Assembly: GCA_020849625.1 (NCBI GenBank)
Contig: JADLFV010000123.1
Location: 10,605 to 74,604, forward strand
Source: Phycisphaeraceae bacterium
Lineage (GTDB): Bacteria; Planctomycetota; Phycisphaerae; Phycisphaerales; Phycisphaeraceae
Reading direction: 5' to 3'
DNA length: 64,000 nt
Shown here: positions 1-64,000 of the stretch, piece by piece
Position numbering within the stretch: position 1 is the stretch's first letter
Layout of the letters: every line of letters starts with the position of its first letter
Notes under the pieces: model-generated
Seen by the model: the letters and a program-made list of their open reading frames with translations, nothing else
What the model was told of the DNA's origin: nothing
Databases searched by the model: none
Made by a program: the position numbers and the translations under genes

Positions 1-639
1 GAGTGGTGGGGCAACAATTCCTACGCCAGGAGCCGCGCCCGCCAGCTCGCCGAGATGGGTTATGCCGCGTTCGCTGCCGACATGTACGGCATGGACAAGA
101 CCACCGAAGACCCCGAGCAGGCCAAAGCCTGGGCATCGGCTTTTTACCAGGACCAACGCCTGTTGCGCGACCGTGCGGAAGCGGGCCTCGACATCCTGCG
201 CAAACTTCCGCTGTGCAAAGACCAACCCCTGGCTGCCATCGGCTTCTGCTTCGGCGGCAGCACCGTGCTGCAACTGGCCTGCGACAACCCCGATCGCCTC
301 GCGGCCGTGGTCAGCTTCCACGGCAATCCCGCGCCCCCGGAAGAAAAAGATCCCGAGCACATCCAACCCGCCATCCTCATCTGTCACGGCGCGGACGATC
401 CGTTCGTCTCCCCCGAGTCCTTGCAGGCCGCCATCGACGGCTTCAGGCAGCACAACGCCGACCTGACGTTGATCGAATACGAAGGCGCCAAGCACAGCTT
501 CACCAACCCCGAAGCCGACGGCAGCTTCAACGAAGGCGCGATCTATCACGAGGAAGCCGCCAAGAAGGCCTGGGCGGACATGCAGGAGATGTTCGAGCGG
601 GTGCTGAAGCCGCAGGCTGAGACCAGCCATGAGCCATGA
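1..639 (+). CDS. Dienelactone hydrolase family protein (5' end cut by window edge)
   Basis: Frame 1 is open from nt 1 (EWWGNNSYARSRARQLAEMGYAAF...), stop TGA 637-639. DLH-type alpha/beta-hydrolase hallmarks: GFCFGG, ICHGADDPFV, EYEGAKHSF. Confidence 0.75.
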   Translation, partial: EWWGNNSYARSRARQLAEMGYAAFAADMYGMDKTTEDPEQAKAWASAFYQDQRLLRDRAEAGLDILRKLPLCKDQPLAAIGFCFGGSTVLQLACDNPDRLAAVVSFHGNPAPPEEKDPEHIQPAILICHGADDPFVSPESLQAAIDGFRQHNADLTLIEYEGAKHSFTNPEADGSFNEGAIYHEEAAKKAWADMQEMFERVLKPQAETSHEP

Positions 640-650
640 GCCACCGAGGG
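626..650. repeat. Solo tandem-unit arm (GCCATGA GCCATGA GCCACCGA GGG), no inverted partner nearby
   Basis: Same GCCACCGA/GCCACCAA unit family as the hairpin at 10307-10398. Overlaps the stop codon (637-639) of the hydrolase gene. Confidence 0.5.
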
Positions 651-688
651 TTCGATCCAAGGACCAAAAACCAACAATCCAACACAAA

Positions 689-720
689 CATCAGCGATCC
701 GCAATCAGACATCAGAGATT
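689..720. repeat. Solo copy of the CATCAGCAATCCGCAATCAGACATCAGAGATT arm
   Basis: 31 of 32 nt identical to 43068-43099 (right arm of hairpin 43006-43099); related to 54414-54444. Confidence 0.8.
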
Positions 721-793
721 CTCCTCTCTCTCCACCCTCCGTCATCTGCCATTCCCTGCCCCTGGCGGGTAATCATCCACCTGCTGCGCTCTG

Positions 794-827
794 AGCCCGC
801 TGGTCCAACGATCGGCGGGCTTTTTTT
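794..827 (+). terminator. Rho-independent terminator
   Basis: Stem AGCCCGC (794-800) pairs with GCGGGCT (815-821), followed by T7 (821-827). Confidence 0.65.
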
Positions 828-1107
828 GATTCGTTCGAGTGTGAACAATTAATTTTTAGAATATGCAGTTCTGCGATATGGGCGCGCACAGTGCCAGTTA
901 TAATGCAGCCGCGGGGTGTTCGTTGGGGCGAGTTCATTGCACGCCTGTTTCGGGAGAACACCCTTGGCCCAGTTGATTCCGTTGACCACAACGTCGTCGC
1001 TGCCCGGCGGCAGCGCGATGTCGCTATCGGATAGACACTACGGGGGCATCGCGCCCGGGTAATTCATCGTTTCATCGAATCGTCCGAAATGCAGGAGAAA
1101 GAAACCG

Positions 1108-1779
1108 ATGTCCAGAACATCATCTTGCATGGCCGTGCTGGCCCTGTTGCTGTCATCGCGGGCCATGGCGGGCGTCATCGTCACCGCGGTGGCATATGAT
1201 GCCGGCGAAGGCCTCGACCGCTACATCGTCAATTTCGAGAGCACCGATGAGCGCCTCATCGGCGGCATGGATATCACCTTCACCGCGACGTCCCTGCATC
1301 AGCAGCAACCGCAGGGTATGGAAACGATCTTCCAGGACTTCAATTCACTGATGGGTCTGGTCGGCATGGATCCCAGCAAGGACACTCAGTTTCTGTTTGT
1401 AGGTGATTACGGAAACAACCTGATTTTCCACGCTCACATCAATTATGAAAACGACACCACCCTCAGGGCCATGTTTGTGATCGTCGATGGCGGCGACTAC
1501 AGCCCCTTCCACAGCCGCGAGGTGGTTCAACTGGTGGTGCCAAAGGGAACCGCTGTCTCTTACGACGGCCTGGTCAGCTACGCTAAGACCGGTGGGGCCG
1601 TCGATCCGATCAGCGGCGTCATCGTGCCTGAGTCGGCGTCGCTGCTGCTGCTGGGCGTGGGGCTGATCGCTTTGTCCGGCCGCAGGCCTCAAGACAAACA
1701 GCGGTTGTTCGAGCCCCTGAAAGAACCAGGTTTCACCGCAGAGAACGCGGAGAACACAGAGCCCAGACACTTGAAATAA
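1108..1779 (+). CDS. PEP-CTERM sorting-domain secreted protein, paralog 1 (divergent; extended C-terminal tail)
   Basis: AGGAG about 10 nt upstream of the ATG; signal peptide MSRTSSCMAVLALLLSSRAMA. Core motifs shared with paralogs 2-4 (GGMDITFTA, IFQDFN, DTQFLF, LRAMFV). PEP-CTERM-like VPESASLLLLGVGLIALSGRR followed by an unusual ~30-aa tail. Confidence 0.7.
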   Translation: MSRTSSCMAVLALLLSSRAMAGVIVTAVAYDAGEGLDRYIVNFESTDERLIGGMDITFTATSLHQQQPQGMETIFQDFNSLMGLVGMDPSKDTQFLFVGDYGNNLIFHAHINYENDTTLRAMFVIVDGGDYSPFHSREVVQLVVPKGTAVSYDGLVSYAKTGGAVDPISGVIVPESASLLLLGVGLIALSGRRPQDKQRLFEPLKEPGFTAENAENTEPRHLK

Positions 1780-1826
1780 GGCTGCTTTTGATCTTTCTCT
1801 CTGCGTCCTCGGCGTCCTCTGCGGTG
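1734..1826. repeat. Long imperfect hairpin, CGCAGAG(A/G)A-unit family
   Basis: Left arm 1734-1761 (CACCGCAGAGAACGCGGAGAACACAGAG) is the imperfect reverse complement of the right arm 1797-1826 (CTCTCTGCGTCCTCGGCGTCCTCTGCGGTG). The loop contains the stop codon of paralog 1. Same unit family as the outer arms at 47675-47849. Confidence 0.8.
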
Positions 1827-1985
1827 AGTTCTTTTTCAGTTCTTGGATTGATTCTATTTACACAGATTGAACCCGACGCAGGCCATATTGATGTTGGTTC
1901 TGTCTGGCGGCGGTTTATAATGGAGTTGTCCGGTATTCCGCGTGGATCGATTCAACTCTATGCCCCTGTTCGCAGGAGATTCACC

Positions 1986-2573
1986 ATGTCAAGGTATTCT
2001 TTGCTTGTGGCGGCTTTGATGGTTTTTGCTTTGTCCGGCAGTGCTTCGGCGGACATCCAAATCACCGGCGTGATCAACAACGCAGGCCTTACGGTGGCTG
2101 GATATGATCATTGGGACATCACGGCGACCAGTTTCATTGTCGGTGAGCTGATCGGCGGATTCGATATCACCTTCACCACCTCGTCCATGCGTCAGGTCAA
2201 TCCGGCCGGCAATCCCACCGTCTTCCAGGACGCCAATGGCTTCTTCGGCTTCGTGGGTGAAGCAGTGCCCAACGACAGCCAGTTCAATTTCCTGACCTCT
2301 GAGGTGACGATCCCGGCCGGTACGAACGGTGAAAGCAGCACCCAGCTTTGGGCGGCCTTCGTGTTCCCGGCCGGCAGTCCGCATCCCGCCCAGAGCATCA
2401 CCTTCGCTCAACTCGTCGTCCCTGTCGGCACTCCCTGGATTTACTATGACGGTTGGGTCAGCATCGCCAACTCCGGCGGCAAAACGTACCGCGTGACCAA
2501 TTGGCCCGAACCGAACTCGCTGGCGTTGCTGGGACTGGGCGGGATCATGTGCCTGCGCCGCTGTCGGGCGTGA
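1986..2573 (+). CDS. PEP-CTERM sorting-domain secreted protein, paralog 2
   Basis: AGGAG upstream of ATG 1986; signal peptide MSRYSLLVAALMVFALSGSASA. Conserved core GELIGGFDITFT, FQDANGFFGFVGE, DSQFNF, AAFVFPAGSP. C-terminal PEPNSLALLGLGGIMCLRRCRA. Confidence 0.85.
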   Translation: MSRYSLLVAALMVFALSGSASADIQITGVINNAGLTVAGYDHWDITATSFIVGELIGGFDITFTTSSMRQVNPAGNPTVFQDANGFFGFVGEAVPNDSQFNFLTSEVTIPAGTNGESSTQLWAAFVFPAGSPHPAQSITFAQLVVPVGTPWIYYDGWVSIANSGGKTYRVTNWPEPNSLALLGLGGIMCLRRCRA

Positions 2574-2641
2574 GGTTAAGGAACATAAGGATCAACAGCT
2601 TCGCTTCCATCGCAGCGTTTAACCCTTTCAGGAGGTGACTC

Positions 2642-3250
2642 ATGTCAAGAATAAACCTGATCGTCGCTCTTGTGCTGACTGTCATGCTGACCAGCGCGGC
2701 TTCGGCGAGCGTCTATCTCACTTACCAGATCAACAATATCGGTGTGACCGCGGCCGGCTATGACCGTTGGATGATTTCGGCGGTCAGCACCGTGCCGGGT
2801 GAACTAGTCGGCGGGTTCGACATCACGTTCACCGCGCTTTCCATGCGGCAGGTCAACCCTGCGGGCAATGCCTCCATCTTTCAGGATGCCAACGGTTTCT
2901 TCAGTTTCGTGGGCGAGGTGGTCGAGAACGACAGCCAGTTTCTGTTCCTGAGTTCCGAGATTACCGCCCCGGCCGGTGTGGCCCATGAAAGCAGCACCCA
3001 GTTGCGGGCCGCCTTCGTGTTCCCGGCCGGCAGTCCGCGTCCCGGCCAGAATGTCACCTTCGCGCAAGTCGTGGTGCCCACCGGCATCATCCCCGGCTTC
3101 ACGGGCCAGGTCAGCATCGCCAATGCCGGCGGTTTAATACCTGATTTTGATCCTGTGCCGGTGATTCTTCCCCCCATTCCCCCCGAGCCGACGACGCTGG
3201 CGTTGCTGGGACTGGGCGGCGTAATGTGCCTTCGCCGCTGTCGCGCGTGA
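2642..3250 (+). CDS. PEP-CTERM sorting-domain secreted protein, paralog 3
   Basis: AGGAGG upstream; signal peptide. Core nearly collinear with paralog 2 (GELVGGFDITFT, FQDANGFFSFVGE, DSQFLF, AAFVFPAGSP). C-terminal PEPTTLALLGLGGVMCLRRCRA. Confidence 0.85.
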   Translation: MSRINLIVALVLTVMLTSAASASVYLTYQINNIGVTAAGYDRWMISAVSTVPGELVGGFDITFTALSMRQVNPAGNASIFQDANGFFSFVGEVVENDSQFLFLSSEITAPAGVAHESSTQLRAAFVFPAGSPRPGQNVTFAQVVVPTGIIPGFTGQVSIANAGGLIPDFDPVPVILPPIPPEPTTLALLGLGGVMCLRRCRA

Positions 3251-3309
3251 GGTTCATGCGTGTGCGTGATCCGCGACAGCATGTGTCCTGTCTGCTAAAG
3301 GAGATCACC

Positions 3310-3909
3310 ATGTCCAGGATCACCACCATGTTGGTGGCTGTGGCGTTTGTCGTCATGGCCAGCGCGGCTTCGGCAGCCATTAACTTCAGCTATGTCTCTG
3401 ACAATGTCGGCGCGGGCTTGACCCGTTACACCTTCACCGCCAACAGCACCGTGCCCGGGCATTTGGTTGGCGGCTTTGACATGACTTTCACTGCCGACTC
3501 CATGAATCAACTGAATCCTTCCGGCCTGCCCACCATCTTCCAGGACAACAACGCTTCGATCATCTCGGCGGGGCTGGACGTGAACAGGGACAGCCAGTTT
3601 CTGTTCCTGAGTTCCGAGGTTACCGCCCCGGGCGGTGTAGCGTTTGAGAACGGCACCCAGTTGCGGGCTGCGTTTGTGTTCCCGGCCGGCAGTCCGCTCC
3701 CTGCCCAGAGCATCAACTTCGCCCAGATCGTGGTGCCGACCGGCACGGGAAACAGCATCCAGTGGAACGGTGGGGTTTCCATCGCCGGTGCCGGGCTGTT
3801 CTATAATGTTTCCGGCCAAGTTCCCGAGCCGGCGACGCTGGCGTTGCTGAGCATTGGCATGGCAGGACTATTGCGGCGCGATTCCCGGTTGGGAGCTGGT
3901 GACCACTGA
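3310..3909 (+). CDS. PEP-CTERM sorting-domain secreted protein, paralog 4
   Basis: AAGGAG upstream of ATG 3310; signal peptide MSRITTMLVAVAFVVMASAASAA. Core HLVGGFDMTFT, IFQDNN, DSQFLF, AAFVFPAGSP. C-terminal PEPATLALLSIGMAGLLRR. Confidence 0.85.
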   Translation: MSRITTMLVAVAFVVMASAASAAINFSYVSDNVGAGLTRYTFTANSTVPGHLVGGFDMTFTADSMNQLNPSGLPTIFQDNNASIISAGLDVNRDSQFLFLSSEVTAPGGVAFENGTQLRAAFVFPAGSPLPAQSINFAQIVVPTGTGNSIQWNGGVSIAGAGLFYNVSGQVPEPATLALLSIGMAGLLRRDSRLGAGDH

Positions 3910-3993
3910 AGCGAACCATGTGTTAAATGCGAATGCCGGTTGCCGCGCTGAGCGGCCGATTCGACCTGCGGGCCGAACGGGTGTATCAATGGA

Positions 3994-5226
3994 GTGTCGA
4001 TACCCCCGTGGTTGAGAGGTCAGGCGTTGAGCGTGGCAAGTCGATGCAGGGATTGGGCGGGGCGCTGTTATGCCCGTGTGCCGGATCGGGTGGATGAGGC
4101 GTTGCTGCGCCTGTGGCATGGCTGGCGCGAGGCGGCGGGGCGGCAGGTCGGCATCGAGATGATGAGCAACGGTTCCTGTCGCGTGCTGGCGGCCGGGCGT
4201 GCCACGTCGATGGACTATTTCCTGGATCGCCTGCCGGGTGGCATGCCGCGAGTCGAATCGAGCCGCACGGTGAGTCGTGGCGCATTGGCGGCGGCGTTGC
4301 ACGATCAGATCAACGATGCGGACCTGTTGCTGGCGCGATTGCCGCGGCGCTGGTTGCAGCGGCATCCCGGTGCGTTCGACGGCCGCTGGTGGCGAGTGCC
4401 GGAGGTGGTGGGCGAGAAGATCGTGTTGCCGGAGTCGGATACCGCGAATCTGATCCCCTGGAAGAACGCCAGCAATCAGAACAATCTGGCTCGCATTCGC
4501 AAACACAATCTGAGCTGGTCGATTTCTCACGATGAGCGTGACTTCGACTATTTTTATCATCGGATGTATCTGCCGTTTCTTGCGCAGCGCTATGGCGAAC
4601 AGAGCCAGCCTCGCTCCGAGCACCGCATACGGCGGCGCTTTCGTCAGGGCGGCATCCTCTGGGTGACACAAGGCGAACGGAAGCTGGCAGCCGAGGTGTT
4701 CAGCATCCGCGGGCGGCAGTTGTCGAGCCTGTTGATGGCGCCCGAGCCGCGCTATCCGGACGCGGTGAAAATGGGCAGCCTCAGCGCCACGTATCTGTTC
4801 ATGCTCCAGTGGGCTTGGCAACAGGGTTGCCGCGAGGTGCTCGAAGGTGTCAGCCGGCCCTCGCTCAGTGACGGCGTGGTGATCCACAAAAAGCATTGGG
4901 GGGCGCAACTGGTCGATTCGCCCGATGCCCGCCACGATCTGCTGTTCGCCTGGCCTCGCTTCACGCCGCCGATCGCGCGCTTCCTGCACGAATCACCGCT
5001 GGTGGTGCGCGACGGCGATCAACTAAGCGGCCTGACCACCATGCCGTTGGATGCGTCGCCCGATCCCGGCTTGACGGAGCAGCATCTCAAGAGCATCGCT
5101 TCCGCCGGGCTGAGCCGGCTGCACGTGATCGCCGATCCGCCCTGGCGCTGCGATTCGCCGCGAGCCAAAGAGCTGCCGATCTGCTGGATATCCAGTCAGG
5201 CTGCCGTGTTGCCGATATCAGGGTAA
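3994..5226 (+). CDS. Possible FemAB/GNAT-like (BioF2-like acetyltransferase fold) protein; start uncertain
   Basis: 410-aa ORF (GTG start without a well-spaced SD; internal ATGs possible). The region DFDYFYHRMYLPFLAQRYGEQS...GSLSATYLFMLQWAWQQGC resembles FemAB-related/Acetyltransf_6 proteins found in exosortase-associated EPS loci. Assignment by eye only. Confidence 0.45.
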   Translation: MSIPPWLRGQALSVASRCRDWAGRCYARVPDRVDEALLRLWHGWREAAGRQVGIEMMSNGSCRVLAAGRATSMDYFLDRLPGGMPRVESSRTVSRGALAAALHDQINDADLLLARLPRRWLQRHPGAFDGRWWRVPEVVGEKIVLPESDTANLIPWKNASNQNNLARIRKHNLSWSISHDERDFDYFYHRMYLPFLAQRYGEQSQPRSEHRIRRRFRQGGILWVTQGERKLAAEVFSIRGRQLSSLLMAPEPRYPDAVKMGSLSATYLFMLQWAWQQGCREVLEGVSRPSLSDGVVIHKKHWGAQLVDSPDARHDLLFAWPRFTPPIARFLHESPLVVRDGDQLSGLTTMPLDASPDPGLTEQHLKSIASAGLSRLHVIADPPWRCDSPRAKELPICWISSQAAVLPISG

Positions 5227-5254
5227 GCATCCGTCACCAGTCAGCCGGCCACCC

Positions 5255-6634
5255 ATGATCAAAGCGTACGAATTCAAACCCTGGCGGCCGGATTTTCGCG
5301 ACCGGGTCTGGCGCTGGCTCAGCTTCCGGACGGCAATGCCCATGTCGTATCTGGCGGCCATCGCCCGCGGCAGCTTCGGCCGGCGTTGCACGGTGGTGGC
5401 AGTGACCGGATCGTTCGGCAAGACGACCGTGGTCCGCGCCATCCTTAAGGGTTTGCGCTGCCGCGAGAGCACCATGGTCATTGCCAGCCTCAATTGCTTT
5501 GCATATCTCTACTACCAGTTGCTAGGGCAGATGACACGCCGGCGCGAGGCGGTGCTTGAAGTCGGCATTGCCCGGCCGGGCCAGATGGGTCGATATGCCC
5601 GGGTTCTTCGCCCCGACGTGGCGGTGGTCACCGGTATCGGCACGGCGCATGTGGAGTATTTTCCCGCAGGCATCGAACAGTTGCGCAGCGAGAAGGCGGA
5701 ACTGGTGCGCGCATTATCGCCGCGCGGCACGGCTGTGCTCAATGGCGATGATCCCAATGTCGTATGGATGGCCGGCCAGACCGCGGCCCGCGTCATCACG
5801 TTTGGCATTGGCGCCGACGTCAACGTACGTGCCGTTGACGTGCGAACGAACTGGCCCGGCGGCACGCAATTCACCGTGCAGATCAATGGAGCCTCACATG
5901 AGGTGCGGTTGCGCCTGGTCGGCGCTTCCTACGTGTATGCGGCACTGTCAGCGATCGCCGTGGCACACTCCCTGGGCCGTGATGTCAGGCAGGCCATAGA
6001 TGCCCTGGGTGAATTGTCGCCCACGCCCGGACGCATGGAGGTGATCGAACTGGCTTCGGGTGCGACCATTTTGCTCGATGACACCAAGGGCACGCCGCCG
6101 ACGCTGCGGCCGGCCCTCGAGGTTTTGGAGCAGGCGCCGGCTGAGCGCCGTCTTGCCGTGCTGGGTCATTTGCCTCGCACCGCGCCGGCGCCGAAGGAGC
6201 CGGCTTACCGCGAGATGGGCCGACTGCTCGGCCGAGTGCTCGATCGCGCTTACCTGATGCATCGCATCGACTCCCAGTACGAAGCCTATCGTCAGGGGCT
6301 GATCGAGGGCGGCATGGAAGAAGCGCAGATCGTGCGTGTCGTCTCGGTCCATGATGCGGCCGATCAACTGCGTCGCGTGCTGGGCCGAGGCGACGTGTTG
6401 CTGATCAAGGCCCACATTCACGACCGCCTGTCGCGGATCGCCTTGCTGCTGCAGGACGTTCCGGTGCGCTGCCGGGCCGTGGTCTGTCCGCGTCTGAGCA
6501 TGAAACCGTGCTCGGTTTGTGTGATGCTAAGGCGGAACTTCAGCCCGACGTTCACGGATGGCGATAATAAGATGGGAACCAGTGACCCGAGCGGCCGGGC
6601 AGCCGCCAGATGCCGGAGCGATCGAAGATCATGA
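5255..6634 (+). CDS. Mur ligase family protein (MurF-like), paralog 1, with C-terminal 4-Cys motif
   Basis: P-loop VTGSFGKTT, LNGDDPNV, DDTKGTP (MurF-like DDxYNANP position). C-terminal C-x4-C-x7-C-x2-C at 6470-6520. Stop overlaps the next start (ATGA at 6631-6634). Confidence 0.8.
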   Translation: MIKAYEFKPWRPDFRDRVWRWLSFRTAMPMSYLAAIARGSFGRRCTVVAVTGSFGKTTVVRAILKGLRCRESTMVIASLNCFAYLYYQLLGQMTRRREAVLEVGIARPGQMGRYARVLRPDVAVVTGIGTAHVEYFPAGIEQLRSEKAELVRALSPRGTAVLNGDDPNVVWMAGQTAARVITFGIGADVNVRAVDVRTNWPGGTQFTVQINGASHEVRLRLVGASYVYAALSAIAVAHSLGRDVRQAIDALGELSPTPGRMEVIELASGATILLDDTKGTPPTLRPALEVLEQAPAERRLAVLGHLPRTAPAPKEPAYREMGRLLGRVLDRAYLMHRIDSQYEAYRQGLIEGGMEEAQIVRVVSVHDAADQLRRVLGRGDVLLIKAHIHDRLSRIALLLQDVPVRCRAVVCPRLSMKPCSVCVMLRRNFSPTFTDGDNKMGTSDPSGRAAARCRSDRRS

Positions 6635-7917
6635 TCAAACTGCGCGAGATCAACCCGCTGCGACCCGACTTTCCCGGCCGGATGCGATCCTATTTCAACG
6701 GTCTGCTTAAAACGCCAGCTTCATGGCTGGCTCGCGCCCATCGCTCAACCCTCGGCCGAAACGCCACGCTCATCGCCGTCACCGGCTCGTTCGGCAAGAC
6801 CACCACCACCCGCGCCATTGCCGCCATTCTCGGTCAGCACACACGACGCGAAAACTTTGAAAATTGTTTTGCCGGCCTGTACCTGCGGGCCATGTATCAC
6901 ACTTCGGCACACGACATCGCCGTGATGGAGGTTGGCATTGGTCGGCCTGGACAAATGACCCGCTATGCGCGCGTCCTGCGACCGAACATCGCGGTGGTCA
7001 CGGCCGTGGGACTCGAACACGACAAGACGATTCCCGGCGGCATCGAGACAATCGGCCGCGAAAAAGCGGAACTGGTCGTCCACCTGCCGCCTCAAGCCGT
7101 GGCGGTGCTCAACGCGGATGATCCGATCGTCGCCGCCATGGCGGAGCGCACCCGGGCCCGCGTGCTGACCTTCGGCCGCGCTCCGCAGGCGGACGTGGCG
7201 CTGCTGGATGTGCAGCATGAAGGCGGGCGCAGCATGAAGCTGCGCCTGCGCGTGGCGGGCCGGGAGCACGATCTGCACACGCAACTGGTCAGCAGCATTT
7301 CGGTGTCACCCCTGCTGGCGGCTGTGGCTGCGACGCATGCCGCGGGCATTGATGCGGCTGATGCCTGCCGTGCGATTGAAAGTCTGACGCCCACTCCGCG
7401 GCGGCTGGAGTCGGCGACGGCGCCCTGCGGCGCGACGGTGCTGGTCGATGAATACAAGGGTACGCCCGCCACCGCTCATGCCGCTTTCGATGCGGCCGGT
7501 GAACTGGCCAATCCGCGCAAGCTGGCCCTGCTGGGCAACATTCCCCAGAGCACGCCCGAACCGAAGGAGCCGATCCTCCGCGCCCTGGGGCAACACGCGG
7601 GACAGGTCTTCGATCGCGTGCTGCTGATTCACCTCAGTGATGAACACTATCAGTGGTACAGCCAGGGCCTGATGACCGGCGGCCTGGATGCGTCGTGCAT
7701 CACCCGCGTCAGTGATGTATTTGAGGCGGCTGAAGTTTTGCGCAGCCAGTTGAAGGCGGACGATCTGCTGCTGCTCAAGGGGCATTTTTTCGATCATCTG
7801 ACGCGCGTGGTGCTGATGCTGCAGGACAAGCCGGTGCGTTGCGGATTGAAGTTCTGCCTGATCCGCGGCAGCGACTGGTGCGACAAGTGCCCCCACGTGT
7901 TGCGGGACAAGCGTTGA
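6631..7917 (+). CDS. Mur ligase family protein (MurF-like), paralog 2, with C-terminal 4-Cys motif
   Basis: Start MIKLREINPLRPDF parallels MIKAYEFKPWRPDF of paralog 1. VTGSFGKTT, LNADDPIV, DEYKGTP. C-x4-C-x7-C-x2-C at 7840-7890. Confidence 0.8.
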   Translation: MIKLREINPLRPDFPGRMRSYFNGLLKTPASWLARAHRSTLGRNATLIAVTGSFGKTTTTRAIAAILGQHTRRENFENCFAGLYLRAMYHTSAHDIAVMEVGIGRPGQMTRYARVLRPNIAVVTAVGLEHDKTIPGGIETIGREKAELVVHLPPQAVAVLNADDPIVAAMAERTRARVLTFGRAPQADVALLDVQHEGGRSMKLRLRVAGREHDLHTQLVSSISVSPLLAAVAATHAAGIDAADACRAIESLTPTPRRLESATAPCGATVLVDEYKGTPATAHAAFDAAGELANPRKLALLGNIPQSTPEPKEPILRALGQHAGQVFDRVLLIHLSDEHYQWYSQGLMTGGLDASCITRVSDVFEAAEVLRSQLKADDLLLLKGHFFDHLTRVVLMLQDKPVRCGLKFCLIRGSDWCDKCPHVLRDKR

Positions 7918-7919
7918 GC

Positions 7920-9077
7920 ATGAACAAGCGGCAAAGCATTCTGATTCTGGGCGGTGACGCCGACGGCAACCTCGGCGATCGCGCCATCCTGACCGCCATG
8001 TGCGCCGCCATCAAGCGGATCGAGCCGCAGGCCGAGATCATCGCCACGTCCGAGCATCCGGACAACTTGCGGGCGATCCTGGATGCCACCGTGCTCAAGC
8101 GCGGCCTGCGCGGCCTGCCGCGTCTGTGTGCCGCGGCCCGGCGCAGTCGCATCGTGCTGATCGGGGGCGGCGGATTGTTTCAGGATGATGACAGCCTGGT
8201 CAAGATGCCCTACTGGGCAGCGCGTTGTCTGTTGATGCGTTTGTGTTGCAAACGATTGGCGGGTTGTTCCATCGGCGCGGGCCCGTTGCGTTCGTTCAGC
8301 AGCCGATTGTCGGCCATGATCGCGTTCTCCGTGATGCAGCGGGTCAGCGTGCGCGACCACATCGCTCGCCGCACGGTGCAGCCGTTGACTTCCACCACGG
8401 TGGAGGTGGTGCCTGATCCGGCTTTCATGCTCGATCCCCTGGACGACACCGCCGGCCGGCGCCTGCTCAGCGAGCAGGGCGTTCCGCTGAATGACGGCCC
8501 GTTGATCGGCGTCACCATTCGCCGCTGGTTTCCTCCCAAGCCGCGCTGGATTCCCAACCGTATTTTGCCGCGAAAAGACAATCCAATGAGTCATCGCCTG
8601 CTGGAGCTTTATGCGCAGACGCTCGACCGCGTGCTGTCACGCTGCGGCGGGCGCGTGGTGATGATGCCCACCTACAACCTGGCCCACGAAGGTGACGATC
8701 GCCTGTGCGGGCAGGTGATCAAGTTGATGGCCGGCGAGCGCGCCCACCTGGTGCGCGTGAATGATCCCGCTTTGTATCAGGCGGTGGCGCGGCAGTTGTC
8801 ATTGATGGTGGCGGGGCGCATGCACTCGGCGATCCTGGCCGCTTCGGTGGGCACGCCGGTGGTCGGCCTGGCGTACAACCCCAAGTTTCACGGCGTTTTC
8901 GAACTGTTGGGCAAATCGGACGTGGTGATGGATGTCGAGTCCTTCGTCAACAGCGCCGACGTGGACGGCTTCGCCCGCCTCATCGAGTCCACCCTGCACC
9001 GTCGCCGCCCGGCACAACCAGCCGCGGCGCAACTGGCTCAGCAGACACGGCAATGGCTTACGGAGGTGCTGTCGTGA
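7920..9077 (+). CDS. Polysaccharide pyruvyl transferase family protein (WcaK/CsaB-like)
   Basis: ILILGGDADGNLGDRAIL, LIGGGGLFQDD, GRMHSAILAASVGTPVVGLAYNPKF. Starts 2 nt after the upstream stop. Confidence 0.8.
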   Translation: MNKRQSILILGGDADGNLGDRAILTAMCAAIKRIEPQAEIIATSEHPDNLRAILDATVLKRGLRGLPRLCAAARRSRIVLIGGGGLFQDDDSLVKMPYWAARCLLMRLCCKRLAGCSIGAGPLRSFSSRLSAMIAFSVMQRVSVRDHIARRTVQPLTSTTVEVVPDPAFMLDPLDDTAGRRLLSEQGVPLNDGPLIGVTIRRWFPPKPRWIPNRILPRKDNPMSHRLLELYAQTLDRVLSRCGGRVVMMPTYNLAHEGDDRLCGQVIKLMAGERAHLVRVNDPALYQAVARQLSLMVAGRMHSAILAASVGTPVVGLAYNPKFHGVFELLGKSDVVMDVESFVNSADVDGFARLIESTLHRRRPAQPAAAQLAQQTRQWLTEVLS

Positions 9078-10306
9078 TGCTCAGCGTGGCGCATCAGCTT
9101 CGGCGAATGCGGCAGGCCACGAGGGCGAATCCCGGCGTCATCGCCACCATGCAGGCGCATCGACTGCAAAATCTGGTGCGCTGCGCCTATGACCATGTGC
9201 GCTACTACCGGCAATTGTTCGATGAGGCGGGGATCGATCCTTCCACGATCAGAAAGGTTTCGGACCTGTCCCGCATCCCGATCAGCCGCAAGAGCGATCT
9301 GCAGGCGGCTGGTGCTGAAGTGATCAGCAGTCAGGCTTTTTCACCGCAGCATTGCGTGATTGAAAAGACCAGCGGTTCGAGCGGCGCGCCCTTCGAGATT
9401 CGATTCGATCGACATTTCGTGGCGGTGCGCAACGCCATGTTCCTGCGGGCAATGGGCGCGGCGGGTTACCGGCTGGGACAGCGGATGATGCTGATCAGCG
9501 GCACGCAACCGCGCCAGCGGCGCTGGCCGACGCCGTGGCTCTACGTGCCGTTCGACGATTCCCCGGCCGCCATGCTGGAGAAGTTGAATCGCTTTCGACC
9601 GCAGGTGCTCTACGGCTGGGTGACGCCGCTGCGGCAGTTGGCTGAGCACGTGCGAGAACACAACCTTCCGGGGGCCCATCAACCGCGGGCCGTGGTGACC
9701 ACCGCTGAGCCGCTCGATGGTCCGACCCATGCGCTGCTGGGTGAAGCGCTGGGGGCGGAGGTGTTTGAGATTTTCGGCCTTACGGAAATGGGCGCGATGG
9801 CTTGGGAATGTTCCCGGCACGACGGCCTGCACCTGGCGCAGGACGTGGTGATCGCTGAGCGCGTCGAAGGCCGGCTGGTGCTGACCAATCTGTTGTTACG
9901 GGCCATGCCGCTGCTGCGCTACGACTGCGGCGACCTGGTGGAGCAGTTTCCGCCGATGGAGATGTGCGCTTGTGGTTGCACCTTCGCCAAGCTGCCGCGG
10001 GTGGAGGGTCGGCAGGTTGATTGCGTGCGTCTGGCGGATGGGCGCGTGTTGTCCCCTTATAGTCTGACACTGGCCATGGAGAAGGTTACGGCATTGCAGC
10101 GATATCAGGTGATCCAGTCGGCGCTGGGGCGTTTGGAGGTCCATTACGTGCCGCAACCGGGCAGCAGCGACGCCGAGCCGGAGATTCGGGCTGCGCTGGC
10201 CGCGTTGCTGGGTGAACAGGCGTCCATTGAGGTTATCAAGCGGTCCACGCTGGATCCCCCGCCCGGCCGCAAGTTCCGCGTGGTGGAATGCCGATGCAGG
10301 AGCTAG
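9077..10306 (+). CDS. Phenylacetate-CoA ligase / coenzyme F390 synthetase-like adenylate-forming enzyme (CapK-like)
   Basis: ATG 9077 overlaps the upstream TGA (TGATG). AMP-binding motif KTSGSSGAPF; PaaK-family-like length and layout. Confidence 0.7.
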   Translation: MLSVAHQLRRMRQATRANPGVIATMQAHRLQNLVRCAYDHVRYYRQLFDEAGIDPSTIRKVSDLSRIPISRKSDLQAAGAEVISSQAFSPQHCVIEKTSGSSGAPFEIRFDRHFVAVRNAMFLRAMGAAGYRLGQRMMLISGTQPRQRRWPTPWLYVPFDDSPAAMLEKLNRFRPQVLYGWVTPLRQLAEHVREHNLPGAHQPRAVVTTAEPLDGPTHALLGEALGAEVFEIFGLTEMGAMAWECSRHDGLHLAQDVVIAERVEGRLVLTNLLLRAMPLLRYDCGDLVEQFPPMEMCACGCTFAKLPRVEGRQVDCVRLADGRVLSPYSLTLAMEKVTALQRYQVIQSALGRLEVHYVPQPGSSDAEPEIRAALAALLGEQASIEVIKRSTLDPPPGRKFRVVECRCRS

Positions 10307-10398
10307 GAAGCCACCGAGCCACCAAGCCACCAAGGGATGGGTAAGCGGTCCCATAACGAATCCCTTGGTGGCTCGGTGGCTCGGTCACTTGGTGGCTT
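10307..10398. repeat. Long hairpin, GCCACC(G/A)A-unit family
   Basis: Left arm 10307-10337 (GAAGCCACCGAGCCACCAAGCCACCAAGGGA) is the imperfect reverse complement of the right arm 10361-10398 (TCCCTTGGTGGCTCGGTGGCTCGGTCACTTGGTGGCTT). It starts right after the stop at 10304-10306. Confidence 0.85.
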
Positions 10399-10414
10399 TG
10401 CCAAGGATCGCCGC

Positions 10415-11536
10415 ATGAACATCCTTTGCATCTGCTACGAATACCCGCCCGTCGGCGGCGGTGGGGGGCCTGCCTGCCAGGGTGTATGCCAGTCGATCGT
10501 GCAGCAGGGACATCAGGTGGACGTGGTTACCAGCGCCATGCGCGACCTGCCGCGCCATGAGCTGCGCCAGGGCGTGCAGATTCACCGCACCTCGTGCATC
10601 CGGCGACACCTCCACTATTCCAACACCTTCGAACTGTTCACCGGCCTGCTCCCCGCTTATCGCACAGCCATCGGACTTACCAGTAAAAAACAATACGACC
10701 TGATCCATTGTCACTTCGTCGTGCCTTCGGGCATCGTGGCGCGAGCGGTGGCGCGTAAGACGGGGCTGCCTTACATCATCACCGCTCATGGCTCCGACAT
10801 CCCCGGCTACAACCCGGATCGCTTCGACCTCGTGCACAAGCTCATCAGGCCGACGTGGCGATCGATCCTGCGCCAGGCCAAGGTCGTCAACACGCCGTCC
10901 TGTTATCTGCGCGACCTGATTCAGGCCAACGTGGATGTGCCGGTCCAGATCATTCCCTACGGCTTCAACCCGCCGCCCGATCCCGGCGTGGCGCGGGAAG
11001 ATCGCATCCTCGTGGTCACACGCATGTTCGAACGCAAGGGCGTGCAGCACGTGATCGAAGCGCTGCGCGGCATGCAGACCCATTGGCGACTGTGCATTGC
11101 GGGTGACGGCCCGTATCTTCCGGCACTCAAGGCGCAGGCGGAGGCGGCCGGTGTCGAGGTGGAGTTTCACGGCTACGTGCAGGGGCCGCAGCTTGTGAAG
11201 CTGTACCACTCCGCCAAGGTCTTTGCGTTTCCCTCATCGAGCGAGAACTTCCCGGTGGTACTGCTGGAGGCGATGGCGGCCGGTTGCGCGGTGGTGACCA
11301 CATCGGGCACGGGTTGCGCCGAGGTGGTGGGTGATGCCGCCATCACAGTGGAGCCGGACAGTCCGCAACAGGTGCGACAGGCTTTGCAGAGTCTGCTCAG
11401 CGATCCCGATGAGATTGCAAGGCTCAGCACCCTGGCCAGGCAGCGCATCGAGCGTTTTCACTGGGACCGCATCGGGCAGGAGTTTGAACGGCTGTACACC
11501 CGCTGCGCACTTCGGGCTGAGGAAAGGGCACCGTGA
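10415..11536 (+). CDS. Glycosyltransferase family 4
   Basis: MNILCICYEYPPVGGGGGPACQG N-terminus; C-terminal E-x7-E region FPSSSENFPVVLLEAMAAGCAVV. Confidence 0.85.
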   Translation: MNILCICYEYPPVGGGGGPACQGVCQSIVQQGHQVDVVTSAMRDLPRHELRQGVQIHRTSCIRRHLHYSNTFELFTGLLPAYRTAIGLTSKKQYDLIHCHFVVPSGIVARAVARKTGLPYIITAHGSDIPGYNPDRFDLVHKLIRPTWRSILRQAKVVNTPSCYLRDLIQANVDVPVQIIPYGFNPPPDPGVAREDRILVVTRMFERKGVQHVIEALRGMQTHWRLCIAGDGPYLPALKAQAEAAGVEVEFHGYVQGPQLVKLYHSAKVFAFPSSSENFPVVLLEAMAAGCAVVTTSGTGCAEVVGDAAITVEPDSPQQVRQALQSLLSDPDEIARLSTLARQRIERFHWDRIGQEFERLYTRCALRAEERAP

Positions 11537-12963
11537 AGCGCCGCCTGCTGCTGCACGTGTTCTTCGTTTCCGTGGCGTACTACACCAGCAATGGCCTGTA
11601 CATGGTGCGCGGGTTGGTGCTGGCGTGGCTGCTGGGCCCGGCGGCGTTCGGGGTGTGGACCGCCATGCGCCTGGTGCAGTCGTTCAGCCATTTCGCCATG
11701 CTCGGTTCGCGGCAGGGCATGGTGCAGTTGGCGCCGCAGGCCGACGGGCAAGGTGATCAGCAGCGGGCCACGCAGTTGCGCCGCGCTGCTTCACTGTTGA
11801 ATCTGTACGGCACGGTGGCGCTGATGCTGGTGGTGGCAGCCGTTGCCTTTTGGCGCGGAGCGGCGGGATACCGGCTGGCGTGGCTGCTCTTCGCGGCGGG
11901 TCTGCTGGGCACGCACCTGTTTTATTTCTATCAGGCGGACCTGCGCTCGCATCAGAAGTTCACGCTGACGGCCATCAGCGAGATATTGGTCGCGCTGATC
12001 AGCACGGGGCTGGGGCTGGCGGCCGCGTGGCGCTACGGACTGGTGGGATTTCTGCTGGTCCTGGGCGCGGGTTATCTGGTATCGCTGTGGGTGGTGTGGC
12101 GGATGGGTCCGCCGTTCGCCCGGCCGCAGTGGCGGCGCGAAACAGCCGGTCAATTGATCGCGGTGGGTTTCCCGCTGATGGCCAGCGGCGCCCTGTGCGT
12201 GGTGATGTGGAACGTGGACAAGCTGCTGCTGTGGCTGATGCGCGGGCACGAGGCGTTGGGCATTTATGCGGTGCAGGCCAGCTTCAGCAACGTGGCGCTG
12301 CTGGCGCCGGCGGCGATCTTCACCGTGCTGCATCCGCACCTGATGCGTCACCTGGGCGAGCAGCGCAGCGCTGAGGCGGTTCGGCCGTATCTGGTGCGCG
12401 GCGGGGAACTGTCGGCCGTTTGGTCGGGGCCGGTGGTGGGATTGGGCTTTCTCCTGCTGCACCTGCCGATCCGCTGGTGGCTGGCCAGGTACAGTGACGC
12501 CATCGAGCCCGGCCGCGTGCTGATGATCGCAGCCTACTTCACCATGATGGCCACCGTGCCCGCCACCGTGCTCATCTCGCTCAACGGGCAGGTGCGCCTG
12601 TGCTTGATCCGCATCGCCGCCATCGTCGTCACCGCCGTGTCCGGAGCGCTGGTGCTGAAGGCCGGCTACGGCTATGTCGCACTGGCCCTGGCGATGAGCG
12701 CGGGATTGGTGTGTGATGGCTTGCTGACATTGTGGGCCGCGGCGCATCAGGCGGCGCTGCGGCGTGGTGAAGCATGGCGCCTGGCGTGTGCGTTGCATGC
12801 GCCGCTGGCGCTGTTGGGTATCGGGCTGGCGCTGGGGTGGTGGTTGATCGGCGACAACGCGACGCACTGGCAGGCGGACCTGGCGGCCACGGCCGGCCGG
12901 TGCGCAATTCTGATGATCATTTGCGCACCGTATGCGATCTGGCGATCGCACAGGCTCAAGTGA
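11533..12963 (+). CDS. Polysaccharide/oligosaccharide flippase (Wzx/MOP family)
   Basis: GTG start overlapping the upstream stop (GTGA). 476 aa and strongly hydrophobic throughout, with many predicted TM helices, as in Wzx-like proteins. Confidence 0.7.
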   Translation: MKRRLLLHVFFVSVAYYTSNGLYMVRGLVLAWLLGPAAFGVWTAMRLVQSFSHFAMLGSRQGMVQLAPQADGQGDQQRATQLRRAASLLNLYGTVALMLVVAAVAFWRGAAGYRLAWLLFAAGLLGTHLFYFYQADLRSHQKFTLTAISEILVALISTGLGLAAAWRYGLVGFLLVLGAGYLVSLWVVWRMGPPFARPQWRRETAGQLIAVGFPLMASGALCVVMWNVDKLLLWLMRGHEALGIYAVQASFSNVALLAPAAIFTVLHPHLMRHLGEQRSAEAVRPYLVRGGELSAVWSGPVVGLGFLLLHLPIRWWLARYSDAIEPGRVLMIAAYFTMMATVPATVLISLNGQVRLCLIRIAAIVVTAVSGALVLKAGYGYVALALAMSAGLVCDGLLTLWAAAHQAALRRGEAWRLACALHAPLALLGIGLALGWWLIGDNATHWQADLAATAGRCAILMIICAPYAIWRSHRLK

Positions 12964-13101
12964 TTGCTTGAACATTTCCATGCGATGGGCGCATCGCGAT
13001 TGCATAAATATGGCGTTTCCCCCGGCGAAGGAAGCGTTTAAGCGCGATCGGCCAATTGGGCGATGATATAATGGCGATCTTGTCCGGGCAGGAATTTCAC
13101 C

Positions 13102-14403
13102 ATGGTCACCCAGGCGCCCGCAAGCAAACCTTCCGCCACGACTTCGACACGCAGTCAACTGCTGGACAACGCGCTGCTGCTGCTGGATCGAGCTGTGCAG
13201 CATAAGCTGGCGTCCGTGCCCGACGATCTGATGGAGAAGCTGCGCAAGCCCAAAGAGCGGATCGAGGTGACCATGTCGCCTCAGCTCAGCGACGGCCGGG
13301 TGCACACCATTCCCGCTTACATCGTGCGCCACAACACCGCGCTGGGACCGGCCAAGGGCGGCATCCGCATGACCAGCCAGGTCACGCTCGATGACGTCAA
13401 CGGCCTGTCCATGGACATGACCTGGAAGTGCGCCCTGATCGGCGTGCCCTTCGGCGGCGGTAAGAGCGGCATCGTGGCCGACCCCCGGAAGTTAAGCGTG
13501 GGCGATCGTGAAGTGCTGATCCGTGCGTTCGCCCGCTCCGCCGTGCGCCACATCGGCCCACAGGTCTATGTCCCGGCCCCCGACATGGGCACCACCGAGC
13601 GCGAGATGGGATACATCAAGGACACGCTCAGCAACGACGACGGGCAGGCCACCACCAGCGGCTGCTACGTCACCGGCAAGCCCGTCATCCTCGGTGGCGT
13701 CCCCGGCCGACGCGAAGCCACCGGGCGCGGCGTGGCCATCTGCGTGCGCGAAGCTCTGGCCCAGATGAATCAGCCCATTGAGCAGGCCACCATGGTTCTG
13801 CAGGGCTTCGGCAACGTGGGCGGCGCGGCCGCGATGATCCTGCACCAGATGGGCGCCCGCATCATCGCCGTGGCCGACATCGACGGCGCAGTGGTCAATC
13901 ACGACGGCCTGGATGTCCCAGCCCTGAACGACTATGCCAGGTGCACCGGCACAGTGCATGGTTTTACCGGCGGCAAGGAAATCGATTCCGCAGCCGTGCT
14001 GGAGCTGCCTTGCGACGTGCTGATCCCCGCCGCCGCCGCCGGCCAGATCACCGCGGACAACGCCCCGCGCATCGCCGCCCGGCTTATCGCGGAGGGAGCC
14101 AACGGCCCCACGCTGCACGAAGCGGACGAAATCCTGCGCGAACGCGGCATCACGGTGTTGCCCGACATCCTCTGCAATGCCGGCGGCGTCTATGTCTCCT
14201 ATATCGAATACACGCAGGAAACACAGCAGGAACAGTTCACCGAATCGCTGGTCAACAAGCGCCTGGAGAAGCGCATGGTGGCTCGCTACCAGCACGTGAG
14301 CCAGTATGCGGCGGAAAAGAAACTGACCCTGCGTGAAGCAGCCATGGCCATCGCCATTGAGCGCGTGGTGGAAGCGACGGTCGCCAAGGGCATGTTGCCG
14401 TAA
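13102..14403 (+). CDS. gdhA: Glutamate dehydrogenase (Glu/Leu/Phe/Val dehydrogenase family)
   Basis: GPAKGGIRM, GVPFGGGKSGI, Rossmann GFGNVGG. Confidence 0.9.
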   Translation: MVTQAPASKPSATTSTRSQLLDNALLLLDRAVQHKLASVPDDLMEKLRKPKERIEVTMSPQLSDGRVHTIPAYIVRHNTALGPAKGGIRMTSQVTLDDVNGLSMDMTWKCALIGVPFGGGKSGIVADPRKLSVGDREVLIRAFARSAVRHIGPQVYVPAPDMGTTEREMGYIKDTLSNDDGQATTSGCYVTGKPVILGGVPGRREATGRGVAICVREALAQMNQPIEQATMVLQGFGNVGGAAAMILHQMGARIIAVADIDGAVVNHDGLDVPALNDYARCTGTVHGFTGGKEIDSAAVLELPCDVLIPAAAAGQITADNAPRIAARLIAEGANGPTLHEADEILRERGITVLPDILCNAGGVYVSYIEYTQETQQEQFTESLVNKRLEKRMVARYQHVSQYAAEKKLTLREAAMAIAIERVVEATVAKGMLP

Positions 14404-14588
14404 GGCGGGACACAACCTGGGCGCGTGGCATGACTGGGGCTGTTCGAGCTTGAGAATTCACACATCGGCGATCAGTTCTGGTGCGGTTACACCGCGCCAC
14501 CAGGTGTTGCGCTGAGGCCGCACATGCAAGGTAGAATGCTCCCCCATCTGTCGCGTGGGGCTGCGGCAATCTCTGCGAAAGGCTCATC

Positions 14589-16082
14589 ATGAAGCGGCGG
14601 ACGTTCCTGAAATTGGCGGGTTCGGGACTGGCGACCACCATGCTCGGCCCCCTGGCGTCGCGGCCGCTCCGGGCAGCACAGGCCATGCGTCCGCCCAACA
14701 TCATTCTGCTGCTGACCGACGAGCACGACCCGCGCGTGACCGGCTGCTACGGCAACAAGCTGGTCCGCACCCCGGCTCTGGATCGGCTGGCGGCCGAGGG
14801 CGTGACCTTCGACCATTGCTATTGCAACTCACCCCTGTGCGTGCCCTCGCGCCTTTCGCACACCTCCGGCAAGTACATCAGTCGCGTGAGCGCCTGGAGC
14901 AACAGTTGCCGCCTGCCCGATCCCGAAAACATCGATACGCTGGCTCACGTGCTCTCGCGCTTCGGCTATCAACCCTACCTTTGCGGCAAGAATCACTACG
15001 ACAAGCGTTATCGCTACGGCTTCATCGACCTGGAGCCCAGCTTCAACAGGAGCAACAAGACCGGCCGGGGCAATCGCCGCGAGCCCGATGATCTGGCCGA
15101 AGTGGGCGGACTGTCCAAACGATTCAATGAAAGCAATCTGGCCGTGCGCGACAACTCCTCTGTGATCAGTCACGACCAGAAAGTGACCGAGACAGCCGTG
15201 CGTTTCCTGCAGCAGCGCACAGCGGACGATGGGCCGTTTTATCTGCACGTGGGATTGCTCGCTCCGCACTTCCCGCTGGTGGCGCCGCAATCGTACTGGG
15301 ATCCGTACCGCGACCAGGTGCCCATGCCGCAGATTCCTGATGGTTTTCTTGATCGTCTGCCGCTGAACTACAAGCACCTGCGCTACGGGTTCAACGTGTC
15401 GAATGTGCCGGACGAAACGGTGAAGCTGGGGCGCGAACTGTACTACGGGCTGACGCAGTGGGTCGATGACCAGATCGGCACGCTCCTGGCGGCACTGGTC
15501 CAGACGGAATTTGCTGAGAACACTGTCATCATCTACACGGCCGATCACGGCGAAAACGCCGGCGAGCACGGCCTGTGGTGGAAGAACAGCATGTACGAGC
15601 AATCAGCGGGGATCCCGTTGATCATGCACTGGCCGCAGCGCTGGGCCGGTGGTCAGCGGCGCAGCGGCGTCTGCTCCATGCTCGACGTGGTGCGCACGAT
15701 CATCGACCTGGCCGGCGGGCAGGCGCCCGATGACTGGGATGGCTCAACGCTGTTGCCGTTGCTGGACGATGCGCAGAGCCAGTGGGCGGATTTCGCCGTC
15801 AGCCAGTATTACGCCCACAACATCGCCTCCGGCTACGCCATGCTGGTCCAGGGCAACTGGAAATACGTCTATCACAGTCCGCCCGACCAGCACTACAAGC
15901 CGGAGATGGAGTTGTACGACCTGGCGGCCGACCCGATGGAGTTTGACAACCTGTCGTCGCAGCCGCAGCAGGCGCAGCGCCTGGCGCATATGCACGAGTT
16001 TCTGGTCAGGCAGATCGGCGAGCACCCGGACGAAACCGAAGCCCGCTGCCGCGCGCAGATCATCAAGGGTTACGATGCCTGA
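14589..16082 (+). CDS. Sulfatase (Tat signal)
   Basis: Twin-arginine signal MKRRTFLKLAGSGLA. Sulfatase signature CVPSRLS, PNIILLLTDEHD, ADHGE. Confidence 0.9.
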   Translation: MKRRTFLKLAGSGLATTMLGPLASRPLRAAQAMRPPNIILLLTDEHDPRVTGCYGNKLVRTPALDRLAAEGVTFDHCYCNSPLCVPSRLSHTSGKYISRVSAWSNSCRLPDPENIDTLAHVLSRFGYQPYLCGKNHYDKRYRYGFIDLEPSFNRSNKTGRGNRREPDDLAEVGGLSKRFNESNLAVRDNSSVISHDQKVTETAVRFLQQRTADDGPFYLHVGLLAPHFPLVAPQSYWDPYRDQVPMPQIPDGFLDRLPLNYKHLRYGFNVSNVPDETVKLGRELYYGLTQWVDDQIGTLLAALVQTEFAENTVIIYTADHGENAGEHGLWWKNSMYEQSAGIPLIMHWPQRWAGGQRRSGVCSMLDVVRTIIDLAGGQAPDDWDGSTLLPLLDDAQSQWADFAVSQYYAHNIASGYAMLVQGNWKYVYHSPPDQHYKPEMELYDLAADPMEFDNLSSQPQQAQRLAHMHEFLVRQIGEHPDETEARCRAQIIKGYDA

Positions 16083-16174
16083 CGACACGGATGGCGACAT
16101 GGCTCGGGATCGCAGGGCAAGTGGATGTGATGCGCTGCAGTGCGTTGGCGCGATTTGGATTGTCGTATTGAGAA

Positions 16175-16261
16175 TGCCGGTGGAGGGACTTGAACCCACA
16201 CGTCCTTTAAGGGGACAACGGATTTTGAATCCGTCGCGTCTGCCAATTCCGCCACACCGGC
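16175..16261 (-). tRNA. tRNA-Leu(CAA)
   Basis: Minus-strand sequence GCCGGTGTGGCGGAATTGGCAGACGCGACGGATTCAAAATCCGT...GGGTTCAAGTCCCTCCACCGGCA. 7-bp acceptor stem, anticodon loop TTCAAAA, long variable arm; one U-U mismatch in the T stem; no encoded CCA. Confidence 0.85.
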
Positions 16262-16705
16262 TCAGGTGCGGGCAGCAATTGTAACGTACCCGCGTCCGCG
16301 CGTCGGCGGCTGCCGCAAAAATGCATTAACGGGGCCTGGTTATTCTATCCCGTTGTAATCACGCCAGTTAAGATCAAAACTCGTTTTGCCGGGTGAGTCT
16401 ATTTGATCAAATTGTCCGGGCCAAACTTAAATCGTAATTATATTTCGGTATATTTATGGGGCCGGGGTTATGCGCAGGTCATGGAGCGTCCTGAACATGG
16501 CTGCTCTGGCGCGATTGATTTGGCTGCGGTGGGCTTGAAGTTCGCCCTGTTGCATCGGATGAACCAATGGTGAATCAACGAATGATCGATTGTGATCGCC
16601 ATGAAGTTGAGGGCGACAGGCCGCACTTGCCGGCCGGCAATGAGAGAGGCAGCATCGTCTATGACGCACGACATGACCTGATCCTAGATAGCGAGGAATG
16701 ACGTT

Positions 16706-18793
16706 ATGATGCGATCCATTCAACGATTCGGCCTGGCCTTCGTGATGACTTTGGTCGCCCTGTCCGCCCCGGCGCAGGAGCAGATACCCGGCAGCGAGAT
16801 CACGATCCTGCGCTACAACAATCCTGGCCTGGTTGTGGACCTGGGTGTGGGCTTGTGGGGGGTGCCTCTGCCGATGGATTACGACGACGACGGCCAGGTG
16901 GACATTCTGGTGGGCTGGGGACGTCGCCCGCCGGGCATCAATCTGTACCAGCGCATTGGCGACGATGCCAATGGCATCAACTTCGATGCCGGCACGCTCG
17001 TCAGCGACTTCCCCAATTGCACGCAGACTTCGTTTACCAACGGCAAGTGGTACGTGCTCAGCCCCGGCAAACTCTACACGCAATTCGTCAGCAAGGGCAC
17101 GGAGAGTCACGTTACGTTGCCTTTCAAACCTGATTTCGAAGCGGGCAGTCGCTTCACCGTCTGGCGTTATTACGACTATGACGCCGACGGCACGCCCGAT
17201 CTGTTGATCGCAGCCAGTGCTGGTGATGGCGCGGATTATTACTGGGTGCACAACACCGGCAGTGCAGAGGAACCGCGCTTCGATGAGCCGGCCCAACGGA
17301 TCATGGCTGGTGACCAACCCATGCGCACCAGCAGTCAGGCTGGGCCGTGCTTCGCGGACTTCGACGGCGACGGCCTGGACGATCTGATCACCAGCGACGG
17401 GCTGGACAGCATGACCTTCTTCAGGAATGTGGGTGAACAGGGCAAGCCGGTCTTTGCATCAGGCACGCCGTTGTCCCGCGATGGCCAGGTCATCCGGATG
17501 GACCTGGAGATGATCTATCCCAGTAGCGCCGATTACGACGGTGATGGCGATATGGATCTGATCGTGGCGGAAGAGGATGGCCGCGTGTCTCTGCTGCGTA
17601 ACACCGGGCAGGTGGTCGATGATCAGCCGGTGTTCGATCTGCCTGTGTTCCTGAAGCAACAGGCAAATCAGTTGAAATTTGGCGTACTGCCCACGCCATG
17701 CGCTTATGACCTCGACGGCGACGGCGATGATGATCTGATCTGCGGCAACACGGCGGGATACATTGGCTTCATTGAAAACCTTGGTGGCTCACCGCCGCGC
17801 TGGGCTGAGCCAAAGTACCTTGAGGCTGACGGCCAGGTGATCCGCATTCTGGCGGGCGAGATCGGCTCGATCCAGGGGCCGGGCGAAGCCAAGTGGGGCT
17901 ACACCGTGGTCAGTGTGGCCGATTGGGATGGTGATGATGTTGCGGACCTGCTCGTCAATTCCGTGTGGGGCAAAGTGGTCTGGTATCGCAACACCGGCAC
18001 GCGCACCGCGCCGGCATTTGCCGCGGTACAGCCAGTCGAAGTGCAATGGGACGGCCCCACGCCGAAGCCCGCCTGTACGCCGTGGGATCCGGATGGCAAG
18101 GAGCTTGTCACGGAATGGCGCACCAGCGTGCAGGCCATCGACCTGACCGGCGACGGACTGTGCGATCTGGTGGGGCTCGATGTCGATGGTTATCTGGTGC
18201 TGTACGAGCGCAAACAAGTCAATGGCGATCGGGTGCTGCTGCCCGGCCAGCGCGTCTTCCACATGGTCAAAGATCAGAACAACGTGTACGACTACAACCA
18301 GAACCCGTTATTCCTCGATGAGAACAAGGACGGCATCAACGACTTTGCCGTGCTCGACGATCAGGGACAACTGGGCTTCCAGGGTTGGGCGCAAGTCAAC
18401 GGCAAGCGCGAAAACGTGATGATTGCCCGTGTCGATCGCAGCAACGATCCGCGCTACAAAGACGCCGCCAACCTCACCGCCCTTCGCCTGACCGCCGGTT
18501 GGGCCGGCCGCGGTGGTCGCCGCAAATTCATGCTGGCGGACTGGGATGGCGACGGCAAGCTCGATCTGCTGGTCAACAGCCTCAATATCAATTTCCTGCG
18601 CAACGAGGCGACCGAGCCCGGCAAGTTCGTGTTCCGCGACATGGGACAGATGGACCCACTGGTTCTGTCCGGCCACACCACCAGCCCCACGGTGATCGAC
18701 ATCAACGCTGACGGTGTCAAGGACCTGGTGCTGGGCGCCGAGGATGGACGTTTCTATTGCCTGCTGAATCCCAGCGGCAAGAAAGCGAACTGA
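16706..18793 (+). CDS. FG-GAP/VCBS repeat-containing secreted protein
   Basis: Signal peptide. At least 9 repeats of D-x-D-x-D-G-x-x-D-L type (DYDDDGQVDILVG, DFDGDGLDDLITS, DYDGDGDMDLIVAEEDGRVSLLRN, DLDGDGDDDLICG, DWDGDGKLDLLVNS, and others). Confidence 0.8.
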   Translation: MMRSIQRFGLAFVMTLVALSAPAQEQIPGSEITILRYNNPGLVVDLGVGLWGVPLPMDYDDDGQVDILVGWGRRPPGINLYQRIGDDANGINFDAGTLVSDFPNCTQTSFTNGKWYVLSPGKLYTQFVSKGTESHVTLPFKPDFEAGSRFTVWRYYDYDADGTPDLLIAASAGDGADYYWVHNTGSAEEPRFDEPAQRIMAGDQPMRTSSQAGPCFADFDGDGLDDLITSDGLDSMTFFRNVGEQGKPVFASGTPLSRDGQVIRMDLEMIYPSSADYDGDGDMDLIVAEEDGRVSLLRNTGQVVDDQPVFDLPVFLKQQANQLKFGVLPTPCAYDLDGDGDDDLICGNTAGYIGFIENLGGSPPRWAEPKYLEADGQVIRILAGEIGSIQGPGEAKWGYTVVSVADWDGDDVADLLVNSVWGKVVWYRNTGTRTAPAFAAVQPVEVQWDGPTPKPACTPWDPDGKELVTEWRTSVQAIDLTGDGLCDLVGLDVDGYLVLYERKQVNGDRVLLPGQRVFHMVKDQNNVYDYNQNPLFLDENKDGINDFAVLDDQGQLGFQGWAQVNGKRENVMIARVDRSNDPRYKDAANLTALRLTAGWAGRGGRRKFMLADWDGDGKLDLLVNSLNINFLRNEATEPGKFVFRDMGQMDPLVLSGHTTSPTVIDINADGVKDLVLGAEDGRFYCLLNPSGKKAN

Positions 18794-18794
18794 C

Positions 18795-19829
18795 GTGAAC
18801 TTCACCGCATACATCCTGATGACCGCTCTGGCGGCCGCGGCCCTGGCGGACAATCCAGCGGTGCTTTCGTCGCAGTTCATCTACGAGCAGGCGCCGTTCC
18901 CGCAGTGTCATGCTTCGACCATCGTCAGCACCGAAACGGGTCTGGTTGCAGCCTGGTTCGGCGGGACGAAGGAAAAAGACCCGGATGTGTGCATCTGGGT
19001 CTCGCGCAAGGCGCCCGACGCCGAGGCCTGGACCGAGCCGGTGAACGTCGCCGACGGCGTGCAGTACGTCGATGCTGATGGTGTCGAGCAGCGTTATCCG
19101 TGCTGGAACCCGGTGCTGTTTGCGCCCAAGCCGGGCGTGCTGCTGCTGTTCTACAAGGTGGGCCCTGATCCGCGCCAGTGGTGGGGCATGCAGATGTTGA
19201 GCAAGGATGGCGGAGCCACCTGGTCGCCGTCGCGTCGTCTGCCCGAGGGCATTCTGGGCCCGGTGAAGAACAAGCCGATCCTGTTGTCCAACGGCGCGAT
19301 GCTGTGCCCGACGAGCAAAGAGGACGACGGCTGGAAGGTGTACCTCGAGCGCAGCGGCGACATGGGTCGCACCTGGCATCGCGTGGGTCCGCTGGCCAGC
19401 GAGCAGCCGATCGAAGCGATTCAGCCGAGCATTTTGACGCACGCGGACGGGCGTCTGCAGATCATCTGCCGCACGAAGCAGGGCAAGCTGGCCGAGTCAT
19501 GGTCCAGCGATCAGGGCAAATCGTGGCAGCCGCTGCGCCTGATGGAATTGCCCAACCCCAACGCCGGCACCGACGCGGTGACGCTGGCCGACGGGCGGCA
19601 GTTGTTGGTGTATAACCCCCAGAGCAAGGGTCGTTCGCCGCTGGCGGTGGCGATCAGTGTTGATGGAGTTGACTGGAAACAGGTGCTCGTTCTGGAGGAC
19701 GAGCCGGACATGGAGTTTTCTTATCCTGCCGTGATACAAGACAGCCAGGGCAAGGTGCACGTGACTTACACCTGGAAACGGCAGCGCATCAGGCACGTAG
19801 TGATCGATCCGACGCTTTTGTCGCATTAG
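18795..19829 (+). CDS. BNR/sialidase-like (exo-alpha-sialidase fold) protein
   Basis: GTG start 1 nt after the upstream stop; signal peptide. PFPQCHASTIV, SKDGGATWS, SGDMGRTW, SSDQGKSW (BNR Asp-box-like motifs). Confidence 0.75.
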   Translation: MNFTAYILMTALAAAALADNPAVLSSQFIYEQAPFPQCHASTIVSTETGLVAAWFGGTKEKDPDVCIWVSRKAPDAEAWTEPVNVADGVQYVDADGVEQRYPCWNPVLFAPKPGVLLLFYKVGPDPRQWWGMQMLSKDGGATWSPSRRLPEGILGPVKNKPILLSNGAMLCPTSKEDDGWKVYLERSGDMGRTWHRVGPLASEQPIEAIQPSILTHADGRLQIICRTKQGKLAESWSSDQGKSWQPLRLMELPNPNAGTDAVTLADGRQLLVYNPQSKGRSPLAVAISVDGVDWKQVLVLEDEPDMEFSYPAVIQDSQGKVHVTYTWKRQRIRHVVIDPTLLSH

Positions 19830-19842
19830 GAGACGCAGTGAT

Positions 19843-20790
19843 ATGACGCAGTCCAACAAACCATTACGAGGCATTATTCCCCCCATGGCCACGCCCATGT
19901 CAACGCCTGACACGCTCGACGTGGAGGGCCTCAATCGTCTGATCGAGCACCTGATCGGCGGCGGTGTCAACGGCATCTTTGTGCTGGGCACCACCGGCGA
20001 AGCGCCCAGCCACAGCTACGAGCTGCGCCAGCAACTGCTGGAAAAAGCCTGCGAGTTCGTCAACGGCCGCGTGCCCATCCTCGTCGGCATCACCGACACC
20101 AGCGCCGTCGAAGCGGTCAACTTCGCCAAACTCGCCAAGAACGCCGGGGCCTATGGCCTGGTCTGTGCGCCGCCGTTCTATTTCCGTCCCACACAGAGCG
20201 AACTGCTCGAATTCATGCTGCACCTGGCCGACAACGTCCCGCTGCCGCTGTACGTGTACAACATGCCCAGCCTGACCAACGTCGCCTTCGCGGTGGACAC
20301 CACGCTCAAGGCCCTGGAGCATCCCAACATCCACGGCGTCAAGGACAGCGGCGGCAACATGGTTTATTTCCATGCCCTGCGCCAGGCCCTCAAGGGTCGC
20401 AAGGACAAGTCCCTGTTCATCGGCCCCGAGGAAATGCTGGCCGAGGCCCTGCTGCTGGGTGCTGACGGCGGCGTCCCCGGCGGCGGCAACGCCTGCCCCG
20501 GCCTTTATGCTGAACTGTTCAAGACCGCCACGGCCGGCGATCTGAAAAAGACCGTCGAACTGCAGGCCAACATCATGGCCCTCAGCAAGGCCATCTACAG
20601 TTGCGGTGAGTACGGCTCAAGCTTCCTCAAGGGCGTCAAGTGCGTGCTGGAAGAGTTGGGCGTCTGCAAGGCCCTGCCTGCCGCGCCGCTCAAGCCCGTG
20701 TCCGACGCCGAGCGCCGCCGCATCAGTGATGCCTTCGCCAAGCTCAATTTTCCCCCCGCCTGGACCGGTGCGGCCGTGGCAGCCAAGTGA
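19843..20790 (+). CDS. Dihydrodipicolinate synthase family protein (N-acetylneuraminate lyase-like)
   Basis: GIFVLGTTGE, YNMP, Schiff-base Lys context HGVKDSGG. Confidence 0.85.
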   Translation: MTQSNKPLRGIIPPMATPMSTPDTLDVEGLNRLIEHLIGGGVNGIFVLGTTGEAPSHSYELRQQLLEKACEFVNGRVPILVGITDTSAVEAVNFAKLAKNAGAYGLVCAPPFYFRPTQSELLEFMLHLADNVPLPLYVYNMPSLTNVAFAVDTTLKALEHPNIHGVKDSGGNMVYFHALRQALKGRKDKSLFIGPEEMLAEALLLGADGGVPGGGNACPGLYAELFKTATAGDLKKTVELQANIMALSKAIYSCGEYGSSFLKGVKCVLEELGVCKALPAAPLKPVSDAERRRISDAFAKLNFPPAWTGAAVAAK

Positions 20791-20873
20791 TCGCGGATTC
20801 GTCACGTTGACTGCGTTACCATCGCCCTGCCGCGGCCATCGCGGTGGGGCGTTTTCACACAAGGGGATCGCAC

Positions 20874-22379
20874 ATGAATCGTCGCCAACTGCTCGCTCGT
20901 TCGCTGCTCAGCGGCGCTGCCGTCGCTTTGCCGCACTCCGCCGGCGCCTGGGCCGCCGAAGCTGCGCCGCCCGCCCGGCCCAACATCCTGCTGATCTTCA
21001 TCGATGACCTGGGCTATGCTGACACCGGCTGCTACGGCTCGCCGATCCCCGAAACGCCCAACATCGACCGCCTGGCCACGCAGGGCATGCGCTTCACCAG
21101 CGGGTACGCATCCGCACCGATCTGCTCAGCTTCGCGGGCGGCCCTCTTGACCGGACGCAGTTGCGCTCGACTCGGCTTCGAGTTCGTCACCGATTACGAG
21201 GATAAGAACCCCACATTCGACCAATGGGCGGACCAGTACAAGCAATATCCCCTTGTGCCCCCCATGAAGGCCAAGAACCTGCCCTTCTACGAGCGCACCA
21301 TCGCCGAGCAGCTCAACGATGCAGGCTACATGACCGGCATGACCGGCAAGTGGCACGTGGCGGCCCATCATCTCAAGTACAACGGCTGGAGCCTCACCCA
21401 CGGTCCCGCCCAGCAGGGCTTCCAGTGGACCAACGACACCGAGGGCGCCTGGTTCGTTCCCAAAGAGGAACGCGGCAAATATGGCCCCTACAAACAAGGT
21501 GAATTCCCCGAGGACGAACTGACGCAGGGCGCGATCGGCTTTCTCAAACAGCCGCACGACAAACCCTTCTTTCTCTACGTCAGCCATTACTACGTCCACG
21601 ATCCCCTGGCCACCCGCTGCCAATGGCTGCTCGACAAGTACCGGGAGAAAGGCTTCCCCGACATCAGCGAAGACCGCGTCAAATACGCCGCCGAGATCGA
21701 GCAGATGGATCACTACGTCGGCCAGTTGCTCAAAGCGCTCGATGAAGCGGGACTGGCGGACAACACGCTGGTGATCTTCACTTCCGACAACGGCGGGCAG
21801 CCCGATCACGCCTGGAACCGTCCGCTCCGCGGCAGTAAGTGGAACCTCTACGAAGGCGGTGTGCGCGAGCCATTGATTGCCCGCTGGCCCGGCGTTATCG
21901 AAGCCGGCTCGACCTGCGATGTGCCTGTGGTCAGCACCGACTTCCTGCCCACCTTCATGGAACTGGCCGGCCGCCAGCCCGATGCCGACCGCGAATACGA
22001 CGGCGCATCCATTCTGCCTCTGCTCAAGGGAGAGCCGACGCCGGACAACCTGATCGACCGTCCGCTGATCTGGCACTTCCCGTACTACCACCGCCGACCC
22101 TCGACCGATCCTTCGCTTCCCATCGGCATTGAGGATCAGTACATCCCGCTGACGCATCCCCAGTCGTCAATCCGCAAGGGTCGCTACAAGCTGCTTTATT
22201 TCTACGAGGATCAGAGCGTCGAGCTGTACGACCTGGAGACCGACATTTCCGAGCAGCATGACCTGAACAAGGAAAAACCCGAGGTGGCAAGCGAGTTGCG
22301 TAACGAACTGCTGACTTACCTCGAACACGTTCACGCCCGCTTCCCCACACCCAAACCGCAACCGGTGACACAACCATGA
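20874..22379 (+). CDS. Sulfatase (Tat-like signal)
   Basis: MNRRQLLARSLLSGAAVAL signal, PNILLIFIDDLGY, variant FGly motif CSASRAAL, TSDNGG. Confidence 0.85.
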   Translation: MNRRQLLARSLLSGAAVALPHSAGAWAAEAAPPARPNILLIFIDDLGYADTGCYGSPIPETPNIDRLATQGMRFTSGYASAPICSASRAALLTGRSCARLGFEFVTDYEDKNPTFDQWADQYKQYPLVPPMKAKNLPFYERTIAEQLNDAGYMTGMTGKWHVAAHHLKYNGWSLTHGPAQQGFQWTNDTEGAWFVPKEERGKYGPYKQGEFPEDELTQGAIGFLKQPHDKPFFLYVSHYYVHDPLATRCQWLLDKYREKGFPDISEDRVKYAAEIEQMDHYVGQLLKALDEAGLADNTLVIFTSDNGGQPDHAWNRPLRGSKWNLYEGGVREPLIARWPGVIEAGSTCDVPVVSTDFLPTFMELAGRQPDADREYDGASILPLLKGEPTPDNLIDRPLIWHFPYYHRRPSTDPSLPIGIEDQYIPLTHPQSSIRKGRYKLLYFYEDQSVELYDLETDISEQHDLNKEKPEVASELRNELLTYLEHVHARFPTPKPQPVTQP

Positions 22380-23911
22380 ACAATCACCATCGATTCAACG
22401 TCATCACGTTAGCTGTGCTGTTGTTCGTTAGCATATCGAGCGCCGCCGCAGCCCAGTCGTTACGGATCGCTTCCATCTTCGGTTCGCACATGGTGCTGCA
22501 GGCCGAGCAACCACAGACGATCTGGGGCTGGGCTGCTCCGGGCGCTCGCGTCACCGTCAGCGTCGCGGGGCAGAATGTTTCAGCCGTCGCCGACAAGACC
22601 GGCCGCTGGCAGGTCAAGCTTGCGCCGTTGCCTGCAAACAAACAGGCTTTGACGATGACGGTCAGTGACGCGGCCCAGTCGCTCACCCTTGAGGACATTT
22701 TTGTCGGCGAGCTCTGGCTGTGCGGCGGACAATCGAATATGTCCTGGGGATTGAAGACGGCCGGCGATGCGGAAAACGAAATCGCCAATGCCGACCATCC
22801 CATGATTCGCCTGTTCATCGTCACCGAGCGCTACAGCGACGACGGCCCACAGCCCGACGTTGAGGGCGAATGGATGCTCTGCACTCCGGAGAATGTGCCG
22901 AACTTTTCAGCCGTGGCTTATTTCTTCGGCCGCGATCTGCAGCGGGCGCTGGATTGCCCGGTGGGCCTGATCGTCTCGGCTCGTGGCGGATCGGCGGCCG
23001 AGGCGTGGGTGCGCCCTCAGGCCCTGCAAGGCGATCCGGATCTGTCCGGGTTACTGCAGAAGCGTGACGAATGGTTCGCGCAATACCCCGATATCCTGGC
23101 GGACTATGAACAGCAGGTGGAACAGGCCAAGCAGCAGGGCGACCAGGCCCCGCGCCCGCCGCGCGAGTTGAATCGCTTCTCCTACGCCACCGAGTCCTAC
23201 AACGCCATGATCGCGCCCCTGCCGCCGCTGGCGATTGCCGGCGTCATCTGGTACCAGGGCGAGCACAACGAGACGCGCGCTTATCAATATCGCAAACTGT
23301 TTCCCGTGGTGATCAACGACTGGCGCGCTCAGTGGCAGCGCCCAGACCTGCCGTTCCTGTTCGTGCAACTGCCCAACTTCCGTGACCACCTGGAAGAGCC
23401 GGCCGACGCCACCCGCGCCGAGTTGCGCGAGGCCCAGGCCATGGCCCTGAAGCTGCCGCACACCGCCATGGTGGTGACCATCGACGTCGGCGAAGCCAAA
23501 AACAACCACCCCAAAAACAAGCAGGCCATCGGCCATCGCCTGACCCTGGCCGCCCTGGGCACGGTTTACGGCAAAGACATTGCTTACCAGAGCCCGATGG
23601 TGCGCGACGTGCAATTCAACGGCCCCCAGGTGCGCGTGACGTTCGAGCATGCAGCCGGCGGCCTGGTCAACACAGCCGAAGGTCCGTTGCAGGGTTTCGC
23701 CGTCGCCGGTGAGGATCGCGTCTTCCACTGGGCAGAGGCAAGCATCGACGGCGACAGCGTGATCTTGCAAAGCAAGGACGTGCCCAGACCCGTGGCGGTG
23801 CGCTACGCCTGGGCGGACAACCCGGCCGCGACGCTGGCCAACGGTGCGGGACTGCCGACCGCGCCCTTCCGTAGTGATGACTGGCCGGGCCTGACTATCG
23901 ACGCCCGATGA
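22376..23911 (+). CDS. Sialate O-acetylesterase family protein
   Basis: ATGA overlap with the upstream stop; signal peptide. SGNH-type GGQSNMSWG motif; YQGEHN. Confidence 0.8.
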   Translation: MNNHHRFNVITLAVLLFVSISSAAAAQSLRIASIFGSHMVLQAEQPQTIWGWAAPGARVTVSVAGQNVSAVADKTGRWQVKLAPLPANKQALTMTVSDAAQSLTLEDIFVGELWLCGGQSNMSWGLKTAGDAENEIANADHPMIRLFIVTERYSDDGPQPDVEGEWMLCTPENVPNFSAVAYFFGRDLQRALDCPVGLIVSARGGSAAEAWVRPQALQGDPDLSGLLQKRDEWFAQYPDILADYEQQVEQAKQQGDQAPRPPRELNRFSYATESYNAMIAPLPPLAIAGVIWYQGEHNETRAYQYRKLFPVVINDWRAQWQRPDLPFLFVQLPNFRDHLEEPADATRAELREAQAMALKLPHTAMVVTIDVGEAKNNHPKNKQAIGHRLTLAALGTVYGKDIAYQSPMVRDVQFNGPQVRVTFEHAAGGLVNTAEGPLQGFAVAGEDRVFHWAEASIDGDSVILQSKDVPRPVAVRYAWADNPAATLANGAGLPTAPFRSDDWPGLTIDAR

Positions 23912-23988
23912 TTCGGTCCGCTCGTGACCGATTTGGCGCAGCAACTTGTCCCACCGCATGATTCAGCGCGGGGTTATACTCCACGATC

Positions 23989-24804
23989 ATGGACCTGTCG
24001 CGCTGCGCCATCCACAGCATCACGCACAAGCCCTGGACGCTGGCCCAGTGCTGCAACAAGTTCGCGGCCGCGGGCGTGGCGGGCATCAGCGTGTGGCACA
24101 ACGTGCTGAAACCGATCAGCCTCGATGAAGCGGCGAAAATCGTACGCGGCAGTGGATTGCAGGTACCCGCCCTGGTGCGTGGCGGGTTCTTCGTCTCCAG
24201 CGAGCCAGACAAACGCCGGGCTGCCATCGATGAAAACAAAGCCTGCATCGATGAGGCAGCCGCCCTCGGCGCGGGGATGGTGGTGCTGGTCGTCGGCGCT
24301 CAGCCGGGGTTGCCGTTGGCCGATGCGCGACAGCAGGTGTGCGATGGCATTGCTGCGTGCCTGGATCACGCCCGGGCCTGCAAAGTCAAGCTCGCCATCG
24401 AGCCGTTGCATCCGATCTACGCGGCAGACCGCTCCTGCATCAACCGCATGGCGGAGGCACGCGCCGTCTGCGAGCAGTTACAGCACCCCATGCTGGGTAT
24501 CGCCCTGGATGTCTATCACGTCTGGTGGGACCCGGACCTGGAACACGAGATCGAGCTGGCCGGTGAGCAGGGCACGCTGCTGGCCCTGCACGTGAGCGAC
24601 TGGCGGCAGGTTCTGCGCGACCCGCTCAACGATCGCGGCCTGATGGGTGACGGCTGCATCGATATCCGCGGCATTCGTCGTCTGGTAGAAAAAGCCAACT
24701 TTCGGGGGCTGATCGAAGTCGAAGTCTTCAGCGATCAATACTGGGCCATGAACCAGGATGAATATCTCAAGCTCGTCTGCCGGCGCTTCGCCGATTGCGT
24801 GTAA
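23989..24804 (+). CDS. Sugar phosphate isomerase/epimerase (xylose isomerase-like TIM barrel)
   Basis: 271 aa; LAIEPLHP and LHVSDW motifs typical of the AP_endonuc_2 / TIM-barrel family. Confidence 0.7.
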   Translation: MDLSRCAIHSITHKPWTLAQCCNKFAAAGVAGISVWHNVLKPISLDEAAKIVRGSGLQVPALVRGGFFVSSEPDKRRAAIDENKACIDEAAALGAGMVVLVVGAQPGLPLADARQQVCDGIAACLDHARACKVKLAIEPLHPIYAADRSCINRMAEARAVCEQLQHPMLGIALDVYHVWWDPDLEHEIELAGEQGTLLALHVSDWRQVLRDPLNDRGLMGDGCIDIRGIRRLVEKANFRGLIEVEVFSDQYWAMNQDEYLKLVCRRFADCV

Positions 24805-24813
24805 AGTGTTTCC

Positions 24814-25839
24814 ATGAGCCAGCAAAATCAGCCAGCCCCGCGCCTCGGTTTCATCGGCGGTTTCGGTCATCATTACCTGGCCCAGGCCATTGGCAAAGGT
24901 GAGATCATTGCCGCCGGTTGCGCCATCGCCGGTGACGGCCGCGACGCTGACGCCGCCCGCCAGCGCCTGGGACAAATGCTGCCCGATGCCACGTGGTTCG
25001 ACGGTCCGATCGACATGCTCGATCGCTTCCAGCCGCAGGTCGTCAGCATGGGCGGCATCTACGCCCACAACGCCAGGCTGAGCATCGAAGCGCTCAACCG
25101 CGGCATCGGCGTGGTCAGTGACAAGCCCGTGGCCGCGACGTGGGACGATCATCGCGCCCTGTGCAGCGCGGCCGAGGGGCGGAAGCTGATTACCGAGTTC
25201 GATTTCCGTGGTCGAAGCGGCTTCCGCGCCGCACGCCAGGCATATCAACAGGGTCGCATTGGTGACGTGGTGTTGATCAACGCCCAGAAGAGCTATCGCT
25301 TCGGCAACCAGCGCCCCGACTTTTATCGCCGCCGCGCCGACTACGGCTCAACCTTGCTGTGGGTCGCCTCGCACGCCATCGACGCCATCGCTTTTGTCAC
25401 CGGCCAGACCTTCACCGCCGTGGCTGCTCATCACGGCAACGTCGCCCGCCGTGACTATTTGACCATGGAGGATCACTGCGCCGCGATGTTCACTTTGGGC
25501 AACGGCTCAACCGCCGTGGTACACGCCGACTTTCACCAGCCGCAGGCCTCCGCTTCGCACGGCGACGACCGCCTGCGCGTGGTGGGCAGCAAGGGTATCC
25601 TGGAAGTCCGCGATGAGCGTTGTCTGCTGACCACGCACAATCAGGCCACGATCGACATCACCGACGAGGTTACCCCAGTCAGCGGTGGGGCGTTGATGCT
25701 GGATGCTGCGTTGCACGGTGAGAACGACGCGTTCGGCACGAAGGCGACACTGGCGATATCGAAAGTGCTGCTGCACGCCCGTGATGCGGCTGACAGCGGC
25801 AAGTGGGTGCGGATCGGTTCTGACAAAAGTGAAAAGTGA
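24814..25839 (+). CDS. Gfo/Idh/MocA family oxidoreductase
   Basis: N-terminal Rossmann RLGFIGGFGHHY, family-like length and C-terminal alpha/beta domain. Confidence 0.75.
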   Translation: MSQQNQPAPRLGFIGGFGHHYLAQAIGKGEIIAAGCAIAGDGRDADAARQRLGQMLPDATWFDGPIDMLDRFQPQVVSMGGIYAHNARLSIEALNRGIGVVSDKPVAATWDDHRALCSAAEGRKLITEFDFRGRSGFRAARQAYQQGRIGDVVLINAQKSYRFGNQRPDFYRRRADYGSTLLWVASHAIDAIAFVTGQTFTAVAAHHGNVARRDYLTMEDHCAAMFTLGNGSTAVVHADFHQPQASASHGDDRLRVVGSKGILEVRDERCLLTTHNQATIDITDEVTPVSGGALMLDAALHGENDAFGTKATLAISKVLLHARDAADSGKWVRIGSDKSEK

Positions 25840-25857
25840 AAAACGAAAAGTGAAAAC
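25825..25857. repeat. Tandem GAAAAGT-unit array (solo arm)
   Basis: AAAGTGAAAAGTGAAAAACGAAAAGTGAAAAC overlaps the stop codon at 25837-25839; no complementary arm nearby. Confidence 0.6.
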
Positions 25858-25883
25858 ACCTATTCTCTTTCCATCATCCCGTT

Positions 25884-25910
25884 GATCCTGTCCATCCTGT
25901 TATCCTGTCC
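25884..25910. repeat. Tandem ATCCTGT(C/T)-unit array (solo arm)
   Basis: GATCCTGTCCATCCTGTTATCCTGTCC; not complementary to 25825-25857. Confidence 0.55.
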
Positions 25911-25923
25911 AGGCCGAACGTGA

Positions 25924-27072
25924 TCAGACGCCCGGCCAGCCGGGGAAAACGAATTTGCCGTCGCGCTGGATGACTTGGCCATCGACGGTGATCGTGCCGC
26001 CGCCCCCGGAAGTTGATCTCATATCGCAGACCATGTCCCAGTGCAGGCCGGAGCTGTTGCTGTTGCCGGTTTCGGGATAGCCGGCCCCGACGGCGGCGTG
26101 GAAGGTGCCGCCGATCTTCTCGTCGAACAGCGTGTTTTTGCTGTAGTTGGTGATCTGGTAGTTGGTGCCGATGGCGATCTCGCCCATGAAGCGGGCCCCG
26201 GCATCCTGATCCAGCATGTTCAACAGGAACTCGAGGTTCTTGGAGGCCTTGGCGTCAACCACTTTGCCCTTTTCAAAGGTGAACACGATGTCGTGCACCT
26301 CGCGGCCGTGATGGACGGCCGGGAACGAGTAATGCACGATGCCGTTGACCCCGCCATCTTTTGCTTTGAGATTGGGCCCGGTGAAGACTTCGCCGTCGGG
26401 GAAGTTTTCGTGCCCGCAGCAGTTGATCCAGGTCATGCCCTCGACATTGACGTGCAGATCGGTGCCCCCGGAAGTCTGAAAGTGCACGTGCTTTTTGCCG
26501 TTCAGATAGTCCACAACTTTCTGCTGTGATGCTTCGATCTTGCGCCACTCGGCGATGGGATCATCTTTGTTGAGGTGGCCGGCGTTGAAGACAAAGTCCT
26601 CGTATTCGGCCAGGCTCATCTCCGCGTCCTGGGCCGAGGCATAAGTGGGATAGAGCGTGCCGGTCCAGCGTAGCGATTTGCTGGCGGCGCGATTCATGAA
26701 GATCTCCATGATCGGCTTGCGGGCGGCGGAGGCCAGCTTCTGCTTGCGGGGATCGACCTGGCTGAGGCTCTTGGTGTTGGTGTCCGCCCACAGGCCGATG
26801 GAGGCGTCGATCTTTTCGATCTCGAACTTGGCCAGGGGACTGACATACTGCAACTGCTCATCGTTGGCCGCGGCGAAGAAGATGTCCTGGGCGTTGTCCG
26901 GGGTGCATTTGATAAAGGGGTGTCCCCCCGCCCGCAGCACCGCCTCGTACAGGGCCTCCAGTAGTGGGGTGCCCACCACCGGGCCGGCCAGCCGCACCAA
27001 CTGTCCCGGCTTGATGCCCACCGAATATTCCACCAGCACCCGGGCCAACTTATCCAGTCTCTGATCGCGCAA
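25924..27072 (-). CDS. Aminopeptidase, peptidase family M29 (AmpS-like)
   Basis: Probable TTG start at 27072, preceded by AAGGAG (27080-27085 on the plus strand) with 7-nt spacing. This gives (M)RDQRLDKLARVLVEYSV, typical of M29 N-termini. The maximal ORF extends to 27123. Confidence 0.8.
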   Translation of the reverse strand: MRDQRLDKLARVLVEYSVGIKPGQLVRLAGPVVGTPLLEALYEAVLRAGGHPFIKCTPDNAQDIFFAAANDEQLQYVSPLAKFEIEKIDASIGLWADTNTKSLSQVDPRKQKLASAARKPIMEIFMNRAASKSLRWTGTLYPTYASAQDAEMSLAEYEDFVFNAGHLNKDDPIAEWRKIEASQQKVVDYLNGKKHVHFQTSGGTDLHVNVEGMTWINCCGHENFPDGEVFTGPNLKAKDGGVNGIVHYSFPAVHHGREVHDIVFTFEKGKVVDAKASKNLEFLLNMLDQDAGARFMGEIAIGTNYQITNYSKNTLFDEKIGGTFHAAVGAGYPETGNSNSSGLHWDMVCDMRSTSGGGGTITVDGQVIQRDGKFVFPGWPGV

Positions 27073-27179
27073 GGCCGGTCTCCTTTGTGAAGCTGTGCAT
27101 GGTACAGAAAACGCCCTTGCCAAGCAGGCACTGATCGCCTAGGGTTAGGCGGTACCCGCTTGATCGTGAAGGAGACGAC

Positions 27180-28292
27180 ATGCCGGCTGGACCAGGATCG
27201 GACGACCCGCCCACGCACCGCCAACTCGGTTCGGGGGCGCTGATTCCGGGGGCGGGCGACATGCTCGCCCCAGGAACTGGCGCCTCTGAGCCGGAGGTTT
27301 GCGTGCAGGCTCCCGCCCTGCCCGACGATGACGAGCAGGCCCAGGCGATCAGCGATCTTCCCGACGGCGCTGACCGTTTTACTTTTGGCCGCAGCCTTGA
27401 ACCCGCTTTACGCCGCGTTTGTGAAGGACGACTGTCGCAGGTCAGTTGGTTCCGATCCGACTGGCAACGCGGCGGGGCCCTGACCGGCTTCGCCCAGTGG
27501 ACCGTTGACGATGGCCGGGTGCTGCCCGCGTTCGTCAAGATGCCCGTGCCCCCCTGCGAGCGACACTGGCTGGCAGCTCTGCAATCCCATCCCGATGTGG
27601 TGCCGCGCCTGTTCGGCCACGGCGAGCAGGTCGAAGGTTACGACCTGGCCTGGGTCGTGATGGAAAAAATCGAGCACGGCCCGCTCGGTTCCGCCTGGCT
27701 GGGCAAGGAGTTCGATCTGCTGGCGGAAGCAGCGGGGCGGTTCTATGCCGCGGCCGCGCAACATCCGCTGGTGGGCCAGCCGTTGCAGAAAGACTGGCAG
27801 GCCATCTACGAATTGAGTCGCAAGCACGCCCACAACGGCTCGCTGGCCGAGTCGCAACGTTGGAATGCCGTGCTCAAGAAAGCGCATCGCAAGCTCAAGG
27901 ACTGGATCGCCCAGTGGCAGCAGCGCCCGTGCGAAGACTGGTGCCACGGCGACCTGCACCTGGCCAACGCCCTGACCCGCAGCGAACCGCCGCAAGGCCC
28001 CGCATTGCTGGTGGATTTCGCCCGCACCCGCGTGGGACACTGGGTGGAAGACGCCATCTACTTCGAGCACCTGTTCTGGGCCCGCCGCCAGCGCCTCGGC
28101 GACCGCCGCCTGGCCAGCATGATCGCCCATCAGCGCAAACATCACGGCCTGAAAGTCAGCGAGGACTGGCCGCGCTATGCCGACCTCAAGCGCGCCCTGC
28201 TGGCCATGAGCACCCCCGCCATGTTGCCGCACGACGGCGAGCCGCATCACGTTCACGCCGCCCTGGAAGTGCTCGAGCGCGCGGTGGGGTGA
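27180..28292 (+). CDS. Phosphotransferase (APH/choline-kinase-like) family protein
   Basis: AAGGAG 5-6 nt upstream of the ATG. Brenner-type motif CHGDLHLANAL and LVDFARTRVGH. Confidence 0.6.
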   Translation: MPAGPGSDDPPTHRQLGSGALIPGAGDMLAPGTGASEPEVCVQAPALPDDDEQAQAISDLPDGADRFTFGRSLEPALRRVCEGRLSQVSWFRSDWQRGGALTGFAQWTVDDGRVLPAFVKMPVPPCERHWLAALQSHPDVVPRLFGHGEQVEGYDLAWVVMEKIEHGPLGSAWLGKEFDLLAEAAGRFYAAAAQHPLVGQPLQKDWQAIYELSRKHAHNGSLAESQRWNAVLKKAHRKLKDWIAQWQQRPCEDWCHGDLHLANALTRSEPPQGPALLVDFARTRVGHWVEDAIYFEHLFWARRQRLGDRRLASMIAHQRKHHGLKVSEDWPRYADLKRALLAMSTPAMLPHDGEPHHVHAALEVLERAVG

Positions 28293-28328
28293 TTGGGAAT
28301 CGGGATGTCCTGCAGAGCACGCGGAGGC

Positions 28329-28374
28329 CGCCCCGATTCATCGGGGCGTGTCCCGCTCCAGTGAACTGGAGCGG
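28329..28374. repeat. Two adjacent short GC-rich hairpins between convergent genes
   Basis: CGCCCCGA-TTCA-TCGGGGCG (28329-28348) and CCGCTCCAG-TGAA-CTGGAGCGG (28353-28374). The second is the reverse-orientation relative of the AGGCCGCTCCA...TGGAGCG hairpins at 45598 and 46029. Confidence 0.7.
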
Positions 28375-28394
28375 CCTTGGATTCATGAATATAT

Positions 28395-29060
28395 TTAACG
28401 CTCCAGTTCGCCCAGGATCACCCGCGCCAGCGCCGCGTCGCCCATCGCGGTCTTCAGACAACGCATCCCCTCACGCACGCTGATCGGCCCCTCGCGCAGC
28501 GTCGTTCGCAGCAGCGTGGCGAACATCTTCACGATCTGCCGGCCGTCGCGCAGCTTGCGAATCCCCAGCGGGTCGATCATCACCGGCTCGTCGCCCTCTT
28601 GCACGCACGCGGCATCCGCAATCAGGTTGCTTAACTTCTGATCGCGATTGACCAGGCCCAGGTCCAAAAGTCTGCGAATCTGTCGCCCCACGGCACATGC
28701 CAGTCGCAGACGCAACTGCCGATCCTGACAACTTCGCGCCAGGTGATGCATGGCCCGGCCATCGACGAAAGGCAGAATCAACAACTCGCCATCGGCATTC
28801 AACGGCTGCGACAGCGGAAACGAGCAGCGCACGCCCCCGGCCGCCAGAAGCCTGGCCTTGCGCCACTCGCGCCAGGACGGGCTCAGGCGCAGCCACCTCT
28901 TCCAGTGCTGGGCGCGATAGACCTTCAGCACGTAGCTGCGCCCATCAATCTGCGCGCGATAGACCACGCTGCGCTTGGGATCGTCCTTGAGCTTTTCCAG
29001 CCGGCTGCGATCCAGCTTCAGCAGGGTCGATACGAGATGGTCATTGTCGGGCGCGCTCAT
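28395..29060 (-). CDS. Lipopolysaccharide kinase (Kdo/WaaP/InaA)-like protein kinase-fold protein
   Basis: YVLKVY (Lys), catalytic-loop-like NRDQKLSNLI; ATGA overlap with the upstream GT4. Confidence 0.5.
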   Translation of the reverse strand: MSAPDNDHLVSTLLKLDRSRLEKLKDDPKRSVVYRAQIDGRSYVLKVYRAQHWKRWLRLSPSWREWRKARLLAAGGVRCSFPLSQPLNADGELLILPFVDGRAMHHLARSCQDRQLRLRLACAVGRQIRRLLDLGLVNRDQKLSNLIADAACVQEGDEPVMIDPLGIRKLRDGRQIVKMFATLLRTTLREGPISVREGMRCLKTAMGDAALARVILGELER

Positions 29061-30220
29061 GCGGCCGCCACTTCCTTCAACAACGTTTCAACTTGATCGG
29101 CATGCCGTTCGATCGAAAGCTCCGTTGCTAAACCGTTCATCGCCGCGCGGCAGTGGGCTCGTTCAGCGGGGTCAGCCAATTCCTTCATCGCTGCCGCCAG
29201 GGCCGTGGCATCGCTCGACTGCTCGATCACCCGGCCGCACATCTGCTCGCCGCGGCGCACGAAGTCGGATGAGCCGTCGAACTGCGTGGTGATGGCGGGC
29301 ACTCCCATCAGCAGACTTTCGATCACCACCCGGCTGGACGGATCGTAAAACGTCGGATGCACGGTGACGTCCGCCGCGGCGAACGCTGCCGGCATGTTCT
29401 GCGTCTGTCCCACGAAGCGCACGCTGCCGCGCACGCCCAGTTGCTCAGCCAGCTTCTGCTCGGGCATGCCCACCCGCCCGGTCAGCATCACCACCGCCCG
29501 CACGCCGTCGTTGAGCAGCAGCGGCAGCGCCCGCATCAGCGTGTCGATGCCCTTGAGCTGCGGATTGAACGCGGAGAACAGATAGGCCGTGGTTTTGTCA
29601 TCGATGCCGAACCCGAGACGGATGCGCTGCCGCCACATGCTGCGCTGCTCGTCCGTCGGCGGCGTCAGGCTCACCGCATTGGGAATCAGGCGGATTTTTT
29701 GCTCGGGTATGCCCAACTCCTGGAACTGCCGGCAAACATAACCGCTCAGGGCTGCCACCCTTTTGAATCGCGGATGGGCCAGCGATCTTTTTTCCAGTCG
29801 TCGCAGCATCACCTGCTTGGGTGTCACCAGGTTGGTCAGGAATTTGACGCATTTGCCGCCGCCGCGGCGCGTAGCGAGGTTGCGCTGTTGCGTGGCTCGC
29901 ATGGAGCCGCCCAGCGGTTGCAGCACGTCGGCCGCCACGCTGGTGTGAAACGACAGGCTCACGTCGAAGTCGCCCTCATCCATGCGATTATCAATCCAAT
30001 TGGCGAAGCGCCACAAGCGCACGGCCGTGCGCGGCTTGCCCGTCGGGCCTTCTTCGAGGGTCACACCGGGCATCTTCTCTGCCGCATGGCGCGTACACAC
30101 GCCGCAAAGCACGGTCACCTCGTGCCCGCGCTGGGCCAGCCTGCCGGCAAGCTCCACGCAGTTGCGCTCCGCGCCGCCGCCGGACGGATCGAGATGCTCG
30201 ATGATCAGTGCGATGCGCAT
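29057..30220 (-). CDS. Glycosyltransferase family 4
   Basis: MRIALIIEHLDPSGGGAERNCVELA N-terminus; HPTFYDPSSRVVIESLLMGVPAI E-x7-E-type region. Confidence 0.8.
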   Translation of the reverse strand: MRIALIIEHLDPSGGGAERNCVELAGRLAQRGHEVTVLCGVCTRHAAEKMPGVTLEEGPTGKPRTAVRLWRFANWIDNRMDEGDFDVSLSFHTSVAADVLQPLGGSMRATQQRNLATRRGGGKCVKFLTNLVTPKQVMLRRLEKRSLAHPRFKRVAALSGYVCRQFQELGIPEQKIRLIPNAVSLTPPTDEQRSMWRQRIRLGFGIDDKTTAYLFSAFNPQLKGIDTLMRALPLLLNDGVRAVVMLTGRVGMPEQKLAEQLGVRGSVRFVGQTQNMPAAFAAADVTVHPTFYDPSSRVVIESLLMGVPAITTQFDGSSDFVRRGEQMCGRVIEQSSDATALAAAMKELADPAERAHCRAAMNGLATELSIERHADQVETLLKEVAAA

Positions 30221-30225
30221 GAGTG

Positions 30226-31332
30226 TTAATCCTTCACTGCCGCGCCGCGCAGCAGTTCATCCGCCGCCGCAGCCACCTGCTCGAAGCGGATGCCTTTCAT
30301 GGTCTGGTCTGCCGCCACGATCTGCCGCTCCAGTGCAAAGTCGATGCGCGTCCAGGCTGGATCGGTCGGACCGAACAGTGAAACCACCGGCGTCCCCGCC
30401 GCCGCCGCCAGGTGACGCGGGCCGGTGTCGTTGGTCACCAGCAGCGACGCACCGCGGATCACCGCCTTGAGGCTCGACAACGTCAGCCCGAAGCTCGCCA
30501 GGTTGATCGGCGGCGAGCTCGCCTGTCGCTGCACGGATGACAGGATCTGCATCTCGCGCGGCGAGCCGGTCAACGCCACCACCGCCCGATGCTTCTGCGC
30601 CAGATGATCAGCCAGTTGGGCGAAGCGCTGCGGCGGCCAGCATTTTTCCGGCTTGCTGGCTCCCACGTTCAGCAGCACCAGCGGCGGACCACCCGCAACG
30701 ATGCCCGCCCGCGCCAGCAATTGATCGGCCTCGCACTGCTCATGCTCGCTGACAGCCAGCGCCATGGCCGGGTCGGGGTGCTCGGCCCCAAGATAGCGGG
30801 CGATGCCCAAGTAGTAATCGATGGCGGGGATCGGCGTAAACCCGTGCTGATCGCGCGGCGGCAGCAGGCGGTCGGTCAACATGAAACCGCGACCCTCACG
30901 GTCGTAGCCGATGCGGCGCGGGATGCCCGCCAGGCTGACCATCATGGCCGTGCGGAAACTGTTGGGCAGCAGCACCACCGTGTCGAAGCGGCCGGCCGCC
31001 AGTCGCCGCGCCAGGCGCAGCGGGCCCCGCCGGCGCTGATCGCTGCGCCCCTTGCGCCGGGGGCGGATGGTCAGAATGCGGTCGATCCACGGGCAACCCT
31101 CCAGCACCGGGCGCATGTTGGCCTTGATCAGGGCGGAGATGTGGGCCTGCTCGAACAGGCGGCGCAAAGCACGCAGCGTCGGGCCGGCCATCACGCAATC
31201 GCCCAGCCAGGTGGGCATGACGATCAGCAGGCGCTGCGGCGAAATCTGGCTTGAGCGGGCGCTCATGGCGTTGAGTATAGCGGAGCCGGGGTCTGTGACC
31301 CCGGTTGTCTCCATGTTGATGTGGATGGTCAC
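30226..31332 (-). CDS. Glycosyltransferase family 9 (LPS heptosyltransferase-like); start uncertain
   Basis: LLIVMPTWLGDCVMAGPTLRAL, NDTGPRHLAAAAGTPVVSLFGPT. The maximal ORF starts with GTG at 31332; ATG at 31266 (MSARSSQ...) is equally plausible. Confidence 0.8.
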   Translation of the reverse strand: MTIHINMETTGVTDPGSAILNAMSARSSQISPQRLLIVMPTWLGDCVMAGPTLRALRRLFEQAHISALIKANMRPVLEGCPWIDRILTIRPRRKGRSDQRRRGPLRLARRLAAGRFDTVVLLPNSFRTAMMVSLAGIPRRIGYDREGRGFMLTDRLLPPRDQHGFTPIPAIDYYLGIARYLGAEHPDPAMALAVSEHEQCEADQLLARAGIVAGGPPLVLLNVGASKPEKCWPPQRFAQLADHLAQKHRAVVALTGSPREMQILSSVQRQASSPPINLASFGLTLSSLKAVIRGASLLVTNDTGPRHLAAAAGTPVVSLFGPTDPAWTRIDFALERQIVAADQTMKGIRFEQVAAAADELLRGAAVKD

Positions 31333-31375
31333 GCAGGGTGATGCGGCCCGGCCAAGATGGCCGGGCTATATCGAA

Positions 31376-32560
31376 TCACCGCCGGTGCACGAACAGCAGC
31401 AGGGCGATGGTCGCTCCCTGCACGATCAGCCCGCTGAGCATCCAGCGCATGAACAGGTCGTAATCCCCTGCCCCCATCCACAGTCCGCCCAGCAGACACA
31501 CGCCCGCCACCAGTTGCAGCACGATGGCGGTGATCGACAGGTAATTGAACTCGCCATCCGACGAGCCGCGCTGAGCCCGCAGTTCTTGCAGGATCAGGCG
31601 CAGCAGGCGGGCATCAGATGGCGGATGGCGGGTAGCGGATGGCGGATGGCTGATTCGCGATGTGTCAGGCTCTTGCAACCGCGGCGATTTGTCCAGTTCC
31701 TTCTTCTGTTTGTCCTGCTTTGGCTCCTCCGCCTTCTGCCCTCCGCTGTCCGCCCTCTGTCCCCCGCCATCGGCCTTCGCTCTCTCCAGCGGCGGCGTGT
31801 CCCAGGGCTGGAACGGCTTGGTGGCGCGTGGTGGGATGGCAGGATTTTGCGGCGCTGGGCGCGGCGGGGCAGGCTTCTGCAACTGAGCCACTGCCGCGGC
31901 GTCCCACTTGCGTTCACCAGCCATGGCCCGCGTGATCGTCTGTTCGCTTTCCGGATTGCGCTGCTGGGCGATGATGCGCACCGCTTCGATCAGCGTGCGC
32001 GCGTAGTAGTTGGGCCAGCGCGGACTGTCAGCCGGGGCCTCGTTGTGAGCACGCTCCAGCTTGGCCAGGTCCAGCGGCGCCAGCAGGTCGGCATCCTCGC
32101 GCAGCAGAATCGTGCGCGTGCCCGCCGCGGCGCCCGCCTGCACGTCGCGCGGCTGATCGCCGATGGTCCACGAACGCGACAAATCCAGGTCGTGCTGCTC
32201 GGCCGCCTCCAGCCACATGCCCGGCTGCGGCTTGCGATTGGGATGCTCGCGCTTGTATTTGGCGACCTTGCCATCGGGGTGATAGGGACAGTAGTAGTAG
32301 GCGTCGATGCGGGCCCCGTTGGCAGCCTGCTGCAGTAACTGGCTGAGGCGCTGGTTGACCGCCCGCACGTCGTCCTCGCCGAAGTTGCCGCGAGCGACGC
32401 CGCCCTGATTGCTGACCACGATGACCTTGTAGCCCAGTCCGCACAGCGACGCCACCGCCGCCGCCGCGCCTTGCATGAGAATGACCTTCCGGGGGTCGCC
32501 CATGTCGCCGTCGTTGTGGATCAGCGTGTTATCACGATCAAGAAACACCGCCGGGTGCAT
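31376..32560 (-). CDS. D,D-heptose 1,7-bisphosphate phosphatase (GmhB-like HAD) fused to a low-complexity linker and C-terminal 2-TM segment
   Basis: HAD motifs FLDRDNTL, VVSNQ, YYYCPYHP, GDQPRDV in the first ~180 aa. Then a Pro/Lys-rich linker, then FNYLSITAIVLQLVAGVCLLGGLW...LIVQGATIALLLFVH. Confidence 0.7.
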   Translation of the reverse strand: MHPAVFLDRDNTLIHNDGDMGDPRKVILMQGAAAAVASLCGLGYKVIVVSNQGGVARGNFGEDDVRAVNQRLSQLLQQAANGARIDAYYYCPYHPDGKVAKYKREHPNRKPQPGMWLEAAEQHDLDLSRSWTIGDQPRDVQAGAAAGTRTILLREDADLLAPLDLAKLERAHNEAPADSPRWPNYYARTLIEAVRIIAQQRNPESEQTITRAMAGERKWDAAAVAQLQKPAPPRPAPQNPAIPPRATKPFQPWDTPPLERAKADGGGQRADSGGQKAEEPKQDKQKKELDKSPRLQEPDTSRISHPPSATRHPPSDARLLRLILQELRAQRGSSDGEFNYLSITAIVLQLVAGVCLLGGLWMGAGDYDLFMRWMLSGLIVQGATIALLLFVHRR

Positions 32561-32626
32561 GATGGGCCAATCGTAACACGGCCGGCGCTGGCGGGAAAGC
32601 AGGCCATGGGAAACGGGTCGCCAACA

Positions 32627-33655
32627 TCAACGGTCGGGCCGTTCCTGAAAGAGCAATTCATCAATCCGTTTCCACGACGATTGCCGAAGGATGTAGTACG
32701 GCTTGACCGGTTCACCGGTTGGTCCCGTGGTCTGACGCATGGCCGGTGGCGTGGCATCATCCAGAACGCCCGATGCCTCCACTGGCTCACCGTGCAATCG
32801 GCGAATGTTATCCCAATCGGTTTGTGCGGGCGATGCTTCAAGTTCCACATAGGTGCCGCGATATTCAAATCGCAAATGGTTACTGCCGTTCCATACGGTG
32901 CCGCGCAACGTGACATGGCGGCCGATTTGGTCTTCGAGTTGGCTTAATCGGGCAGCGCTATTTTCTGAAAAATATGTCGTTGCATCGTCGGTGTGGCGGA
33001 TGGTGCCATATGCCTCTGCCTGCTTACCCACGTCGGAATCCGACCAGGGGGCATCTGCATCAATGCGCAATATCCAGCCGCCTCCGACAATGCACGGCCG
33101 ACCATCAAGGTTTTTGGCAATACCCTGGATGAGCGCTTCGCGGTCTATGAAATCACTCGGAGCATCGACGATTGGAGCGATGGCGGAGCCACGACAACCC
33201 ACCAAATGGGTGCAGAAAAAGTGGTCGGTGGTCTGGATCACGGCACTACCTCTCTCAAAAACTTCCGATGGCACGCCAATGTATCCGCCCGACTCATACG
33301 CTTCGAACTCATAGTATTGGCCGAGTTCGAGAGCGGGCAGACCGTCTTCACCAAACTCGCCGAAATACGCGTAGATGGGGAGCATGATGTCTTGCTGGGT
33401 GGTTCGGCCGTTGATGGAGCGCACGCGAAGTTGGGGTTTGCTCTGATCAGCCTTGCTCCGTCCTGTGCCAATGACGCCACGGACGGTGACCACTGAACCC
33501 AGTGGCTCACCCACTTGCCCGATCAGTTGATATTTTGTCCCCAATTCCTGCACGGGGACCGGCGTGGGTGGTGTGTCGGCTCCGTATGTGGCGCGGTTGC
33601 CCGGCAACACGGCAAACAAACCAACCCATATCAGGATGATGGTACGTTTCATCAC
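32627..33655 (-). CDS. Hypothetical secreted protein (lower-GC gene)
   Basis: Signal peptide MMKRTIILIWVGLFAVLPGNRATYGA; no recognisable motif. Hand count of a few 60-nt lines gives about 50-58% GC, against a visibly higher background. Confidence 0.5.
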   Translation of the reverse strand: MMKRTIILIWVGLFAVLPGNRATYGADTPPTPVPVQELGTKYQLIGQVGEPLGSVVTVRGVIGTGRSKADQSKPQLRVRSINGRTTQQDIMLPIYAYFGEFGEDGLPALELGQYYEFEAYESGGYIGVPSEVFERGSAVIQTTDHFFCTHLVGCRGSAIAPIVDAPSDFIDREALIQGIAKNLDGRPCIVGGGWILRIDADAPWSDSDVGKQAEAYGTIRHTDDATTYFSENSAARLSQLEDQIGRHVTLRGTVWNGSNHLRFEYRGTYVELEASPAQTDWDNIRRLHGEPVEASGVLDDATPPAMRQTTGPTGEPVKPYYILRQSSWKRIDELLFQERPDR

Positions 33656-33702
33656 GCGATCTCCGGTTTGCTGCGTTATATCTTGTCGCCGTATGGAGTA
33701 TT

Positions 33703-34566
33703 TTACAGGCTGCGGGCGGCCACGGCGGCAAGGGCGGTTTTTTGCGTGATGGCGGCTGCGAGCTGGCGGGCCTGAGCGGCTGAATCAGCCAGGCTGAACA
33801 TGGCGGCCCCCGAGCCGGTGACGTGGACGGGTCGGTTCACCACGGCACTGACACGGGCATGCGCTTCAGCCAGCTTCGGCTCCACGCGCATCGCCGCGGC
33901 GGCCAGGTCGTTGAACAGTTGAGCGCTCACCACATGCTGCGACTTCGTCAGCGCCCGCACACGCGGCTCATCGAGCGTCGCGCCACCCAACTCATCGAAC
34001 ACCTGATACACCGCGCCGGTCGGACAACGCTGCGGCGGCAGGATCAGTATTAACTTAAAAATGTTCTTCGCCGTGGCGATGGGTTCGAGTTGCTGACCAT
34101 AATCGGTGACCAGGGCGGCGCGATGGGGACTGACGGCGAAGGCGACGTCGCTGCCGAGTTGGCTTGCCAGCGCGATCAGTTCATCGTCGGAAAGTTTCAG
34201 CTCGAACAGTTCGTTGACCGCGCGCATCATGGCGCCGGCATCGGATGATCCGCCGCCCAGCCCGGCCCCGGCAGGGATGCGCTTGGTCAACGTGGCGCGG
34301 ATGGGCAACGGGCGGCCGACGTGCTGCTCGAGCAGTTGATGAGCGCGGTAAGCCAGGTCGTTTTCCAGCGGCCAGTCGATCGGCTGCGGCTGCGGGGCAT
34401 CGTCAGCGAAGCGCAGGGTGAATTGCGTCACATCGGTGCGTTCGATGACCAGCTCGTCGGCGAAATCGAGCTTGACCATCCAACTGGCGATCGGGTGCAG
34501 TCGGTCAGCGCCGACTGGGCCGACGGACAGCGCGAGGTTGACCTTGGCGTGGCACGGCTGATTCAT
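33703..34566 (-). CDS. ispE: 4-diphosphocytidyl-2-C-methyl-D-erythritol kinase
   Basis: Start MNQPCHAKVNLAL; GHMP kinase motif IPAGAGLGGGSSDA. Confidence 0.85.
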   Translation of the reverse strand: MNQPCHAKVNLALSVGPVGADRLHPIASWMVKLDFADELVIERTDVTQFTLRFADDAPQPQPIDWPLENDLAYRAHQLLEQHVGRPLPIRATLTKRIPAGAGLGGGSSDAGAMMRAVNELFELKLSDDELIALASQLGSDVAFAVSPHRAALVTDYGQQLEPIATAKNIFKLILILPPQRCPTGAVYQVFDELGGATLDEPRVRALTKSQHVVSAQLFNDLAAAAMRVEPKLAEAHARVSAVVNRPVHVTGSGAAMFSLADSAAQARQLAAAITQKTALAAVAARSL

Positions 34567-35135
34567 ACCGAGCCGGACGCGGCGGCCAGGGGCAGGGCTT
34601 GGGCGGGAGCGGGCATCTGGATGGGATGGGGCAGGTTGAGCCCGAGCATCAGATCGCCGTGCAGTTGCGCCCACTGCAGTTCAGCGCGGCGGTTGTCGCC
34701 GAGGCGCTGCGCCCACAGGCTGATGAGCTTCTCGACCATCGCAGGCAGATGCCGACCCGCCTGAGCATGACCGACGCTGGCCAGCCAGAACATCAGCAGG
34801 TATTGCTCCGGTTGCTCCTGGGCGATGCGGCCGTACATGCGGAAGACCTGATCGAGTGCGAGCCCCGCCTCGGAGGCGGTCTGCACCGGCTCGAAGCGTC
34901 GCTGGGTCACCGCCGCGAGCAGTTGCCGCTTGTCGGTGAAGTAGCGATAGATCGAGCCGACGGCACAGTCGAGGCGCTTGGCGATGCGGCGGATGGTGGT
35001 GCCGTCATAGCCATCCTCGTTGAGGCAAGCCTCCGTGGCGTCGAGGATCTGAGCGCGGTCGAGATGCGCGATCTTTCGTCCGGGCTGAGCGTGATGAGAT
35101 GACGTGAGTGCCAGTCCGTTAGCCGTGTCAGACAT
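34563..35135 (-). CDS. TetR/AcrR family transcriptional regulator
   Basis: GGAGG upstream of the ATG at 35135. HTH TTIRRIAKRLDCAVGSIYRYFTDK. Stop overlaps the ispE start. Confidence 0.8.
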   Translation of the reverse strand: MSDTANGLALTSSHHAQPGRKIAHLDRAQILDATEACLNEDGYDGTTIRRIAKRLDCAVGSIYRYFTDKRQLLAAVTQRRFEPVQTASEAGLALDQVFRMYGRIAQEQPEQYLLMFWLASVGHAQAGRHLPAMVEKLISLWAQRLGDNRRAELQWAQLHGDLMLGLNLPHPIQMPAPAQALPLAAASGSV

Positions 35136-35324
35136 GTTCACCTCCCTGTGAACACGAGGAATGGAATGAATCAACTGCGGTTAGTGTGAGAAGTGCGCGG
35201 GCGACTGTCAAGCGGCAAGGGGGCAAAACTGAAAAAAGAAACACTCATCGCTTTGCCCCCGGTGTATTCACCGGGGGCTGAATGGGAGGGCGGGGCACTT
35301 GCGGGAGCGGCACACTTGCGGGGG

Positions 35325-37205
35325 TCAGGCGGCCGGCGGTTGCAGTTGGCTGCGGGTGAGAACCTGGTAGGTGGGGCAGCGGCCCAGCAGTTCGTGATGG
35401 GTGCCGCGATCGATGATGCGGCCGGCGTCCATGACCAGGATCTGGTCGGCGTCGATCACGGTGCTGAGGCGGTGGGCGATGATGAAGGTGGTGCGACCGC
35501 GTCGCAACTTGCGCAGGGCCTGGCTAATGCGGGCCTCGCTGTCGGCGTCGATCTGGCTGGTGGCCTCATCCAGGATCAGGATGCTGGGGTCGCTGAGGAT
35601 GGCCCGGGCGATGGCCAGGCGCTGCCGCTGGCCGCCGCTGAGGCCTTCTCCAGCCTCGCCCAGCAGGCTGTCGTAGCCATGGGGAAGCTGGCTGATGAAC
35701 TCGTGGGCCCCGGCCAGGCGGGCGGCCTGCTCGATGCGGGCCGGCGGCGTCAGCGGCCGGGCATAGGCGATATTCTCCGCGATCGTGCCCTCAAACAGAA
35801 TCGTCTGCTGGCTCACCATGGCGATCTGCTCACGCAGGGAGCGCAGGTTGACCGTCGCGATGTCGGTCCCGTCGATCAGCACCCGACCAGCCTGGGGCTG
35901 ATACAACCGCGGCAGCAGGCTCATCAGGGTGGACTTGCCCGAGCCGTTGGCCCCCACAATGGCGGTGGTGCGGCCGAAGGGAATGGTGATGTCCACGTCG
36001 CGCAAAGCGTCTTCCTGCAGGGGGTCGTAGGTGAAAAAGACCTGTTCGAAGCGGACGTCGCGGCGGTGTCGGGCCAGCTTGGGCCTATCGCGGCGGGCCT
36101 TGAACTGCACCGGCTCCAGGGGCAGTTGCATGCCCTGCATGATGCGGGTGGCGGCGGCGTCGGATTCCTTGATCTGGATGTGAATGCCGGTCAGCGGCTT
36201 GAGACTGGCACCGGCGGCGGCGAGGCTGAGCATGACCAGGGCGAAGCGCTGCGGCTCGGTGTTGGAGCCGAAGAAAAACCACGCCGCGATCGTGGCCGTC
36301 ACCAGCACGCCCACCAGCGCCAGCGTTTCGATCACCGGGCCGGCCAGTGCCCGGGCCTGACGCATGGCCATCTGCTCGGCGAACAATCGCCGATTGAGCC
36401 TGCTGAAGCGGCGGCGCTCGAAGGCTTCGGCGTTCTGCGTCTTGATCACCGGCAGGGCTACCGACACGCTGTGCAGCGACTTGACCATCGCCGCCTGCTC
36501 GCGCAAAGCCCGTCGGCTGGCCCGCTTGATCACCTTGCCGAACTTGCGCATCCAGATCACGATCAGCGGCGCCGCGATCAGGGCCAGCAGCGTCAGCACC
36601 CAGTCCAGCAGCAGCGCCACGCACAGGGCGCTGGCGCCTTTGATCACCTCGGCCACCGCTTTGCTGAGGATGGCCAGTTGCCCGCGGATCAGCACGTTGA
36701 TATCGACGATCAGTCGGCTGGCGAAACCGCTGCCTTCCTCCTGTTCGCCCAGGGCACCCAGCGGGGCAAAGAGCATGCGGTCGAACAGCCGCCCCCGCCA
36801 GATCATCGCCAGCCGCTGCACCGCGGTGATGGTCAGCAGTTCGTGCAGGTAGCGCCCGAAGCTGCCGATCAGCGTCAGCACCAGCACCGCGCTGAGCACC
36901 GTCACGAAGGAAGCGAACAGGCTTTGCGGGATCAGGTCGGTGATGTGCTGGGCCAGCTCGACGCGCCAGGGCGCAGGCGCGATGTCGGGTGAATCGGTGG
37001 CCAGCAGCTTGTCGTTGACCAGTTGCGGCAGGGGGTTTTGGCCCTTGGCGCCTTCACCGCTGAAAAAGAGGGTGAAGATGGGATAGAGCATGGCCAGGCC
37101 CGCCCCGAAGCAGGCCCCGGAGATCACCGCGCCGCCCAGGGCTGGGATCAGCAGGCGCTTGAATCGCAGCAGCTCGCCCGTGGTTTTCCAGAAGTCACCG
37201 CGCAT
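35325..37205 (-). CDS. ABC transporter permease/ATP-binding protein (MsbA-like exporter)
   Basis: N-terminal 6-TM domain; Walker A GANGSGKST, signature LSGGQRQR, Walker B ILILDEATS. Confidence 0.85.
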   Translation of the reverse strand: MRGDFWKTTGELLRFKRLLIPALGGAVISGACFGAGLAMLYPIFTLFFSGEGAKGQNPLPQLVNDKLLATDSPDIAPAPWRVELAQHITDLIPQSLFASFVTVLSAVLVLTLIGSFGRYLHELLTITAVQRLAMIWRGRLFDRMLFAPLGALGEQEEGSGFASRLIVDINVLIRGQLAILSKAVAEVIKGASALCVALLLDWVLTLLALIAAPLIVIWMRKFGKVIKRASRRALREQAAMVKSLHSVSVALPVIKTQNAEAFERRRFSRLNRRLFAEQMAMRQARALAGPVIETLALVGVLVTATIAAWFFFGSNTEPQRFALVMLSLAAAGASLKPLTGIHIQIKESDAAATRIMQGMQLPLEPVQFKARRDRPKLARHRRDVRFEQVFFTYDPLQEDALRDVDITIPFGRTTAIVGANGSGKSTLMSLLPRLYQPQAGRVLIDGTDIATVNLRSLREQIAMVSQQTILFEGTIAENIAYARPLTPPARIEQAARLAGAHEFISQLPHGYDSLLGEAGEGLSGGQRQRLAIARAILSDPSILILDEATSQIDADSEARISQALRKLRRGRTTFIIAHRLSTVIDADQILVMDAGRIIDRGTHHELLGRCPTYQVLTRSQLQPPAA

Positions 37206-37275
37206 GCGAGGGGTAGTGTACCTATTGCGGTGAGGGACGGCCGCTGAAGCGGCCACCGCCGCGAGTAGGGGCGGT

Positions 37276-38589
37276 TTATCCGTAGAGCCGTTGCAGGTAG
37301 TCGAAGAAGTCGGGGAAGGTCTTTTTGACGCAGGACGGGTCGTTGATGGCGACGCCGCCGTAGCGCAGACCCGCCAGGGCGAAGCTCATGGCCATGCGAT
37401 GGTCGTCGTAAGTGTCGATGGCTGCGGGGGTGATTTTGCCGCCGGCCGGTGGTGTGATGGTGATGTCGTTGCCGTCGATGCGCACGGTTGCACCCAGCTT
37501 GGTCAACTCGCGCTGCAGGGCGGCCAGGCGGTCGGTCTCCTTCACGCGCAGGTTGCCCACATTGCGGATGACCGTCTGACCTTCCGCAAACAAGGCCGCT
37601 ACCGCCAGCGTCTGAGCCATGTCGGGCATGTCGTTCAGACCGACATCCACGCCGCGCAGCCTGGCAGGCCCGGTGACCGTCACGTGATCGGGCTTGACCG
37701 AAACTTCCGCGCCCATCTTCGCCAGCACGTCCACGAACCGCGCATCGCCCTGGATCGAATCGCTGCCCAGCTTGTCGATCTTGCATCTGCTGCCGGGGGT
37801 CATCGCCGCCGCGGTCAGGAAATAGCTGGCGTTGGAGGCGTCCGGCTCTATGTCAAACGCGATGCCCTTGTAACCACTCTGCTCCACGCGAATCACCGAC
37901 AGATCGTCGGCCGCCTTCACCTCGGCTCCGAAGCACTGCATCAGTCGCACCGTCATCCACACGTACGGCGAACTGATCACCGGTGTGTCCACGTGCAGCG
38001 TCACGCCGCCCTGGCAGTACGGCCCGACCATGATCACCGCGCTGATGAACTGGCTGGACGTATCGTTGGGCAGGTGCGGCGGACAGTCCGGGTTGAAATA
38101 CAATCCATGCGATTCAATCCACAGCGGCAGATAGCCGTAGGCCCCGTTGTAATGGATCGTCGCGCCCAGGCGCATCAGGGCGTCAACCTGCTGCCCGATG
38201 GGGCGATGGCGCATGCGGGTGGTGCCATCGACCTGATACCGGCCATGGCCCAGACACAGGGCCGCGGTCAGGAAGCGCACCGCCGTGCCGGCATTACCCA
38301 GGAACACCGCCGCGTCTTCCTTGACGATCTGTCCGTCGCGCCCCTCGACCTCGGCCGTGTGCGTGGGGATATCGACCTTGAGCTGGAAGTTCAGTTGCTC
38401 CAGGGCCTCCATCATGTTGCGCGTGTCATCGCTGAACAGGACGTGGCGCAGCGTGCTGTGACCCCTGGCCAGGGCTGCCAACAACAGGGCGCGGTTGCTG
38501 AGGCTCTTGGACCCGGGCAGATCATCGATGGTCAGATTGAAGCGTCCGGGCAGCGGGGCGATCTCGAGTTGGTCGGGGTAATCTGGCAT
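37276..38589 (-). CDS. aroA: 3-phosphoshikimate 1-carboxyvinyltransferase (EPSP synthase)
   Basis: Start MPDYPDQLEIAPL at 38589; LPGSKSLSNRALLLAAL, NAGTAVRFL. The upstream part of the 520-aa ORF reads through a repeat and is not coding. Confidence 0.9.
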   Translation of the reverse strand: MPDYPDQLEIAPLPGRFNLTIDDLPGSKSLSNRALLLAALARGHSTLRHVLFSDDTRNMMEALEQLNFQLKVDIPTHTAEVEGRDGQIVKEDAAVFLGNAGTAVRFLTAALCLGHGRYQVDGTTRMRHRPIGQQVDALMRLGATIHYNGAYGYLPLWIESHGLYFNPDCPPHLPNDTSSQFISAVIMVGPYCQGGVTLHVDTPVISSPYVWMTVRLMQCFGAEVKAADDLSVIRVEQSGYKGIAFDIEPDASNASYFLTAAAMTPGSRCKIDKLGSDSIQGDARFVDVLAKMGAEVSVKPDHVTVTGPARLRGVDVGLNDMPDMAQTLAVAALFAEGQTVIRNVGNLRVKETDRLAALQRELTKLGATVRIDGNDITITPPAGGKITPAAIDTYDDHRMAMSFALAGLRYGGVAINDPSCVKKTFPDFFDYLQRLYG

Positions 38590-38595
38590 GAAGGA

Positions 38596-38686
38596 ACCGC
38601 AGATGAACGCAGATGGACGCGGATAAAAGCAAAAGCAATTTTTTTGATCTGCGTTTATCCGCGTCTCATCCGCGTTCATCCGCGGT
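38596..38686. repeat. Long hairpin, CGCAGATG(A/G)A 10-nt-unit family
   Basis: Left arm 38596-38627 (ACCGCAGATGAACGCAGATGGACGCGGATAAA) is the imperfect reverse complement of the right arm 38654-38686 (TTTATCCGCGTCTCATCCGCGTTCATCCGCGGT). Confidence 0.85.
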
Positions 38687-38701
38687 TGCATTGTTTCAGT
38701 T

Positions 38702-39022
38702 TCAGGCTTTGCGAAACACCGCCACGATGTTCTCCACCGGGACCACGAACAGGCGGTTGTCGCCCTCGAAGTCCACGGGGATCGCCTCCTTGGGGTTGAA
38801 CAGCACGCGGTCGTACTGCTCGATCGGATAGTTGACATCCGCAGCCACCTCAGCCGAGACGCTGACCACCCGGCCGGTCAGGGTGGGGATTTCGATCTTG
38901 TCCGGCAGATGGATGCCGCTCTTGGTCTGCTTCTTGTCCTCATCCTTGCGGATCAGGACGCGCTTGCCGATCGGCTCGACCGTTTCCAGCTTGGATCGGG
39001 TTTTCGCGTTGGCGTTGCTCAT
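38702..39022 (-). CDS. GroES/Cpn10-like co-chaperonin (divergent, no adjacent groEL)
   Basis: VEPIGKRVLIRKDEDKKQTKSGIHLPD...TGRVVSVS...YDRVLF layout matches the Cpn10 fold pattern. Confidence 0.6.
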   Translation of the reverse strand: MSNANAKTRSKLETVEPIGKRVLIRKDEDKKQTKSGIHLPDKIEIPTLTGRVVSVSAEVAADVNYPIEQYDRVLFNPKEAIPVDFEGDNRLFVVPVENIVAVFRKA

Positions 39023-39172
39023 ACCGTCATTTTAGCCGATTTCCTGCCGGTTCGCCTGCCCCCCGGAGCGACGCCCGCCTGCAATAAACCGTCCAGTCAG
39101 CCGTTGGGCCGCGGGGCGCCGCTATCCATGCGCCCGCTGTTGCCCCTGAGCGAATCGACCGGATCAGTGTAT

Positions 39173-41089
39173 ATGACGATTCGATACAATGCCGCCATGC
39201 CCCGAACCATCGCGTGGTTGTGCCTCTGCCTCGCCATGATTGCGTTGGCAGGCTGCCGCTCTCCGATGCAGCGACTCGATCAGCAGGTGGCGGACATGAT
39301 CAATCAGCGTCAGGCGGAGACCTTCGGCGCTGATGCCCCCAACGATCCGCACTATCTCTCGCCGGCCGAAGACGCGGTTGGCAGCGGCGATCTCTACGAC
39401 ACCAATCCCGCCACCAACAATCCTGCCGTCGATCAGTTGCCCGCAGCCACCGATCCCGATCCGCACCAGATCGATCCCGAAGGCAAGAACATGCCGTCCA
39501 TGCTCGATGCGGCCGAGGACGCGGTGGAGATGGACCTGCAGGATGTGCTGGCTTACGCCATCGAGCACGCTCCGACCTATCGCAATCGCAAGGAAGACCT
39601 GTACCTGAGCGTGCTGTCGCTGATCGCTGAGCGGCACCTGTGGGGCCCGCGATTCTTCGACACCATCACCAGCCGCTACAGTGGCACGCCCGAGCGCGGC
39701 GATTACGATACCTCGCTGAGCCTGGTCAACGAACTGGGCGTCACCCAGCGTTTGCCCTACGGCGGATCCATCGGGGCCTCAGCCCTGGTCAACTACGTCA
39801 ACTACCTTCAAAACGAGGTGGACACCCCGGGTGATCCGCGCGAGGAGCAATCCTCCAGCGTCGAGCTTTCCCTCGATCTGCCCCTGCTGCGCGGCGCGGG
39901 TATGGCCGCCCGCGAGGACCTGATCCAATCCGAGCGTAACGTGATTTATGCCGTGCGCAGCTTCGAGCGCTTCCGTCGCACCTTCATGGTCGATCTGGCC
40001 AACAGCTACTTCGAGCTTATTCGCCGCCAAGGCTCGCTCACCAACCAGCGCGTGCAGGTGGACAACCTGCAACTGCTCTACGAGCGTTACCAGGCCTTCG
40101 CCAATGCCGGCAAAGTGCCGGGCTTCGACGCGGAGAACACCAAGATGCAGGTGCTGTTCGCCCGCAACAACCTGTTGAACGCCGAGGAGTCCTACGCCGC
40201 GGCCGTCGATGCCTTCAAATTGCAGATCGGCTTCCCCACCACGGGCAACCTGGTAATCAAGCCATTGGAGATCGAAGCTCCCGTGCCGCTGCTGGATTCG
40301 GCCGCCTCGGTGCGCACCGCCTGGGAGCTGCGACTTGATCTACAGACCCAGCACGACCAGGTGGACGACGCCCAGCGCGGCGTGCGCGTGGCGCAGAACG
40401 GCATGCTGCCCGACCTCGACCTGTCCGCCTCCGTCTCGGCGCCCTCCGATATCGCCAAGCAGCGCGGCGGGTTCGACCTGGACCTGGGTGAGGGTGACTA
40501 CCAGATCGGCGCGACGCTCGCGCTGCCACTGGACCGCCTGGTCGAACGCACCCGGCTGCGCCGGGCCCAGATCGATCTGGAACAGCAGAAGCGCAGCTAT
40601 CAACTGTCCCGCGATCAGATCGCCCTGCAGGTGCGGCGAACGGTGCGCTCCATCGAGCAGGCTCGCATCACGCTGCAGCTTCAGGAGCAGAACGTGTTCC
40701 TGGCTGAGCGGCGGCTGGAAGGGCTGCACATTCAGGAAGAGGACATTCAGCCGCGCGAGATCATCGACGCTGAAGAGGACCTGCTCTCCGCTCGTGATCG
40801 CCGCGAGTCGGCCGTGGCTGACCTGCGCAGCAACGTGCTGCAATACCTGCTGGACACCGGCCAGATGCGCGTGGCCCCCGACGGCCGCTGGCTGGCCCCG
40901 GTCAAACTCGCTTCCCCAACCGCTCCCCCGGCGGAGGCCGATTCCTCGGCCGTCGCATCCCCTGAACTCTCGCAACCCAACCATGCGGCGGAGGCCGATT
41001 CATCGGCCGTCTCCCCCGCCCCTGTTCCCGATCAGCAAGATTCCCCCGCGCCAGCACCCCCAGTGGAAATCCCTGCTCAGCAAGGCTAA
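39173..41089 (+). CDS. TolC family outer-membrane efflux protein (lipoprotein signal)
   Basis: Lipobox LAGC; two tandem TolC-type coiled repeats. C-terminal low-complexity tail with the direct repeat AEADSSAV. Alternative start at 39197. Confidence 0.75.
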   Translation: MTIRYNAAMPRTIAWLCLCLAMIALAGCRSPMQRLDQQVADMINQRQAETFGADAPNDPHYLSPAEDAVGSGDLYDTNPATNNPAVDQLPAATDPDPHQIDPEGKNMPSMLDAAEDAVEMDLQDVLAYAIEHAPTYRNRKEDLYLSVLSLIAERHLWGPRFFDTITSRYSGTPERGDYDTSLSLVNELGVTQRLPYGGSIGASALVNYVNYLQNEVDTPGDPREEQSSSVELSLDLPLLRGAGMAAREDLIQSERNVIYAVRSFERFRRTFMVDLANSYFELIRRQGSLTNQRVQVDNLQLLYERYQAFANAGKVPGFDAENTKMQVLFARNNLLNAEESYAAAVDAFKLQIGFPTTGNLVIKPLEIEAPVPLLDSAASVRTAWELRLDLQTQHDQVDDAQRGVRVAQNGMLPDLDLSASVSAPSDIAKQRGGFDLDLGEGDYQIGATLALPLDRLVERTRLRRAQIDLEQQKRSYQLSRDQIALQVRRTVRSIEQARITLQLQEQNVFLAERRLEGLHIQEEDIQPREIIDAEEDLLSARDRRESAVADLRSNVLQYLLDTGQMRVAPDGRWLAPVKLASPTAPPAEADSSAVASPELSQPNHAAEADSSAVSPAPVPDQQDSPAPAPPVEIPAQQG

Positions 41090-41116
41090 ACGGAAAGTAG
41101 CCGAAAGGATCGAACC

Positions 41117-43000
41117 ATGACCGACCAGGCGAAAAAGCGACTGACCCATTTGGCGCTGGGCGCCGCGGCCGTGCTGGTGGTGCTGGCCGGCTGGGCTTTG
41201 TTTTCCTTCTCCAACACCTCCAGCGCCGCCCCGTCCAGCGGCCGCAGCGCCCAGGCCGTCGAGTGGTACACCATCAAGCCCATCAGCTTCGACGTGACCG
41301 TGTTGGCCAGCGGCGAACTGGAGGCTCGCAACCAGATCGAGATCAAGTGCAAGGTCACCGGGCAGACGGCCATCATCAGCCTGGTGGATGAGGGCACGCG
41401 GGTCAAGGCCGGCGACGTGCTGGCCAAGCTGGATGACAAGGCCATCAAGAGCAGCATCGAGGACGAGGATCTGCGGGTGGTGCAGGCCCGGGCCGACAAG
41501 AGCGCCGCCGACACCAACGTGGAGTTGGCCAGACAGGATGCCGCCAGCGCCCAGCGCGACGCGGAGGTGGAGGTGAAGCTGGCCAAGCTGGCAATGGAGA
41601 AATGGCGCAACGGCGACGTGGTGCAGAAGCAGCGCGAGCTGAAGCTTTCTGTGGAACGCGCCCAGCGCAAGCTGGAGATCGCCAACCGCGAACTGAAGCT
41701 CGACCAGCAGCTCTGGGAGCAGAACTTCATCAGCCAGAACGATCTGAAAAATTCCGAGCTGGCCCAGATCGAAGCGGAGGACGCCCTGGTCACCGCCAAA
41801 CAGAACGTCGAAATCTACAACACCTACACCCATGAGCAGGAGATGCAGGAAAAGACCAACGTCGTCAACCAGGCCGAGTCGTGGTTGGTCCGCACCATCA
41901 GCCAGAACGAATTGAAGCTGTCCAAGGAGCTGGCCGACCAGGAGAGCAAGACACGCACGCTCCAGATGCGCGAGGATCACCTGGCTGAGCTGAAAGAGGA
42001 ACTGGCCAACACCACGGTGCTGGCGCCGTCCGACGGCATGGTGGTTTACGCCACCAGCGTCGGCCGCGACAGCCGCCGCAGCGGCAGCGACAATCCCATC
42101 ACCCAGGGACGCAGCGTCCGCTACGACGAAACCATCTTCCTGCTGCCCGATACTTCGCAGATGGTCGCCACCCTGCGCGTGCACGAGAGCCTGATGCCGC
42201 AGATCCGTCTCGACCAGCGGGTCACCGTCAGCATCGACGCCCGGGCCGAACCGATCGAGGGCCGCGTGTTGAGCATCGGCGTCATGGCCGAGACCGGCGG
42301 GTGGTTCAATCCGCAGTTGCGCGAGTACCTGGTGCGCGTCGCTCTGCCCCAGGAAGCCGACAGCGCCCTGAAGCCCGCCATGCGCTGCAAGGGCACGATC
42401 TTCGTCGGCCGCGTGACCAATGCCCTGGCGGTGCCCATCCAGGCGGTCAACACCGAAGGCAATCGCCGCTTCGTTTACGTCCCGGCCGACGGCAGCCACA
42501 TCAAACGCCAGGATGTGACCATCGGCCGATCCAGCGAAACCTACGTCGAAATCAGCAGCGGCCTGGATGAGGGCGCTCGCGTTCTGCTGCGCAATCCCAA
42601 GCCCGGCGAAGTGATCAACGAGCGCGGCCAGGTCGAAGAGACCACCACCACGGAACCCGCCGAGGGCGCCGCACAGGAAGCCGACTCCACCAACGCGGCC
42701 CCCAACCCCGCGCCTCCCGCCGGCGCCGGCCCCATGATGCCCGGCGGCAATCAGCCCGGAACACCAGCCGGCGAGCAGCGCCAGCGACCCCCCGGCTCCG
42801 GCGGTGGTGGCGGTGAATTCCGCCAGCGACCGTCCGGCCCTGGAAGTGGCAGCGGCGGCGGATTCCGTCAACGCCCATCCGATGGCAGCGACGGCGGCGG
42901 TAATTTCGCAGGCGGCGATCGCCCGCGCGGTCAGCGACCTTCCGATGAAAATACCGGGTCAGGTGGCGGCCAGAGCAGCGGCGGTTCACAGAACCCCTGA
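41117..43000 (+). CDS. HlyD/membrane-fusion (periplasmic adaptor) protein with Gly/Arg-rich C-terminal tail
   Basis: N-terminal TM; biotinyl-lipoyl-like segments (VKAGDVLAKLD, VLAPSDGMVVY); long coiled coil. Tail with repeated GGG(E/G)FRQRPS units. Confidence 0.8.
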   Translation: MTDQAKKRLTHLALGAAAVLVVLAGWALFSFSNTSSAAPSSGRSAQAVEWYTIKPISFDVTVLASGELEARNQIEIKCKVTGQTAIISLVDEGTRVKAGDVLAKLDDKAIKSSIEDEDLRVVQARADKSAADTNVELARQDAASAQRDAEVEVKLAKLAMEKWRNGDVVQKQRELKLSVERAQRKLEIANRELKLDQQLWEQNFISQNDLKNSELAQIEAEDALVTAKQNVEIYNTYTHEQEMQEKTNVVNQAESWLVRTISQNELKLSKELADQESKTRTLQMREDHLAELKEELANTTVLAPSDGMVVYATSVGRDSRRSGSDNPITQGRSVRYDETIFLLPDTSQMVATLRVHESLMPQIRLDQRVTVSIDARAEPIEGRVLSIGVMAETGGWFNPQLREYLVRVALPQEADSALKPAMRCKGTIFVGRVTNALAVPIQAVNTEGNRRFVYVPADGSHIKRQDVTIGRSSETYVEISSGLDEGARVLLRNPKPGEVINERGQVEETTTTEPAEGAAQEADSTNAAPNPAPPAGAGPMMPGGNQPGTPAGEQRQRPPGSGGGGGEFRQRPSGPGSGSGGGFRQRPSDGSDGGGNFAGGDRPRGQRPSDENTGSGGGQSSGGSQNP

Positions 43001-43005
43001 GGCTG

Positions 43006-43099
43006 AATGATGTCTGATGTCTGATTGATGATGAAGTAGGAGTCGTTTCAGACGCCTCAAGTTCTGACATCAGCAATCCGCAATCAGACATCAGAGATT
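43006..43099. repeat. Long hairpin, ATGTCTG / CAGACAT-unit family
   Basis: Left arm 43006-43033 (AATGATGTCTGATGTCTGATTGATGATG) is the imperfect reverse complement of the right arm 43064-43099 (CTGACATCAGCAATCCGCAATCAGACATCAGAGATT). Lies between convergent genes. Confidence 0.8.
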
Positions 43100-43101
43100 T
43101 T

Positions 43102-43527
43102 CTACTTCACCGGCAGCAGCGCCACATCGACGGCCGCATGGAACGGAGCCGTGACCGCATCCCTGGCGTTGTCGCCGTTCCAGTTGCCGGCGCGCTGACC
43201 CGATGTCGCCTCGGCGATCTGCATCTGAATCGCCGGCGGCAGCAGGGGGCTGATCGCATCATCGCCCAGCGGCACATGCCCGAAGTACGCAGGCAGGGCG
43301 CTTAGGCCGGCATCCGCCGGGCTGAAGGTCATCTGAGGCCAGTGGCTGCGGTCAAGGCCCTGCAGCGATGGCTGATCAGCGCCCGCAAACGGATCATCGT
43401 TGTTCTGAAGCGGGCTGAGCTTCTCGTACGGCTCCTGCTTCGGCCGCGTTTGCTGCTGACTCTGGCAGGCGGGCACCAGCACCGTCAGGACGGCCATCGA
43501 CAGGGCGAGCAAGAGGTGGTTTCGCAT
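43102..43527 (-). CDS. Hypothetical secreted protein / possible lipoprotein
   Basis: MRNHLLLALSMAVLTVLVPAC signal with a near-lipobox; no other recognisable motif. Confidence 0.45.
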   Translation of the reverse strand: MRNHLLLALSMAVLTVLVPACQSQQQTRPKQEPYEKLSPLQNNDDPFAGADQPSLQGLDRSHWPQMTFSPADAGLSALPAYFGHVPLGDDAISPLLPPAIQMQIAEATSGQRAGNWNGDNARDAVTAPFHAAVDVALLPVK

Positions 43528-43673
43528 GTGAACCTCCCGAGATGAGATAGGGGCAATCAATTCACTATACCCCGCTGTCGCAGCCAGTCCAATGCCGGCC
43601 CGGCTCGCGGCGAAGGGCAGTTTTGCCTCATCAGCCGGGGCCGATTAAGATGCTGGACTACGCACAAAGTCCG

Positions 43674-43702
43674 GCCCCCCGGAAGTGCCCGCCCCCGGAA
43701 GT
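43674..43702 (+). promoter_or_regulatory. Two direct copies of GCCCCCGGAAGT in a divergent intergenic region upstream of rpsF
   Basis: GCCCCCCGGAAGT (43674-43686) and GCCCCCGGAAGT (43691-43702). The same 10-mer core recurs 12 more times in the window. Confidence 0.3.
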
Positions 43703-43819
43703 TGTCGCCCGCGGCCTGAGGCTGCACGGCAGGCATAAATCCTGGCGGTTTCAGGGGTTGCCCAGCGTCGCGGCGCGTGGCCGTGACCACCGGACACTCG
43801 CGAAGGAGCCAACGCCATC

Positions 43820-44287
43820 ATGTCGCAAGTCACCGAAGTCAAAGCGCTGCGCCTCTACGAAGGCATGTTCCTGCTCAGCCAGCAAACCGCCTCCGCCGGC
43901 CTCAACGAAGCGATCAATGCCGTCAGCCAGATCCTTGAACGGGCCGAAGCTGAGGTGCTTTGCATCAGCAAGTGGGATGAGCGCAAGCTCTCGCACCCGA
44001 TCCGCGGCCAGAAGCGCGGCCTGTACGTGTACGCCCTGTTCCGCGCTGCCGGCGTCCGCATCGCCAACATCGAACGCGACTGCAACCTCGGCGACGACGT
44101 CACCCGCGTGCTGATCACCGCCGCTGATCACATGGGCGAAACCGAAATCGAACTGGCCCAGCAGGCGGCCGCCCGCACCGCCGATGAAGCGGTCCTCACC
44201 GCCGAGCCCGCCGTGACTGCCGAGGCCTCCGACCAGGATGACAACATCCTCGGCACCGTTAATGAATCAGAATCCGTGGAGGACTGA
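43820..44287 (+). CDS. rpsF: 30S ribosomal protein S6
   Basis: LRLYEGMFLL...WDERKLSHPIRGQKRGLYVYALF; acidic C-terminal tail. Confidence 0.9.
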   Translation: MSQVTEVKALRLYEGMFLLSQQTASAGLNEAINAVSQILERAEAEVLCISKWDERKLSHPIRGQKRGLYVYALFRAAGVRIANIERDCNLGDDVTRVLITAADHMGETEIELAQQAAARTADEAVLTAEPAVTAEASDQDDNILGTVNESESVED

Positions 44288-44289
44288 TC

Positions 44290-44784
44290 ATGCCGAACCT
44301 GAACAAGGTCATGCTGATGGGCAATCTGACGCGCGACCCCGAGTTGCGCTACACGCCGAACAATCTGGCGGTGGCGAACCTCGGCCTGGCGGTCAATCGC
44401 GTCTGGTACAACAAGCAGACCAATGAGAAGCAGGAGGAAACCACCTTCGTCGATTGCGAAGCCTGGGGCCGCACCGCCGAGGTGCTCTGCCAGTACCTGC
44501 AGAAAGGCCGACCTGTTTATCTCGAAGGCCGCCTCAAGCTCGATCAGTGGGAAGACAAGGACGGCCAGAAGCGATCCAAGCTCAAGGTCGTCGTTGACCA
44601 GTTTCAGTTCATCGACTCCAAACAAGGCCAGGGCGGTCCCCCCGGAAGCAGCGGCGGCCCCGATGGCGGCTCGGCCGGCTACAACAACAATCGCGGCAAC
44701 GCCCCGCGCCGGTCTGCGCCTGCTGCCGGGGGCGGCGGCGAGCCGATCCACGAGCCGATCGAAGAAGGAGACATTCCGTTCTGA
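44290..44784 (+). CDS. ssb: Single-stranded DNA-binding protein
   Basis: MPNLNKVMLMGNLTRDPELRYTP OB-fold N-terminus, Gly-rich linker, C-terminal DIPF. Confidence 0.9.
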   Translation: MPNLNKVMLMGNLTRDPELRYTPNNLAVANLGLAVNRVWYNKQTNEKQEETTFVDCEAWGRTAEVLCQYLQKGRPVYLEGRLKLDQWEDKDGQKRSKLKVVVDQFQFIDSKQGQGGPPGSSGGPDGGSAGYNNNRGNAPRRSAPAAGGGGEPIHEPIEEGDIPF

Positions 44785-44792
44785 TTTTTTAC

Positions 44793-44896
44793 AATTTTAA
44801 GTTTTAGAATTTAGATTTTAGATTGCCTGCGATCATGTTCCCCAGACGTTCGAGTATCCGAAGCAATTTAAAATCTAAAATCAAAAATCTAAAATT
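44793..44896. repeat. Long AT-rich hairpin, TTTTAGA 7-nt-unit family
   Basis: Left arm 44793-44825 (AATTTTAAGTTTTAGAATTTAGATTTTAGATTG) is the imperfect reverse complement of the right arm 44864-44896 (CAATTTAAAATCTAAAATCAAAAATCTAAAATT). Confidence 0.85.
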
Positions 44897-44975
44897 AATA
44901 ATTCACGTTCCCTCCATGCTGATGTCCGAGCCGTTTGCCTCGGGCGTCTAACTTTCAACCCAAGGACACCATGAC

Positions 44976-45521
44976 ATGAAGATGATTGAACTGCTGCTGT
45001 TGGAGACCGTCGAGACCCTGGGCATCGTGGGTGACGTGGTCAAGGTCCGTCCCGGCTACGCCCGCAATTTCCTGCTGCCGCGCGGCCTGGCCACCAAGCC
45101 GACCCCCAAGGCCATCGAGAATCTCGCCGCCCGCCGCGCCGAAGTCGAGGCCGAACTGACCCGCCTCAAGGCCGAGCGCGAAGCGCTGATCGAGAAGCTC
45201 AGCGAATTCGAGCTGACCCTGCCCCGCACCGCCAACGACCAGGGCCACCTCTACGGAGGTGTCTCTCAGCACGACATCGCCCAGGCCCTCAGCGAGGCTG
45301 GCTTCGCCATCGAAGACCGCCACGTGCGCATCGGCGAGCAGATCAAGCGCCTCGACAGCTACGAGATTCCCATCGTGCTGGACAAGGACCTGCGGACCCA
45401 GATCAAGCTCTGGGTGGTGCGCGACCAGCCGACCACGGCTGATCTGGACGCAGCCGCCGAAAGCGCCGAGGTCGAAGAGCCTGCCGTCGAAGCCGAACTG
45501 GAGCAGGACCAGAACGCGTAA
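44976..45521 (+). CDS. rplI: 50S ribosomal protein L9
   Basis: MKMIELLLLETVETLGIVGDVVKVRPGYARNFLLPRGLA. Confidence 0.9.
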   Translation: MKMIELLLLETVETLGIVGDVVKVRPGYARNFLLPRGLATKPTPKAIENLAARRAEVEAELTRLKAEREALIEKLSEFELTLPRTANDQGHLYGGVSQHDIAQALSEAGFAIEDRHVRIGEQIKRLDSYEIPIVLDKDLRTQIKLWVVRDQPTTADLDAAAESAEVEEPAVEAELEQDQNA

Positions 45522-45564
45522 GCACAACGTCGTCCACGCCTCAACAATCAAATTCTCCCTCGAA

Positions 45565-45591
45565 ACCCGCGGTTCATCGCCGCGGGTTTTT
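45565..45591 (+). terminator. Rho-independent terminator of rplI
   Basis: ACCCGCGG (45565-45572) pairs with CCGCGGGT (45580-45587), 7-nt loop, then a T run (45587-45591). Confidence 0.8.
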
Positions 45592-45597
45592 CAAGGC

Positions 45598-45617
45598 CGC
45601 TCCATTGAAGTGGAGCG
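45598..45617. repeat. REP-like hairpin AGGCCGCTCCA-N6-TGGAGCGTTCC, copy 1
   Basis: CGCTCCA / TGGAGCG 7-bp stem. Flanks AGGCCG... and ...GTTCC are shared with the copy at 46029-46048. Confidence 0.75.
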
Positions 45618-45672
45618 TTCCTCAATGCGCCTTGCCCTGACTTGCATCAATCACTCTCCTGGAGTCACCCCC

Positions 45673-46041
45673 ATGCCCCCCGTCGCCTGGACCATTCTGC
45701 TGCTGGTCGGCTCCAATATCTTCATGACCTTCGCCTGGTACGCCCACCTGCGTAACCTCGGCGGCCGACCGCTGATGATCGCCATCCTCGTCAGTTGGTT
45801 GATTGCTTTCTTTGAGTACGTCCTGCAGGTGCCCGCCAATCGTATCGGGTACACCACGCTGAACCTCGGCCAACTCAAGATCATCCAGGAGGTGATCACC
45901 CTCAGCGTCTTCGTGCCTTTCAGTCTCTATTACATGCGTCAGCCCTGGCGCTGGGATTTCCTCTGGGCCGGCCTGTGCCTGCTTGGCGCGGTCTATTTCA
46001 TGTTCCGCACCGCCACCCCCACCCAGGCCGCTCCACTTTAG
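45673..46041 (+). CDS. DMT-superfamily small membrane protein (DUF486-like)
   Basis: GGAG 8 nt upstream. SNIFMTFAWYAHL, AFFEYVLQVPANRIG, LKIIQEVITL, GAVYFMF match my recollection of DUF486 proteins. Confidence 0.6.
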   Translation: MPPVAWTILLLVGSNIFMTFAWYAHLRNLGGRPLMIAILVSWLIAFFEYVLQVPANRIGYTTLNLGQLKIIQEVITLSVFVPFSLYYMRQPWRWDFLWAGLCLLGAVYFMFRTATPTQAAPL

Positions 46042-46048
46042 TGGAGCG
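46029..46048. repeat. REP-like hairpin AGGCCGCTCCAC-N4-GTGGAGCGTTCC, copy 2
   Basis: 8-bp stem CGCTCCAC / GTGGAGCG. Contains the stop codon (46039-46041) of the DMT gene. Confidence 0.75.
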
Positions 46049-46143
46049 TTCCCCCATTCCCCGCTCAACCTGAAGCCCGCCGCGATTCACCCTGGGCTTC
46101 CCCTGCACTGCCTCCCCCCAAAACCGTCTCCCCGGGTTATCAT

Positions 46144-46704
46144 GTGCATCCCATGCGGCAGATCGCTGACAGCAAGCACGTCGAGGTGCTGATCCACGGC
46201 CTGGCCGATGCCGTGGCCGCGGTCCGTCTGGAGGCGCCCGCCGACCAGACCTGGGCCCTGGTGGGCATCCGCAACCGTGGCGACGAAATCGCCCGTCGCA
46301 TCGCCCGCCGCCTCGATGCCCACGGCGACAAGCCGCCCGTGCCCGTCGGCAGTCTCGACATCACCCTCTATCGCGACGACCTGTCCGAGATCGGCTCGCA
46401 GGCGGTGGTCGGCACCACGGACATTCCCTTCGAGCTCGATGCCGTGCACGTGGTGCTGGTCGATGACGTGCTGATGACCGGGCGCTCGATTCGCGCCGCC
46501 ATGGCCTCGCTGATCGACCTGGGCCGGCCGCGCCGCATCTGGCTGGCGGTGCTGACCGATCGCGGCGGGCGCGAGCTGCCGATCTGCCCCGACTTCGTGG
46601 GGCTTGACCTGACCAGCGAGCCTATCGAAGCGGGCGAACACGTGTACGTGCATCTGAAACCTGCGGACGACAAGGACCAGATCGCGGTGGGGCCGATCGG
46701 ATGA
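46144..46704 (+). CDS. pyrR: Bifunctional pyrimidine regulatory protein / uracil phosphoribosyltransferase
   Basis: PRPP-binding VVLVDDVLMTGRSIRAA; PyrR-like length. Confidence 0.85.
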   Translation: MHPMRQIADSKHVEVLIHGLADAVAAVRLEAPADQTWALVGIRNRGDEIARRIARRLDAHGDKPPVPVGSLDITLYRDDLSEIGSQAVVGTTDIPFELDAVHVVLVDDVLMTGRSIRAAMASLIDLGRPRRIWLAVLTDRGGRELPICPDFVGLDLTSEPIEAGEHVYVHLKPADDKDQIAVGPIG

Positions 46705-47669
46705 GCAAACAATTGGGCAATCAAGCTGACGACTATCGCTGGCCGCACCGCCACCTTTTGTCGTTGGAGGAATTGTCCAGCCAGGACATTCGCTTCCTGC
46801 TCACCACCGCCCTGGGCTTCGAAAGCGTATCAACCCGCAGCGTCAAAAAAGTCCCCGCCCTGCGCGGCCGCGTGGTGGTCAACCTCTTCTTCGAGGACTC
46901 AACCCGCACCCGGGCCAGTTTCCATCTTGCCGCCAGCCGCCTGTCAGCCGACGTTTTGGAGTTCAGCGCCAAAGGCTCCAGCGTGGCCAAAGGTGAAACG
47001 CTGATCGACACCGCCCGCAACATCGAAGCCATGGGCGTCGATGCCATCGTGGTCCGCCATCAACAGAGCGGCGCCGCCCGCATGGTCTCGCAGGCTGTTG
47101 GTTGCAGCGTGCTGAACGCCGGCGACGGCCAGCATGAGCATCCCACCCAGGGCCTGCTCGACGTGTTCACCATCGCCAAGCGCCTCAACCGCACCGACAC
47201 CTTCGACTTCACTGGCTTGAAGGTCGCCATCGTCGGCGACATTGCTCACAGCCGCGTCGCTCGCTCCAACGTCCACGCCCTGCAGAAACTTGGCGCCAGG
47301 GTCGTGCTGGTCGGCCCGCCCACGCTCCTGCCCGGCGGATTCCGCGATATGGGCTGCGAGCTTTCACATGATCTGGATGCCGTCCTTCCGGGGGTCGATG
47401 CTGTCAACATGCTGCGCGTGCAGTTCGAGCGCCTCACCAGCCAGGCTTTCCCCTCCGTGCGCGAGTATTCCTCGCTCTTCGGCCTGACCGCCGCGAGAAT
47501 GCAGCGGGCCCGCAAAGATATCCTCGTCATGCACCCCGGCCCCATGAACCGCGGCCTGGAAATCGAATCCGCCGTCGCCGACAGCCCCAACTCCACCATC
47601 CTCGAACAGGTCACCAACGGCCTTGCCATCCGCATGGCCGGCCTGTTCCTGACCGTCGGCGCTAGCTGA
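46701..47669 (+). CDS. pyrB: Aspartate carbamoyltransferase catalytic subunit
   Basis: FFEDSTRTRASF, HPTQGLLD, HPGPMNRG; ATGA overlap with pyrR. Confidence 0.9.
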   Translation: MSKQLGNQADDYRWPHRHLLSLEELSSQDIRFLLTTALGFESVSTRSVKKVPALRGRVVVNLFFEDSTRTRASFHLAASRLSADVLEFSAKGSSVAKGETLIDTARNIEAMGVDAIVVRHQQSGAARMVSQAVGCSVLNAGDGQHEHPTQGLLDVFTIAKRLNRTDTFDFTGLKVAIVGDIAHSRVARSNVHALQKLGARVVLVGPPTLLPGGFRDMGCELSHDLDAVLPGVDAVNMLRVQFERLTSQAFPSVREYSSLFGLTAARMQRARKDILVMHPGPMNRGLEIESAVADSPNSTILEQVTNGLAIRMAGLFLTVGAS

Positions 47670-47674
47670 GCATT

Positions 47675-47849
47675 GAACCGCAGAGACGCAGAGGACGCGG
47701 AGGAAGGCAGGAACAATTGAGTAAAGAAATGGGAGAAAAAACCAACCGCAGATTTCACAGATTACACAGATTCAAACATTCAGAATCTGTGTAATCTGCG
47801 CAATCTGTGGTTTCTGTCTTCCTCTGTGTCCTCTGCGTCTCTGCGGTTC
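47675..47849. repeat. Nested composite hairpin (outer CGCAGAGA-unit arms, inner CACAGATT-unit arms)
   Basis: Outer arms 47675-47706 and 47818-47849 (GAACCGCAGAGACGCAGAGGACGCGGAGGAAG / CTTCCTCTGTGTCCTCTGCGTCTCTGCGGTTC). Inner arms 47746-47773 and 47783-47810 (CCGCAGATTTCACAGATTACACAGATTC / GAATCTGTGTAATCTGCGCAATCTGTGG). Confidence 0.9.
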
Positions 47850-47884
47850 AACCTTCTTTCCGGTTTTACGCTATAACAACACCC

Positions 47885-48466
47885 ATGCCTCAGGGAATGC
47901 TACTCGTCATCTCCGGCCCCTCCGGCGTCGGCAAGACCACCATCACCCATCACGTGGAGCGCGACCTCAACGGCGTCTTCAGCGTGTCGGTCACCACCCG
48001 CAGCAAGACGCCGGCGGACACCGAAGGCCGCGATTACTTCTTCGTCAGCCCCCGGAAGTTTGAACAGATGCGCGATGGTGGTGAGCTTCTGGAGTGGGCG
48101 GAAGTGTACGAGGGCCTCTGCTACGGCACACCCCTGGCGCCCGTGCAGCAGGCGATCGAGGCCGGGCGGCTGATGATCCTGGAGATCGACGTCGAAGGGG
48201 CGGTGCAGATCAAAAAGAAAATGCCCGAAGCCTTCAGCCTGTTCGTGCTGCCGCCCAACGAGAAGGTGCTGCTGGAGCGCCTGCGCAAGCGGGCCCGTGA
48301 GGATGAGGCCCTCATCCAGCGCCGTTTCGCCAAGGCCAAGGCCGAGATCATCCGCGCCTGGGAGTGCGGCATCTACGACGAGTTTGTCGTCAATCGCGAC
48401 CTGGATCACGCGGTGAAGGAAGCCGTGGCACTGGTCCGCAGCGAAATGTTCCTGCGCGGGGGGTAG
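47885..48466 (+). CDS. gmk: Guanylate kinase
   Basis: Start MPQGMLLVISGPSGVGKTT (P-loop); SVTTR, EWAEVYEGLCYGT. Confidence 0.9.
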   Translation: MPQGMLLVISGPSGVGKTTITHHVERDLNGVFSVSVTTRSKTPADTEGRDYFFVSPRKFEQMRDGGELLEWAEVYEGLCYGTPLAPVQQAIEAGRLMILEIDVEGAVQIKKKMPEAFSLFVLPPNEKVLLERLRKRAREDEALIQRRFAKAKAEIIRAWECGIYDEFVVNRDLDHAVKEAVALVRSEMFLRGG

Positions 48467-48585
48467 GAGCAGGGGTAGGCAGTAGTGAGTAGGGGTTGAG
48501 TTACGAAGTCCAAAGTGTTACCGACATCGGCTTTGGCCGTTGGCCTAAGCCCTACTCCCTACTGCCTACTCCCTACTGCCTGCTC
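48461..48585. repeat. Long hairpin, (G/C)AGTAGG 7-nt-unit family, between convergent genes
   Basis: Left arm 48461-48495 (GGGTAGGAGCAGGGGTAGGCAGTAGTGAGTAGGGG; contains the gmk stop). Right arm 48550-48585 (CCCTACTCCCTACTGCCTACTCCCTACTGCCTGCTC; encodes the last residues and stop of the minus-strand gene). Confidence 0.85.
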
Positions 48586-50799
48586 AATGTACGCCACCAG
48601 ACGCTGGCGCTGCTCGTCATTCAACTGCACGGCCGGATCCAGGTAGCGCTGGGCGCTCAGCGCCAGCACATCCCGATACGCCTCGACCGCTTCCGCCCGA
48701 CGGCCGACTTCTGCCAGCAGGTCGGCATAACGCATGTAATCGGGCAGACTGTAGGGCAGTCGCTCGATCACCCGTTTCTGATCGGCGATGGCTGCGTCCA
48801 GGTCGCCCAGCGCTTCATGCACGTTGCTGCGCCAGCGATCGAGGCGGAAGCTGTCCACGCCGCCGAACGCGGCCGGCTCACACAGGGCCAGCGTCTCTCG
48901 CCGCACCCGCTCAGCACCGCGAGCGTCGCCGAATTTGGCCAGTGCCTGCGCCTTTTCCAGCCGCAGCAGAATGCGCCAGCGCAGCGTCGTGTCATCGCCC
49001 GCCACTGAGAGCGCGGATGCATCCAGCTCCGCCAACGCCGCCTGTCCCCGCCCGCTCTGGATCGCCCGCAGCGCCGCGGCCAGGTGCTCCTGCTGCCTCG
49101 TCACCGGACCGGCCACGCATACCACCAGCATCACCGCCGCGATCAGCAACAATGGCACGATCACCCAGTCGAATCGCTTCGCCTTGGCTGCGCTCGGCGC
49201 ACCCGCGGCCGCCAGCGCCAGCAGCATCCATGCGGGCACCACCGAAGGCATGTGATGGAACGTCATCTCGATCTGGTTATGCCCGATCAGTCCCACCGCC
49301 GCGGCCAGCATCCCCGCCTGCATCCAGCGCCTGTTGATCCGGCCTGCCACCAGCAGTCCCATCAGCAGCAGAAATCCCAGCGCCTCAGCTAACCACAGCA
49401 GGGCGGTCCCCCACCACAGCGAATCGAGCTTGATCACGTACTGGATACCAAACAGCACCGCCGCCACCGCCGCGCACGGCAGCCATCGCTCGTAGCCGAC
49501 CGGCGGCGGATGGTCGTCCTCCGTTGCCGGCATTTTCGTCGCGCGCAGCAGCCATGTGACGATCAATGCTGTCCACGCCCAGCCGCCGAGGCCGAGCATG
49601 CTGATCCAGTCCACGAACAGGTTATGGGCGCTGCGCACATCCTCGGGCGACAGCGGATTCTTGGCTGACAGATACTGTTCGCGGAAACCCGCCTGGCCGA
49701 CGCCGATCAGCGGATGATCCGCCGCGATGCGCGATGCGCCCTGCCAGTAGTGGTAGCGAAACAGCAGCGTCAGTTTGGCCGAACTGATGGGGGCACCTTC
49801 CGGGGACGGGCCCATGGCGCCGACAGCCAGCACCACCGCCACGGCCGCGACCGGCACGCCCATGCTCATCGCCATCAGCAGCCATCGCCTCACACGGATT
49901 GACATTGTTGGGTGCCACGGCCGCGTGCGGCCGTGCGCAGCATCGGACACACCCGCACGCGGGTGTGGCACCCCAGTAAGCCAGCAGGCCGCCAACAGCA
50001 CAATCAAACCCGCAAACATCGCCGCCTGCGCACCGCGCGAGTGGGTCAGATACAACGTCACCGCGCCCCCGACGCTGACCAGCAGCGCCGCCGGCCTGCC
50101 CCAGCGCCAGGGCGATGCCAGCAGCAATCCCGTGCCCAGCAGCACCGAGGCCATGGTCAGTGAACCGAGCACGTTGGACAGAGAAAAGTTGCCGATGAAA
50201 TCCGGTGCATGGAGTCGGCGTTCGTAAAGTTGCTGCGAGTTGGTGACGGTTTCGCCGCCGCGGGCGTCGATCCACTGCTGCTGCTGGCGCTGATAGCTTT
50301 CGATGGTCTCCGCGTGCTCGACGGTGACGAACCAGACCGCATCAATGGTCAGCGGCAGCAGCACGGCCACGAAGCCCGCGATGATCCAGCGTCTTGCCCC
50401 CGCCCCCGCCCCCGGAAGTTGGCACAGGTGGTAAGCCGCCAGGGCCAGGCAGGCCCCCGCGATCCAGGCCGATCCGTACCACAGATCATCCGGCCCCCGG
50501 AAGTGAACCATCTGCGCCACAATGCCAACACTCACCAGCGCCACCGCCCACCACGCCACCGCCCGCCGCAGCAGCACGCACCATCCCATGATCAGGCATG
50601 CCAGCAGCACTGCGATCACGCAGTACCAGCCCGCGAACGCCGGCCCGAACGCGATCGCCGACTGGGCGGCCGCCTCGGAGTTGGGATCAACATCGAAATA
50701 GATGCGCGGCAGAAAGGCGACCACGTAAGGCAGCAGAGCCACGATCAACAGTGCCGCCGCCGCCGCAATGGCGCCTCGCCGTTGGAGCGTGTCGTTCAC
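48559..50799 (-). CDS. O-antigen ligase (Wzy_C)-domain membrane protein with C-terminal TPR domain
   Basis: Many TM helices. LTHSRGA, RYHYWQGASRIAADHPLIGVGQAGF, AHNLFVDWISMLGLGG (O-antigen ligase signature region). C-terminal TPR-like helical repeats. Confidence 0.75.
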   Translation of the reverse strand: MNDTLQRRGAIAAAAALLIVALLPYVVAFLPRIYFDVDPNSEAAAQSAIAFGPAFAGWYCVIAVLLACLIMGWCVLLRRAVAWWAVALVSVGIVAQMVHFRGPDDLWYGSAWIAGACLALAAYHLCQLPGAGAGARRWIIAGFVAVLLPLTIDAVWFVTVEHAETIESYQRQQQQWIDARGGETVTNSQQLYERRLHAPDFIGNFSLSNVLGSLTMASVLLGTGLLLASPWRWGRPAALLVSVGGAVTLYLTHSRGAQAAMFAGLIVLLAACWLTGVPHPRAGVSDAAHGRTRPWHPTMSIRVRRWLLMAMSMGVPVAAVAVVLAVGAMGPSPEGAPISSAKLTLLFRYHYWQGASRIAADHPLIGVGQAGFREQYLSAKNPLSPEDVRSAHNLFVDWISMLGLGGWAWTALIVTWLLRATKMPATEDDHPPPVGYERWLPCAAVAAVLFGIQYVIKLDSLWWGTALLWLAEALGFLLLMGLLVAGRINRRWMQAGMLAAAVGLIGHNQIEMTFHHMPSVVPAWMLLALAAAGAPSAAKAKRFDWVIVPLLLIAAVMLVVCVAGPVTRQQEHLAAALRAIQSGRGQAALAELDASALSVAGDDTTLRWRILLRLEKAQALAKFGDARGAERVRRETLALCEPAAFGGVDSFRLDRWRSNVHEALGDLDAAIADQKRVIERLPYSLPDYMRYADLLAEVGRRAEAVEAYRDVLALSAQRYLDPAVQLNDEQRQRLVAYIEQAVGSRQ
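49920..49984. repeat. 65-nt double-hairpin palindromic element, copy A (inside the O-antigen ligase ORF)
   Basis: GGGTGC-CACGGCCG(CGTG)CGGCCGTG-linker-CACACCCG(CACG)CGGGTGTG-GCACCC. Stems identical to copy B at 56909-56973. Confidence 0.85.
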
Positions 50800-50815
50800 G
50801 CCGATAGTGTAGCTG

Positions 50816-50922
50816 GGCAGTAGGGAGTAGGGAGTAGGCAGTAGGGAGTAGGGGCAGTAGTCACAGGCGGGTGTCGAATGCGAAAGCCTACTGCCTACTG
50901 CCTATCTCACTACTGCCTACTC
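50816..50922. repeat. Long hairpin, (G/C)AGTAGG 7-nt-unit family
   Basis: Left arm 50816-50860 (GGCAGTAGGGAGTAGGGAGTAGGCAGTAGGGAGTAGGGGCAGTAG). Right arm 50887-50922 (CCTACTGCCTACTGCCTATCTCACTACTGCCTACTC; overlaps the stop at 50917-50919). Confidence 0.85.
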
Positions 50923-52110
50923 TTTCCTCGTCAGCACGCGGGTCAACTGCTTGAGCGCCTGTCGCATGCGGTGCTCGTTTTCGACCAGGGCCAGGCGGAC
51001 GTAGCCTTCGCCCAAGTCGCCGAAGGCGGCCCCGGGGGTCATGGCCACCTCGGCCTGATCGACCATGGCCAGGCAGAAGTCATTGGTCGAGCCGTTGTAT
51101 GGCAGCAGGTGCTCGGGTTTGACCCTGGCCCAGACGAACATGGTGGCCCGGGGCGAATCGACTTGCCAGCCCAGTCGCTGCAGGCCGCGCACCAGCACGT
51201 CACGCCGCGACTGGTACTTGGCGGCCTGCTGCTCGACGTGCTTGTCGCCTTCGCGCATGGCGATGATGGCGGCGATCTGCACCGCCTGGAAGATGCCGTA
51301 GTCGTAGTAGCCCTTGATGGTGGACAGGGCCTTGATCATCTGTGCGTTGCCGCAGCAGAACCCGATACGCCAGCCGGCCATGTTGTAGGGCTTACTGAGC
51401 GTGGTGAACTCGACGCCGAAATCTTTACTTCCGGGGGCCTGGAGGAAGCTGGGGGCATGATAGTCGTCGAAGCAGGTTTCGCCGTAGGCGAAGTCGTGCA
51501 GGATGGCGACCTGGTATTTGTCAGCCATGGCCACGACCTTTTCGAAGAAGCCGGGATCGACGGTCATGGCCGTGGGATTGTGTGGATAGTTGAGGATGAC
51601 CACCTTGGGCCGTGGCGTCAGGTGTTCGAGCACGCCGGCAATGCGGCCGAGGAACGCATCATCGTTGCCCAGCGGCACGCTCACCGTCGATGCGCCCGCG
51701 AGAATCACCGCATAGGTATGAATCTGGAAGGCCGGGTCCGCCACCACCGCGATGTCGCCGGGCCCCAGCATGGCCAGGCACATGTGACTGAAGCCTTCCT
51801 TGGAGCCGATGGTGGCGATCACTTCTCGATCGGGGTCCAGCTCGACGCCCCAGCGCCGCTGATACTTGCGGGCCATGTCGCGGCGAAGGTTGTACACGCC
51901 GGCACTCACGGAATAACGACTATTCCGGGGGTCGGTGACCGCTTCACGGATCTTCTCGACCACCGCATCGGGCGGGGCGTCGGTGGGATTGCCCATGTTC
52001 AGGTCGATCACGTCGGCGCCGGCCTTGCGGCGTTCGTAGATCATCTGCTTGAGCCGACCCAGCACGTAGGGCGGCAGACGTTCGATGCGTGATGCGGGTT
52101 TGATTTCCAT
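50917..52110 (-). CDS. Pyridoxal-phosphate-dependent aminotransferase, class I/II
   Basis: Start MEIKPASRIERLPPY at 52110; NMGNP, NYPHNPT, PLP-Lys region LSKPYNMAGWRIG. Confidence 0.85.
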   Translation of the reverse strand: MEIKPASRIERLPPYVLGRLKQMIYERRKAGADVIDLNMGNPTDAPPDAVVEKIREAVTDPRNSRYSVSAGVYNLRRDMARKYQRRWGVELDPDREVIATIGSKEGFSHMCLAMLGPGDIAVVADPAFQIHTYAVILAGASTVSVPLGNDDAFLGRIAGVLEHLTPRPKVVILNYPHNPTAMTVDPGFFEKVVAMADKYQVAILHDFAYGETCFDDYHAPSFLQAPGSKDFGVEFTTLSKPYNMAGWRIGFCCGNAQMIKALSTIKGYYDYGIFQAVQIAAIIAMREGDKHVEQQAAKYQSRRDVLVRGLQRLGWQVDSPRATMFVWARVKPEHLLPYNGSTNDFCLAMVDQAEVAMTPGAAFGDLGEGYVRLALVENEHRMRQALKQLTRVLTRKE

Positions 52111-52124
52111 GGTCAGGTCAAGTT

Positions 52125-52217
52125 GTGATTGCCTGATTGCTTGATTTCTTGAATGGGGAAATTGGTGGTCGATGGCATAACATTCACCCATTCAAGCAAT
52201 CAAGCAATCAAGCAAAC
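52125..52217. repeat. Long hairpin, GATTGC(C/T)T 8-nt-unit family
   Basis: Left arm 52125-52156 (GTGATTGCCTGATTGCTTGATTTCTTGAATGG) is the imperfect reverse complement of the right arm 52188-52217 (CCATTCAAGCAATCAAGCAATCAAGCAAAC). Confidence 0.85.
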
Positions 52218-52218
52218 G

Positions 52219-53124
52219 TTATCTCAGCGCGCCGTCGAGGATGACCACGTTGGCCTGTTCGATCAACTGCCGGGCCAACTGGTCCATCAGCAGTCGCTGG
52301 GCCCGGCGGCGCACCTGCTCGGCCAGCTTGTCGCGCACGTCTTCCAAAGCTTGCGCCGAGCCGGGTATTGTCGCCTCCAGCTTGAGAATGGCAAATCCGC
52401 TCTCCACGCTTACCGGCTCGCTGACTTGGTTTGGTTCCAATCTCGTCAGCACTTCCCGAATCGCCTGCGGATAAGCCGGGTCGGCGGCGTTGATCGGCTC
52501 CAACAGACCGCCCGCCGCTGCGGACGGATCGATCGACCGCTCCATGGCCAGCTCGGCGAAGTTCTCGCTCTGGGCACGTTGGCGCAGGTCAGCCGCTTCG
52601 CGCAATGTGGCGGTGACGATCACCCGCGCCCGGTAGCGCGGGCCGTAGGTCTGGTCGTAGGCCAAACGGATCGCAGCCGGGGTCACTTCGACCTGCTCAG
52701 CGATCAGGGCGCGAAGCTGGGCGTTGCGGGTGAGAAACTCCGCGAAGCGCTTCTCGCCCAGGCTTCGCCGCTCTCGAAGCTGTGCCAGCAGGCGGGCCGC
52801 CTCGTCGGGATCGTCGGACAACGTCTCCAGCAGCAGTTGTTTCTCGACCGCGATGTCCTTATCACTGATGGCCCAGCCGCGATCGGTGAACTGTTTGTCC
52901 AGCGCGCGGTCCAGAATCAGCTCGTTCAACAGGGACCGGCCGGCAATCTCCAGCAGGCCGGGGCGAAGTTCTTCCAGCGTCACCGGCCGGCCATCGATGT
53001 AGGCCAAGGGGGGCGATGGATTTTCGATTTGTGAGTTTTGATTTTCGGTTTTTACTGAAGGCGCAGAAGTCTGGCAGGCGGTGATCAGCGTGCAAAGCAG
53101 CAGTGCGCAGGTCGTTCGGTGCAT
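52219..53124 (-). CDS. SurA/PrsA-like peptidyl-prolyl isomerase lipoprotein (tentative)
   Basis: Lipobox LITAC. SurA-N-like helical region; parvulin-like end (QVSEPVSVESGFAILKLE). Confidence 0.55.
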   Translation of the reverse strand: MHRTTCALLLCTLITACQTSAPSVKTENQNSQIENPSPPLAYIDGRPVTLEELRPGLLEIAGRSLLNELILDRALDKQFTDRGWAISDKDIAVEKQLLLETLSDDPDEAARLLAQLRERRSLGEKRFAEFLTRNAQLRALIAEQVEVTPAAIRLAYDQTYGPRYRARVIVTATLREAADLRQRAQSENFAELAMERSIDPSAAAGGLLEPINAADPAYPQAIREVLTRLEPNQVSEPVSVESGFAILKLEATIPGSAQALEDVRDKLAEQVRRRAQRLLMDQLARQLIEQANVVILDGALR

Positions 53125-53186
53125 GGTCTGACGCTACGACAGGCGGCCGGGGTTGTCAAAACCGTGTGTTTGCCGCAAGCGACGGT

Positions 53187-53879
53187 TCAATAGATCGAGC
53201 GGCAGTCGAAATGCCCGGAATGATCGTTGACGTTGCCCAGGCAGCACTCCAGCCGCTCGGCTGCGGTGCGCACGCCCAGCATGCGCGGATGCACGCGCAG
53301 GGCTTCACGGTAACAAAGCAAAGCCCGGCGTAGATCGTTGAGCTGCGCGAAACAGTGCCCCATGCACGCCATCGCTCCGAAGTGACAGGGCATCCGCTCG
53401 ATGGCCAGCCGGCAGTCGGCTATGCCCTCGCGCCACTGCTCGAGCATCTCGTGGGCCATGGCGCACTGGTTGTAAGCTTCGGCGAAATTCGGGTCCAGCT
53501 TGTATGCCTGTTCGAAGCTGGCGATGGCTTCTTCCAGCTTGTGCTGGCCCAGCAGGTTCAGCCCGCGCTCGAACGGCTCCTGGGCCTCCTCCGAACCATC
53601 GCGGAACCACAACGTCCACAACCCGTGCTCAGCCATGCGCACCACCTGCTCGTCGTTGTCCTGTAAGCACCGGGCCAGACGGCAGGCGTCGTCGCGCTCG
53701 CCGATCAGTCCCACCGCCACGGCCGCCAGCCGCCGCACGTCGGCGTCGGCATGGTCCAGCAGCGTGGCGACCTGCTTGCCGGTCCAGCGATAGCTGATGA
53801 CCCGTGCCATTTGCGAGACATCGCCGGTCTCCAGGGCCGGTCGTACCAATGAGACAAACGCATCGGCGTCGATGGACAT
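53187..53879 (-). CDS. HEAT/TPR repeat protein
   Basis: HEAT-like LLDHADADVRRLAAVAVGLIG...LQDNDEQVVRMAEHGL, followed by TPR units (AIASFEQAYKLDPNFAEAYNQCAMA...). Confidence 0.55.
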   Translation of the reverse strand: MSIDADAFVSLVRPALETGDVSQMARVISYRWTGKQVATLLDHADADVRRLAAVAVGLIGERDDACRLARCLQDNDEQVVRMAEHGLWTLWFRDGSEEAQEPFERGLNLLGQHKLEEAIASFEQAYKLDPNFAEAYNQCAMAHEMLEQWREGIADCRLAIERMPCHFGAMACMGHCFAQLNDLRRALLCYREALRVHPRMLGVRTAAERLECCLGNVNDHSGHFDCRSIY

Positions 53880-54024
53880 GCGTGCGATTGTAGGAGCCCA
53901 GATTGGCCGGGGCCACTGTCATCCCGGGCACTTTTGCCATTCCGGGGGCGATTATCGGACCGCCGCCCCGGCCCTGAAGCCCGCCGCACCGGCTTGCCGA
54001 TAACCATGCTGGAGTGCGCCAGCC

Positions 54025-54345
54025 ATGACCATCGAACGCCGACACGACCACCGCTACAGCCTGGACCGCCTGATCAAGGTCCAGTTCGACCAGACCGGCG
54101 GCCGCTATCTGCCGGGCCAGACGGTCAATATCTCAGCCGGGGGCATCATGCTCAAGATTGACTACGCCCGTCATCTGCAACTGGGCCAAGAGGTCCGCCT
54201 GGCCATCGCCAGCACCCCCCGCCAGGCCCTGCTGGCCGCCGATGACGCCCTGTCCGGCACCGTGGTCCGCAGCCTCGGCCACGCTGACACCCAGCACGTG
54301 GCCATCCGCTTCCACAAGCCCAACCTGATCGCCGAAGCGTGCTGA
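54025..54345 (+). CDS. PilZ domain protein
   Basis: RRHDHR (RxxxR) followed by NISAGG (D/NxSxxG). Confidence 0.7.
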   Translation: MTIERRHDHRYSLDRLIKVQFDQTGGRYLPGQTVNISAGGIMLKIDYARHLQLGQEVRLAIASTPRQALLAADDALSGTVVRSLGHADTQHVAIRFHKPNLIAEAC

Positions 54346-54351
54346 AACAGC

Positions 54352-54444
54352 ATGTCTGATGTGTGAGAGCTGATTGCTGATGTCAGATCAGCGCGCGACC
54401 GCCCATGCCTTTTCATCAGCAATCAGCAATTTGAGATCAGACAT
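54352..54444. repeat. Long hairpin, ATGTCTG / CAGACAT family, between convergent genes
   Basis: Left arm 54352-54382 (ATGTCTGATGTGTGAGAGCTGATTGCTGATG) is the imperfect reverse complement of the right arm 54414-54444 (CATCAGCAATCAGCAATTTGAGATCAGACAT). Confidence 0.85.
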
Positions 54445-54450
54445 ACCTCG

Positions 54451-54915
54451 TTACTTCAGGTCGCCCGGATCATACACCCACTGCTCGATCGTGTGCGCAT
54501 CTTCGTGTAGTTCGTCAGCGGTGAACCATAGCGCCAACTCGCGCTCGGCCGAAGCGGGGCTGTCGGAGCCGTGGACCAGGTTGAATCCGCCGGAGAGGCC
54601 GAAGTCGCCGCGGATGGTGCCCGGCTCGGCGTTGCGACCGTTGGTGGCGCCGATCAGCTTGCGGCAGACCGCCACCGCCTCCAGGCCGCGGATCGCAAGC
54701 ACCAGCACCGGCGAGCTGGTCACGAACTTCACCAGTCCTTCATAGAACGGCTTGCCCTTGTGCTCGGCATAATGTTTGCCCGCCAACTCGGGGCTGACCT
54801 TGATCAGCTTGGCCCCGATGATGCGCAGGCCCTTGCGCTCGAAGCGCTCGATGATCGAACCCATGAGGCCGCGCTGCACGGCATCAGGCTTGAGAATGAT
54901 CAGTGTGGTTTGCAT
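54451..54915 (-). CDS. ndk: Nucleoside-diphosphate kinase
   Basis: TLIILKPDAVQRGL, NLVHGSDS (active-site His). Confidence 0.9.
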   Translation of the reverse strand: MQTTLIILKPDAVQRGLMGSIIERFERKGLRIIGAKLIKVSPELAGKHYAEHKGKPFYEGLVKFVTSSPVLVLAIRGLEAVAVCRKLIGATNGRNAEPGTIRGDFGLSGGFNLVHGSDSPASAERELALWFTADELHEDAHTIEQWVYDPGDLK

Positions 54916-54991
54916 GGGGGATTTATCGCTTAACCAGCCCGCACTTGCAAGCAGGGGGGAAATCGATCGCGGACCCCGCTAGCATCAAACC

Positions 54992-55426
54992 ATGGATTGG
55001 ACGAATCTCTGGGATCATATGTGGCACCTGCTGGTCGCCTTCGGTCTGGTGCTGCCGTTGGGATGGGACCGCGAGCGAGCGGCTCGATCGGCAGGACTGC
55101 GCACGTTTCCTCTGGTGGCGGTGGCGACCTGCGGATTCGTGCTGGTGGGCATGACCGAGTTCGATGGTGATGACGCCCGGGCCCGCATCATCTACGGCAC
55201 CATCACCGGGCTGGGATTCCTCGGTGGTGGGGCGATTCTCAAAAACAATGAGGCCGTGCACGGCATGACCACGGCTGCCAGCCTGTGGAACACCGGCGCG
55301 GTGGGTATCGCGGTGGCGGCCAACCAATTTACCATCGCCGTGCTGCTGGCCGGGATCAACTTCCTGCTTCTGCGGCTCAAGCACTGGCTGCCCGAAGAGG
55401 TGCACCATCACGAAGATCAATCGTGA
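54992..55426 (+). CDS. MgtC/SapB family membrane protein
   Basis: GLRTFPLVAVATCGF, ITGLGFLGGGAIL, TAASLWNTGAVGIAV. Confidence 0.8.
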   Translation: MDWTNLWDHMWHLLVAFGLVLPLGWDRERAARSAGLRTFPLVAVATCGFVLVGMTEFDGDDARARIIYGTITGLGFLGGGAILKNNEAVHGMTTAASLWNTGAVGIAVAANQFTIAVLLAGINFLLLRLKHWLPEEVHHHEDQS

Positions 55427-55441
55427 TCATGCAGTCCCGAT

Positions 55442-56809
55442 TCACCCGCCCCGGGTGACCTCTTTCGTCGTGCCGATGATCCGAAGCTGCGTGGTCAGCG
55501 TGTAGGTCAGATCGCCGTCCTGGTAGATCAATTCCACGTAAGCGGCTGAATGACCTTCCTGCGGGCGCGGCAGATGGAAGCGGTAGGGGCCGTCGCTCTC
55601 AGCGATCAATGTCTGCGGGGTCCAGCCGCTGCCGCGGAAATCGCGCGTCGGCGTGTTGCTGGACCAGGCCTGCACCAGACGCGGCGTCTGGTCGCTGCGC
55701 ACCTCGATCGCTAAACCATCTTCATCCTCCTCGAAGCTCCACTGCGGCATGGGCATCTGCAGCATGCCCGCCGCCGCACGGTGCACGGCCACCACGCCTG
55801 CGACCACCTGCGTCAGGCCCGTCTCCAGGCTGTGGCCGGCATTAGGCACGTAGAGAATGCGCTTCTGGCCAATCAATCCGTCCCAGTAAAGATTCAACGC
55901 ATCCAGCGGCCAGTACGGATCGTTCGTGCCCAGCACGATCAGCTTGGGCATCGTGATGCGATCGCGATAAGCATAGGGATCGACGATGCGCTGAAGCTCC
56001 TGCCCGGCCGGCTCCTCGAAGCGATCGATGATGCCCAGTTCGGTGTAGTCGTGGATCATCTGCGAAAACGTGCCCCAGGTCTCGACCTGGTGCTTCATCT
56101 GCGGCTGCATGTTCAGCACGTCGATCACCATCGGGGCGATGGCGTTGACTCGCGGATCGACCGCGCCGGTCAGCCACGTGGTCCAGCCGCGCTTGGAGGC
56201 CCCGGTCACCGTGAAGTGCTCGACGTTCAATCCCCATTGCTCCTGAAAAAACTTCTGCCCCGCATCCATCGCCCGCACCGCGCTCTTGACCATCGGCAGC
56301 AGCAGCGGCCAATCCGCCTGCTGCGTGTTCAGGTACTGATCGAACGTGTAAGCAATCGCGGCGTCTTCCCGCAGGTTGTTGAAGATCGGCTGAAACGGCA
56401 CCTGCATCAACACCACCACCGGCGAACCCAGCCGCTCGGCGATCGTCGCGAACAGCATCGCTTCCTTGGGCAACGTCGCTGCGCCCTCGGCCGTCGGCGG
56501 CTGATCGTCACCTTCGCGCCAGCGACCGCCCGCGATCAGCAGCAAGCCCTGCTTCTCCGCGTAGATCTTCGATGGTTTGACCACGAACACCCTGTGCTTC
56601 CAGGTGATCCCGTGCCAGGTCTGCGAAGTCATCGTCAGCTCGTAGGCCTCGGTCGCCCCCAGCATCATGTGCTGGCGCACCTGGTAGCTGAAGCTGTCGT
56701 CGGGCTTCTGCACGTAACTGACGAGCGTCGAATCCGAAATCTCCGCCCGACAGAGCGGCGCAGCCAGAATCACAGCCAACAGAGCGAAAGCAGCGCGGCG
56801 AATCAACAT
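55442..56809 (-). CDS. PhoPQ-activated pathogenicity-related (PqaA-type) family protein
   Basis: Start MLIRRAAFALLAVILAAPLCRA (signal) at 56809; GASKRGWTTWLT motif as I recall for PF10142. The longer ORF to 57043 reads through a repeat. Confidence 0.6.
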   Translation of the reverse strand: MLIRRAAFALLAVILAAPLCRAEISDSTLVSYVQKPDDSFSYQVRQHMMLGATEAYELTMTSQTWHGITWKHRVFVVKPSKIYAEKQGLLLIAGGRWREGDDQPPTAEGAATLPKEAMLFATIAERLGSPVVVLMQVPFQPIFNNLREDAAIAYTFDQYLNTQQADWPLLLPMVKSAVRAMDAGQKFFQEQWGLNVEHFTVTGASKRGWTTWLTGAVDPRVNAIAPMVIDVLNMQPQMKHQVETWGTFSQMIHDYTELGIIDRFEEPAGQELQRIVDPYAYRDRITMPKLIVLGTNDPYWPLDALNLYWDGLIGQKRILYVPNAGHSLETGLTQVVAGVVAVHRAAAGMLQMPMPQWSFEEDEDGLAIEVRSDQTPRLVQAWSSNTPTRDFRGSGWTPQTLIAESDGPYRFHLPRPQEGHSAAYVELIYQDGDLTYTLTTQLRIIGTTKEVTRGG

Positions 56810-56908
56810 GTGCGTTCTCCCAGGGGAAACTTCGATTGCGATGCCGTGACCCATACGCCCTCCGCCCCGGCAAGTTGCACGGCCTTCCGGGTCGTGTTTC
56901 GCTCTGTC

Positions 56909-56973
56909 GGGTGCCACGGCCGCGCGCCGGCCGTGGGTTGTTCCAGCACACCCGCGCGCGGGTGTGGCACCCG
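56909..56973. repeat. 65-nt double-hairpin palindromic element, copy B (intergenic, divergent promoter region)
   Basis: GGGTGC-CACGGCCG(CGCGC)CGGCCGTG-linker-CACACCCG(CGCG)CGGGTGTG-GCACCC; same orientation as copy A. Confidence 0.85.
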
Positions 56974-57037
56974 GCGTAAACCAACCCATCATCCGCATGT
57001 TACTATCGGCCACTGCCCACCTTCGGAAGGACACGAG

Positions 57038-58294
57038 ATGCAATTACTCCTGATCGCCTCACTGGCTTTGTTCGCATGCACATCCCTGGCCGCCGCCCAG
57101 ACGCCGCCGGAGCAACGCTTTGTGCAGATGTCACCCGAGCAGGTTCGCGAATACGAACTGAGTGTGATGCGGCAGATCGCTGACCTGGCCCTGATCCCAC
57201 CCGTGCTTAACACGTCCCCGCTGCCGGATTACGACTATGACAAGCTCGACTACGGCATGACCATCGGCATCGAACGCACGCCCGCCGGCCGACTGTGGGT
57301 CTGCTGGGTGGCTGGCGGCGACAGCCCCGAAGCGTTCTTCCTGCTGGCGACCAGTGATGACAACGGCGAAACCTGGTCCAAACCGCGCCTGGTCATCGAC
57401 AACCATTCGCCGAACCTGCCCCTGGGCCGCAGCACGCTGGTGGGCACGTTGTGGACCGATCCACCGGGGCGATTGTGGCTGTTCTTCGATCAGTCGATGG
57501 AGATGTTCGACGGTCGGGCCGGCGATTGGGCCACCGTCTGCGAAAACCCCGACGCTGACGATCCGCAGTGGTCCGCCCCGCGCCGCATCTGGCACGGGCT
57601 GACGCTCAACAAACCCACCGTGCTCTCCACCGGCGAATGGATGCTGCCCATCTCGCTCGATCAACGTCCCGGCTTCGGTGCATTCAAAGGCGCGTTCCCC
57701 GAACTGGATCCCTATCGCGGCGCCAACGTTTTCGTCTCGGATGATCATGGCCAAACCTGGCAACGCCGCGGCTGCGTCACGTTCCCCGATCCCGACTGGC
57801 ACGAACACATGATCGTCGAACGCCGCGACGGCAGCCTGTGGATGCTAGCCCGCACCAAAAAAGGCATCATGCAGAGCATCTCCACCGACGCCGGCCAAAC
57901 CTGGTCGCAACCGGATGAGCCGCCCGCCATCCGTCAACCCAACGCCCGCTTCCACATCCGCCGCCTCGCCTCCGGCCGCCTCCTGCTGGTCAAGCACGGC
58001 CAAACCGTCGATGCCCACGACGGCCGCTGCCAACTGTCCGCCTGGCTCTCCGAGGACGATGGCCGGACTTGGCAGGGCGGCCTCATGCTCGACGAACGCA
58101 AAGGCATCAGCTATCCCGACTGCGCCCAATCGCCCGACGGCACGCTCTACATCTCCTACGACCGCAATCGCAGCACCGAAGGCGAAATCCTGCTCGCCCG
58201 CATCAGCGAAGACGACATCCTCGCCGGCCGACTGGTCAAACCCGACTCCAGACTCCGCATGCTCATCTGCCGCCCCCAGGCCCCGCGAGAGTGA
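57038..58294 (+). CDS. BNR repeat (sialidase-fold) glycoside hydrolase-like protein
   Basis: Signal peptide MQLLLIASLALFACTSLAAA. Four Asp-boxes: SDDNGETW, SDDHGQTW, STDAGQTW, SEDDGRTW. The 837-aa ORF upstream of 57038 is a shadow ORF. Confidence 0.8.
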   Translation: MQLLLIASLALFACTSLAAAQTPPEQRFVQMSPEQVREYELSVMRQIADLALIPPVLNTSPLPDYDYDKLDYGMTIGIERTPAGRLWVCWVAGGDSPEAFFLLATSDDNGETWSKPRLVIDNHSPNLPLGRSTLVGTLWTDPPGRLWLFFDQSMEMFDGRAGDWATVCENPDADDPQWSAPRRIWHGLTLNKPTVLSTGEWMLPISLDQRPGFGAFKGAFPELDPYRGANVFVSDDHGQTWQRRGCVTFPDPDWHEHMIVERRDGSLWMLARTKKGIMQSISTDAGQTWSQPDEPPAIRQPNARFHIRRLASGRLLLVKHGQTVDAHDGRCQLSAWLSEDDGRTWQGGLMLDERKGISYPDCAQSPDGTLYISYDRNRSTEGEILLARISEDDILAGRLVKPDSRLRMLICRPQAPRE

Positions 58295-58345
58295 TTATCG
58301 CACGTCGTGCCTGAAGCAACACGGATCAACCTCGACGGACAATAG

Positions 58346-58432
58346 CCGGCGAGCCACGTCTCGCCGGACGAAGGTGATTGTGTGCCCGTCACTGTCCCTG
58401 TAGAGAAGATCCGGCGACGCGTAGGTCGCCGG
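58346..58432. repeat. Pair of related GC hairpins (CCGGCGAG-N6-CTCGCCGG and CCGGCGAC-N6-GTCGCCGG)
   Basis: 58346-58367 and 58411-58432. The outer flanks ATAGCCGGCGA / TCGCCGGCTAT are also mutually complementary. Confidence 0.65.
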
Positions 58433-58443
58433 CTATCGCGCAC

Positions 58444-58476
58444 AAGAAAAAGCCCACGGAGGAGAGTCCGTGGGCT
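58444..58476 (-). terminator. Rho-independent terminator of glnN
   Basis: Minus strand: AGCCCACGGA-CTCTCC-TCCGTGGGCT followed by TTTTTCTT. Confidence 0.75.
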
Positions 58477-58524
58477 GAGGGGCAACTTTGATGTCGCAGC
58501 GCCCAAGTGCAGCGCGGCGGCGGA

Positions 58525-60720
<2,196 letters not shown>

Positions 60721-60901
60721 GACTCCGTGTGAATGTTTGCCCGGTCGGCTGCGCCTCCGCTCCGCGCGTTCGCCGCCACCGTTGGATCAGGGCAGAGACT
60801 GTAGCCGATGTTCAACTTTTTTGCAACCCATGATGCCGGTGCCTATTTTTTAGGCACGTCCGGCGCGCCAGGGCCGCCTTGAGTAAGGATTGGGCAGGGG
60901 A

Positions 60902-61012
60902 GGAAGGGATGAGGTATGAGGATGAGGGATGAAGACTGAAGGATTGCTGGAGTCGCCCTCTTCACATCATCCTTCATCCTTCATCCATCATCCATCATTC
61001 ATCATCCATTCC
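60902..61012. repeat. Long hairpin, GGATGA(G/A)-unit family
   Basis: Left arm 60902-60944 (GGAAGGGATGAGGTATGAGGATGAGGGATGAAGACTGAAGGAT) is the imperfect reverse complement of the right arm 60966-61012 (ATCATCCTTCATCCTTCATCCATCATCCATCATTCATCATCCATTCC). Confidence 0.85.
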
Positions 61013-61085
61013 CCGCACCTCGACGCATCAAACCGATGCAACTAGAATGGCCCCTTCGCTCGGCCAGTGACCGGCCGACGGCCGC

Positions 61086-61157
61086 GCCACCTTAGCTCAG
61101 CGGTAGAGCAGTGCTTTCGTAAAGCACAGGTCGTGGGTTCAAATCCCACAGGTGGCT
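61086..61157 (+). tRNA. tRNA-Thr(CGT)
   Basis: GCCACCT acceptor paired with AGGTGGC; D arm GCTCAGCGGTAGAGC; anticodon stem GTGCT/AGCAC with loop TTCGTAA; T arm GTGGGTTCAAATCCCAC; no encoded CCA. Confidence 0.9.
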
Positions 61158-61231
61158 TGAGGAGGCTTGAGTTGTCAGGCTTGAGGCTTGAGGCCAGCGA
61201 ATCTCTAGCCTCAAGCCTCATCCCTCAAGCC
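61154..61231. repeat. Long hairpin, GGCTTGA 7-nt-unit family
   Basis: Left arm 61154-61194 (GGCTTGAGGAGGCTTGAGTTGTCAGGCTTGAGGCTTGAGGC; begins inside the tRNA-Thr 3' acceptor end). Right arm 61208-61231 (GCCTCAAGCCTCATCCCTCAAGCC; overlaps the stop at 61225-61227 of the minus-strand AKR gene). Confidence 0.85.
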
Positions 61232-62196
61232 TTCACAAAAATCGGCTCCAACTCCCGGCTCAACACCACCAACTGCTCCCGCTCATCCTCACTCAGCGGC
61301 GACAGATTCCCCGTGGCGATCTCCAGCGCCAAACGCCACAACGACTCATCACCCGGCGGCAGCGCAGCCGTCACCGGCAGATTCAACGTGAAACGCAATC
61401 CCATCTCCGCCTCTCGCCTTTCGCTGAGCGGCTGATACCAGCACTTGGGATATTCGCTGCGCTGTCGATCATCCTTCGACTGCCAGCGCTGCCGCGCCAT
61501 CGCCTTCAACGCCAGCACCGATGCGCCTTGGCTGATCGCCTTCTCGATCACCTGCGGCCCGAAGTCGCCCTTGAGGATCGCCGCGAAATTCACCGGCAGC
61601 AGCACCGAGTCAAACTCGTAACGATCCAGGGCCGTCAGCGCAGCCGCCACCGAATGGGCGGAGAACCCCAGATGCCGCACCCGCCCGGCTTTCTTCTGCT
61701 CGATCAGCCACGGCATCACGCCGTCCTCAGCGAACGCCGCATCGACATCCTTTTCGACATCCGTGATCGCGTGCAGTTGATACAGATCGAAGTGATCCGT
61801 GTATAGCCGTTGCAGCGACCGCTCGAACTCCTGCTTGGCCGCCTCGGCGCTGCGCTCCGTGGTCTTGCAGGCCAGGAAACAATCCTTGCGATAGGGCTTC
61901 AAGGCCGGCCCCAGCTTCAACTCCGCATCGCCATAGCTCGGCGCGACATCGAAGTAGTTGACGCCGCGCTCGACCGCCTCCGCCACCACGCGGTTGGCGT
62001 GTTCCTGCTCAGCGTCCATGACCACGATGCCGCCAAACCCGATCACCGACAGCGGCACACTCTCCCGGCCGTAGGCCCGCCGCGGCAATTCACCTTGCTT
62101 GTTCATGTCCGCATTCTCCGCGTGCAGATGATTCGATCCCCACGTCATCGCAGCCGTGGACATCATCGACCACTTGAGAAACTCGCGTCGCTGCAT
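61225..62196 (-). CDS. Aldo/keto reductase with Tat-type signal
   Basis: Start MQRREFLKWSMMSTAAMTW at 62196; GVNYFDVAPSYGD, AKR-like layout. Confidence 0.75.
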   Translation of the reverse strand: MQRREFLKWSMMSTAAMTWGSNHLHAENADMNKQGELPRRAYGRESVPLSVIGFGGIVVMDAEQEHANRVVAEAVERGVNYFDVAPSYGDAELKLGPALKPYRKDCFLACKTTERSAEAAKQEFERSLQRLYTDHFDLYQLHAITDVEKDVDAAFAEDGVMPWLIEQKKAGRVRHLGFSAHSVAAALTALDRYEFDSVLLPVNFAAILKGDFGPQVIEKAISQGASVLALKAMARQRWQSKDDRQRSEYPKCWYQPLSERREAEMGLRFTLNLPVTAALPPGDESLWRLALEIATGNLSPLSEDEREQLVVLSRELEPIFVKA

Positions 62197-62443
62197 GGTT
62201 GTCTCCTTCAAGAGCATGTCAAGAGCCGCGACCGTCAGGGAGCGGTCATGTTGTGGAAACCTCAGTGTAAGAAACACAACGCCAGTCGCTCAAAAGTGCA
62301 TGATCAATGAAGCATGATAGCCTCACTACCACGCTTGGGAAATAGATGCAGAAATGCGAAAACGATTGACAGAAGCGACTTCCGCGATGGAAAATAGTTG
62401 TGCCGGAGTTTGAGCGGTCGTTTCGCCACGGCTCTCAGACGGA

Positions 62444-62839
62444 TTGTTTCTGTTACTTGTAAGAATCGAAATGTACGAAACATACATATTCTTATACTTT
62501 TTCGCCCCTCCAATAGCTGTCATCGTTGGGTTTATCGCCTGCTGTATCTGGCTTCGCAGGACGAATCGCCTCATTGGAATCTGCATCTCGCTGTTCGCTC
62601 TGGTAGCTTACGGTGTTACTTTTCTGCTGGTCAAAATGGATCCATCGCCTCAGGCTCCGTTGCTGCTGCTGGTGGTCAATTGTGTCATTGTTGGCCCGGT
62701 TTTCGTCGCACATTTAATCTTGCTGGCTTATCGCGACATACAACGGCATGCCAGTCAGGAGCCACCCCTGATCGGTGACGCCGGTAAACGACAATCGCCA
62801 ACAATCAATTCTGACTCTGCGGCTTCTTCGGCTCGGTGA
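62444..62839 (+). CDS. Hypothetical small membrane protein in a low-GC patch (start uncertain)
   Basis: 3-4 hydrophobic helices (YIFLYFFAPPIAVIVGFIACCIW, IGICISLFALVAYGVTFLLV, LLLLVVNCVIVGPVFVAHLILLAY). The 3' end overlaps the convergent AKR gene by ~35 nt. No homology recognised. Confidence 0.35.
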   Translation: MFLLLVRIEMYETYIFLYFFAPPIAVIVGFIACCIWLRRTNRLIGICISLFALVAYGVTFLLVKMDPSPQAPLLLLVVNCVIVGPVFVAHLILLAYRDIQRHASQEPPLIGDAGKRQSPTINSDSAASSAR

Positions 62840-63998
62840 AGAACATCGCGTGCGCTTCGCGCAGCATGTCGAGCAATTGCCCGTCCAGCCCGCATTTTTG
62901 GGCGATCGGCTTGAGGGCTGCGACGTGTTGATCGATGTTGCCCGCGTTGCTGCCGGGCACCCAGTGGCCGCTGTTGCCGAGCATGGCGTAGCGCATCTGG
63001 CCGTAGGCGATCATGTCGTAGGCCCGCATCATGCCCAGCAGCCAGAAGATCATCTGCAGGTTCATCTGGCCCGGGGCCTGCTCCCAGTAGGGCAGCGCAC
63101 TGTGGAAGGGATCTCGCAGTGTGGGATGCAGATCAGCCCGCGCGTTTTCCAGTCGCTTGAGGATAGGCGGCAGGATTTCGTTCGCTTTTTCCAGCAGCGG
63201 CAGCATCTGCACGTGCAGGTCGAAGTCGCTGGGTCGGGCCGCCCCGATGCTCAGCGTGTGCACGTTGGGGTTTGACAGGCAGAACAGGTCGTTGAACTGC
63301 ATCGGCGGCAGCGGCTGTGTCAGCTTCACCAGCTTGTCGGGCGGATCGTAGAGTTTGCCGCCCTTGTCGGAGGGGCTGATGATGAACACGCCCATGTCGT
63401 GCCGGGCCGCTTCCTCGATGGCGGGCAGGTTGAGTTGGAAGATCCAGTACCAGTGCAGGTTGATGTAATCGAAGCCATTGTGCTCGGGATGGCGGATGCA
63501 GCGGAGGATGACCTCGGTGGGCGCGTGGGTGGAGAAGCCGATGTGTCGGGCCAGGCCGCGCTTTTGGATTTTGCGGGCAGCTTCCAGGCAACCGCCGGGG
63601 CGCAGGCTGATATCCGCCACGTGCGCATCATTGACCCCATGCAATGAGAACAGGTCCATGTAATCGAGCTTCAGTCGTTTCAGCGAATCTTCAAAGTCAG
63701 CGGTGAACTTGTCTGCATCCTCATGGGGCGCGACCTTGGTCTGCACGATGAGCTTTTCCCGCGGCAGCTTGGGCAGAATCGCCCCAAGCTGGCGTTCCGA
63801 TGAGCCATAGCCGCGCGCGGTTTCGATGTGATTGATGCCCAGCTCCAGGGCCCGGCTGATCGTGGCCTCCAGGTTACGCTGATTCGCCAGCGGCACCTGC
63901 GACAGCGGCACGTCCTGCCACTGGCACTGATAACGCATCCCCCCGCAACTGAACAGCGGCATCTGCAACCCGGTGCGTCCGAATCGTCGGTATTGCAT
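62805..63998 (-). CDS. Aldo/keto reductase family oxidoreductase
   Basis: MQYRRFGRTGLQMPLFSCGGMR, INHIETARGYGSSE, HGVND. Confidence 0.8.
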   Translation of the reverse strand: MQYRRFGRTGLQMPLFSCGGMRYQCQWQDVPLSQVPLANQRNLEATISRALELGINHIETARGYGSSERQLGAILPKLPREKLIVQTKVAPHEDADKFTADFEDSLKRLKLDYMDLFSLHGVNDAHVADISLRPGGCLEAARKIQKRGLARHIGFSTHAPTEVILRCIRHPEHNGFDYINLHWYWIFQLNLPAIEEAARHDMGVFIISPSDKGGKLYDPPDKLVKLTQPLPPMQFNDLFCLSNPNVHTLSIGAARPSDFDLHVQMLPLLEKANEILPPILKRLENARADLHPTLRDPFHSALPYWEQAPGQMNLQMIFWLLGMMRAYDMIAYGQMRYAMLGNSGHWVPGSNAGNIDQHVAALKPIAQKCGLDGQLLDMLREAHAMFFTEPKKPQSQN

Positions 63999-64000
63999 GG

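What the first reader, a model, noticed from the sequence alone, without database searches (positions are those of the whole stretch)
334..51438. Strongly over-represented oligomer CCCCCGGAAG (consensus GCCCCCGGAAGT), independent of reading frame and strand
Exact CCCCCGGAAG occurs 14 times.
- Plus strand: 334, 13482, 26003, 26465, 43676, 43692, 44639, 48049, 50409, 50494.
- Minus strand, seen as CTTCCGGGGG: 9665, 32486, 47385, 51429.
- One 9-mer match lies at 49797-49806.
- One-mismatch ATTCCGGGGG variants lie at 27243, 51922 and 53939.

My rough zero-order estimate, assuming about 65% GC, is well under one expected occurrence on both strands of 64 kb.

The flanking positions are biased: G/A before the core and T/G then T after.

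The motif falls in conserved genes (gdh, ssb, pyrB, gmk, gmhB, the aminopeptidase, the aminotransferase, the O-antigen ligase). It appears in all three frames and in both orientations relative to the gene, translating as PRK, SGG, LPG, PGS, FRG, PPE and others. It is therefore not a protein motif.

This behaviour resembles DNA uptake sequences (DUS/USS), Chi or KOPS-type architectural signals, or a very abundant protein-binding or modification site (it contains CCGG).
Basis: seen in the sequence. Interest (0 to 1): 0.65.

Follow-up and report, generated by a model that had tools for sequence, protein, structure and literature searches.

The report
Hyper-abundant DNA word in Phycisphaerales and phages
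A 9-10-base DNA word (CCCCCGGAAG) is about 80-200 times too frequent in one group of planctomycete bacteria and in phages from similar samples, on either strand and in any reading frame. This is the pattern of DNA-uptake sequences and the cyanobacterial HIP1 word, and I found no report of it in this phylum.

Summary
CCCCCGGAAG occurs 14 times in the window, against 0.17 expected from dinucleotide shuffles and about 0.5 genic copies from synonymous-codon shuffles. It is not confined to this window.

The window comes from a wastewater Phycisphaeraceae bacterium (Planctomycetota). Loci chosen without regard to the motif carry it in some relatives: 16 copies in 19.8 kb in one Phycisphaerales MAG, and 6 in 14.3 kb in another relative. 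Other relatives at similar distance have 0-1 copies. It is at background (4 per 1.07 Mb) in unrelated high-GC DNA. It is also dense in a subset of tailed phages and one jumbo phage.

The core CCCCGGAA is sharply defined. Single copies show no preference for strand, frame or gene position. Neighbouring sites are randomly oriented, which rejects Chi- or KOPS-type polarity. The window's sites in pyrB, gmk, ssb, gmhB and the aminotransferase are absent from orthologues and change amino acids. The word also forms direct arrays with periods of 12, 15 and 18 nt, some inserted in frame into conserved genes.

Best reading (about 0.4): a lineage-specific double-stranded DNA recognition tag of the DUS/USS/HIP1 class, spread by a transfer-linked drive. 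Its abundance in phages fits this less well and keeps a selected "self-tag" reading alive.

The parts
334..343 (+). Exact CCCCCGGAAG, sense, in the YghX-like hydrolase gene (1-639 +); read as PPE
9665..9674 (-). Exact copy, antisense, in the PaaK/F390-synthetase-like ligase gene (9053-10306 +); the gene reads LPG
13482..13491 (+). Exact copy, sense, in the glutamate dehydrogenase gene (13102-14403 +); read as PRK
26003..26012 (+). Exact copy, antisense, in the M29 aminopeptidase gene (25924-27123 -); the gene reads SGG
26465..26474 (+). Exact copy, antisense, in the M29 aminopeptidase gene; the gene reads SGG
32486..32495 (-). Exact copy, sense, in the GmhB-like phosphatase gene (31376-32560 -); PRK here, where orthologues have PAL or PKR
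43676..43685 (+). First unit of the only intergenic direct pair (period 16). It lies about 135 nt upstream of rpsF (43820 +), which is followed by ssb and rplI
43692..43701 (+). Second unit of the intergenic direct pair
44639..44648 (+). Exact copy, sense, in the ssb C-terminal tail (44290-44784 +); GPPGSS against AASGDS in the L002 orthologue
47385..47394 (-). Exact copy, antisense, in pyrB (46701-47669 +); LPG here, LPR in the two closest orthologues
48049..48058 (+). Exact copy, sense, in gmk (47807-48466 +); SPRK here, where most orthologues are acidic (SDEE or DDEE type; the closest has DRGE)
50409..50418 (+). Exact copy, antisense, in the Wzy_C-type gene (48559-50799 -). It is preceded by two extra CCCCCG units, a partial-unit tandem expansion
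50494..50503 (+). Exact copy, antisense, in the Wzy_C-type gene; the gene reads FRG
51428..51437 (-). Exact copy, sense, in the aminotransferase gene (50917-52191 -). QAPGSK here; orthologues carry near-motifs (GCCGCCGGAAGC, ACGCCCGGAAGC) or none
27243..27252 (-). 9-mer core copy, CCCCCGGAAT (position 10 G>T)
51922..51931 (-). 9-mer core copy, CCCCCGGAAT
53939..53948 (-). 9-mer core copy, CCCCCGGAAT
49797..49806 (-). Variant TCCCCGGAAG (position 1 C>T; the 8-mer core CCCCGGAA is intact)

Best explanation
Shown: R-CCCCCGGAAG-Y (sharp core CCCCGGAA) is a lineage-specific, hyper-abundant word of a Phycisphaerales/Phycisphaeraceae clade. Its distribution fits recognition as double-stranded DNA, independent of strand, reading frame, transcription direction and replication direction. 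It accumulates strongly enough to override amino-acid preferences in housekeeping genes.

Inferred: it works like a DNA uptake or exchange tag (DUS/USS class, as now also proposed for HIP1). An unidentified sequence-specific DNA-binding protein of the DNA-exchange machinery would prefer fragments carrying the word. Alleles that gain a perfect copy by point mutation or local tandem duplication would then be transferred and recombined more often, so copies spread by molecular drive. Arrays would be local duplications that raise the number of tags per fragment. Phages that recombine with, or reside in, these hosts would acquire the same tag.

The stated confidence applies to this inferred uptake/transfer-drive mechanism. 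That it is a real DNA-level recognition word of this clade I hold at about 0.9.
For: - Enrichment is in the DUS/USS/HIP1 range. The window has 14 copies against 0.17 expected. L256 has 16 in 19.8 kb against 0.07. L081 has 6 against 0.03. Background is 4 copies in 1.07 Mb of unrelated high-GC DNA and 0 in 165 kb of other Planctomycetota.
- Codon usage does not explain it: 12 genic copies against about 0.5 expected.
- Recognition is sharp. Each 1-mismatch variant at positions 2-9 is at roughly background level, against 374 exact copies. In loci not chosen by the motif there are 87 exact 10-mers and 136 copies of the 9-mer core in 214 kb.
- Single copies number 56 sense, 68 antisense and 45 intergenic. 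All six frames are used and copies are spread evenly along genes.
- There is no polarity.
- Sites turn over and cost amino acids. None of the window's 5 testable sites is kept in orthologues, and the residues differ (gmk SPRK against mostly acidic residues; pyrB LPG against LPR). Between two dense genomes, the QueA proteins (87% identical) share 1 site, differ at 2 by substitution, and have 2 inside lineage-specific in-frame inserts.
- Distribution among relatives at 80-89% aminotransferase identity is patchy: 0, 1, 1, 3 and 6 copies per 14-21 kb.
- Inverted pairs occur only as word...reverse-complement: 11 against 0 at 80 nt or less. From my own knowledge, inverted DUS pairs have the same arrangement.
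- Precedent: every hyper-abundant word of this kind whose function is known or argued is tied to DNA uptake (PMC3630211; bioRxiv 10.1101/2025.10.24.684340; PMC13756078).
Against:
- The word is as dense or denser in phages. A jumbo-phage contig with 23 tRNAs in 9.3 kb, a DNA polymerase and exonucleases has 19 single copies plus 22 copies in arrays (>=10 arrays) in 48.6 kb. Of 82 related HK97-type phage loci chosen without regard to the motif, 15 carry it and the rest have none. Three have 8-13 copies per 14.5-22 kb, three have 3-4, and nine have 1-2. Uptake drive does not readily explain this for virulent phages.
- Direct tandem arrays are not a DUS/USS feature.
- About 73% of single copies are genic. 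The inverted pairs have long loops and no T-run, so there is no terminator association like that of DUS/USS.
- 1-mismatch intermediates are not enriched. Perfect sites dominate more completely than I recall for USS.
- Natural transformation does not appear to be reported for Phycisphaerae: a search on that topic returned nothing.
Confidence: 0.4

Rival explanations
1. Selected binding or modification site, in effect a 'self tag'. An abundant host protein would read the word on any DNA in the cell, and a high site density would be directly beneficial. The protein could be nucleoid-associated, a methyltransferase with its reader, or a nuclease or defence sensor that the word switches off regardless of orientation. 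Phages of these hosts would mimic the tag under selection. This would be HIP1-like in the older 'chromosome maintenance' sense, or an unpolarised analogue of Chi protection.
For: - Phages, including a probable virulent jumbo phage, carry the word at host-like or higher density in random orientation.
- Among related phages the word is either frequent or essentially absent, as expected if each phage adapts to its host.
- Arrays with periods of 12, 15 and 18 nt look like cooperative protein-binding arrays.
- Intergenic arrays are co-oriented with flanking genes, 21 against 6.
- The word contains CCGG, a common methylation target (my own knowledge).
Against: - I know of no system that selects for a roughly 100-fold enrichment of a 10-mer in all frames at the cost of radical amino-acid changes.
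- Per-site benefits would be tiny.
- Sites turn over between relatives and are not conserved.
- No candidate protein has been identified.
Confidence: 0.3
2. A ratchet with no function. A sequence-specific repair or methylation-directed process in these cells, such as the methylation/mismatch-repair ratchet proposed for HIP1 or a very-short-patch-like repair, would lower the rate at which the word is lost or bias conversion towards it. The word would then accumulate on any DNA replicating there, phages included.
For: - It explains why hosts and phages share the word without any uptake.
- A ratchet of this kind has been proposed for HIP1 (PMC13756078, citing Elhai 2015).
- The partial-unit expansions next to the word, CCCCCG x3 at 50397-50418 and CGGGGG repeats in L256 QueA, point to local replication or repair oddities.
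Against: - Known very-short-patch-type biases act on one position of a 4-5-mer and give modest enrichment. Here eight core positions are held sharply, and no particular 1-mismatch neighbour is depleted.
- Radical amino-acid replacements in gmk and gmhB need a strong force.
- Sites are not unusually conserved between relatives.
Confidence: 0.12
3. A polar chromosome-maintenance signal: a Chi site for RecBCD/AddAB, or a KOPS/AIMS-type sequence that orients a translocase.
For: - Density in the window (1 per 4.6 kb) resembles that of E. coli Chi.
- The complement CTTCCGGGGG is G-rich.
- The window has 10 copies on + against 4 on -.
- Coliphages are known to gain Chi sites (my own knowledge).
Against: - Orientation concordance of neighbouring sites within 63 loci is 0.47. 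This rejects skew of 0.65 or more (P<=0.006), and 0.75 and 0.9 (P<0.0005).
- There is no association with GC skew beyond +-100 nt.
- Dense loci chosen without regard to the motif split 7:9, 7:6, 6:6 and 3:5 between strands.
- A 10-mer enriched about 100-fold lies far outside what I recall for known Chi and KOPS words: 5-8 nt and only a few-fold enrichment.
Confidence: 0.03
4. By-product of a protein motif, an RNA motif, codon bias, or remnants of a mobile element (REP/MITE ends).
For: - Arrays inside genes encode simple peptides such as PEAT x5.
- Some array hits in low-GC metagenome and viral loci are plainly coding PPEE-type repeats unrelated to this clade.
- Inverted pairs could look like terminal inverted repeats.
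Against: - All six frames and both senses are used.
- Synonymous shuffles remove the word.
- Flanks are not conserved beyond -1 and +11/+12.
- Single copies sit in ungapped alignments with orthologues, so they arose by substitution and not insertion.
Confidence: 0.02

Closest known systems
DNA uptake sequences: DUS of Neisseriaceae (GCCGTCTGAA and dialects) and USS of Pasteurellaceae
   Same: - A 9-12-nt non-palindromic word enriched about 100-fold or more.
- Found on both strands, in all reading frames and in housekeeping genes.
- Specific to a lineage.
- Imposes amino-acid changes.
- Inverted pairs in the word...reverse-complement arrangement.
- Density reaches about 1 per 1.2 kb in L256.
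   Different: - Different sequence and a different phylum (Planctomycetota).
- No uptake bias, receptor (ComP/ComN type) or competence shown.
- No terminator association, whereas about half of DUS/USS lie in terminators (bioRxiv 10.1101/2025.10.24.684340).
- Forms direct tandem arrays, some in frame inside conserved genes.
- Abundant in phages.
- 1-mismatch variants are not enriched.
HIP1 (GCGATCGC) of cyanobacteria
   Same: - A hyper-abundant short word (15-300-fold, PMC5861425) inside and between genes.
- No RNA or peptide role.
- Function long unknown and now argued to relate to DNA uptake and methylation (PMC13756078).
- Contains a possible methylation core (CCGG here).
   Different: - HIP1 is a palindromic octamer present across a phylum, with sites conserved between genomes.
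- This word is non-palindromic and patchy within one order, and its sites turn over between relatives.
Chi sites (for example GCTGGTGG of E. coli)
   Same: - Similar density in the window (about 1 per 4.6 kb).
- The complement is G-rich.
- Chi is the one known host word that phages gain under selection.
   Different: - Chi words are 5-8 nt, only a few-fold enriched and polar with replication.
- Polarity was tested here and not found.

Membership tests
DNA uptake sequence (DUS/USS) | Extreme genome-wide over-representation of a specific 9-12-mer on both strands, in genes and between them | tested here: met
   The window has 14 copies against 0.17 expected. L256 has 16 against 0.07. L081 has 6 against 0.03. 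All six frames are used, with 56 sense, 68 antisense and 45 intergenic copies. The window's own genome outside the window was not countable.
DNA uptake sequence (DUS/USS) | Preferential uptake of DNA bearing the word by competent cells, through a dedicated receptor (ComP; ComN predicted) | not testable with these tools
   This needs uptake or transformation competition assays. Searches found no report of an uptake sequence in Planctomycetes or of competence in Phycisphaerae.
DNA uptake sequence (DUS/USS) | Competence machinery (type IV pilus, ComEA, ComEC, DprA) encoded in genomes that carry the word | not tested
No such gene was found among the roughly 20 window genes I scanned; the rest of the window was not annotated.
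DNA uptake sequence (DUS/USS) | Frequent placement as inverted repeats in intrinsic terminators | tested here: not met
   Eleven inverted pairs exist, all in the word...reverse-complement order, but their loops are 13-57 nt and no T-run follows. About 73% of single copies are genic.
DNA uptake sequence (DUS/USS) | Lineage-restricted, with related variants (dialects) in sister lineages | tested here: inconclusive
   Presence is restricted and patchy within Phycisphaerales. No alternative hyper-abundant word was seen in motif-negative relatives, but only 14-21 kb of each was available.
Chi / KOPS / AIMS polar signals | Strong co-orientation with replication, so that neighbouring sites share a strand | tested here: not met
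   Concordance is 0.47. Skews of 0.65 or more are rejected at P<=0.006, and 0.75 and 0.9 at P<0.0005. There is no link to GC skew.
HIP1-type highly iterated palindromes | Palindromic octamer containing methyltransferase sites | tested here: not met
   The word is not a palindrome, and the perfect palindrome CTTCCGGAAG occurs 0 times in 214 kb. Methylation is not testable here.
HIP1-type highly iterated palindromes | Sites conserved between genomes more than expected | tested here: inconclusive
   None of the window's 5 sites is kept at 44-89% protein identity. One of 5 QueA sites is shared at 87% identity. No close-relative pairs were available for a proper test.
REP / MITE-type dispersed repeats | Conserved extended sequence, mostly intergenic, arising by insertion | tested here: not met
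   Flanks are unconserved beyond -1 and +11/+12. Single copies lie in ungapped orthologue alignments.

The most novel reading that the evidence does not exclude
The word is an orientation-independent 'self' tag. A host DNA-surveillance or DNA-exchange protein would read it on any DNA in the cell, and phages of these planctomycetes, including a jumbo phage, would have evolved to mimic it, even stacking it in arrays after stop codons and tRNA genes. That would be a presence-based self/non-self system distinct from restriction-modification and from polar Chi, in a phylum with almost no known DNA-exchange or phage biology.
Probability: 0.25. Interest if true: 0.85.

Novelty: new variant of a known kind. 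Interest (0 to 1): 0.68.

Why it matters
**Phylogenetic reach.** Hyper-abundant genomic words are rare. As far as I know, DUS and USS are established only in Neisseriaceae and Pasteurellaceae, and HIP1 only in cyanobacteria. Each has been a handle on how bacteria tell their own DNA from foreign DNA. I found no report of such a word in Planctomycetota. If this one is of that kind, it points to sequence-specific DNA exchange or surveillance in a group where natural transformation does not appear to be reported.

**Phages.** The word appears in a discrete subset of phages, including a jumbo phage. That is unusual for an uptake sequence. It offers a test of whether such words are transfer tags or self tags.

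**Practical uses.**
- It could serve as a marker for linking phages to hosts in wastewater and sediment metagenomes.
- It could improve genetic tools for Phycisphaerae.
- It explains odd in-frame peptide inserts in conserved enzymes.

Tried and rejected
**Ideas tested and rejected**
- Chance, dinucleotide composition and codon bias, by shuffles.
- A maximal-order Markov expectation is uninformative for this word, because the sub-words are themselves dominated by the motif.
- A protein or RNA motif, because all six frames and both senses are used.
- Chi/KOPS polarity.
- A dispersed repeat or mobile element, because flanks are unconserved and orthologue alignments are ungapped.
- A hidden palindrome: CTTCCGGAAG is absent.

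- A literature search for the word itself gave only unrelated primer hits.
- Searches for uptake sequences or competence in Planctomycetes or Phycisphaerae gave nothing relevant.
- Laying wastewater-run contigs on 43-52 kb gave only about 3x fragments of the same organism, identical to the window, plus other organisms' conserved genes. This left no usable polymorphism.
- An exact-protein look-up of my pyrB ORF failed, probably because the called gene uses a different start codon.
- A TerL-based search for related phages returned only 4 loci. The search with the alignment of the head-protease proteins worked.
- Earlier notes of this scan held nothing on the word in other genomes.

**Caveats**
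- Gene calls outside the tool-annotated loci are my own GC3-based heuristic.
- Loci L086-L255 were selected for containing an array. Only their single copies and flanks were used for statistics.
Full report
**1.

The last copy is at 51428, not 51429. Dinucleotide-preserving shuffles expect 0.17, with a maximum of 2.

Codon usage does not explain it. I shuffled synonymous codons within each of 53 heuristically called genes. This gave a mean of 2.5 copies, of which 2 are the unshuffled intergenic copies, so about 0.5 genic copies are expected against 12 observed.

Twelve copies are genic, 6 sense and 6 antisense, in all three frame offsets. The host genes are:
- glutamate dehydrogenase, SSB, PyrB and Gmk
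- a GmhB-like phosphatase
- an M29 aminopeptidase
- a class I/II aminotransferase
- a Wzy_C protein
- a PaaK-like ligase
- a YghX-like hydrolase

The 14 exact copies outnumber all 1-mismatch variants together, which total 10. The two intergenic copies form a direct pair with period 16. The pair lies about 135 nt upstream of rpsF, which is followed by ssb and rplI.

**2. Whose DNA is it**

The best PyrB matches are Phycisphaeraceae MAGs at 73% and 71% identity. Aminotransferase relatives at 80-96% identity are Phycisphaeraceae or Phycisphaera. The window's own protein sits on a 75-kb contig. Near-identical DNA occurs in wastewater and activated-sludge metagenomes. The window is therefore from an uncultured Phycisphaeraceae bacterium (Planctomycetota), 63% G+C.

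**3. It is a clade property, not a window accident**

Counts below are from loci fetched only by protein homology, without regard to the motif.

| Locus | Description | Copies |
|---|---|---|
| L256 | Phycisphaerales MAG GCA_054605035.1 | 16 in 19.8 kb (0.07 expected) |
| L081 | 89% aminotransferase identity | 6 in 14.3 kb (0.03 expected) |
| L083 | GCA_016125215.1, 85% identity | 3 in 21 kb |
| L002 | SJ709 MAG, 71% PyrB identity | 5 in 21 kb, all in arrays |
| L085 | 83% identity | 1 in 21 kb |
| L261 | complete genome CP114179.1, 80% identity | 1 in 21 kb |
| L258, L259 | 84% identity | 0 |

Nine loci from other Planctomycetota (165 kb) have 0 copies. Fifty-seven unrelated high-GC loci (1.07 Mb) have 4, which is the chance rate. 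The trait is thus patchy within one order. Density ranges from about 1 per 7 kb to 1 per 1.2 kb.

A metagenome scan for paired copies reached its 120-locus limit. Several of the returned loci are chromosomal, carrying MurJ, ParA, QueA or NuoH, with about 1 copy per kb. The best named relative of one of them is Phycisphaerales.

**4. Anatomy of the word**

- Positions 2-9 (CCCCGGAA) are sharp. In 507 kb of motif-rich loci there are 374 exact copies, while each core 1-mismatch variant occurs 0-13 times, roughly the chance level.
- Position 1 is softer. Position 10 is G in about 64% of copies.
- In 214 kb of unbiased motif-positive loci there are 87 10-mers and 136 copies of CCCCCGGAA.
- Position -1 is a purine. 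Position +11 is a pyrimidine, mostly T.
- Nothing further out is conserved, apart from local C-richness within about 30 nt.

**5. Distribution**

Across 125 high-GC loci (873 kb), single copies number 56 sense, 68 antisense and 45 intergenic. That is 27% intergenic, against about 20% non-coding DNA. All six frames are used and copies are spread evenly along genes.

Orientation of neighbouring sites is random. Concordance is 0.47 over 63 loci and 219 sites. Simulated skews of 0.65 or more are rejected at P<=0.006. Chi-like (0.75) and KOPS-like (0.9) skews are rejected at P<0.0005. Orientation is unrelated to GC skew beyond +-100 nt. This removes the polar-signal readings.

**6. It costs amino acids and turns over**

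At each of the window's five testable sites the orthologues lack the word and differ in protein sequence:

| Gene | Window | Orthologues |
|---|---|---|
| gmk | SPRK | DRGE in the closest; mostly acidic (SDEE/DDEE type) in the rest |
| pyrB | LPG | LPR in the two closest relatives |
| gmhB | PRK | PAL or PKR |
| ssb | PPGS | ASGD |
| aminotransferase | APGS | AAGS, TPGS or ANGA |

In the aminotransferase, the relatives carry near-motifs one or two changes away.

I also compared QueA between two dense genomes (87% identical). One site is shared. Two differ by substitution. Two lie inside lineage-specific in-frame inserts built from the word. One insert is a PEAT x5 array of CCCCGGAAGCyA units. 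The other is CTTCCGGGGG followed by CGGGGG repeats. The window shows the same partial-unit expansion at 50397-50418, (CCCCCG)x2 followed by CCCCCGGAAG.

**7. Arrays and pairs**

Direct tandem arrays are common. Periods of 12, 15 and 18 nt account for 48 of 66 spacings. Within an array the spacer is usually constant, so arrays grow by local duplication. Arrays lie both inside genes, in frame, and between genes.

Intergenic arrays are co-oriented with flanking genes, 21 against 6. They often begin 0-3 nt after a stop codon. In the jumbo phage they begin 3 nt after tRNA genes.

Inverted pairs occur only as word...reverse-complement: 11 against 0 at 80 nt or less (two-sided binomial P about 0.001). 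Their loops are long and no T-run follows, so they do not look like intrinsic terminators.

**8. Phages**

A scan of IMG/VR for paired copies returned 50 loci. Many of these carry additional single copies on both strands.

They are real phages. They encode tape-measure, head-protease and large-terminase proteins, primases and ParB-methyltransferase fusions. One 193-kb contig has 23 tRNA genes in 9.3 kb, a DNA polymerase and exonucleases. In 48.6 kb of that contig there are 19 single copies plus 22 copies in arrays (>=10 arrays).

I then searched for relatives of the head-protease protein without regard to the motif. Of the 82 related loci, 67 have no copy. Nine have 1-2 copies, three have 3-4, and three have 8-13 per 14.5-22 kb in random orientation. 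So the word is frequent in a small subset of phages and essentially absent from the rest. This presumably tracks the host lineage, but that link is inferred and not shown.

**9. Interpretation**

*Shown.* This is a clade-specific DNA word. Its distribution fits recognition as duplex DNA independent of strand, frame, transcription and replication. It is enriched about 80-200-fold, it is gained by substitution and local duplication at amino-acid cost, and it is shared with phages.

*Inferred.* The only established mechanism that produces this pattern is preferential transfer of tagged DNA, as with DUS and USS. HIP1, the other comparable word, is now also argued to be an uptake tag (PMC13756078). 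I therefore put a DUS/USS-like exchange tag with molecular drive first, at about 0.4.

The abundance in phages, the direct arrays and the lack of terminator association do not fit that model well. They keep alive a selected, orientation-independent self tag or binding site that phages mimic (about 0.3), and a ratchet with no function driven by repair or methylation (about 0.12). Polar signals (about 0.03) and protein, RNA or mobile-element by-products (about 0.02) are essentially excluded.

**10. Novelty**

Literature searches found no report of this word, nor of any uptake-like sequence in Planctomycetes. I class it as a new variant of a known kind, the hyper-abundant genomic words. The phage sharing and in-frame arrays are unusual features.

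**Limits**
- Gene calls are partly heuristic.
- Array-seeded loci are selected on the motif.
- No experiment bears on function.

Noticed in passing
window 10308-10397, 44794-44895, 48550-48585 with 50819-50921, 52126-52215, 60905-61009: Intergenic regions carry paired tandem arrays of unrelated 7-9-nt units that are reverse complements of each other. One example is AAGCCACC x3.4 facing GGTGGCTC x3.9. These are hairpins whose arms are short tandem repeats. The same tendency to duplicate short units probably underlies the CCCCCGGAAG arrays.
   Followed up: partly
L164 1272-2567 (-) and L256 10001-11125 (+): The conserved tRNA-modification enzyme QueA carries lineage-specific in-frame inserts made of motif arrays. 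L164 has PPEATPEATPEATPEATPEAT. L256 has LSLPGAGAGAGLG. Each insert is absent from the other genome, although the two proteins are 87% identical.
   Followed up: yes
L117 1-9335 (IMGVR_UViG_3300005512_000002, 81267-90601): A 193-kb viral contig has 23 tRNA genes in 9.3 kb, all on one strand. Three-unit motif arrays begin 3 nt downstream of tRNA-Glu (2850-2925) and tRNA-Ser (4423-4512).
   Followed up: partly
L276 3-1262, L299 2869-4248, L311 1796-3271, L110 10240-11661: The motif-positive HK97-type phages share a gene for a ParB-like domain fused to a DNA methyltransferase (phrog_498), next to the large terminase gene. Its target sequence is unknown. I did not check whether the motif-negative relatives also have this gene.
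   Followed up: no
L001 (CAZYPK010000235.1) and L081: Close relatives carry tandem arrays of other 10-mers: GAATGCTGAA x6 in L001 and GAATGACGAA x7 in L081. Short-unit arrays are therefore a general habit of this family.
   Followed up: no
L104, L106, L123 and other low-GC loci among L136-L255: Some paired-copy hits in 39-46% GC viral and metagenome contigs are simply coding repeats of the (M)PPEE type. They have no extra single copies and are unrelated to the Phycisphaerales phenomenon.
   Followed up: partly
window 43820-45521: The genes run rpsF, ssb, rplI, and ssb occupies the position where many bacteria have priB. No rpsR-sized ORF appeared among my gene calls between ssb and rplI. In relatives the S18 gene lies elsewhere (L258 14246-14485, L261 17867-18109).
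   Followed up: no

Follow-up and report, generated by a model that had tools for sequence, protein, structure and literature searches.

The seven genes (g1-g7) on the plus strand at positions 3994-12963 of the window, the whole 64-kb stretch of DNA analyzed here, form a cassette from uncultured Phycisphaerae that is real, conserved and uncharacterised. Five of the genes form its conserved unit, a core to which the Fem-like gene is an optional addition. The cassette falls short of a complete polysaccharide locus; on balance it is probably a self-contained unit that tailors and exports a lipid-linked sugar primed elsewhere, in which a sugar, a pyruvate ketal and one or more amide-linked amino acids would be added and the product flipped. 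The Mur-like ligase of this cassette is of a short type that was previously unstudied.

Gene layout and conservation of the cassette

Table 1. Positions in the window of the cassette genes, the g5-g6 spacer hairpin and the upstream PEP-CTERM genes
Feature	Position	Strand	Description
PEP-CTERM paralogs (four, small)	1108-1779, 1980-2573, 2642-3250, 3307-3909 (span 1108-3909)	+	PF07589, TIGR02595; C-terminal PEP motif by regex
g1	3994-5226	+	Fem/MprF-type tandem-GNAT transferase, probably aminoacyl-tRNA dependent
g2	5255-6634	+	Divergent extra paralog of the short Mur-like ligase
g3	6631-7917 (alternative start 6610)	+	Conserved short MurF-like ATP-dependent ligase
g4	7920-9077	+	Polysaccharide pyruvyl transferase, CsaB-like
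g5	9077-10306	+	PaaK/CapK-like adenylate-forming enzyme
Hairpin	10313-10385	+	Long, imperfect, of CCACCGAG/CCACCAAG octamers; g5-g6 spacer
g6	10415-11536 (alternative start 10337)	+	GT4 glycosyltransferase
g7	11533-12963	+	Wzx-type (PST/MOP) flippase

The seven same-strand ORFs and the four junctions quoted in the first-pass annotation of this DNA were all found to be exact when the sequence was read directly: g2 and g3 meet in ATGA at 6631-6634, the g3 stop codon TGA at 7915-7917 is followed by GC and the g4 ATG at 7920 (a 2-nt gap), g4 and g5 share TGATG at 9075-9079, and g6 and g7 overlap in GTGA at 11533-11536. The translational coupling proposed there does not extend throughout the seven genes, as g1 and g2 are 28 nt apart and g5 and g6 108 nt apart when g6 starts at 10415, the start implied by its orthologs, which are 370-379 aa long. 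Stop/start overlaps of this type are ordinary in operons and by themselves are not beyond chance. The g5-g6 spacer contains a strong hairpin; the folded RNA of 10300-10420 has an energy of -65.3 kcal/mol (z = -7.3), and the octamer repeat has no other occurrence within the window. The hairpin is missing in the close relative L001 (about 83% amino-acid identity), where the g5-g6 spacer is 10 nt long.

The composition of all seven ORFs is of the coding type (GC3 0.75-0.86, GC2 about 0.47-0.50). A related MAG carries orthologs of six of them (78-87% amino-acid identity), and the dN/dS values of these six, 0.16-0.25 (0.25 for g1), show that they are under purifying selection.

The five-gene core (short Mur-like ligase, CsaB-like pyruvyl transferase, PaaK/CapK-like adenylating enzyme, GT4 and Wzx flippase) recurs on seven contigs, six independent: the window, L001, L003, L007, L091 and L092/L093. 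These copies are metagenomic without exception, and several lie on short contigs. The pyruvyl transferase and PaaK/CapK-like genes are in all of them and the flippase gene is in all full-length ones. The Fem-like gene, whose family call was correct, accompanies the Mur-like gene on five contigs and is missing from two copies of the core, hence its optional status. As the first-pass annotation had noted, the locus has several carboxylate-activating or aminoacyl-transferring enzymes and one glycosyltransferase only, and no priming transferase, Wzy, Wza or Wzc is encoded in it; none of these four adjoins the core in any other copy, and the sole Wzy_C-type protein of the window (48559-50799) is about 36 kb away. 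Small GNATs are encoded alongside four cassette copies.

The Mur-like ligases g2 and g3

Both g2 and g3 contain the Pfam domains Mur_ligase_M and Mur_ligase_C, and their best NCBIfam match is MurF (TIGR01143), the UDP-MurNAc-tripeptide:D-Ala-D-Ala ligase, which they match in its middle and C-terminal domains from about model position 64 onward with 154-160 bits, below the family cut-off of 288.6. The label "MurF-like" is right as to best match, but both proteins lack the UDP-binding Mur N-terminal domain of roughly 100 residues; the alignment of g3 to P. aeruginosa MurF (4cvk) starts at residue 102. The P-loop, the EK motif (the carbamyl-lysine position), LNxDD and the C-domain motif are retained, whereas the MurF motif DDSYNANP is changed to (D/E)(D/E)xKGTP and a C-terminal Cys4 extension is present, which in g3 reads C-x4-C-x7-C-x2-C and is found in 136 of the 137 members of the short Mur-like family.

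MurT, the ligase of the MurT/GatD lipid II amidation complex, is likewise a Mur-ligase homolog with a shortened N-terminal domain, a Cys4 motif and an ATP site that is intact; the shortening is accounted for by its substrate, lipid II, which is lipid-linked and not UDP-linked (PMC6113224). The Cys4 motif of MurT is in the middle domain, however, and that of g2 and g3 at the extreme C-terminus; moreover, g2 and g3 have a normal Mur_ligase_C domain, are closest to MurF, have no GatD partner, and lie in a glycan cassette rather than a peptidoglycan context.

Both proteins are Mur ligases by domain content, as claimed earlier, but only g3 is conserved, its orthologs having 84% (L001), 52% (L007) and 50% (L003) identity, and g3-type ligases make up a discrete clade, about 19 clusters with 50-57% identity. 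The other ligase, g2, is a lineage-specific divergent paralog that shares 42-46% identity with g3 and with every module ortholog and is sister of the entire module clade in an NJ tree. It is present in the window genome alone among the cassette copies (its position in L001 is taken up by 11 nt only), keeps the P-loop, Cys4 and all other residues that are invariant across the module alignment, and has a basic C-terminal tail of 35 aa.

Members of the wider short Mur-like family adjoin genes for glycan amide formation (AsnB-like, PaaK/CapK-like and ATPgrasp_ST) and also a GT-C; in Proteobacteria the family is an extra copy beside AsnB-like or EPS genes, and cultured Gemmobacter aquarius has a second, independent pyruvyl-transferase/Mur-like adjacency within a glycan cluster. 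Outside the cassette clade the family is found without a pyruvyl transferase, and therefore the carboxylate that it activates need not be pyruvate.

The other cassette proteins

The protein-family calls of the first-pass annotation were all right, by HMM matches for g2-g7 and less directly for g1, although every equivalog-level HMM cut-off is missed by the cassette proteins. The g1 protein, which likely starts at 4027 or 4033 (the NCBI call is 397 aa), has no direct Pfam or NCBIfam HMM match, and its tandem-GNAT FemX/MprF fold, the acyltransferase fold that had been expected of it, is predicted indirectly from a profile search and an AlphaFold model. The search gave 2179 relatives, and among 68 of them that were aligned there are weak matches to PF13480 (27), FemAB (6) and TIGR03019 (13), the last being the FemAB family named for its XrtA/PEP-CTERM association, to which g1 itself has no match. 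The top Foldseek matches of the model (pLDDT 95) are L-PGS/A-PGS, Sba18/Sbb17, FemX and FemA, with E values of 3e-9 to 5e-5 and a probability of 1.0, though the TM-scores are low (0.33-0.49). Its invariant K286-x-x-W289-G290 lines up with FKKVWG in S. aureus FmhB, and g1, FemX/FemAB and MprF all have a conserved K-x-x-(W/F)-G motif. The g1 protein differs from these and from TIGR03019 in that it reaches no family threshold, its own family being a separate one without a name that has about 2000 representatives. PF13480-type tandem-GNAT proteins may use acyl-CoA rather than aminoacyl-tRNA as donor.

The g4 protein matches PF04230 (PS_pyruv_trans) with 83.7 bits and nearly the full CsaB model (TIGR03609) with 138.8 bits (E 2e-40; cut-off 213). 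The NCBIfam matches of g5 (DVU_1553, PaaK, FlxY and F390) are all below cut-off; it matches PaaK 2y27 over its full length (E 1.8e-21), and its L092 ortholog has a weak CapK_C match. The sole GT of the cassette, g6, has Glycos_transf_1 and Glyco_transf_4 domains and generic NCBIfam matches (TuaC, BshA, EpsE), all far below cut-off, and g7 matches PF01943 (Polysacc_synt) and PF13440.

Proposed pathway

From the observed gene content, conservation, folds and motif integrity we infer substrates, an order of steps and an activated carboxylate as follows: The GT4 would add one sugar to a polyprenyl-diphosphate-sugar whose priming enzyme is encoded elsewhere, and the pyruvyl transferase would then place a PEP-derived pyruvate ketal on it at the lipid-linked stage in the manner of CsaB. 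The Mur-like ligase, which like the lipid II enzyme MurT has no UDP-binding N-domain, would convert a carboxylate to an acyl-phosphate (ATP to ADP and Pi) and join it to an amine or an amino acid; the cassette itself makes no carboxylate other than that of the pyruvate. A second amide might be formed through an acyl-adenylate by the CapK-like enzyme, after the pattern of VpsH in Vibrio VPS, and, where it is encoded, the Fem-like enzyme could use aminoacyl-tRNA to aminoacylate a free amine. In the window genome g2 would attach one further residue. The finished unit would be flipped by Wzx.

VpsH, CsaB and MurT are experimental precedents for such a pyruvylated, amino-acid-decorated lipid-linked glycan, which had been proposed earlier and is still the best reading. 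VpsH of the Vibrio cholerae VPS locus is genetically required for glycine addition to the sugar carboxylate of a BPP-linked disaccharide (PMC13463779), and like g5 it is PaaK/CapK-like by family description and is encoded in a Wzx-bearing glycan locus, but besides a primer and four GTs that locus includes polymerase/export genes, and it has no Mur-like ligase. In the CsaB/TagA pathway for secondary cell wall polymer, PEP-dependent pyruvylation occurs at the lipid-linked stage with a single GT and a separately encoded primer (PMC6030368). The cassette likewise has a CsaB-like pyruvyl transferase and one GT; this GT is a GT4 and not a TagA-type GT26, however, and the CsaB pathway has no amino-acid ligases.

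Alternative explanations

The part of the earlier hypothesis that fared poorly is its link to the PEP-CTERM genes, namely that the cassette builds the glycan acceptor or partner to which an exosortase attaches the adjacent PEP-CTERM proteins, which we now consider unlikely. Four such paralogs are directly upstream in the window and an orthologous array of 5-6 adjoins the cassette in L001; L007 has one PEP-CTERM gene 5 kb upstream of its cassette on the opposite strand, in L089 the neighbours of a g1 homolog are a GT4 and a protein of 86 aa that weakly matches PEP-CTERM, and the weak TIGR03019 matches of g1 relatives (above) point the same way. No PEP-CTERM gene adjoins the cassette in L003, L091 or L092/L093, however, and the adjacency is confined to two close relatives and so may be one inherited arrangement; the array is neighbouring context and no conserved part of the cassette. 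The absence of the Fem-like gene from two copies and the failure of g1 itself to reach TIGR03019 also argue against a partnership. XrtA/PEP-CTERM exopolysaccharide loci similarly have PEP-CTERM genes beside glycan genes with Fem-like, AMP-forming and GT4 companions, but the window is devoid of exosortase genes, EpsI-type primer, chain-length and export genes are absent here as well, and Mur-type ligases are not among the system components in Haft et al. 2006, where "Mur" occurs only in a MurNAc reference title (PMC1569441). A CsaB-type pathway in which the amide-forming enzymes add unrelated decorations seems slightly less probable still: CsaB is the best specific match of g4, and its lipid-linked disaccharide substrate, made with one GT on a TagO-primed carrier (PMC6030368), fits a primer-less cassette with one GT, but g4 scores 139 against the required 213 bits, no SLH-domain protein was found among the scanned window proteins, and the invariant Mur-like/CapK-like partnership is left unexplained.

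It is improbable that the product is an aminoacylated glycolipid. In that case the GT4 would glycosylate a membrane lipid (diacylglycerol or phosphatidylglycerol) whose head group would receive pyruvate and an aminoacyl residue, and the Wzx-like protein would be a lipid flippase analogous to MprF. The g1 model has its best fold matches among the aminoacyl-phosphatidylglycerol synthase domains of MprF (4v36, 4v34 and 6lv0), the GT4 weakly matches GlcN-PG synthase, MGlcDAG synthase and IagA/BgsA, and a priming phosphoglycosyl transferase would not be needed; yet the GT4 matches are generic and far below cut-off, g1 scores equally for FemX, Sba18 and MprF, the Fem-like gene is optional, and PF01943 flippases and CsaB-type enzymes are known for polyprenyl-linked oligosaccharides and polyprenyl-PP substrates, respectively. 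In mycothiol-type pathways a GT4 works together with a tandem GNAT and an ATP-dependent ligase, and with BshA and MshA among the better GT4 matches and small GNATs near four copies, one can envisage a soluble bacillithiol/mycothiol-like glycoside or natural product that the GT4, the ligases and the GNAT would synthesize and the MOP protein export. We think this very improbable, as g6 scores far below the BshA and MshA cut-offs, there is no deacetylase, the pyruvyl transferase and PST-family flippase indicate lipid-linked glycans, and members of the wider Mur-like family have glycan genes as neighbours. Planctomycetes have peptidoglycan, and MurF is the best named match, but a housekeeping role of the Mur-like and Fem-like genes in peptidoglycan synthesis (as MurF/MurE and a branch transferase of the Fem type) is effectively refuted by the missing N-terminal domain, the scores under the TIGR01143 cut-off, identities of just 25-30% to canonical MurE-MurF tandem loci and the extra-copy status of the family in Proteobacteria; no dcw genes are nearby, and in all copies these genes are surrounded by those for the pyruvyl transferase, GT4 and Wzx.

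Gene structure of the glycan cassette

The cassette consists of seven + strand genes (g1 to g7 in the table), whose limits were taken from the ORF listing and from direct reading of the junctions (locus tags IT445_17755/60/65 on a 75,194 bp contig of the source MAG, annotated as Phycisphaeraceae bacterium), and all seven have coding-type composition with GC3 values of 0.75-0.86. The first-pass annotation had described these genes as translationally coupled. The junctions that it quoted are exact when read directly from the sequence (ATGA at 6631, the 2-nt gap at 7918-7919, TGATG at 9075-9079 and GTGA at 11533), but the g1-g2 and g5-g6 junctions are uncoupled: their spacers are 28 nt and, if g6 starts at 10415, 108 nt long, respectively. 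We take 10415 as the g6 start because the orthologs of this gene measure 370-379 aa. The g5-g6 spacer contains a 73-nt imperfect hairpin built from CCACCGAG/CCACCAAG octamers (-65 kcal/mol, z = -7.3), which is found once in the window; L001 (a related cassette-bearing contig, below), whose orthologous spacer measures 10 nt, lacks it. The hairpin may represent a small repeat element that was inserted here, or an RNA structure that acts within the operon as a stabiliser or attenuator. A promoter and terminator scan of the locus gave a result no better than shuffles. The GDH gene that follows g7 was considered as a cassette member and rejected; among the relatives it lies downstream of the cassette in L001 only.

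Coordinates of the cassette genes and of other features discussed in the text
Feature	Contig	Position	Strand
PEP-CTERM array	window	1108-3909	+
First PEP-CTERM paralog	window	1108-1779	+
Whole cassette, g1 to g7	window	3994-12963	+
g1, Fem-like	window	3994-5226	+
g2, short Mur-like ligase	window	5255-6634	+
C-terminus of g2 with Arg/Ser-rich tail	window	6532-6634	+
g3, short Mur-like ligase	window	6631-7917	+
g4, pyruvyl transferase	window	7920-9077	+
g5, PaaK/CapK-like	window	9077-10306	+
Spacer hairpin	window	10313-10385	
g6, GT4	window	10415-11536	+
g7, Wzx flippase	window	11533-12963	+
GDH gene	window	13102-14403	
Glycan-degradation run	window	14589-23911	
Part of that run covered by the Pfam scan	window	22376-23911	
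LPS-core-like group	window	29057-34674	-
Wzy_C protein gene	window	48559-50799	-
Opposite-strand gene	L003	4986-5693	-
Opposite-strand gene	L007	11157-11861	-
Opposite-strand gene	L090	1348-2097	-
AsnB-type/Mur-like operon	L002	8232-11275	
AsnB-type/Mur-like operon	L004/L005	6094-9299	
Three tandem Mur-like copies	L016	1299-5572	
Two tandem Mur-like copies	L023	61-2734	

A conserved five-gene core

Related loci were recovered via exact-protein look-ups. L001, from an uncultured Phycisphaeraceae MAG (78-87% aa identity), carries PEP-CTERM genes followed by g1, a single Mur-like gene, and pyruvyl transferase, PaaK-like, GT4, Wzx and GDH genes. L003 and L007, whose genes are 38-65% identical to those of the window, have the same Mur-like, pyruvyl transferase, PaaK-like, GT4 and Wzx genes, and upstream of them a small GNAT gene, a g1-like gene and an opposite-strand gene for 234 aa (with DUF6817 in addition in L007); the short contig L090 has a g1-like gene, the same opposite-strand gene and a Mur-like gene. 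In the 57 kb contig L091 the five genes are accompanied by a GNAT gene, and the 10 kb upstream of them contain no Fem-like gene. The two near-identical contigs L092/L093 carry the five as two divergent operons, with a GNAT gene and a second AMP-binding enzyme and without a Fem-like gene. Because these five genes recur across the full cassette copies they constitute the invariant unit, and the Fem-like gene and the small GNAT gene are frequent accessories of it. Between the window and L001 dN/dS is 0.16-0.25 for every gene. The opposite-strand gene between the Fem-like and Mur-like genes encodes a conserved product of 234-249 aa with the motif GHFWYPPGGYMGWHTN; it has no Pfam match and no homolog in the window.

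The individual assignments of g4 to g7 are family-level ones. The g4 product belongs to PF04230 (PS_pyruv_trans; 83.7 bits against a cut-off of 25.3) and is nearest to CsaB (TIGR03609), at 138.8 bits and thus under the equivalog cut-off of 213.1. The g5 product is PaaK/CapK-like, with full-length similarity to PaaK 2y27 (E 1.8e-21, residues 20-404); its NCBIfam matches (DVU_1553, PaaK and F390) are all under their equivalog cut-offs, and its ortholog in L092 has a weak CapK_C match. Gene g6 encodes a generic GT4 and g7 a PF01943 flippase.

The statement that the locus has no Wzy, Wza, Wzc or priming transferase was borne out by Pfam scans of window proteins, in which no Wza, Wzc or priming transferase was found among the ~50 proteins scanned. 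No priming transferase, polymerase or export genes lie beside any cassette copy, and of the components of a complete Wzx/Wzy-dependent locus Wzx alone is present in every copy; we rejected the cassette as a complete EPS locus. The sole polymerase- or ligase-like gene found in the window, 36 kb from the cassette, encodes a Wzy_C protein (O-antigen ligase/polymerase-type) of 746 aa whose C-terminal part has TPR repeats.

The short Mur-like ligases

The products of g2 and g3 belong to the Mur ligase superfamily, with Mur_ligase_M / Mur_ligase_C scores of 98.2 / 38.6 bits and 91.7 / 30.6 bits, respectively (Pfam cut-offs 24 / 28.4), and an invariant P-loop, GSFGKTT. Their earlier description as MurF-like ligases holds for the Mur ligase domains and fails for canonical MurF, their best named match (TIGR01143), since their scores of 160.2 and 153.9 bits fall short of its cut-off (288.6) and the N-terminal domain is missing. 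The matches to TIGR01143 begin at model position 64-65, and in a PDB search the alignment of g3 with Pseudomonas aeruginosa MurF (4cvk) starts at MurF residue 102, so that by this alignment g3 is missing the N-terminal substrate-binding domain of ~100 residues. We rejected g2/g3 or g1 as housekeeping MurF or Fem enzymes.

The one characterised Mur ligase without an N-domain is MurT, whose substrate is lipid II; the authors of that work argue that a UDP-binding N-domain would not be needed there and would collide with the membrane (PMC6113224). MurT and g2/g3 share the truncation of the N-domain and the possession of a Cys4 motif, but this motif is C-terminal in the short Mur-like family and forms a zinc ribbon in the middle domain of MurT (PMC6113224). 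MurT itself was rejected as an identity for g2/g3: they have the Mur_ligase_C region, and no MurT model is among their 24 NCBIfam hits. GatD-like genes are absent from all cassette copies (window, L001, L003, L007, L091, L092/L093).

The two ligases of the window differ in their standing. Gene g3 is 84, 52 and 50% identical to its L001, L007 and L003 orthologs and falls in a clade of ~19 clusters at 50-57% identity, below which there is a gap down to <=39%; by these comparisons it is the conserved ortholog of the cassette's Mur-like gene. Gene g2 is only 42-46% identical to g3 and to all clade members compared, and is sister to the whole g3 clade in a neighbour-joining tree built without bootstraps. 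L001 lacks a counterpart of g2, its g1 and Mur-like genes being 11 nt apart. All residues that are invariant in the clade alignment are retained in g2, which is a lineage-specific extra ligase and probably functional. After the Cys4 motif g2 has a 35-residue Arg/Ser-rich tail that is unique among the members of the Mur-like family alignment (A4), and its final codons overlap an alternative upstream start of g3 (6610).

The Fem-like gene

The g1 product has no matches in Pfam or NCBIfam at E <= 0.01 and none in a PDB sequence search, and it lies below the FemAB and TIGR03019 thresholds. A word-based search found three relatives only; an exhaustive profile search found 2179 representatives. Among 68 aligned relatives, 27 match PF13480 (Acetyltransf_6), six match FemAB and 13 match TIGR03019 ('FemAB family XrtA/PEP-CTERM system-associated protein'; best E 3e-8). 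An AlphaFold (AF2) model from the 68-sequence alignment has a pLDDT of 95 and a pTM of 0.91, and was used instead of an earlier, unusable model from 3 sequences (pLDDT 48). This model has the two GNAT-like lobes of the Fem/MprF-type tandem-GNAT fold, and Foldseek gave 90 PDB matches at E <= 1e-3, the best of which (L-PGS/A-PGS (MprF), Sba18/Sbb17, FemX and FemA; E 3e-9 to 5e-5) are all aminoacyl-tRNA-dependent tandem-GNAT transferases, with probability 1.0 throughout and TM scores of only 0.33-0.49. The family-invariant K286/W289/G290 of g1 aligns with the FKKVWG motif of Staphylococcus aureus FmhB. Because of the family matches of its relatives, the model, the PDB fold matches and the motif alignment, the first-pass call of g1 as FemAB/GNAT-like is right at the level of fold, and the protein is outside every named family. 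No g1 homologs were found in the plasmid collection, and a scan of genome contigs with the g1 alignment (A1) matched a single contig, that of L001.

The wider short Mur-like family

The short Mur-like family comprises at least 310 clusters (at 90% identity) matching at E <= 1e-10, from Planctomycetota, Burkholderiales/Casimicrobiaceae, Thermoanaerobaculia, Verrucomicrobiaceae and Rhodobacterales, and a C-terminal C-x4-C-x5-7-C-x2-C is present in 136 of the 137 sequences examined, the lone exception being truncated. A metagenome scan with the Mur-like alignment found no close cassette orthologs (<=39% identity) and so informs on the wider family only. In Proteobacteria and other phyla the short Mur-like gene overlaps an AsnB-type amidotransferase gene by 4 nt, and its neighbours there include PaaK/CapK-like, GNAT, methyltransferase, ATPgrasp_ST or GT-C genes, as well as tandem copies of itself. 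Such AsnB-type glutamine amidotransferase/Mur-like operons are seen in L002, L004/L005, L009, L010, L013, L024 and L029; in L002 the pair stands alone, flanked by housekeeping genes. The two-gene unit recalls MurT/GatD but differs by having another amidotransferase. The tandem copies on metagenome contigs L016 and L023 suggest stepwise multi-residue addition in some lineages, in parallel to g2 + g3.

The cultured Gemmobacter aquarius HYN0069 encodes a Cys4-tailed family member (31% identical to g3) on plasmid NZ_CP028919.1; the gene immediately before it codes for a PF04230-family protein, and the cluster also has GT4, GT25 and formyltransferase genes. That protein has no pairwise similarity to g4 and covers only the last 50 positions of PF04230. 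Because it is unrelated to g4 pairwise, the pairing of pyruvyl transferase and Mur-like ligase recurs independently there, though with a partial Pfam match, and lends weak but independent support.

Proposed function of the cassette

To our knowledge amino-acid substituents are rare on bacterial glycans, and most of the enzymes responsible for them are unknown. By analogy with three experimental precedents, MurT, CsaB and VpsH, we infer that the cassette tailors a lipid-linked sugar with a further sugar, a pyruvate ketal and at least one amide-linked amino acid, and then flips it. The starting point would be a lipid-linked sugar primed elsewhere, to which the cassette would add one sugar and after it the pyruvate ketal; the Mur-like ligase would attach an amide-linked amino acid via an acyl-phosphate and the CapK-like enzyme one via an acyl-adenylate, the Fem-like enzyme, where present, is predicted from its fold and motif resemblance to supply an amino acid from aminoacyl-tRNA, and Wzx would flip the product as the last step. 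In the Vibrio VPS pathway, glycine is added to the uronic-acid residue of a disaccharide carried on polyprenyl-PP, and this addition requires the PaaK/CapK-like protein VpsH (PMC13463779).

Which carboxylate would be activated? Since no uronic-acid-forming enzyme is encoded, pyruvate is the only carboxylate created by the cassette itself, and this is the basis for a more specific reading, in which its product would be a murein-like glycopeptide unit, made along a route parallel to that of murein and bearing its peptide on the pyruvate ketal. The PEP-derived ketal would stand in for the PEP-derived lactyl group of MurNAc, its carboxylate would be extended with amino acids on the lipid-linked sugar by one or more N-domain-less Mur-type ligases and a CapK-type ligase, a Fem-type transferase would add a branch residue from aminoacyl-tRNA and a MOP-family flippase would export the unit. 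We regard this as rather improbable, and it stays uncertain because the ligase family is found without a pyruvyl transferase outside the g3 clade. An activated pyruvate ketal would be new glycan chemistry that follows peptidoglycan-precursor logic, and the murein-like unit, if real, would add a class of surface glycan that bears peptide and has a pyruvate ketal substituted by an amide; it would also be the first function assigned to the large Cys4 short-Mur-ligase family.

For the general tailoring role, the kinds of component and the amino-acid decoration of lipid-linked glycans are already known; both the conserved gene combination and the Cys4 family of short Mur ligases are uncharacterised. 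Literature searches found no description of a Mur-type ligase in a polysaccharide, EPS or capsule locus and nothing relevant on amidated pyruvate ketals, which are unmentioned in a 2019 review of pyruvylated glycoconjugates. The cassette links glycan tailoring to the short Mur-type ligases, a widespread and unstudied family, and its five-gene core is a defined unit, small enough for expression and assay.

PEP-CTERM genes and other neighbours

The cassette lies directly downstream of PEP-CTERM paralogs, four in the window and five or six in L001, but is it tied to them, as had been proposed? A PEP-CTERM motif scan found none beside L003 and one in L007, 5 kb upstream on the opposite strand, and no PEP-CTERM genes were flagged beside L091 or L092/L093. 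The adjacency is confined to the window and L001 and is therefore seen in one shallow lineage; by the first-pass annotation's own standard, conservation next to PEP-CTERM genes in relatives, the proposal is largely refuted for the deeper relatives. No exosortase family match was found among the ~50 proteins scanned with Pfam in the 64 kb window; neither the nearby exosortase nor the conserved PEP-CTERM linkage of an XrtA/PEP-CTERM exopolysaccharide system is seen. The tempting link to PEP-CTERM/exosortase sorting is thus not conserved, which corrects the first reading of this locus. In the first PEP-CTERM paralog the motif is a variant one, VPES...GRR, and an acidic extension of 30 residues follows the basic cluster; the remaining three paralogs end directly after the motif.

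Elsewhere in the window an LPS-core-like group comprises GT4, GT9 heptosyltransferase-like, HAD phosphatase-like and GHMP kinase genes and an unassigned ORF of 342 aa. Directly downstream of the cassette is a run of glycan-degradation genes: a sulfatase, a 695-aa FG-GAP/VCBS-like protein, a BNR sialidase-like protein, a DapA-type (N-acetylneuraminate lyase-like) protein, a second sulfatase and a SASA sialate O-acetylesterase, names that were read from the sequences by eye except in the part covered by the Pfam scan. L001 likewise carries BNR_2 and sulfatase genes after its cassette.
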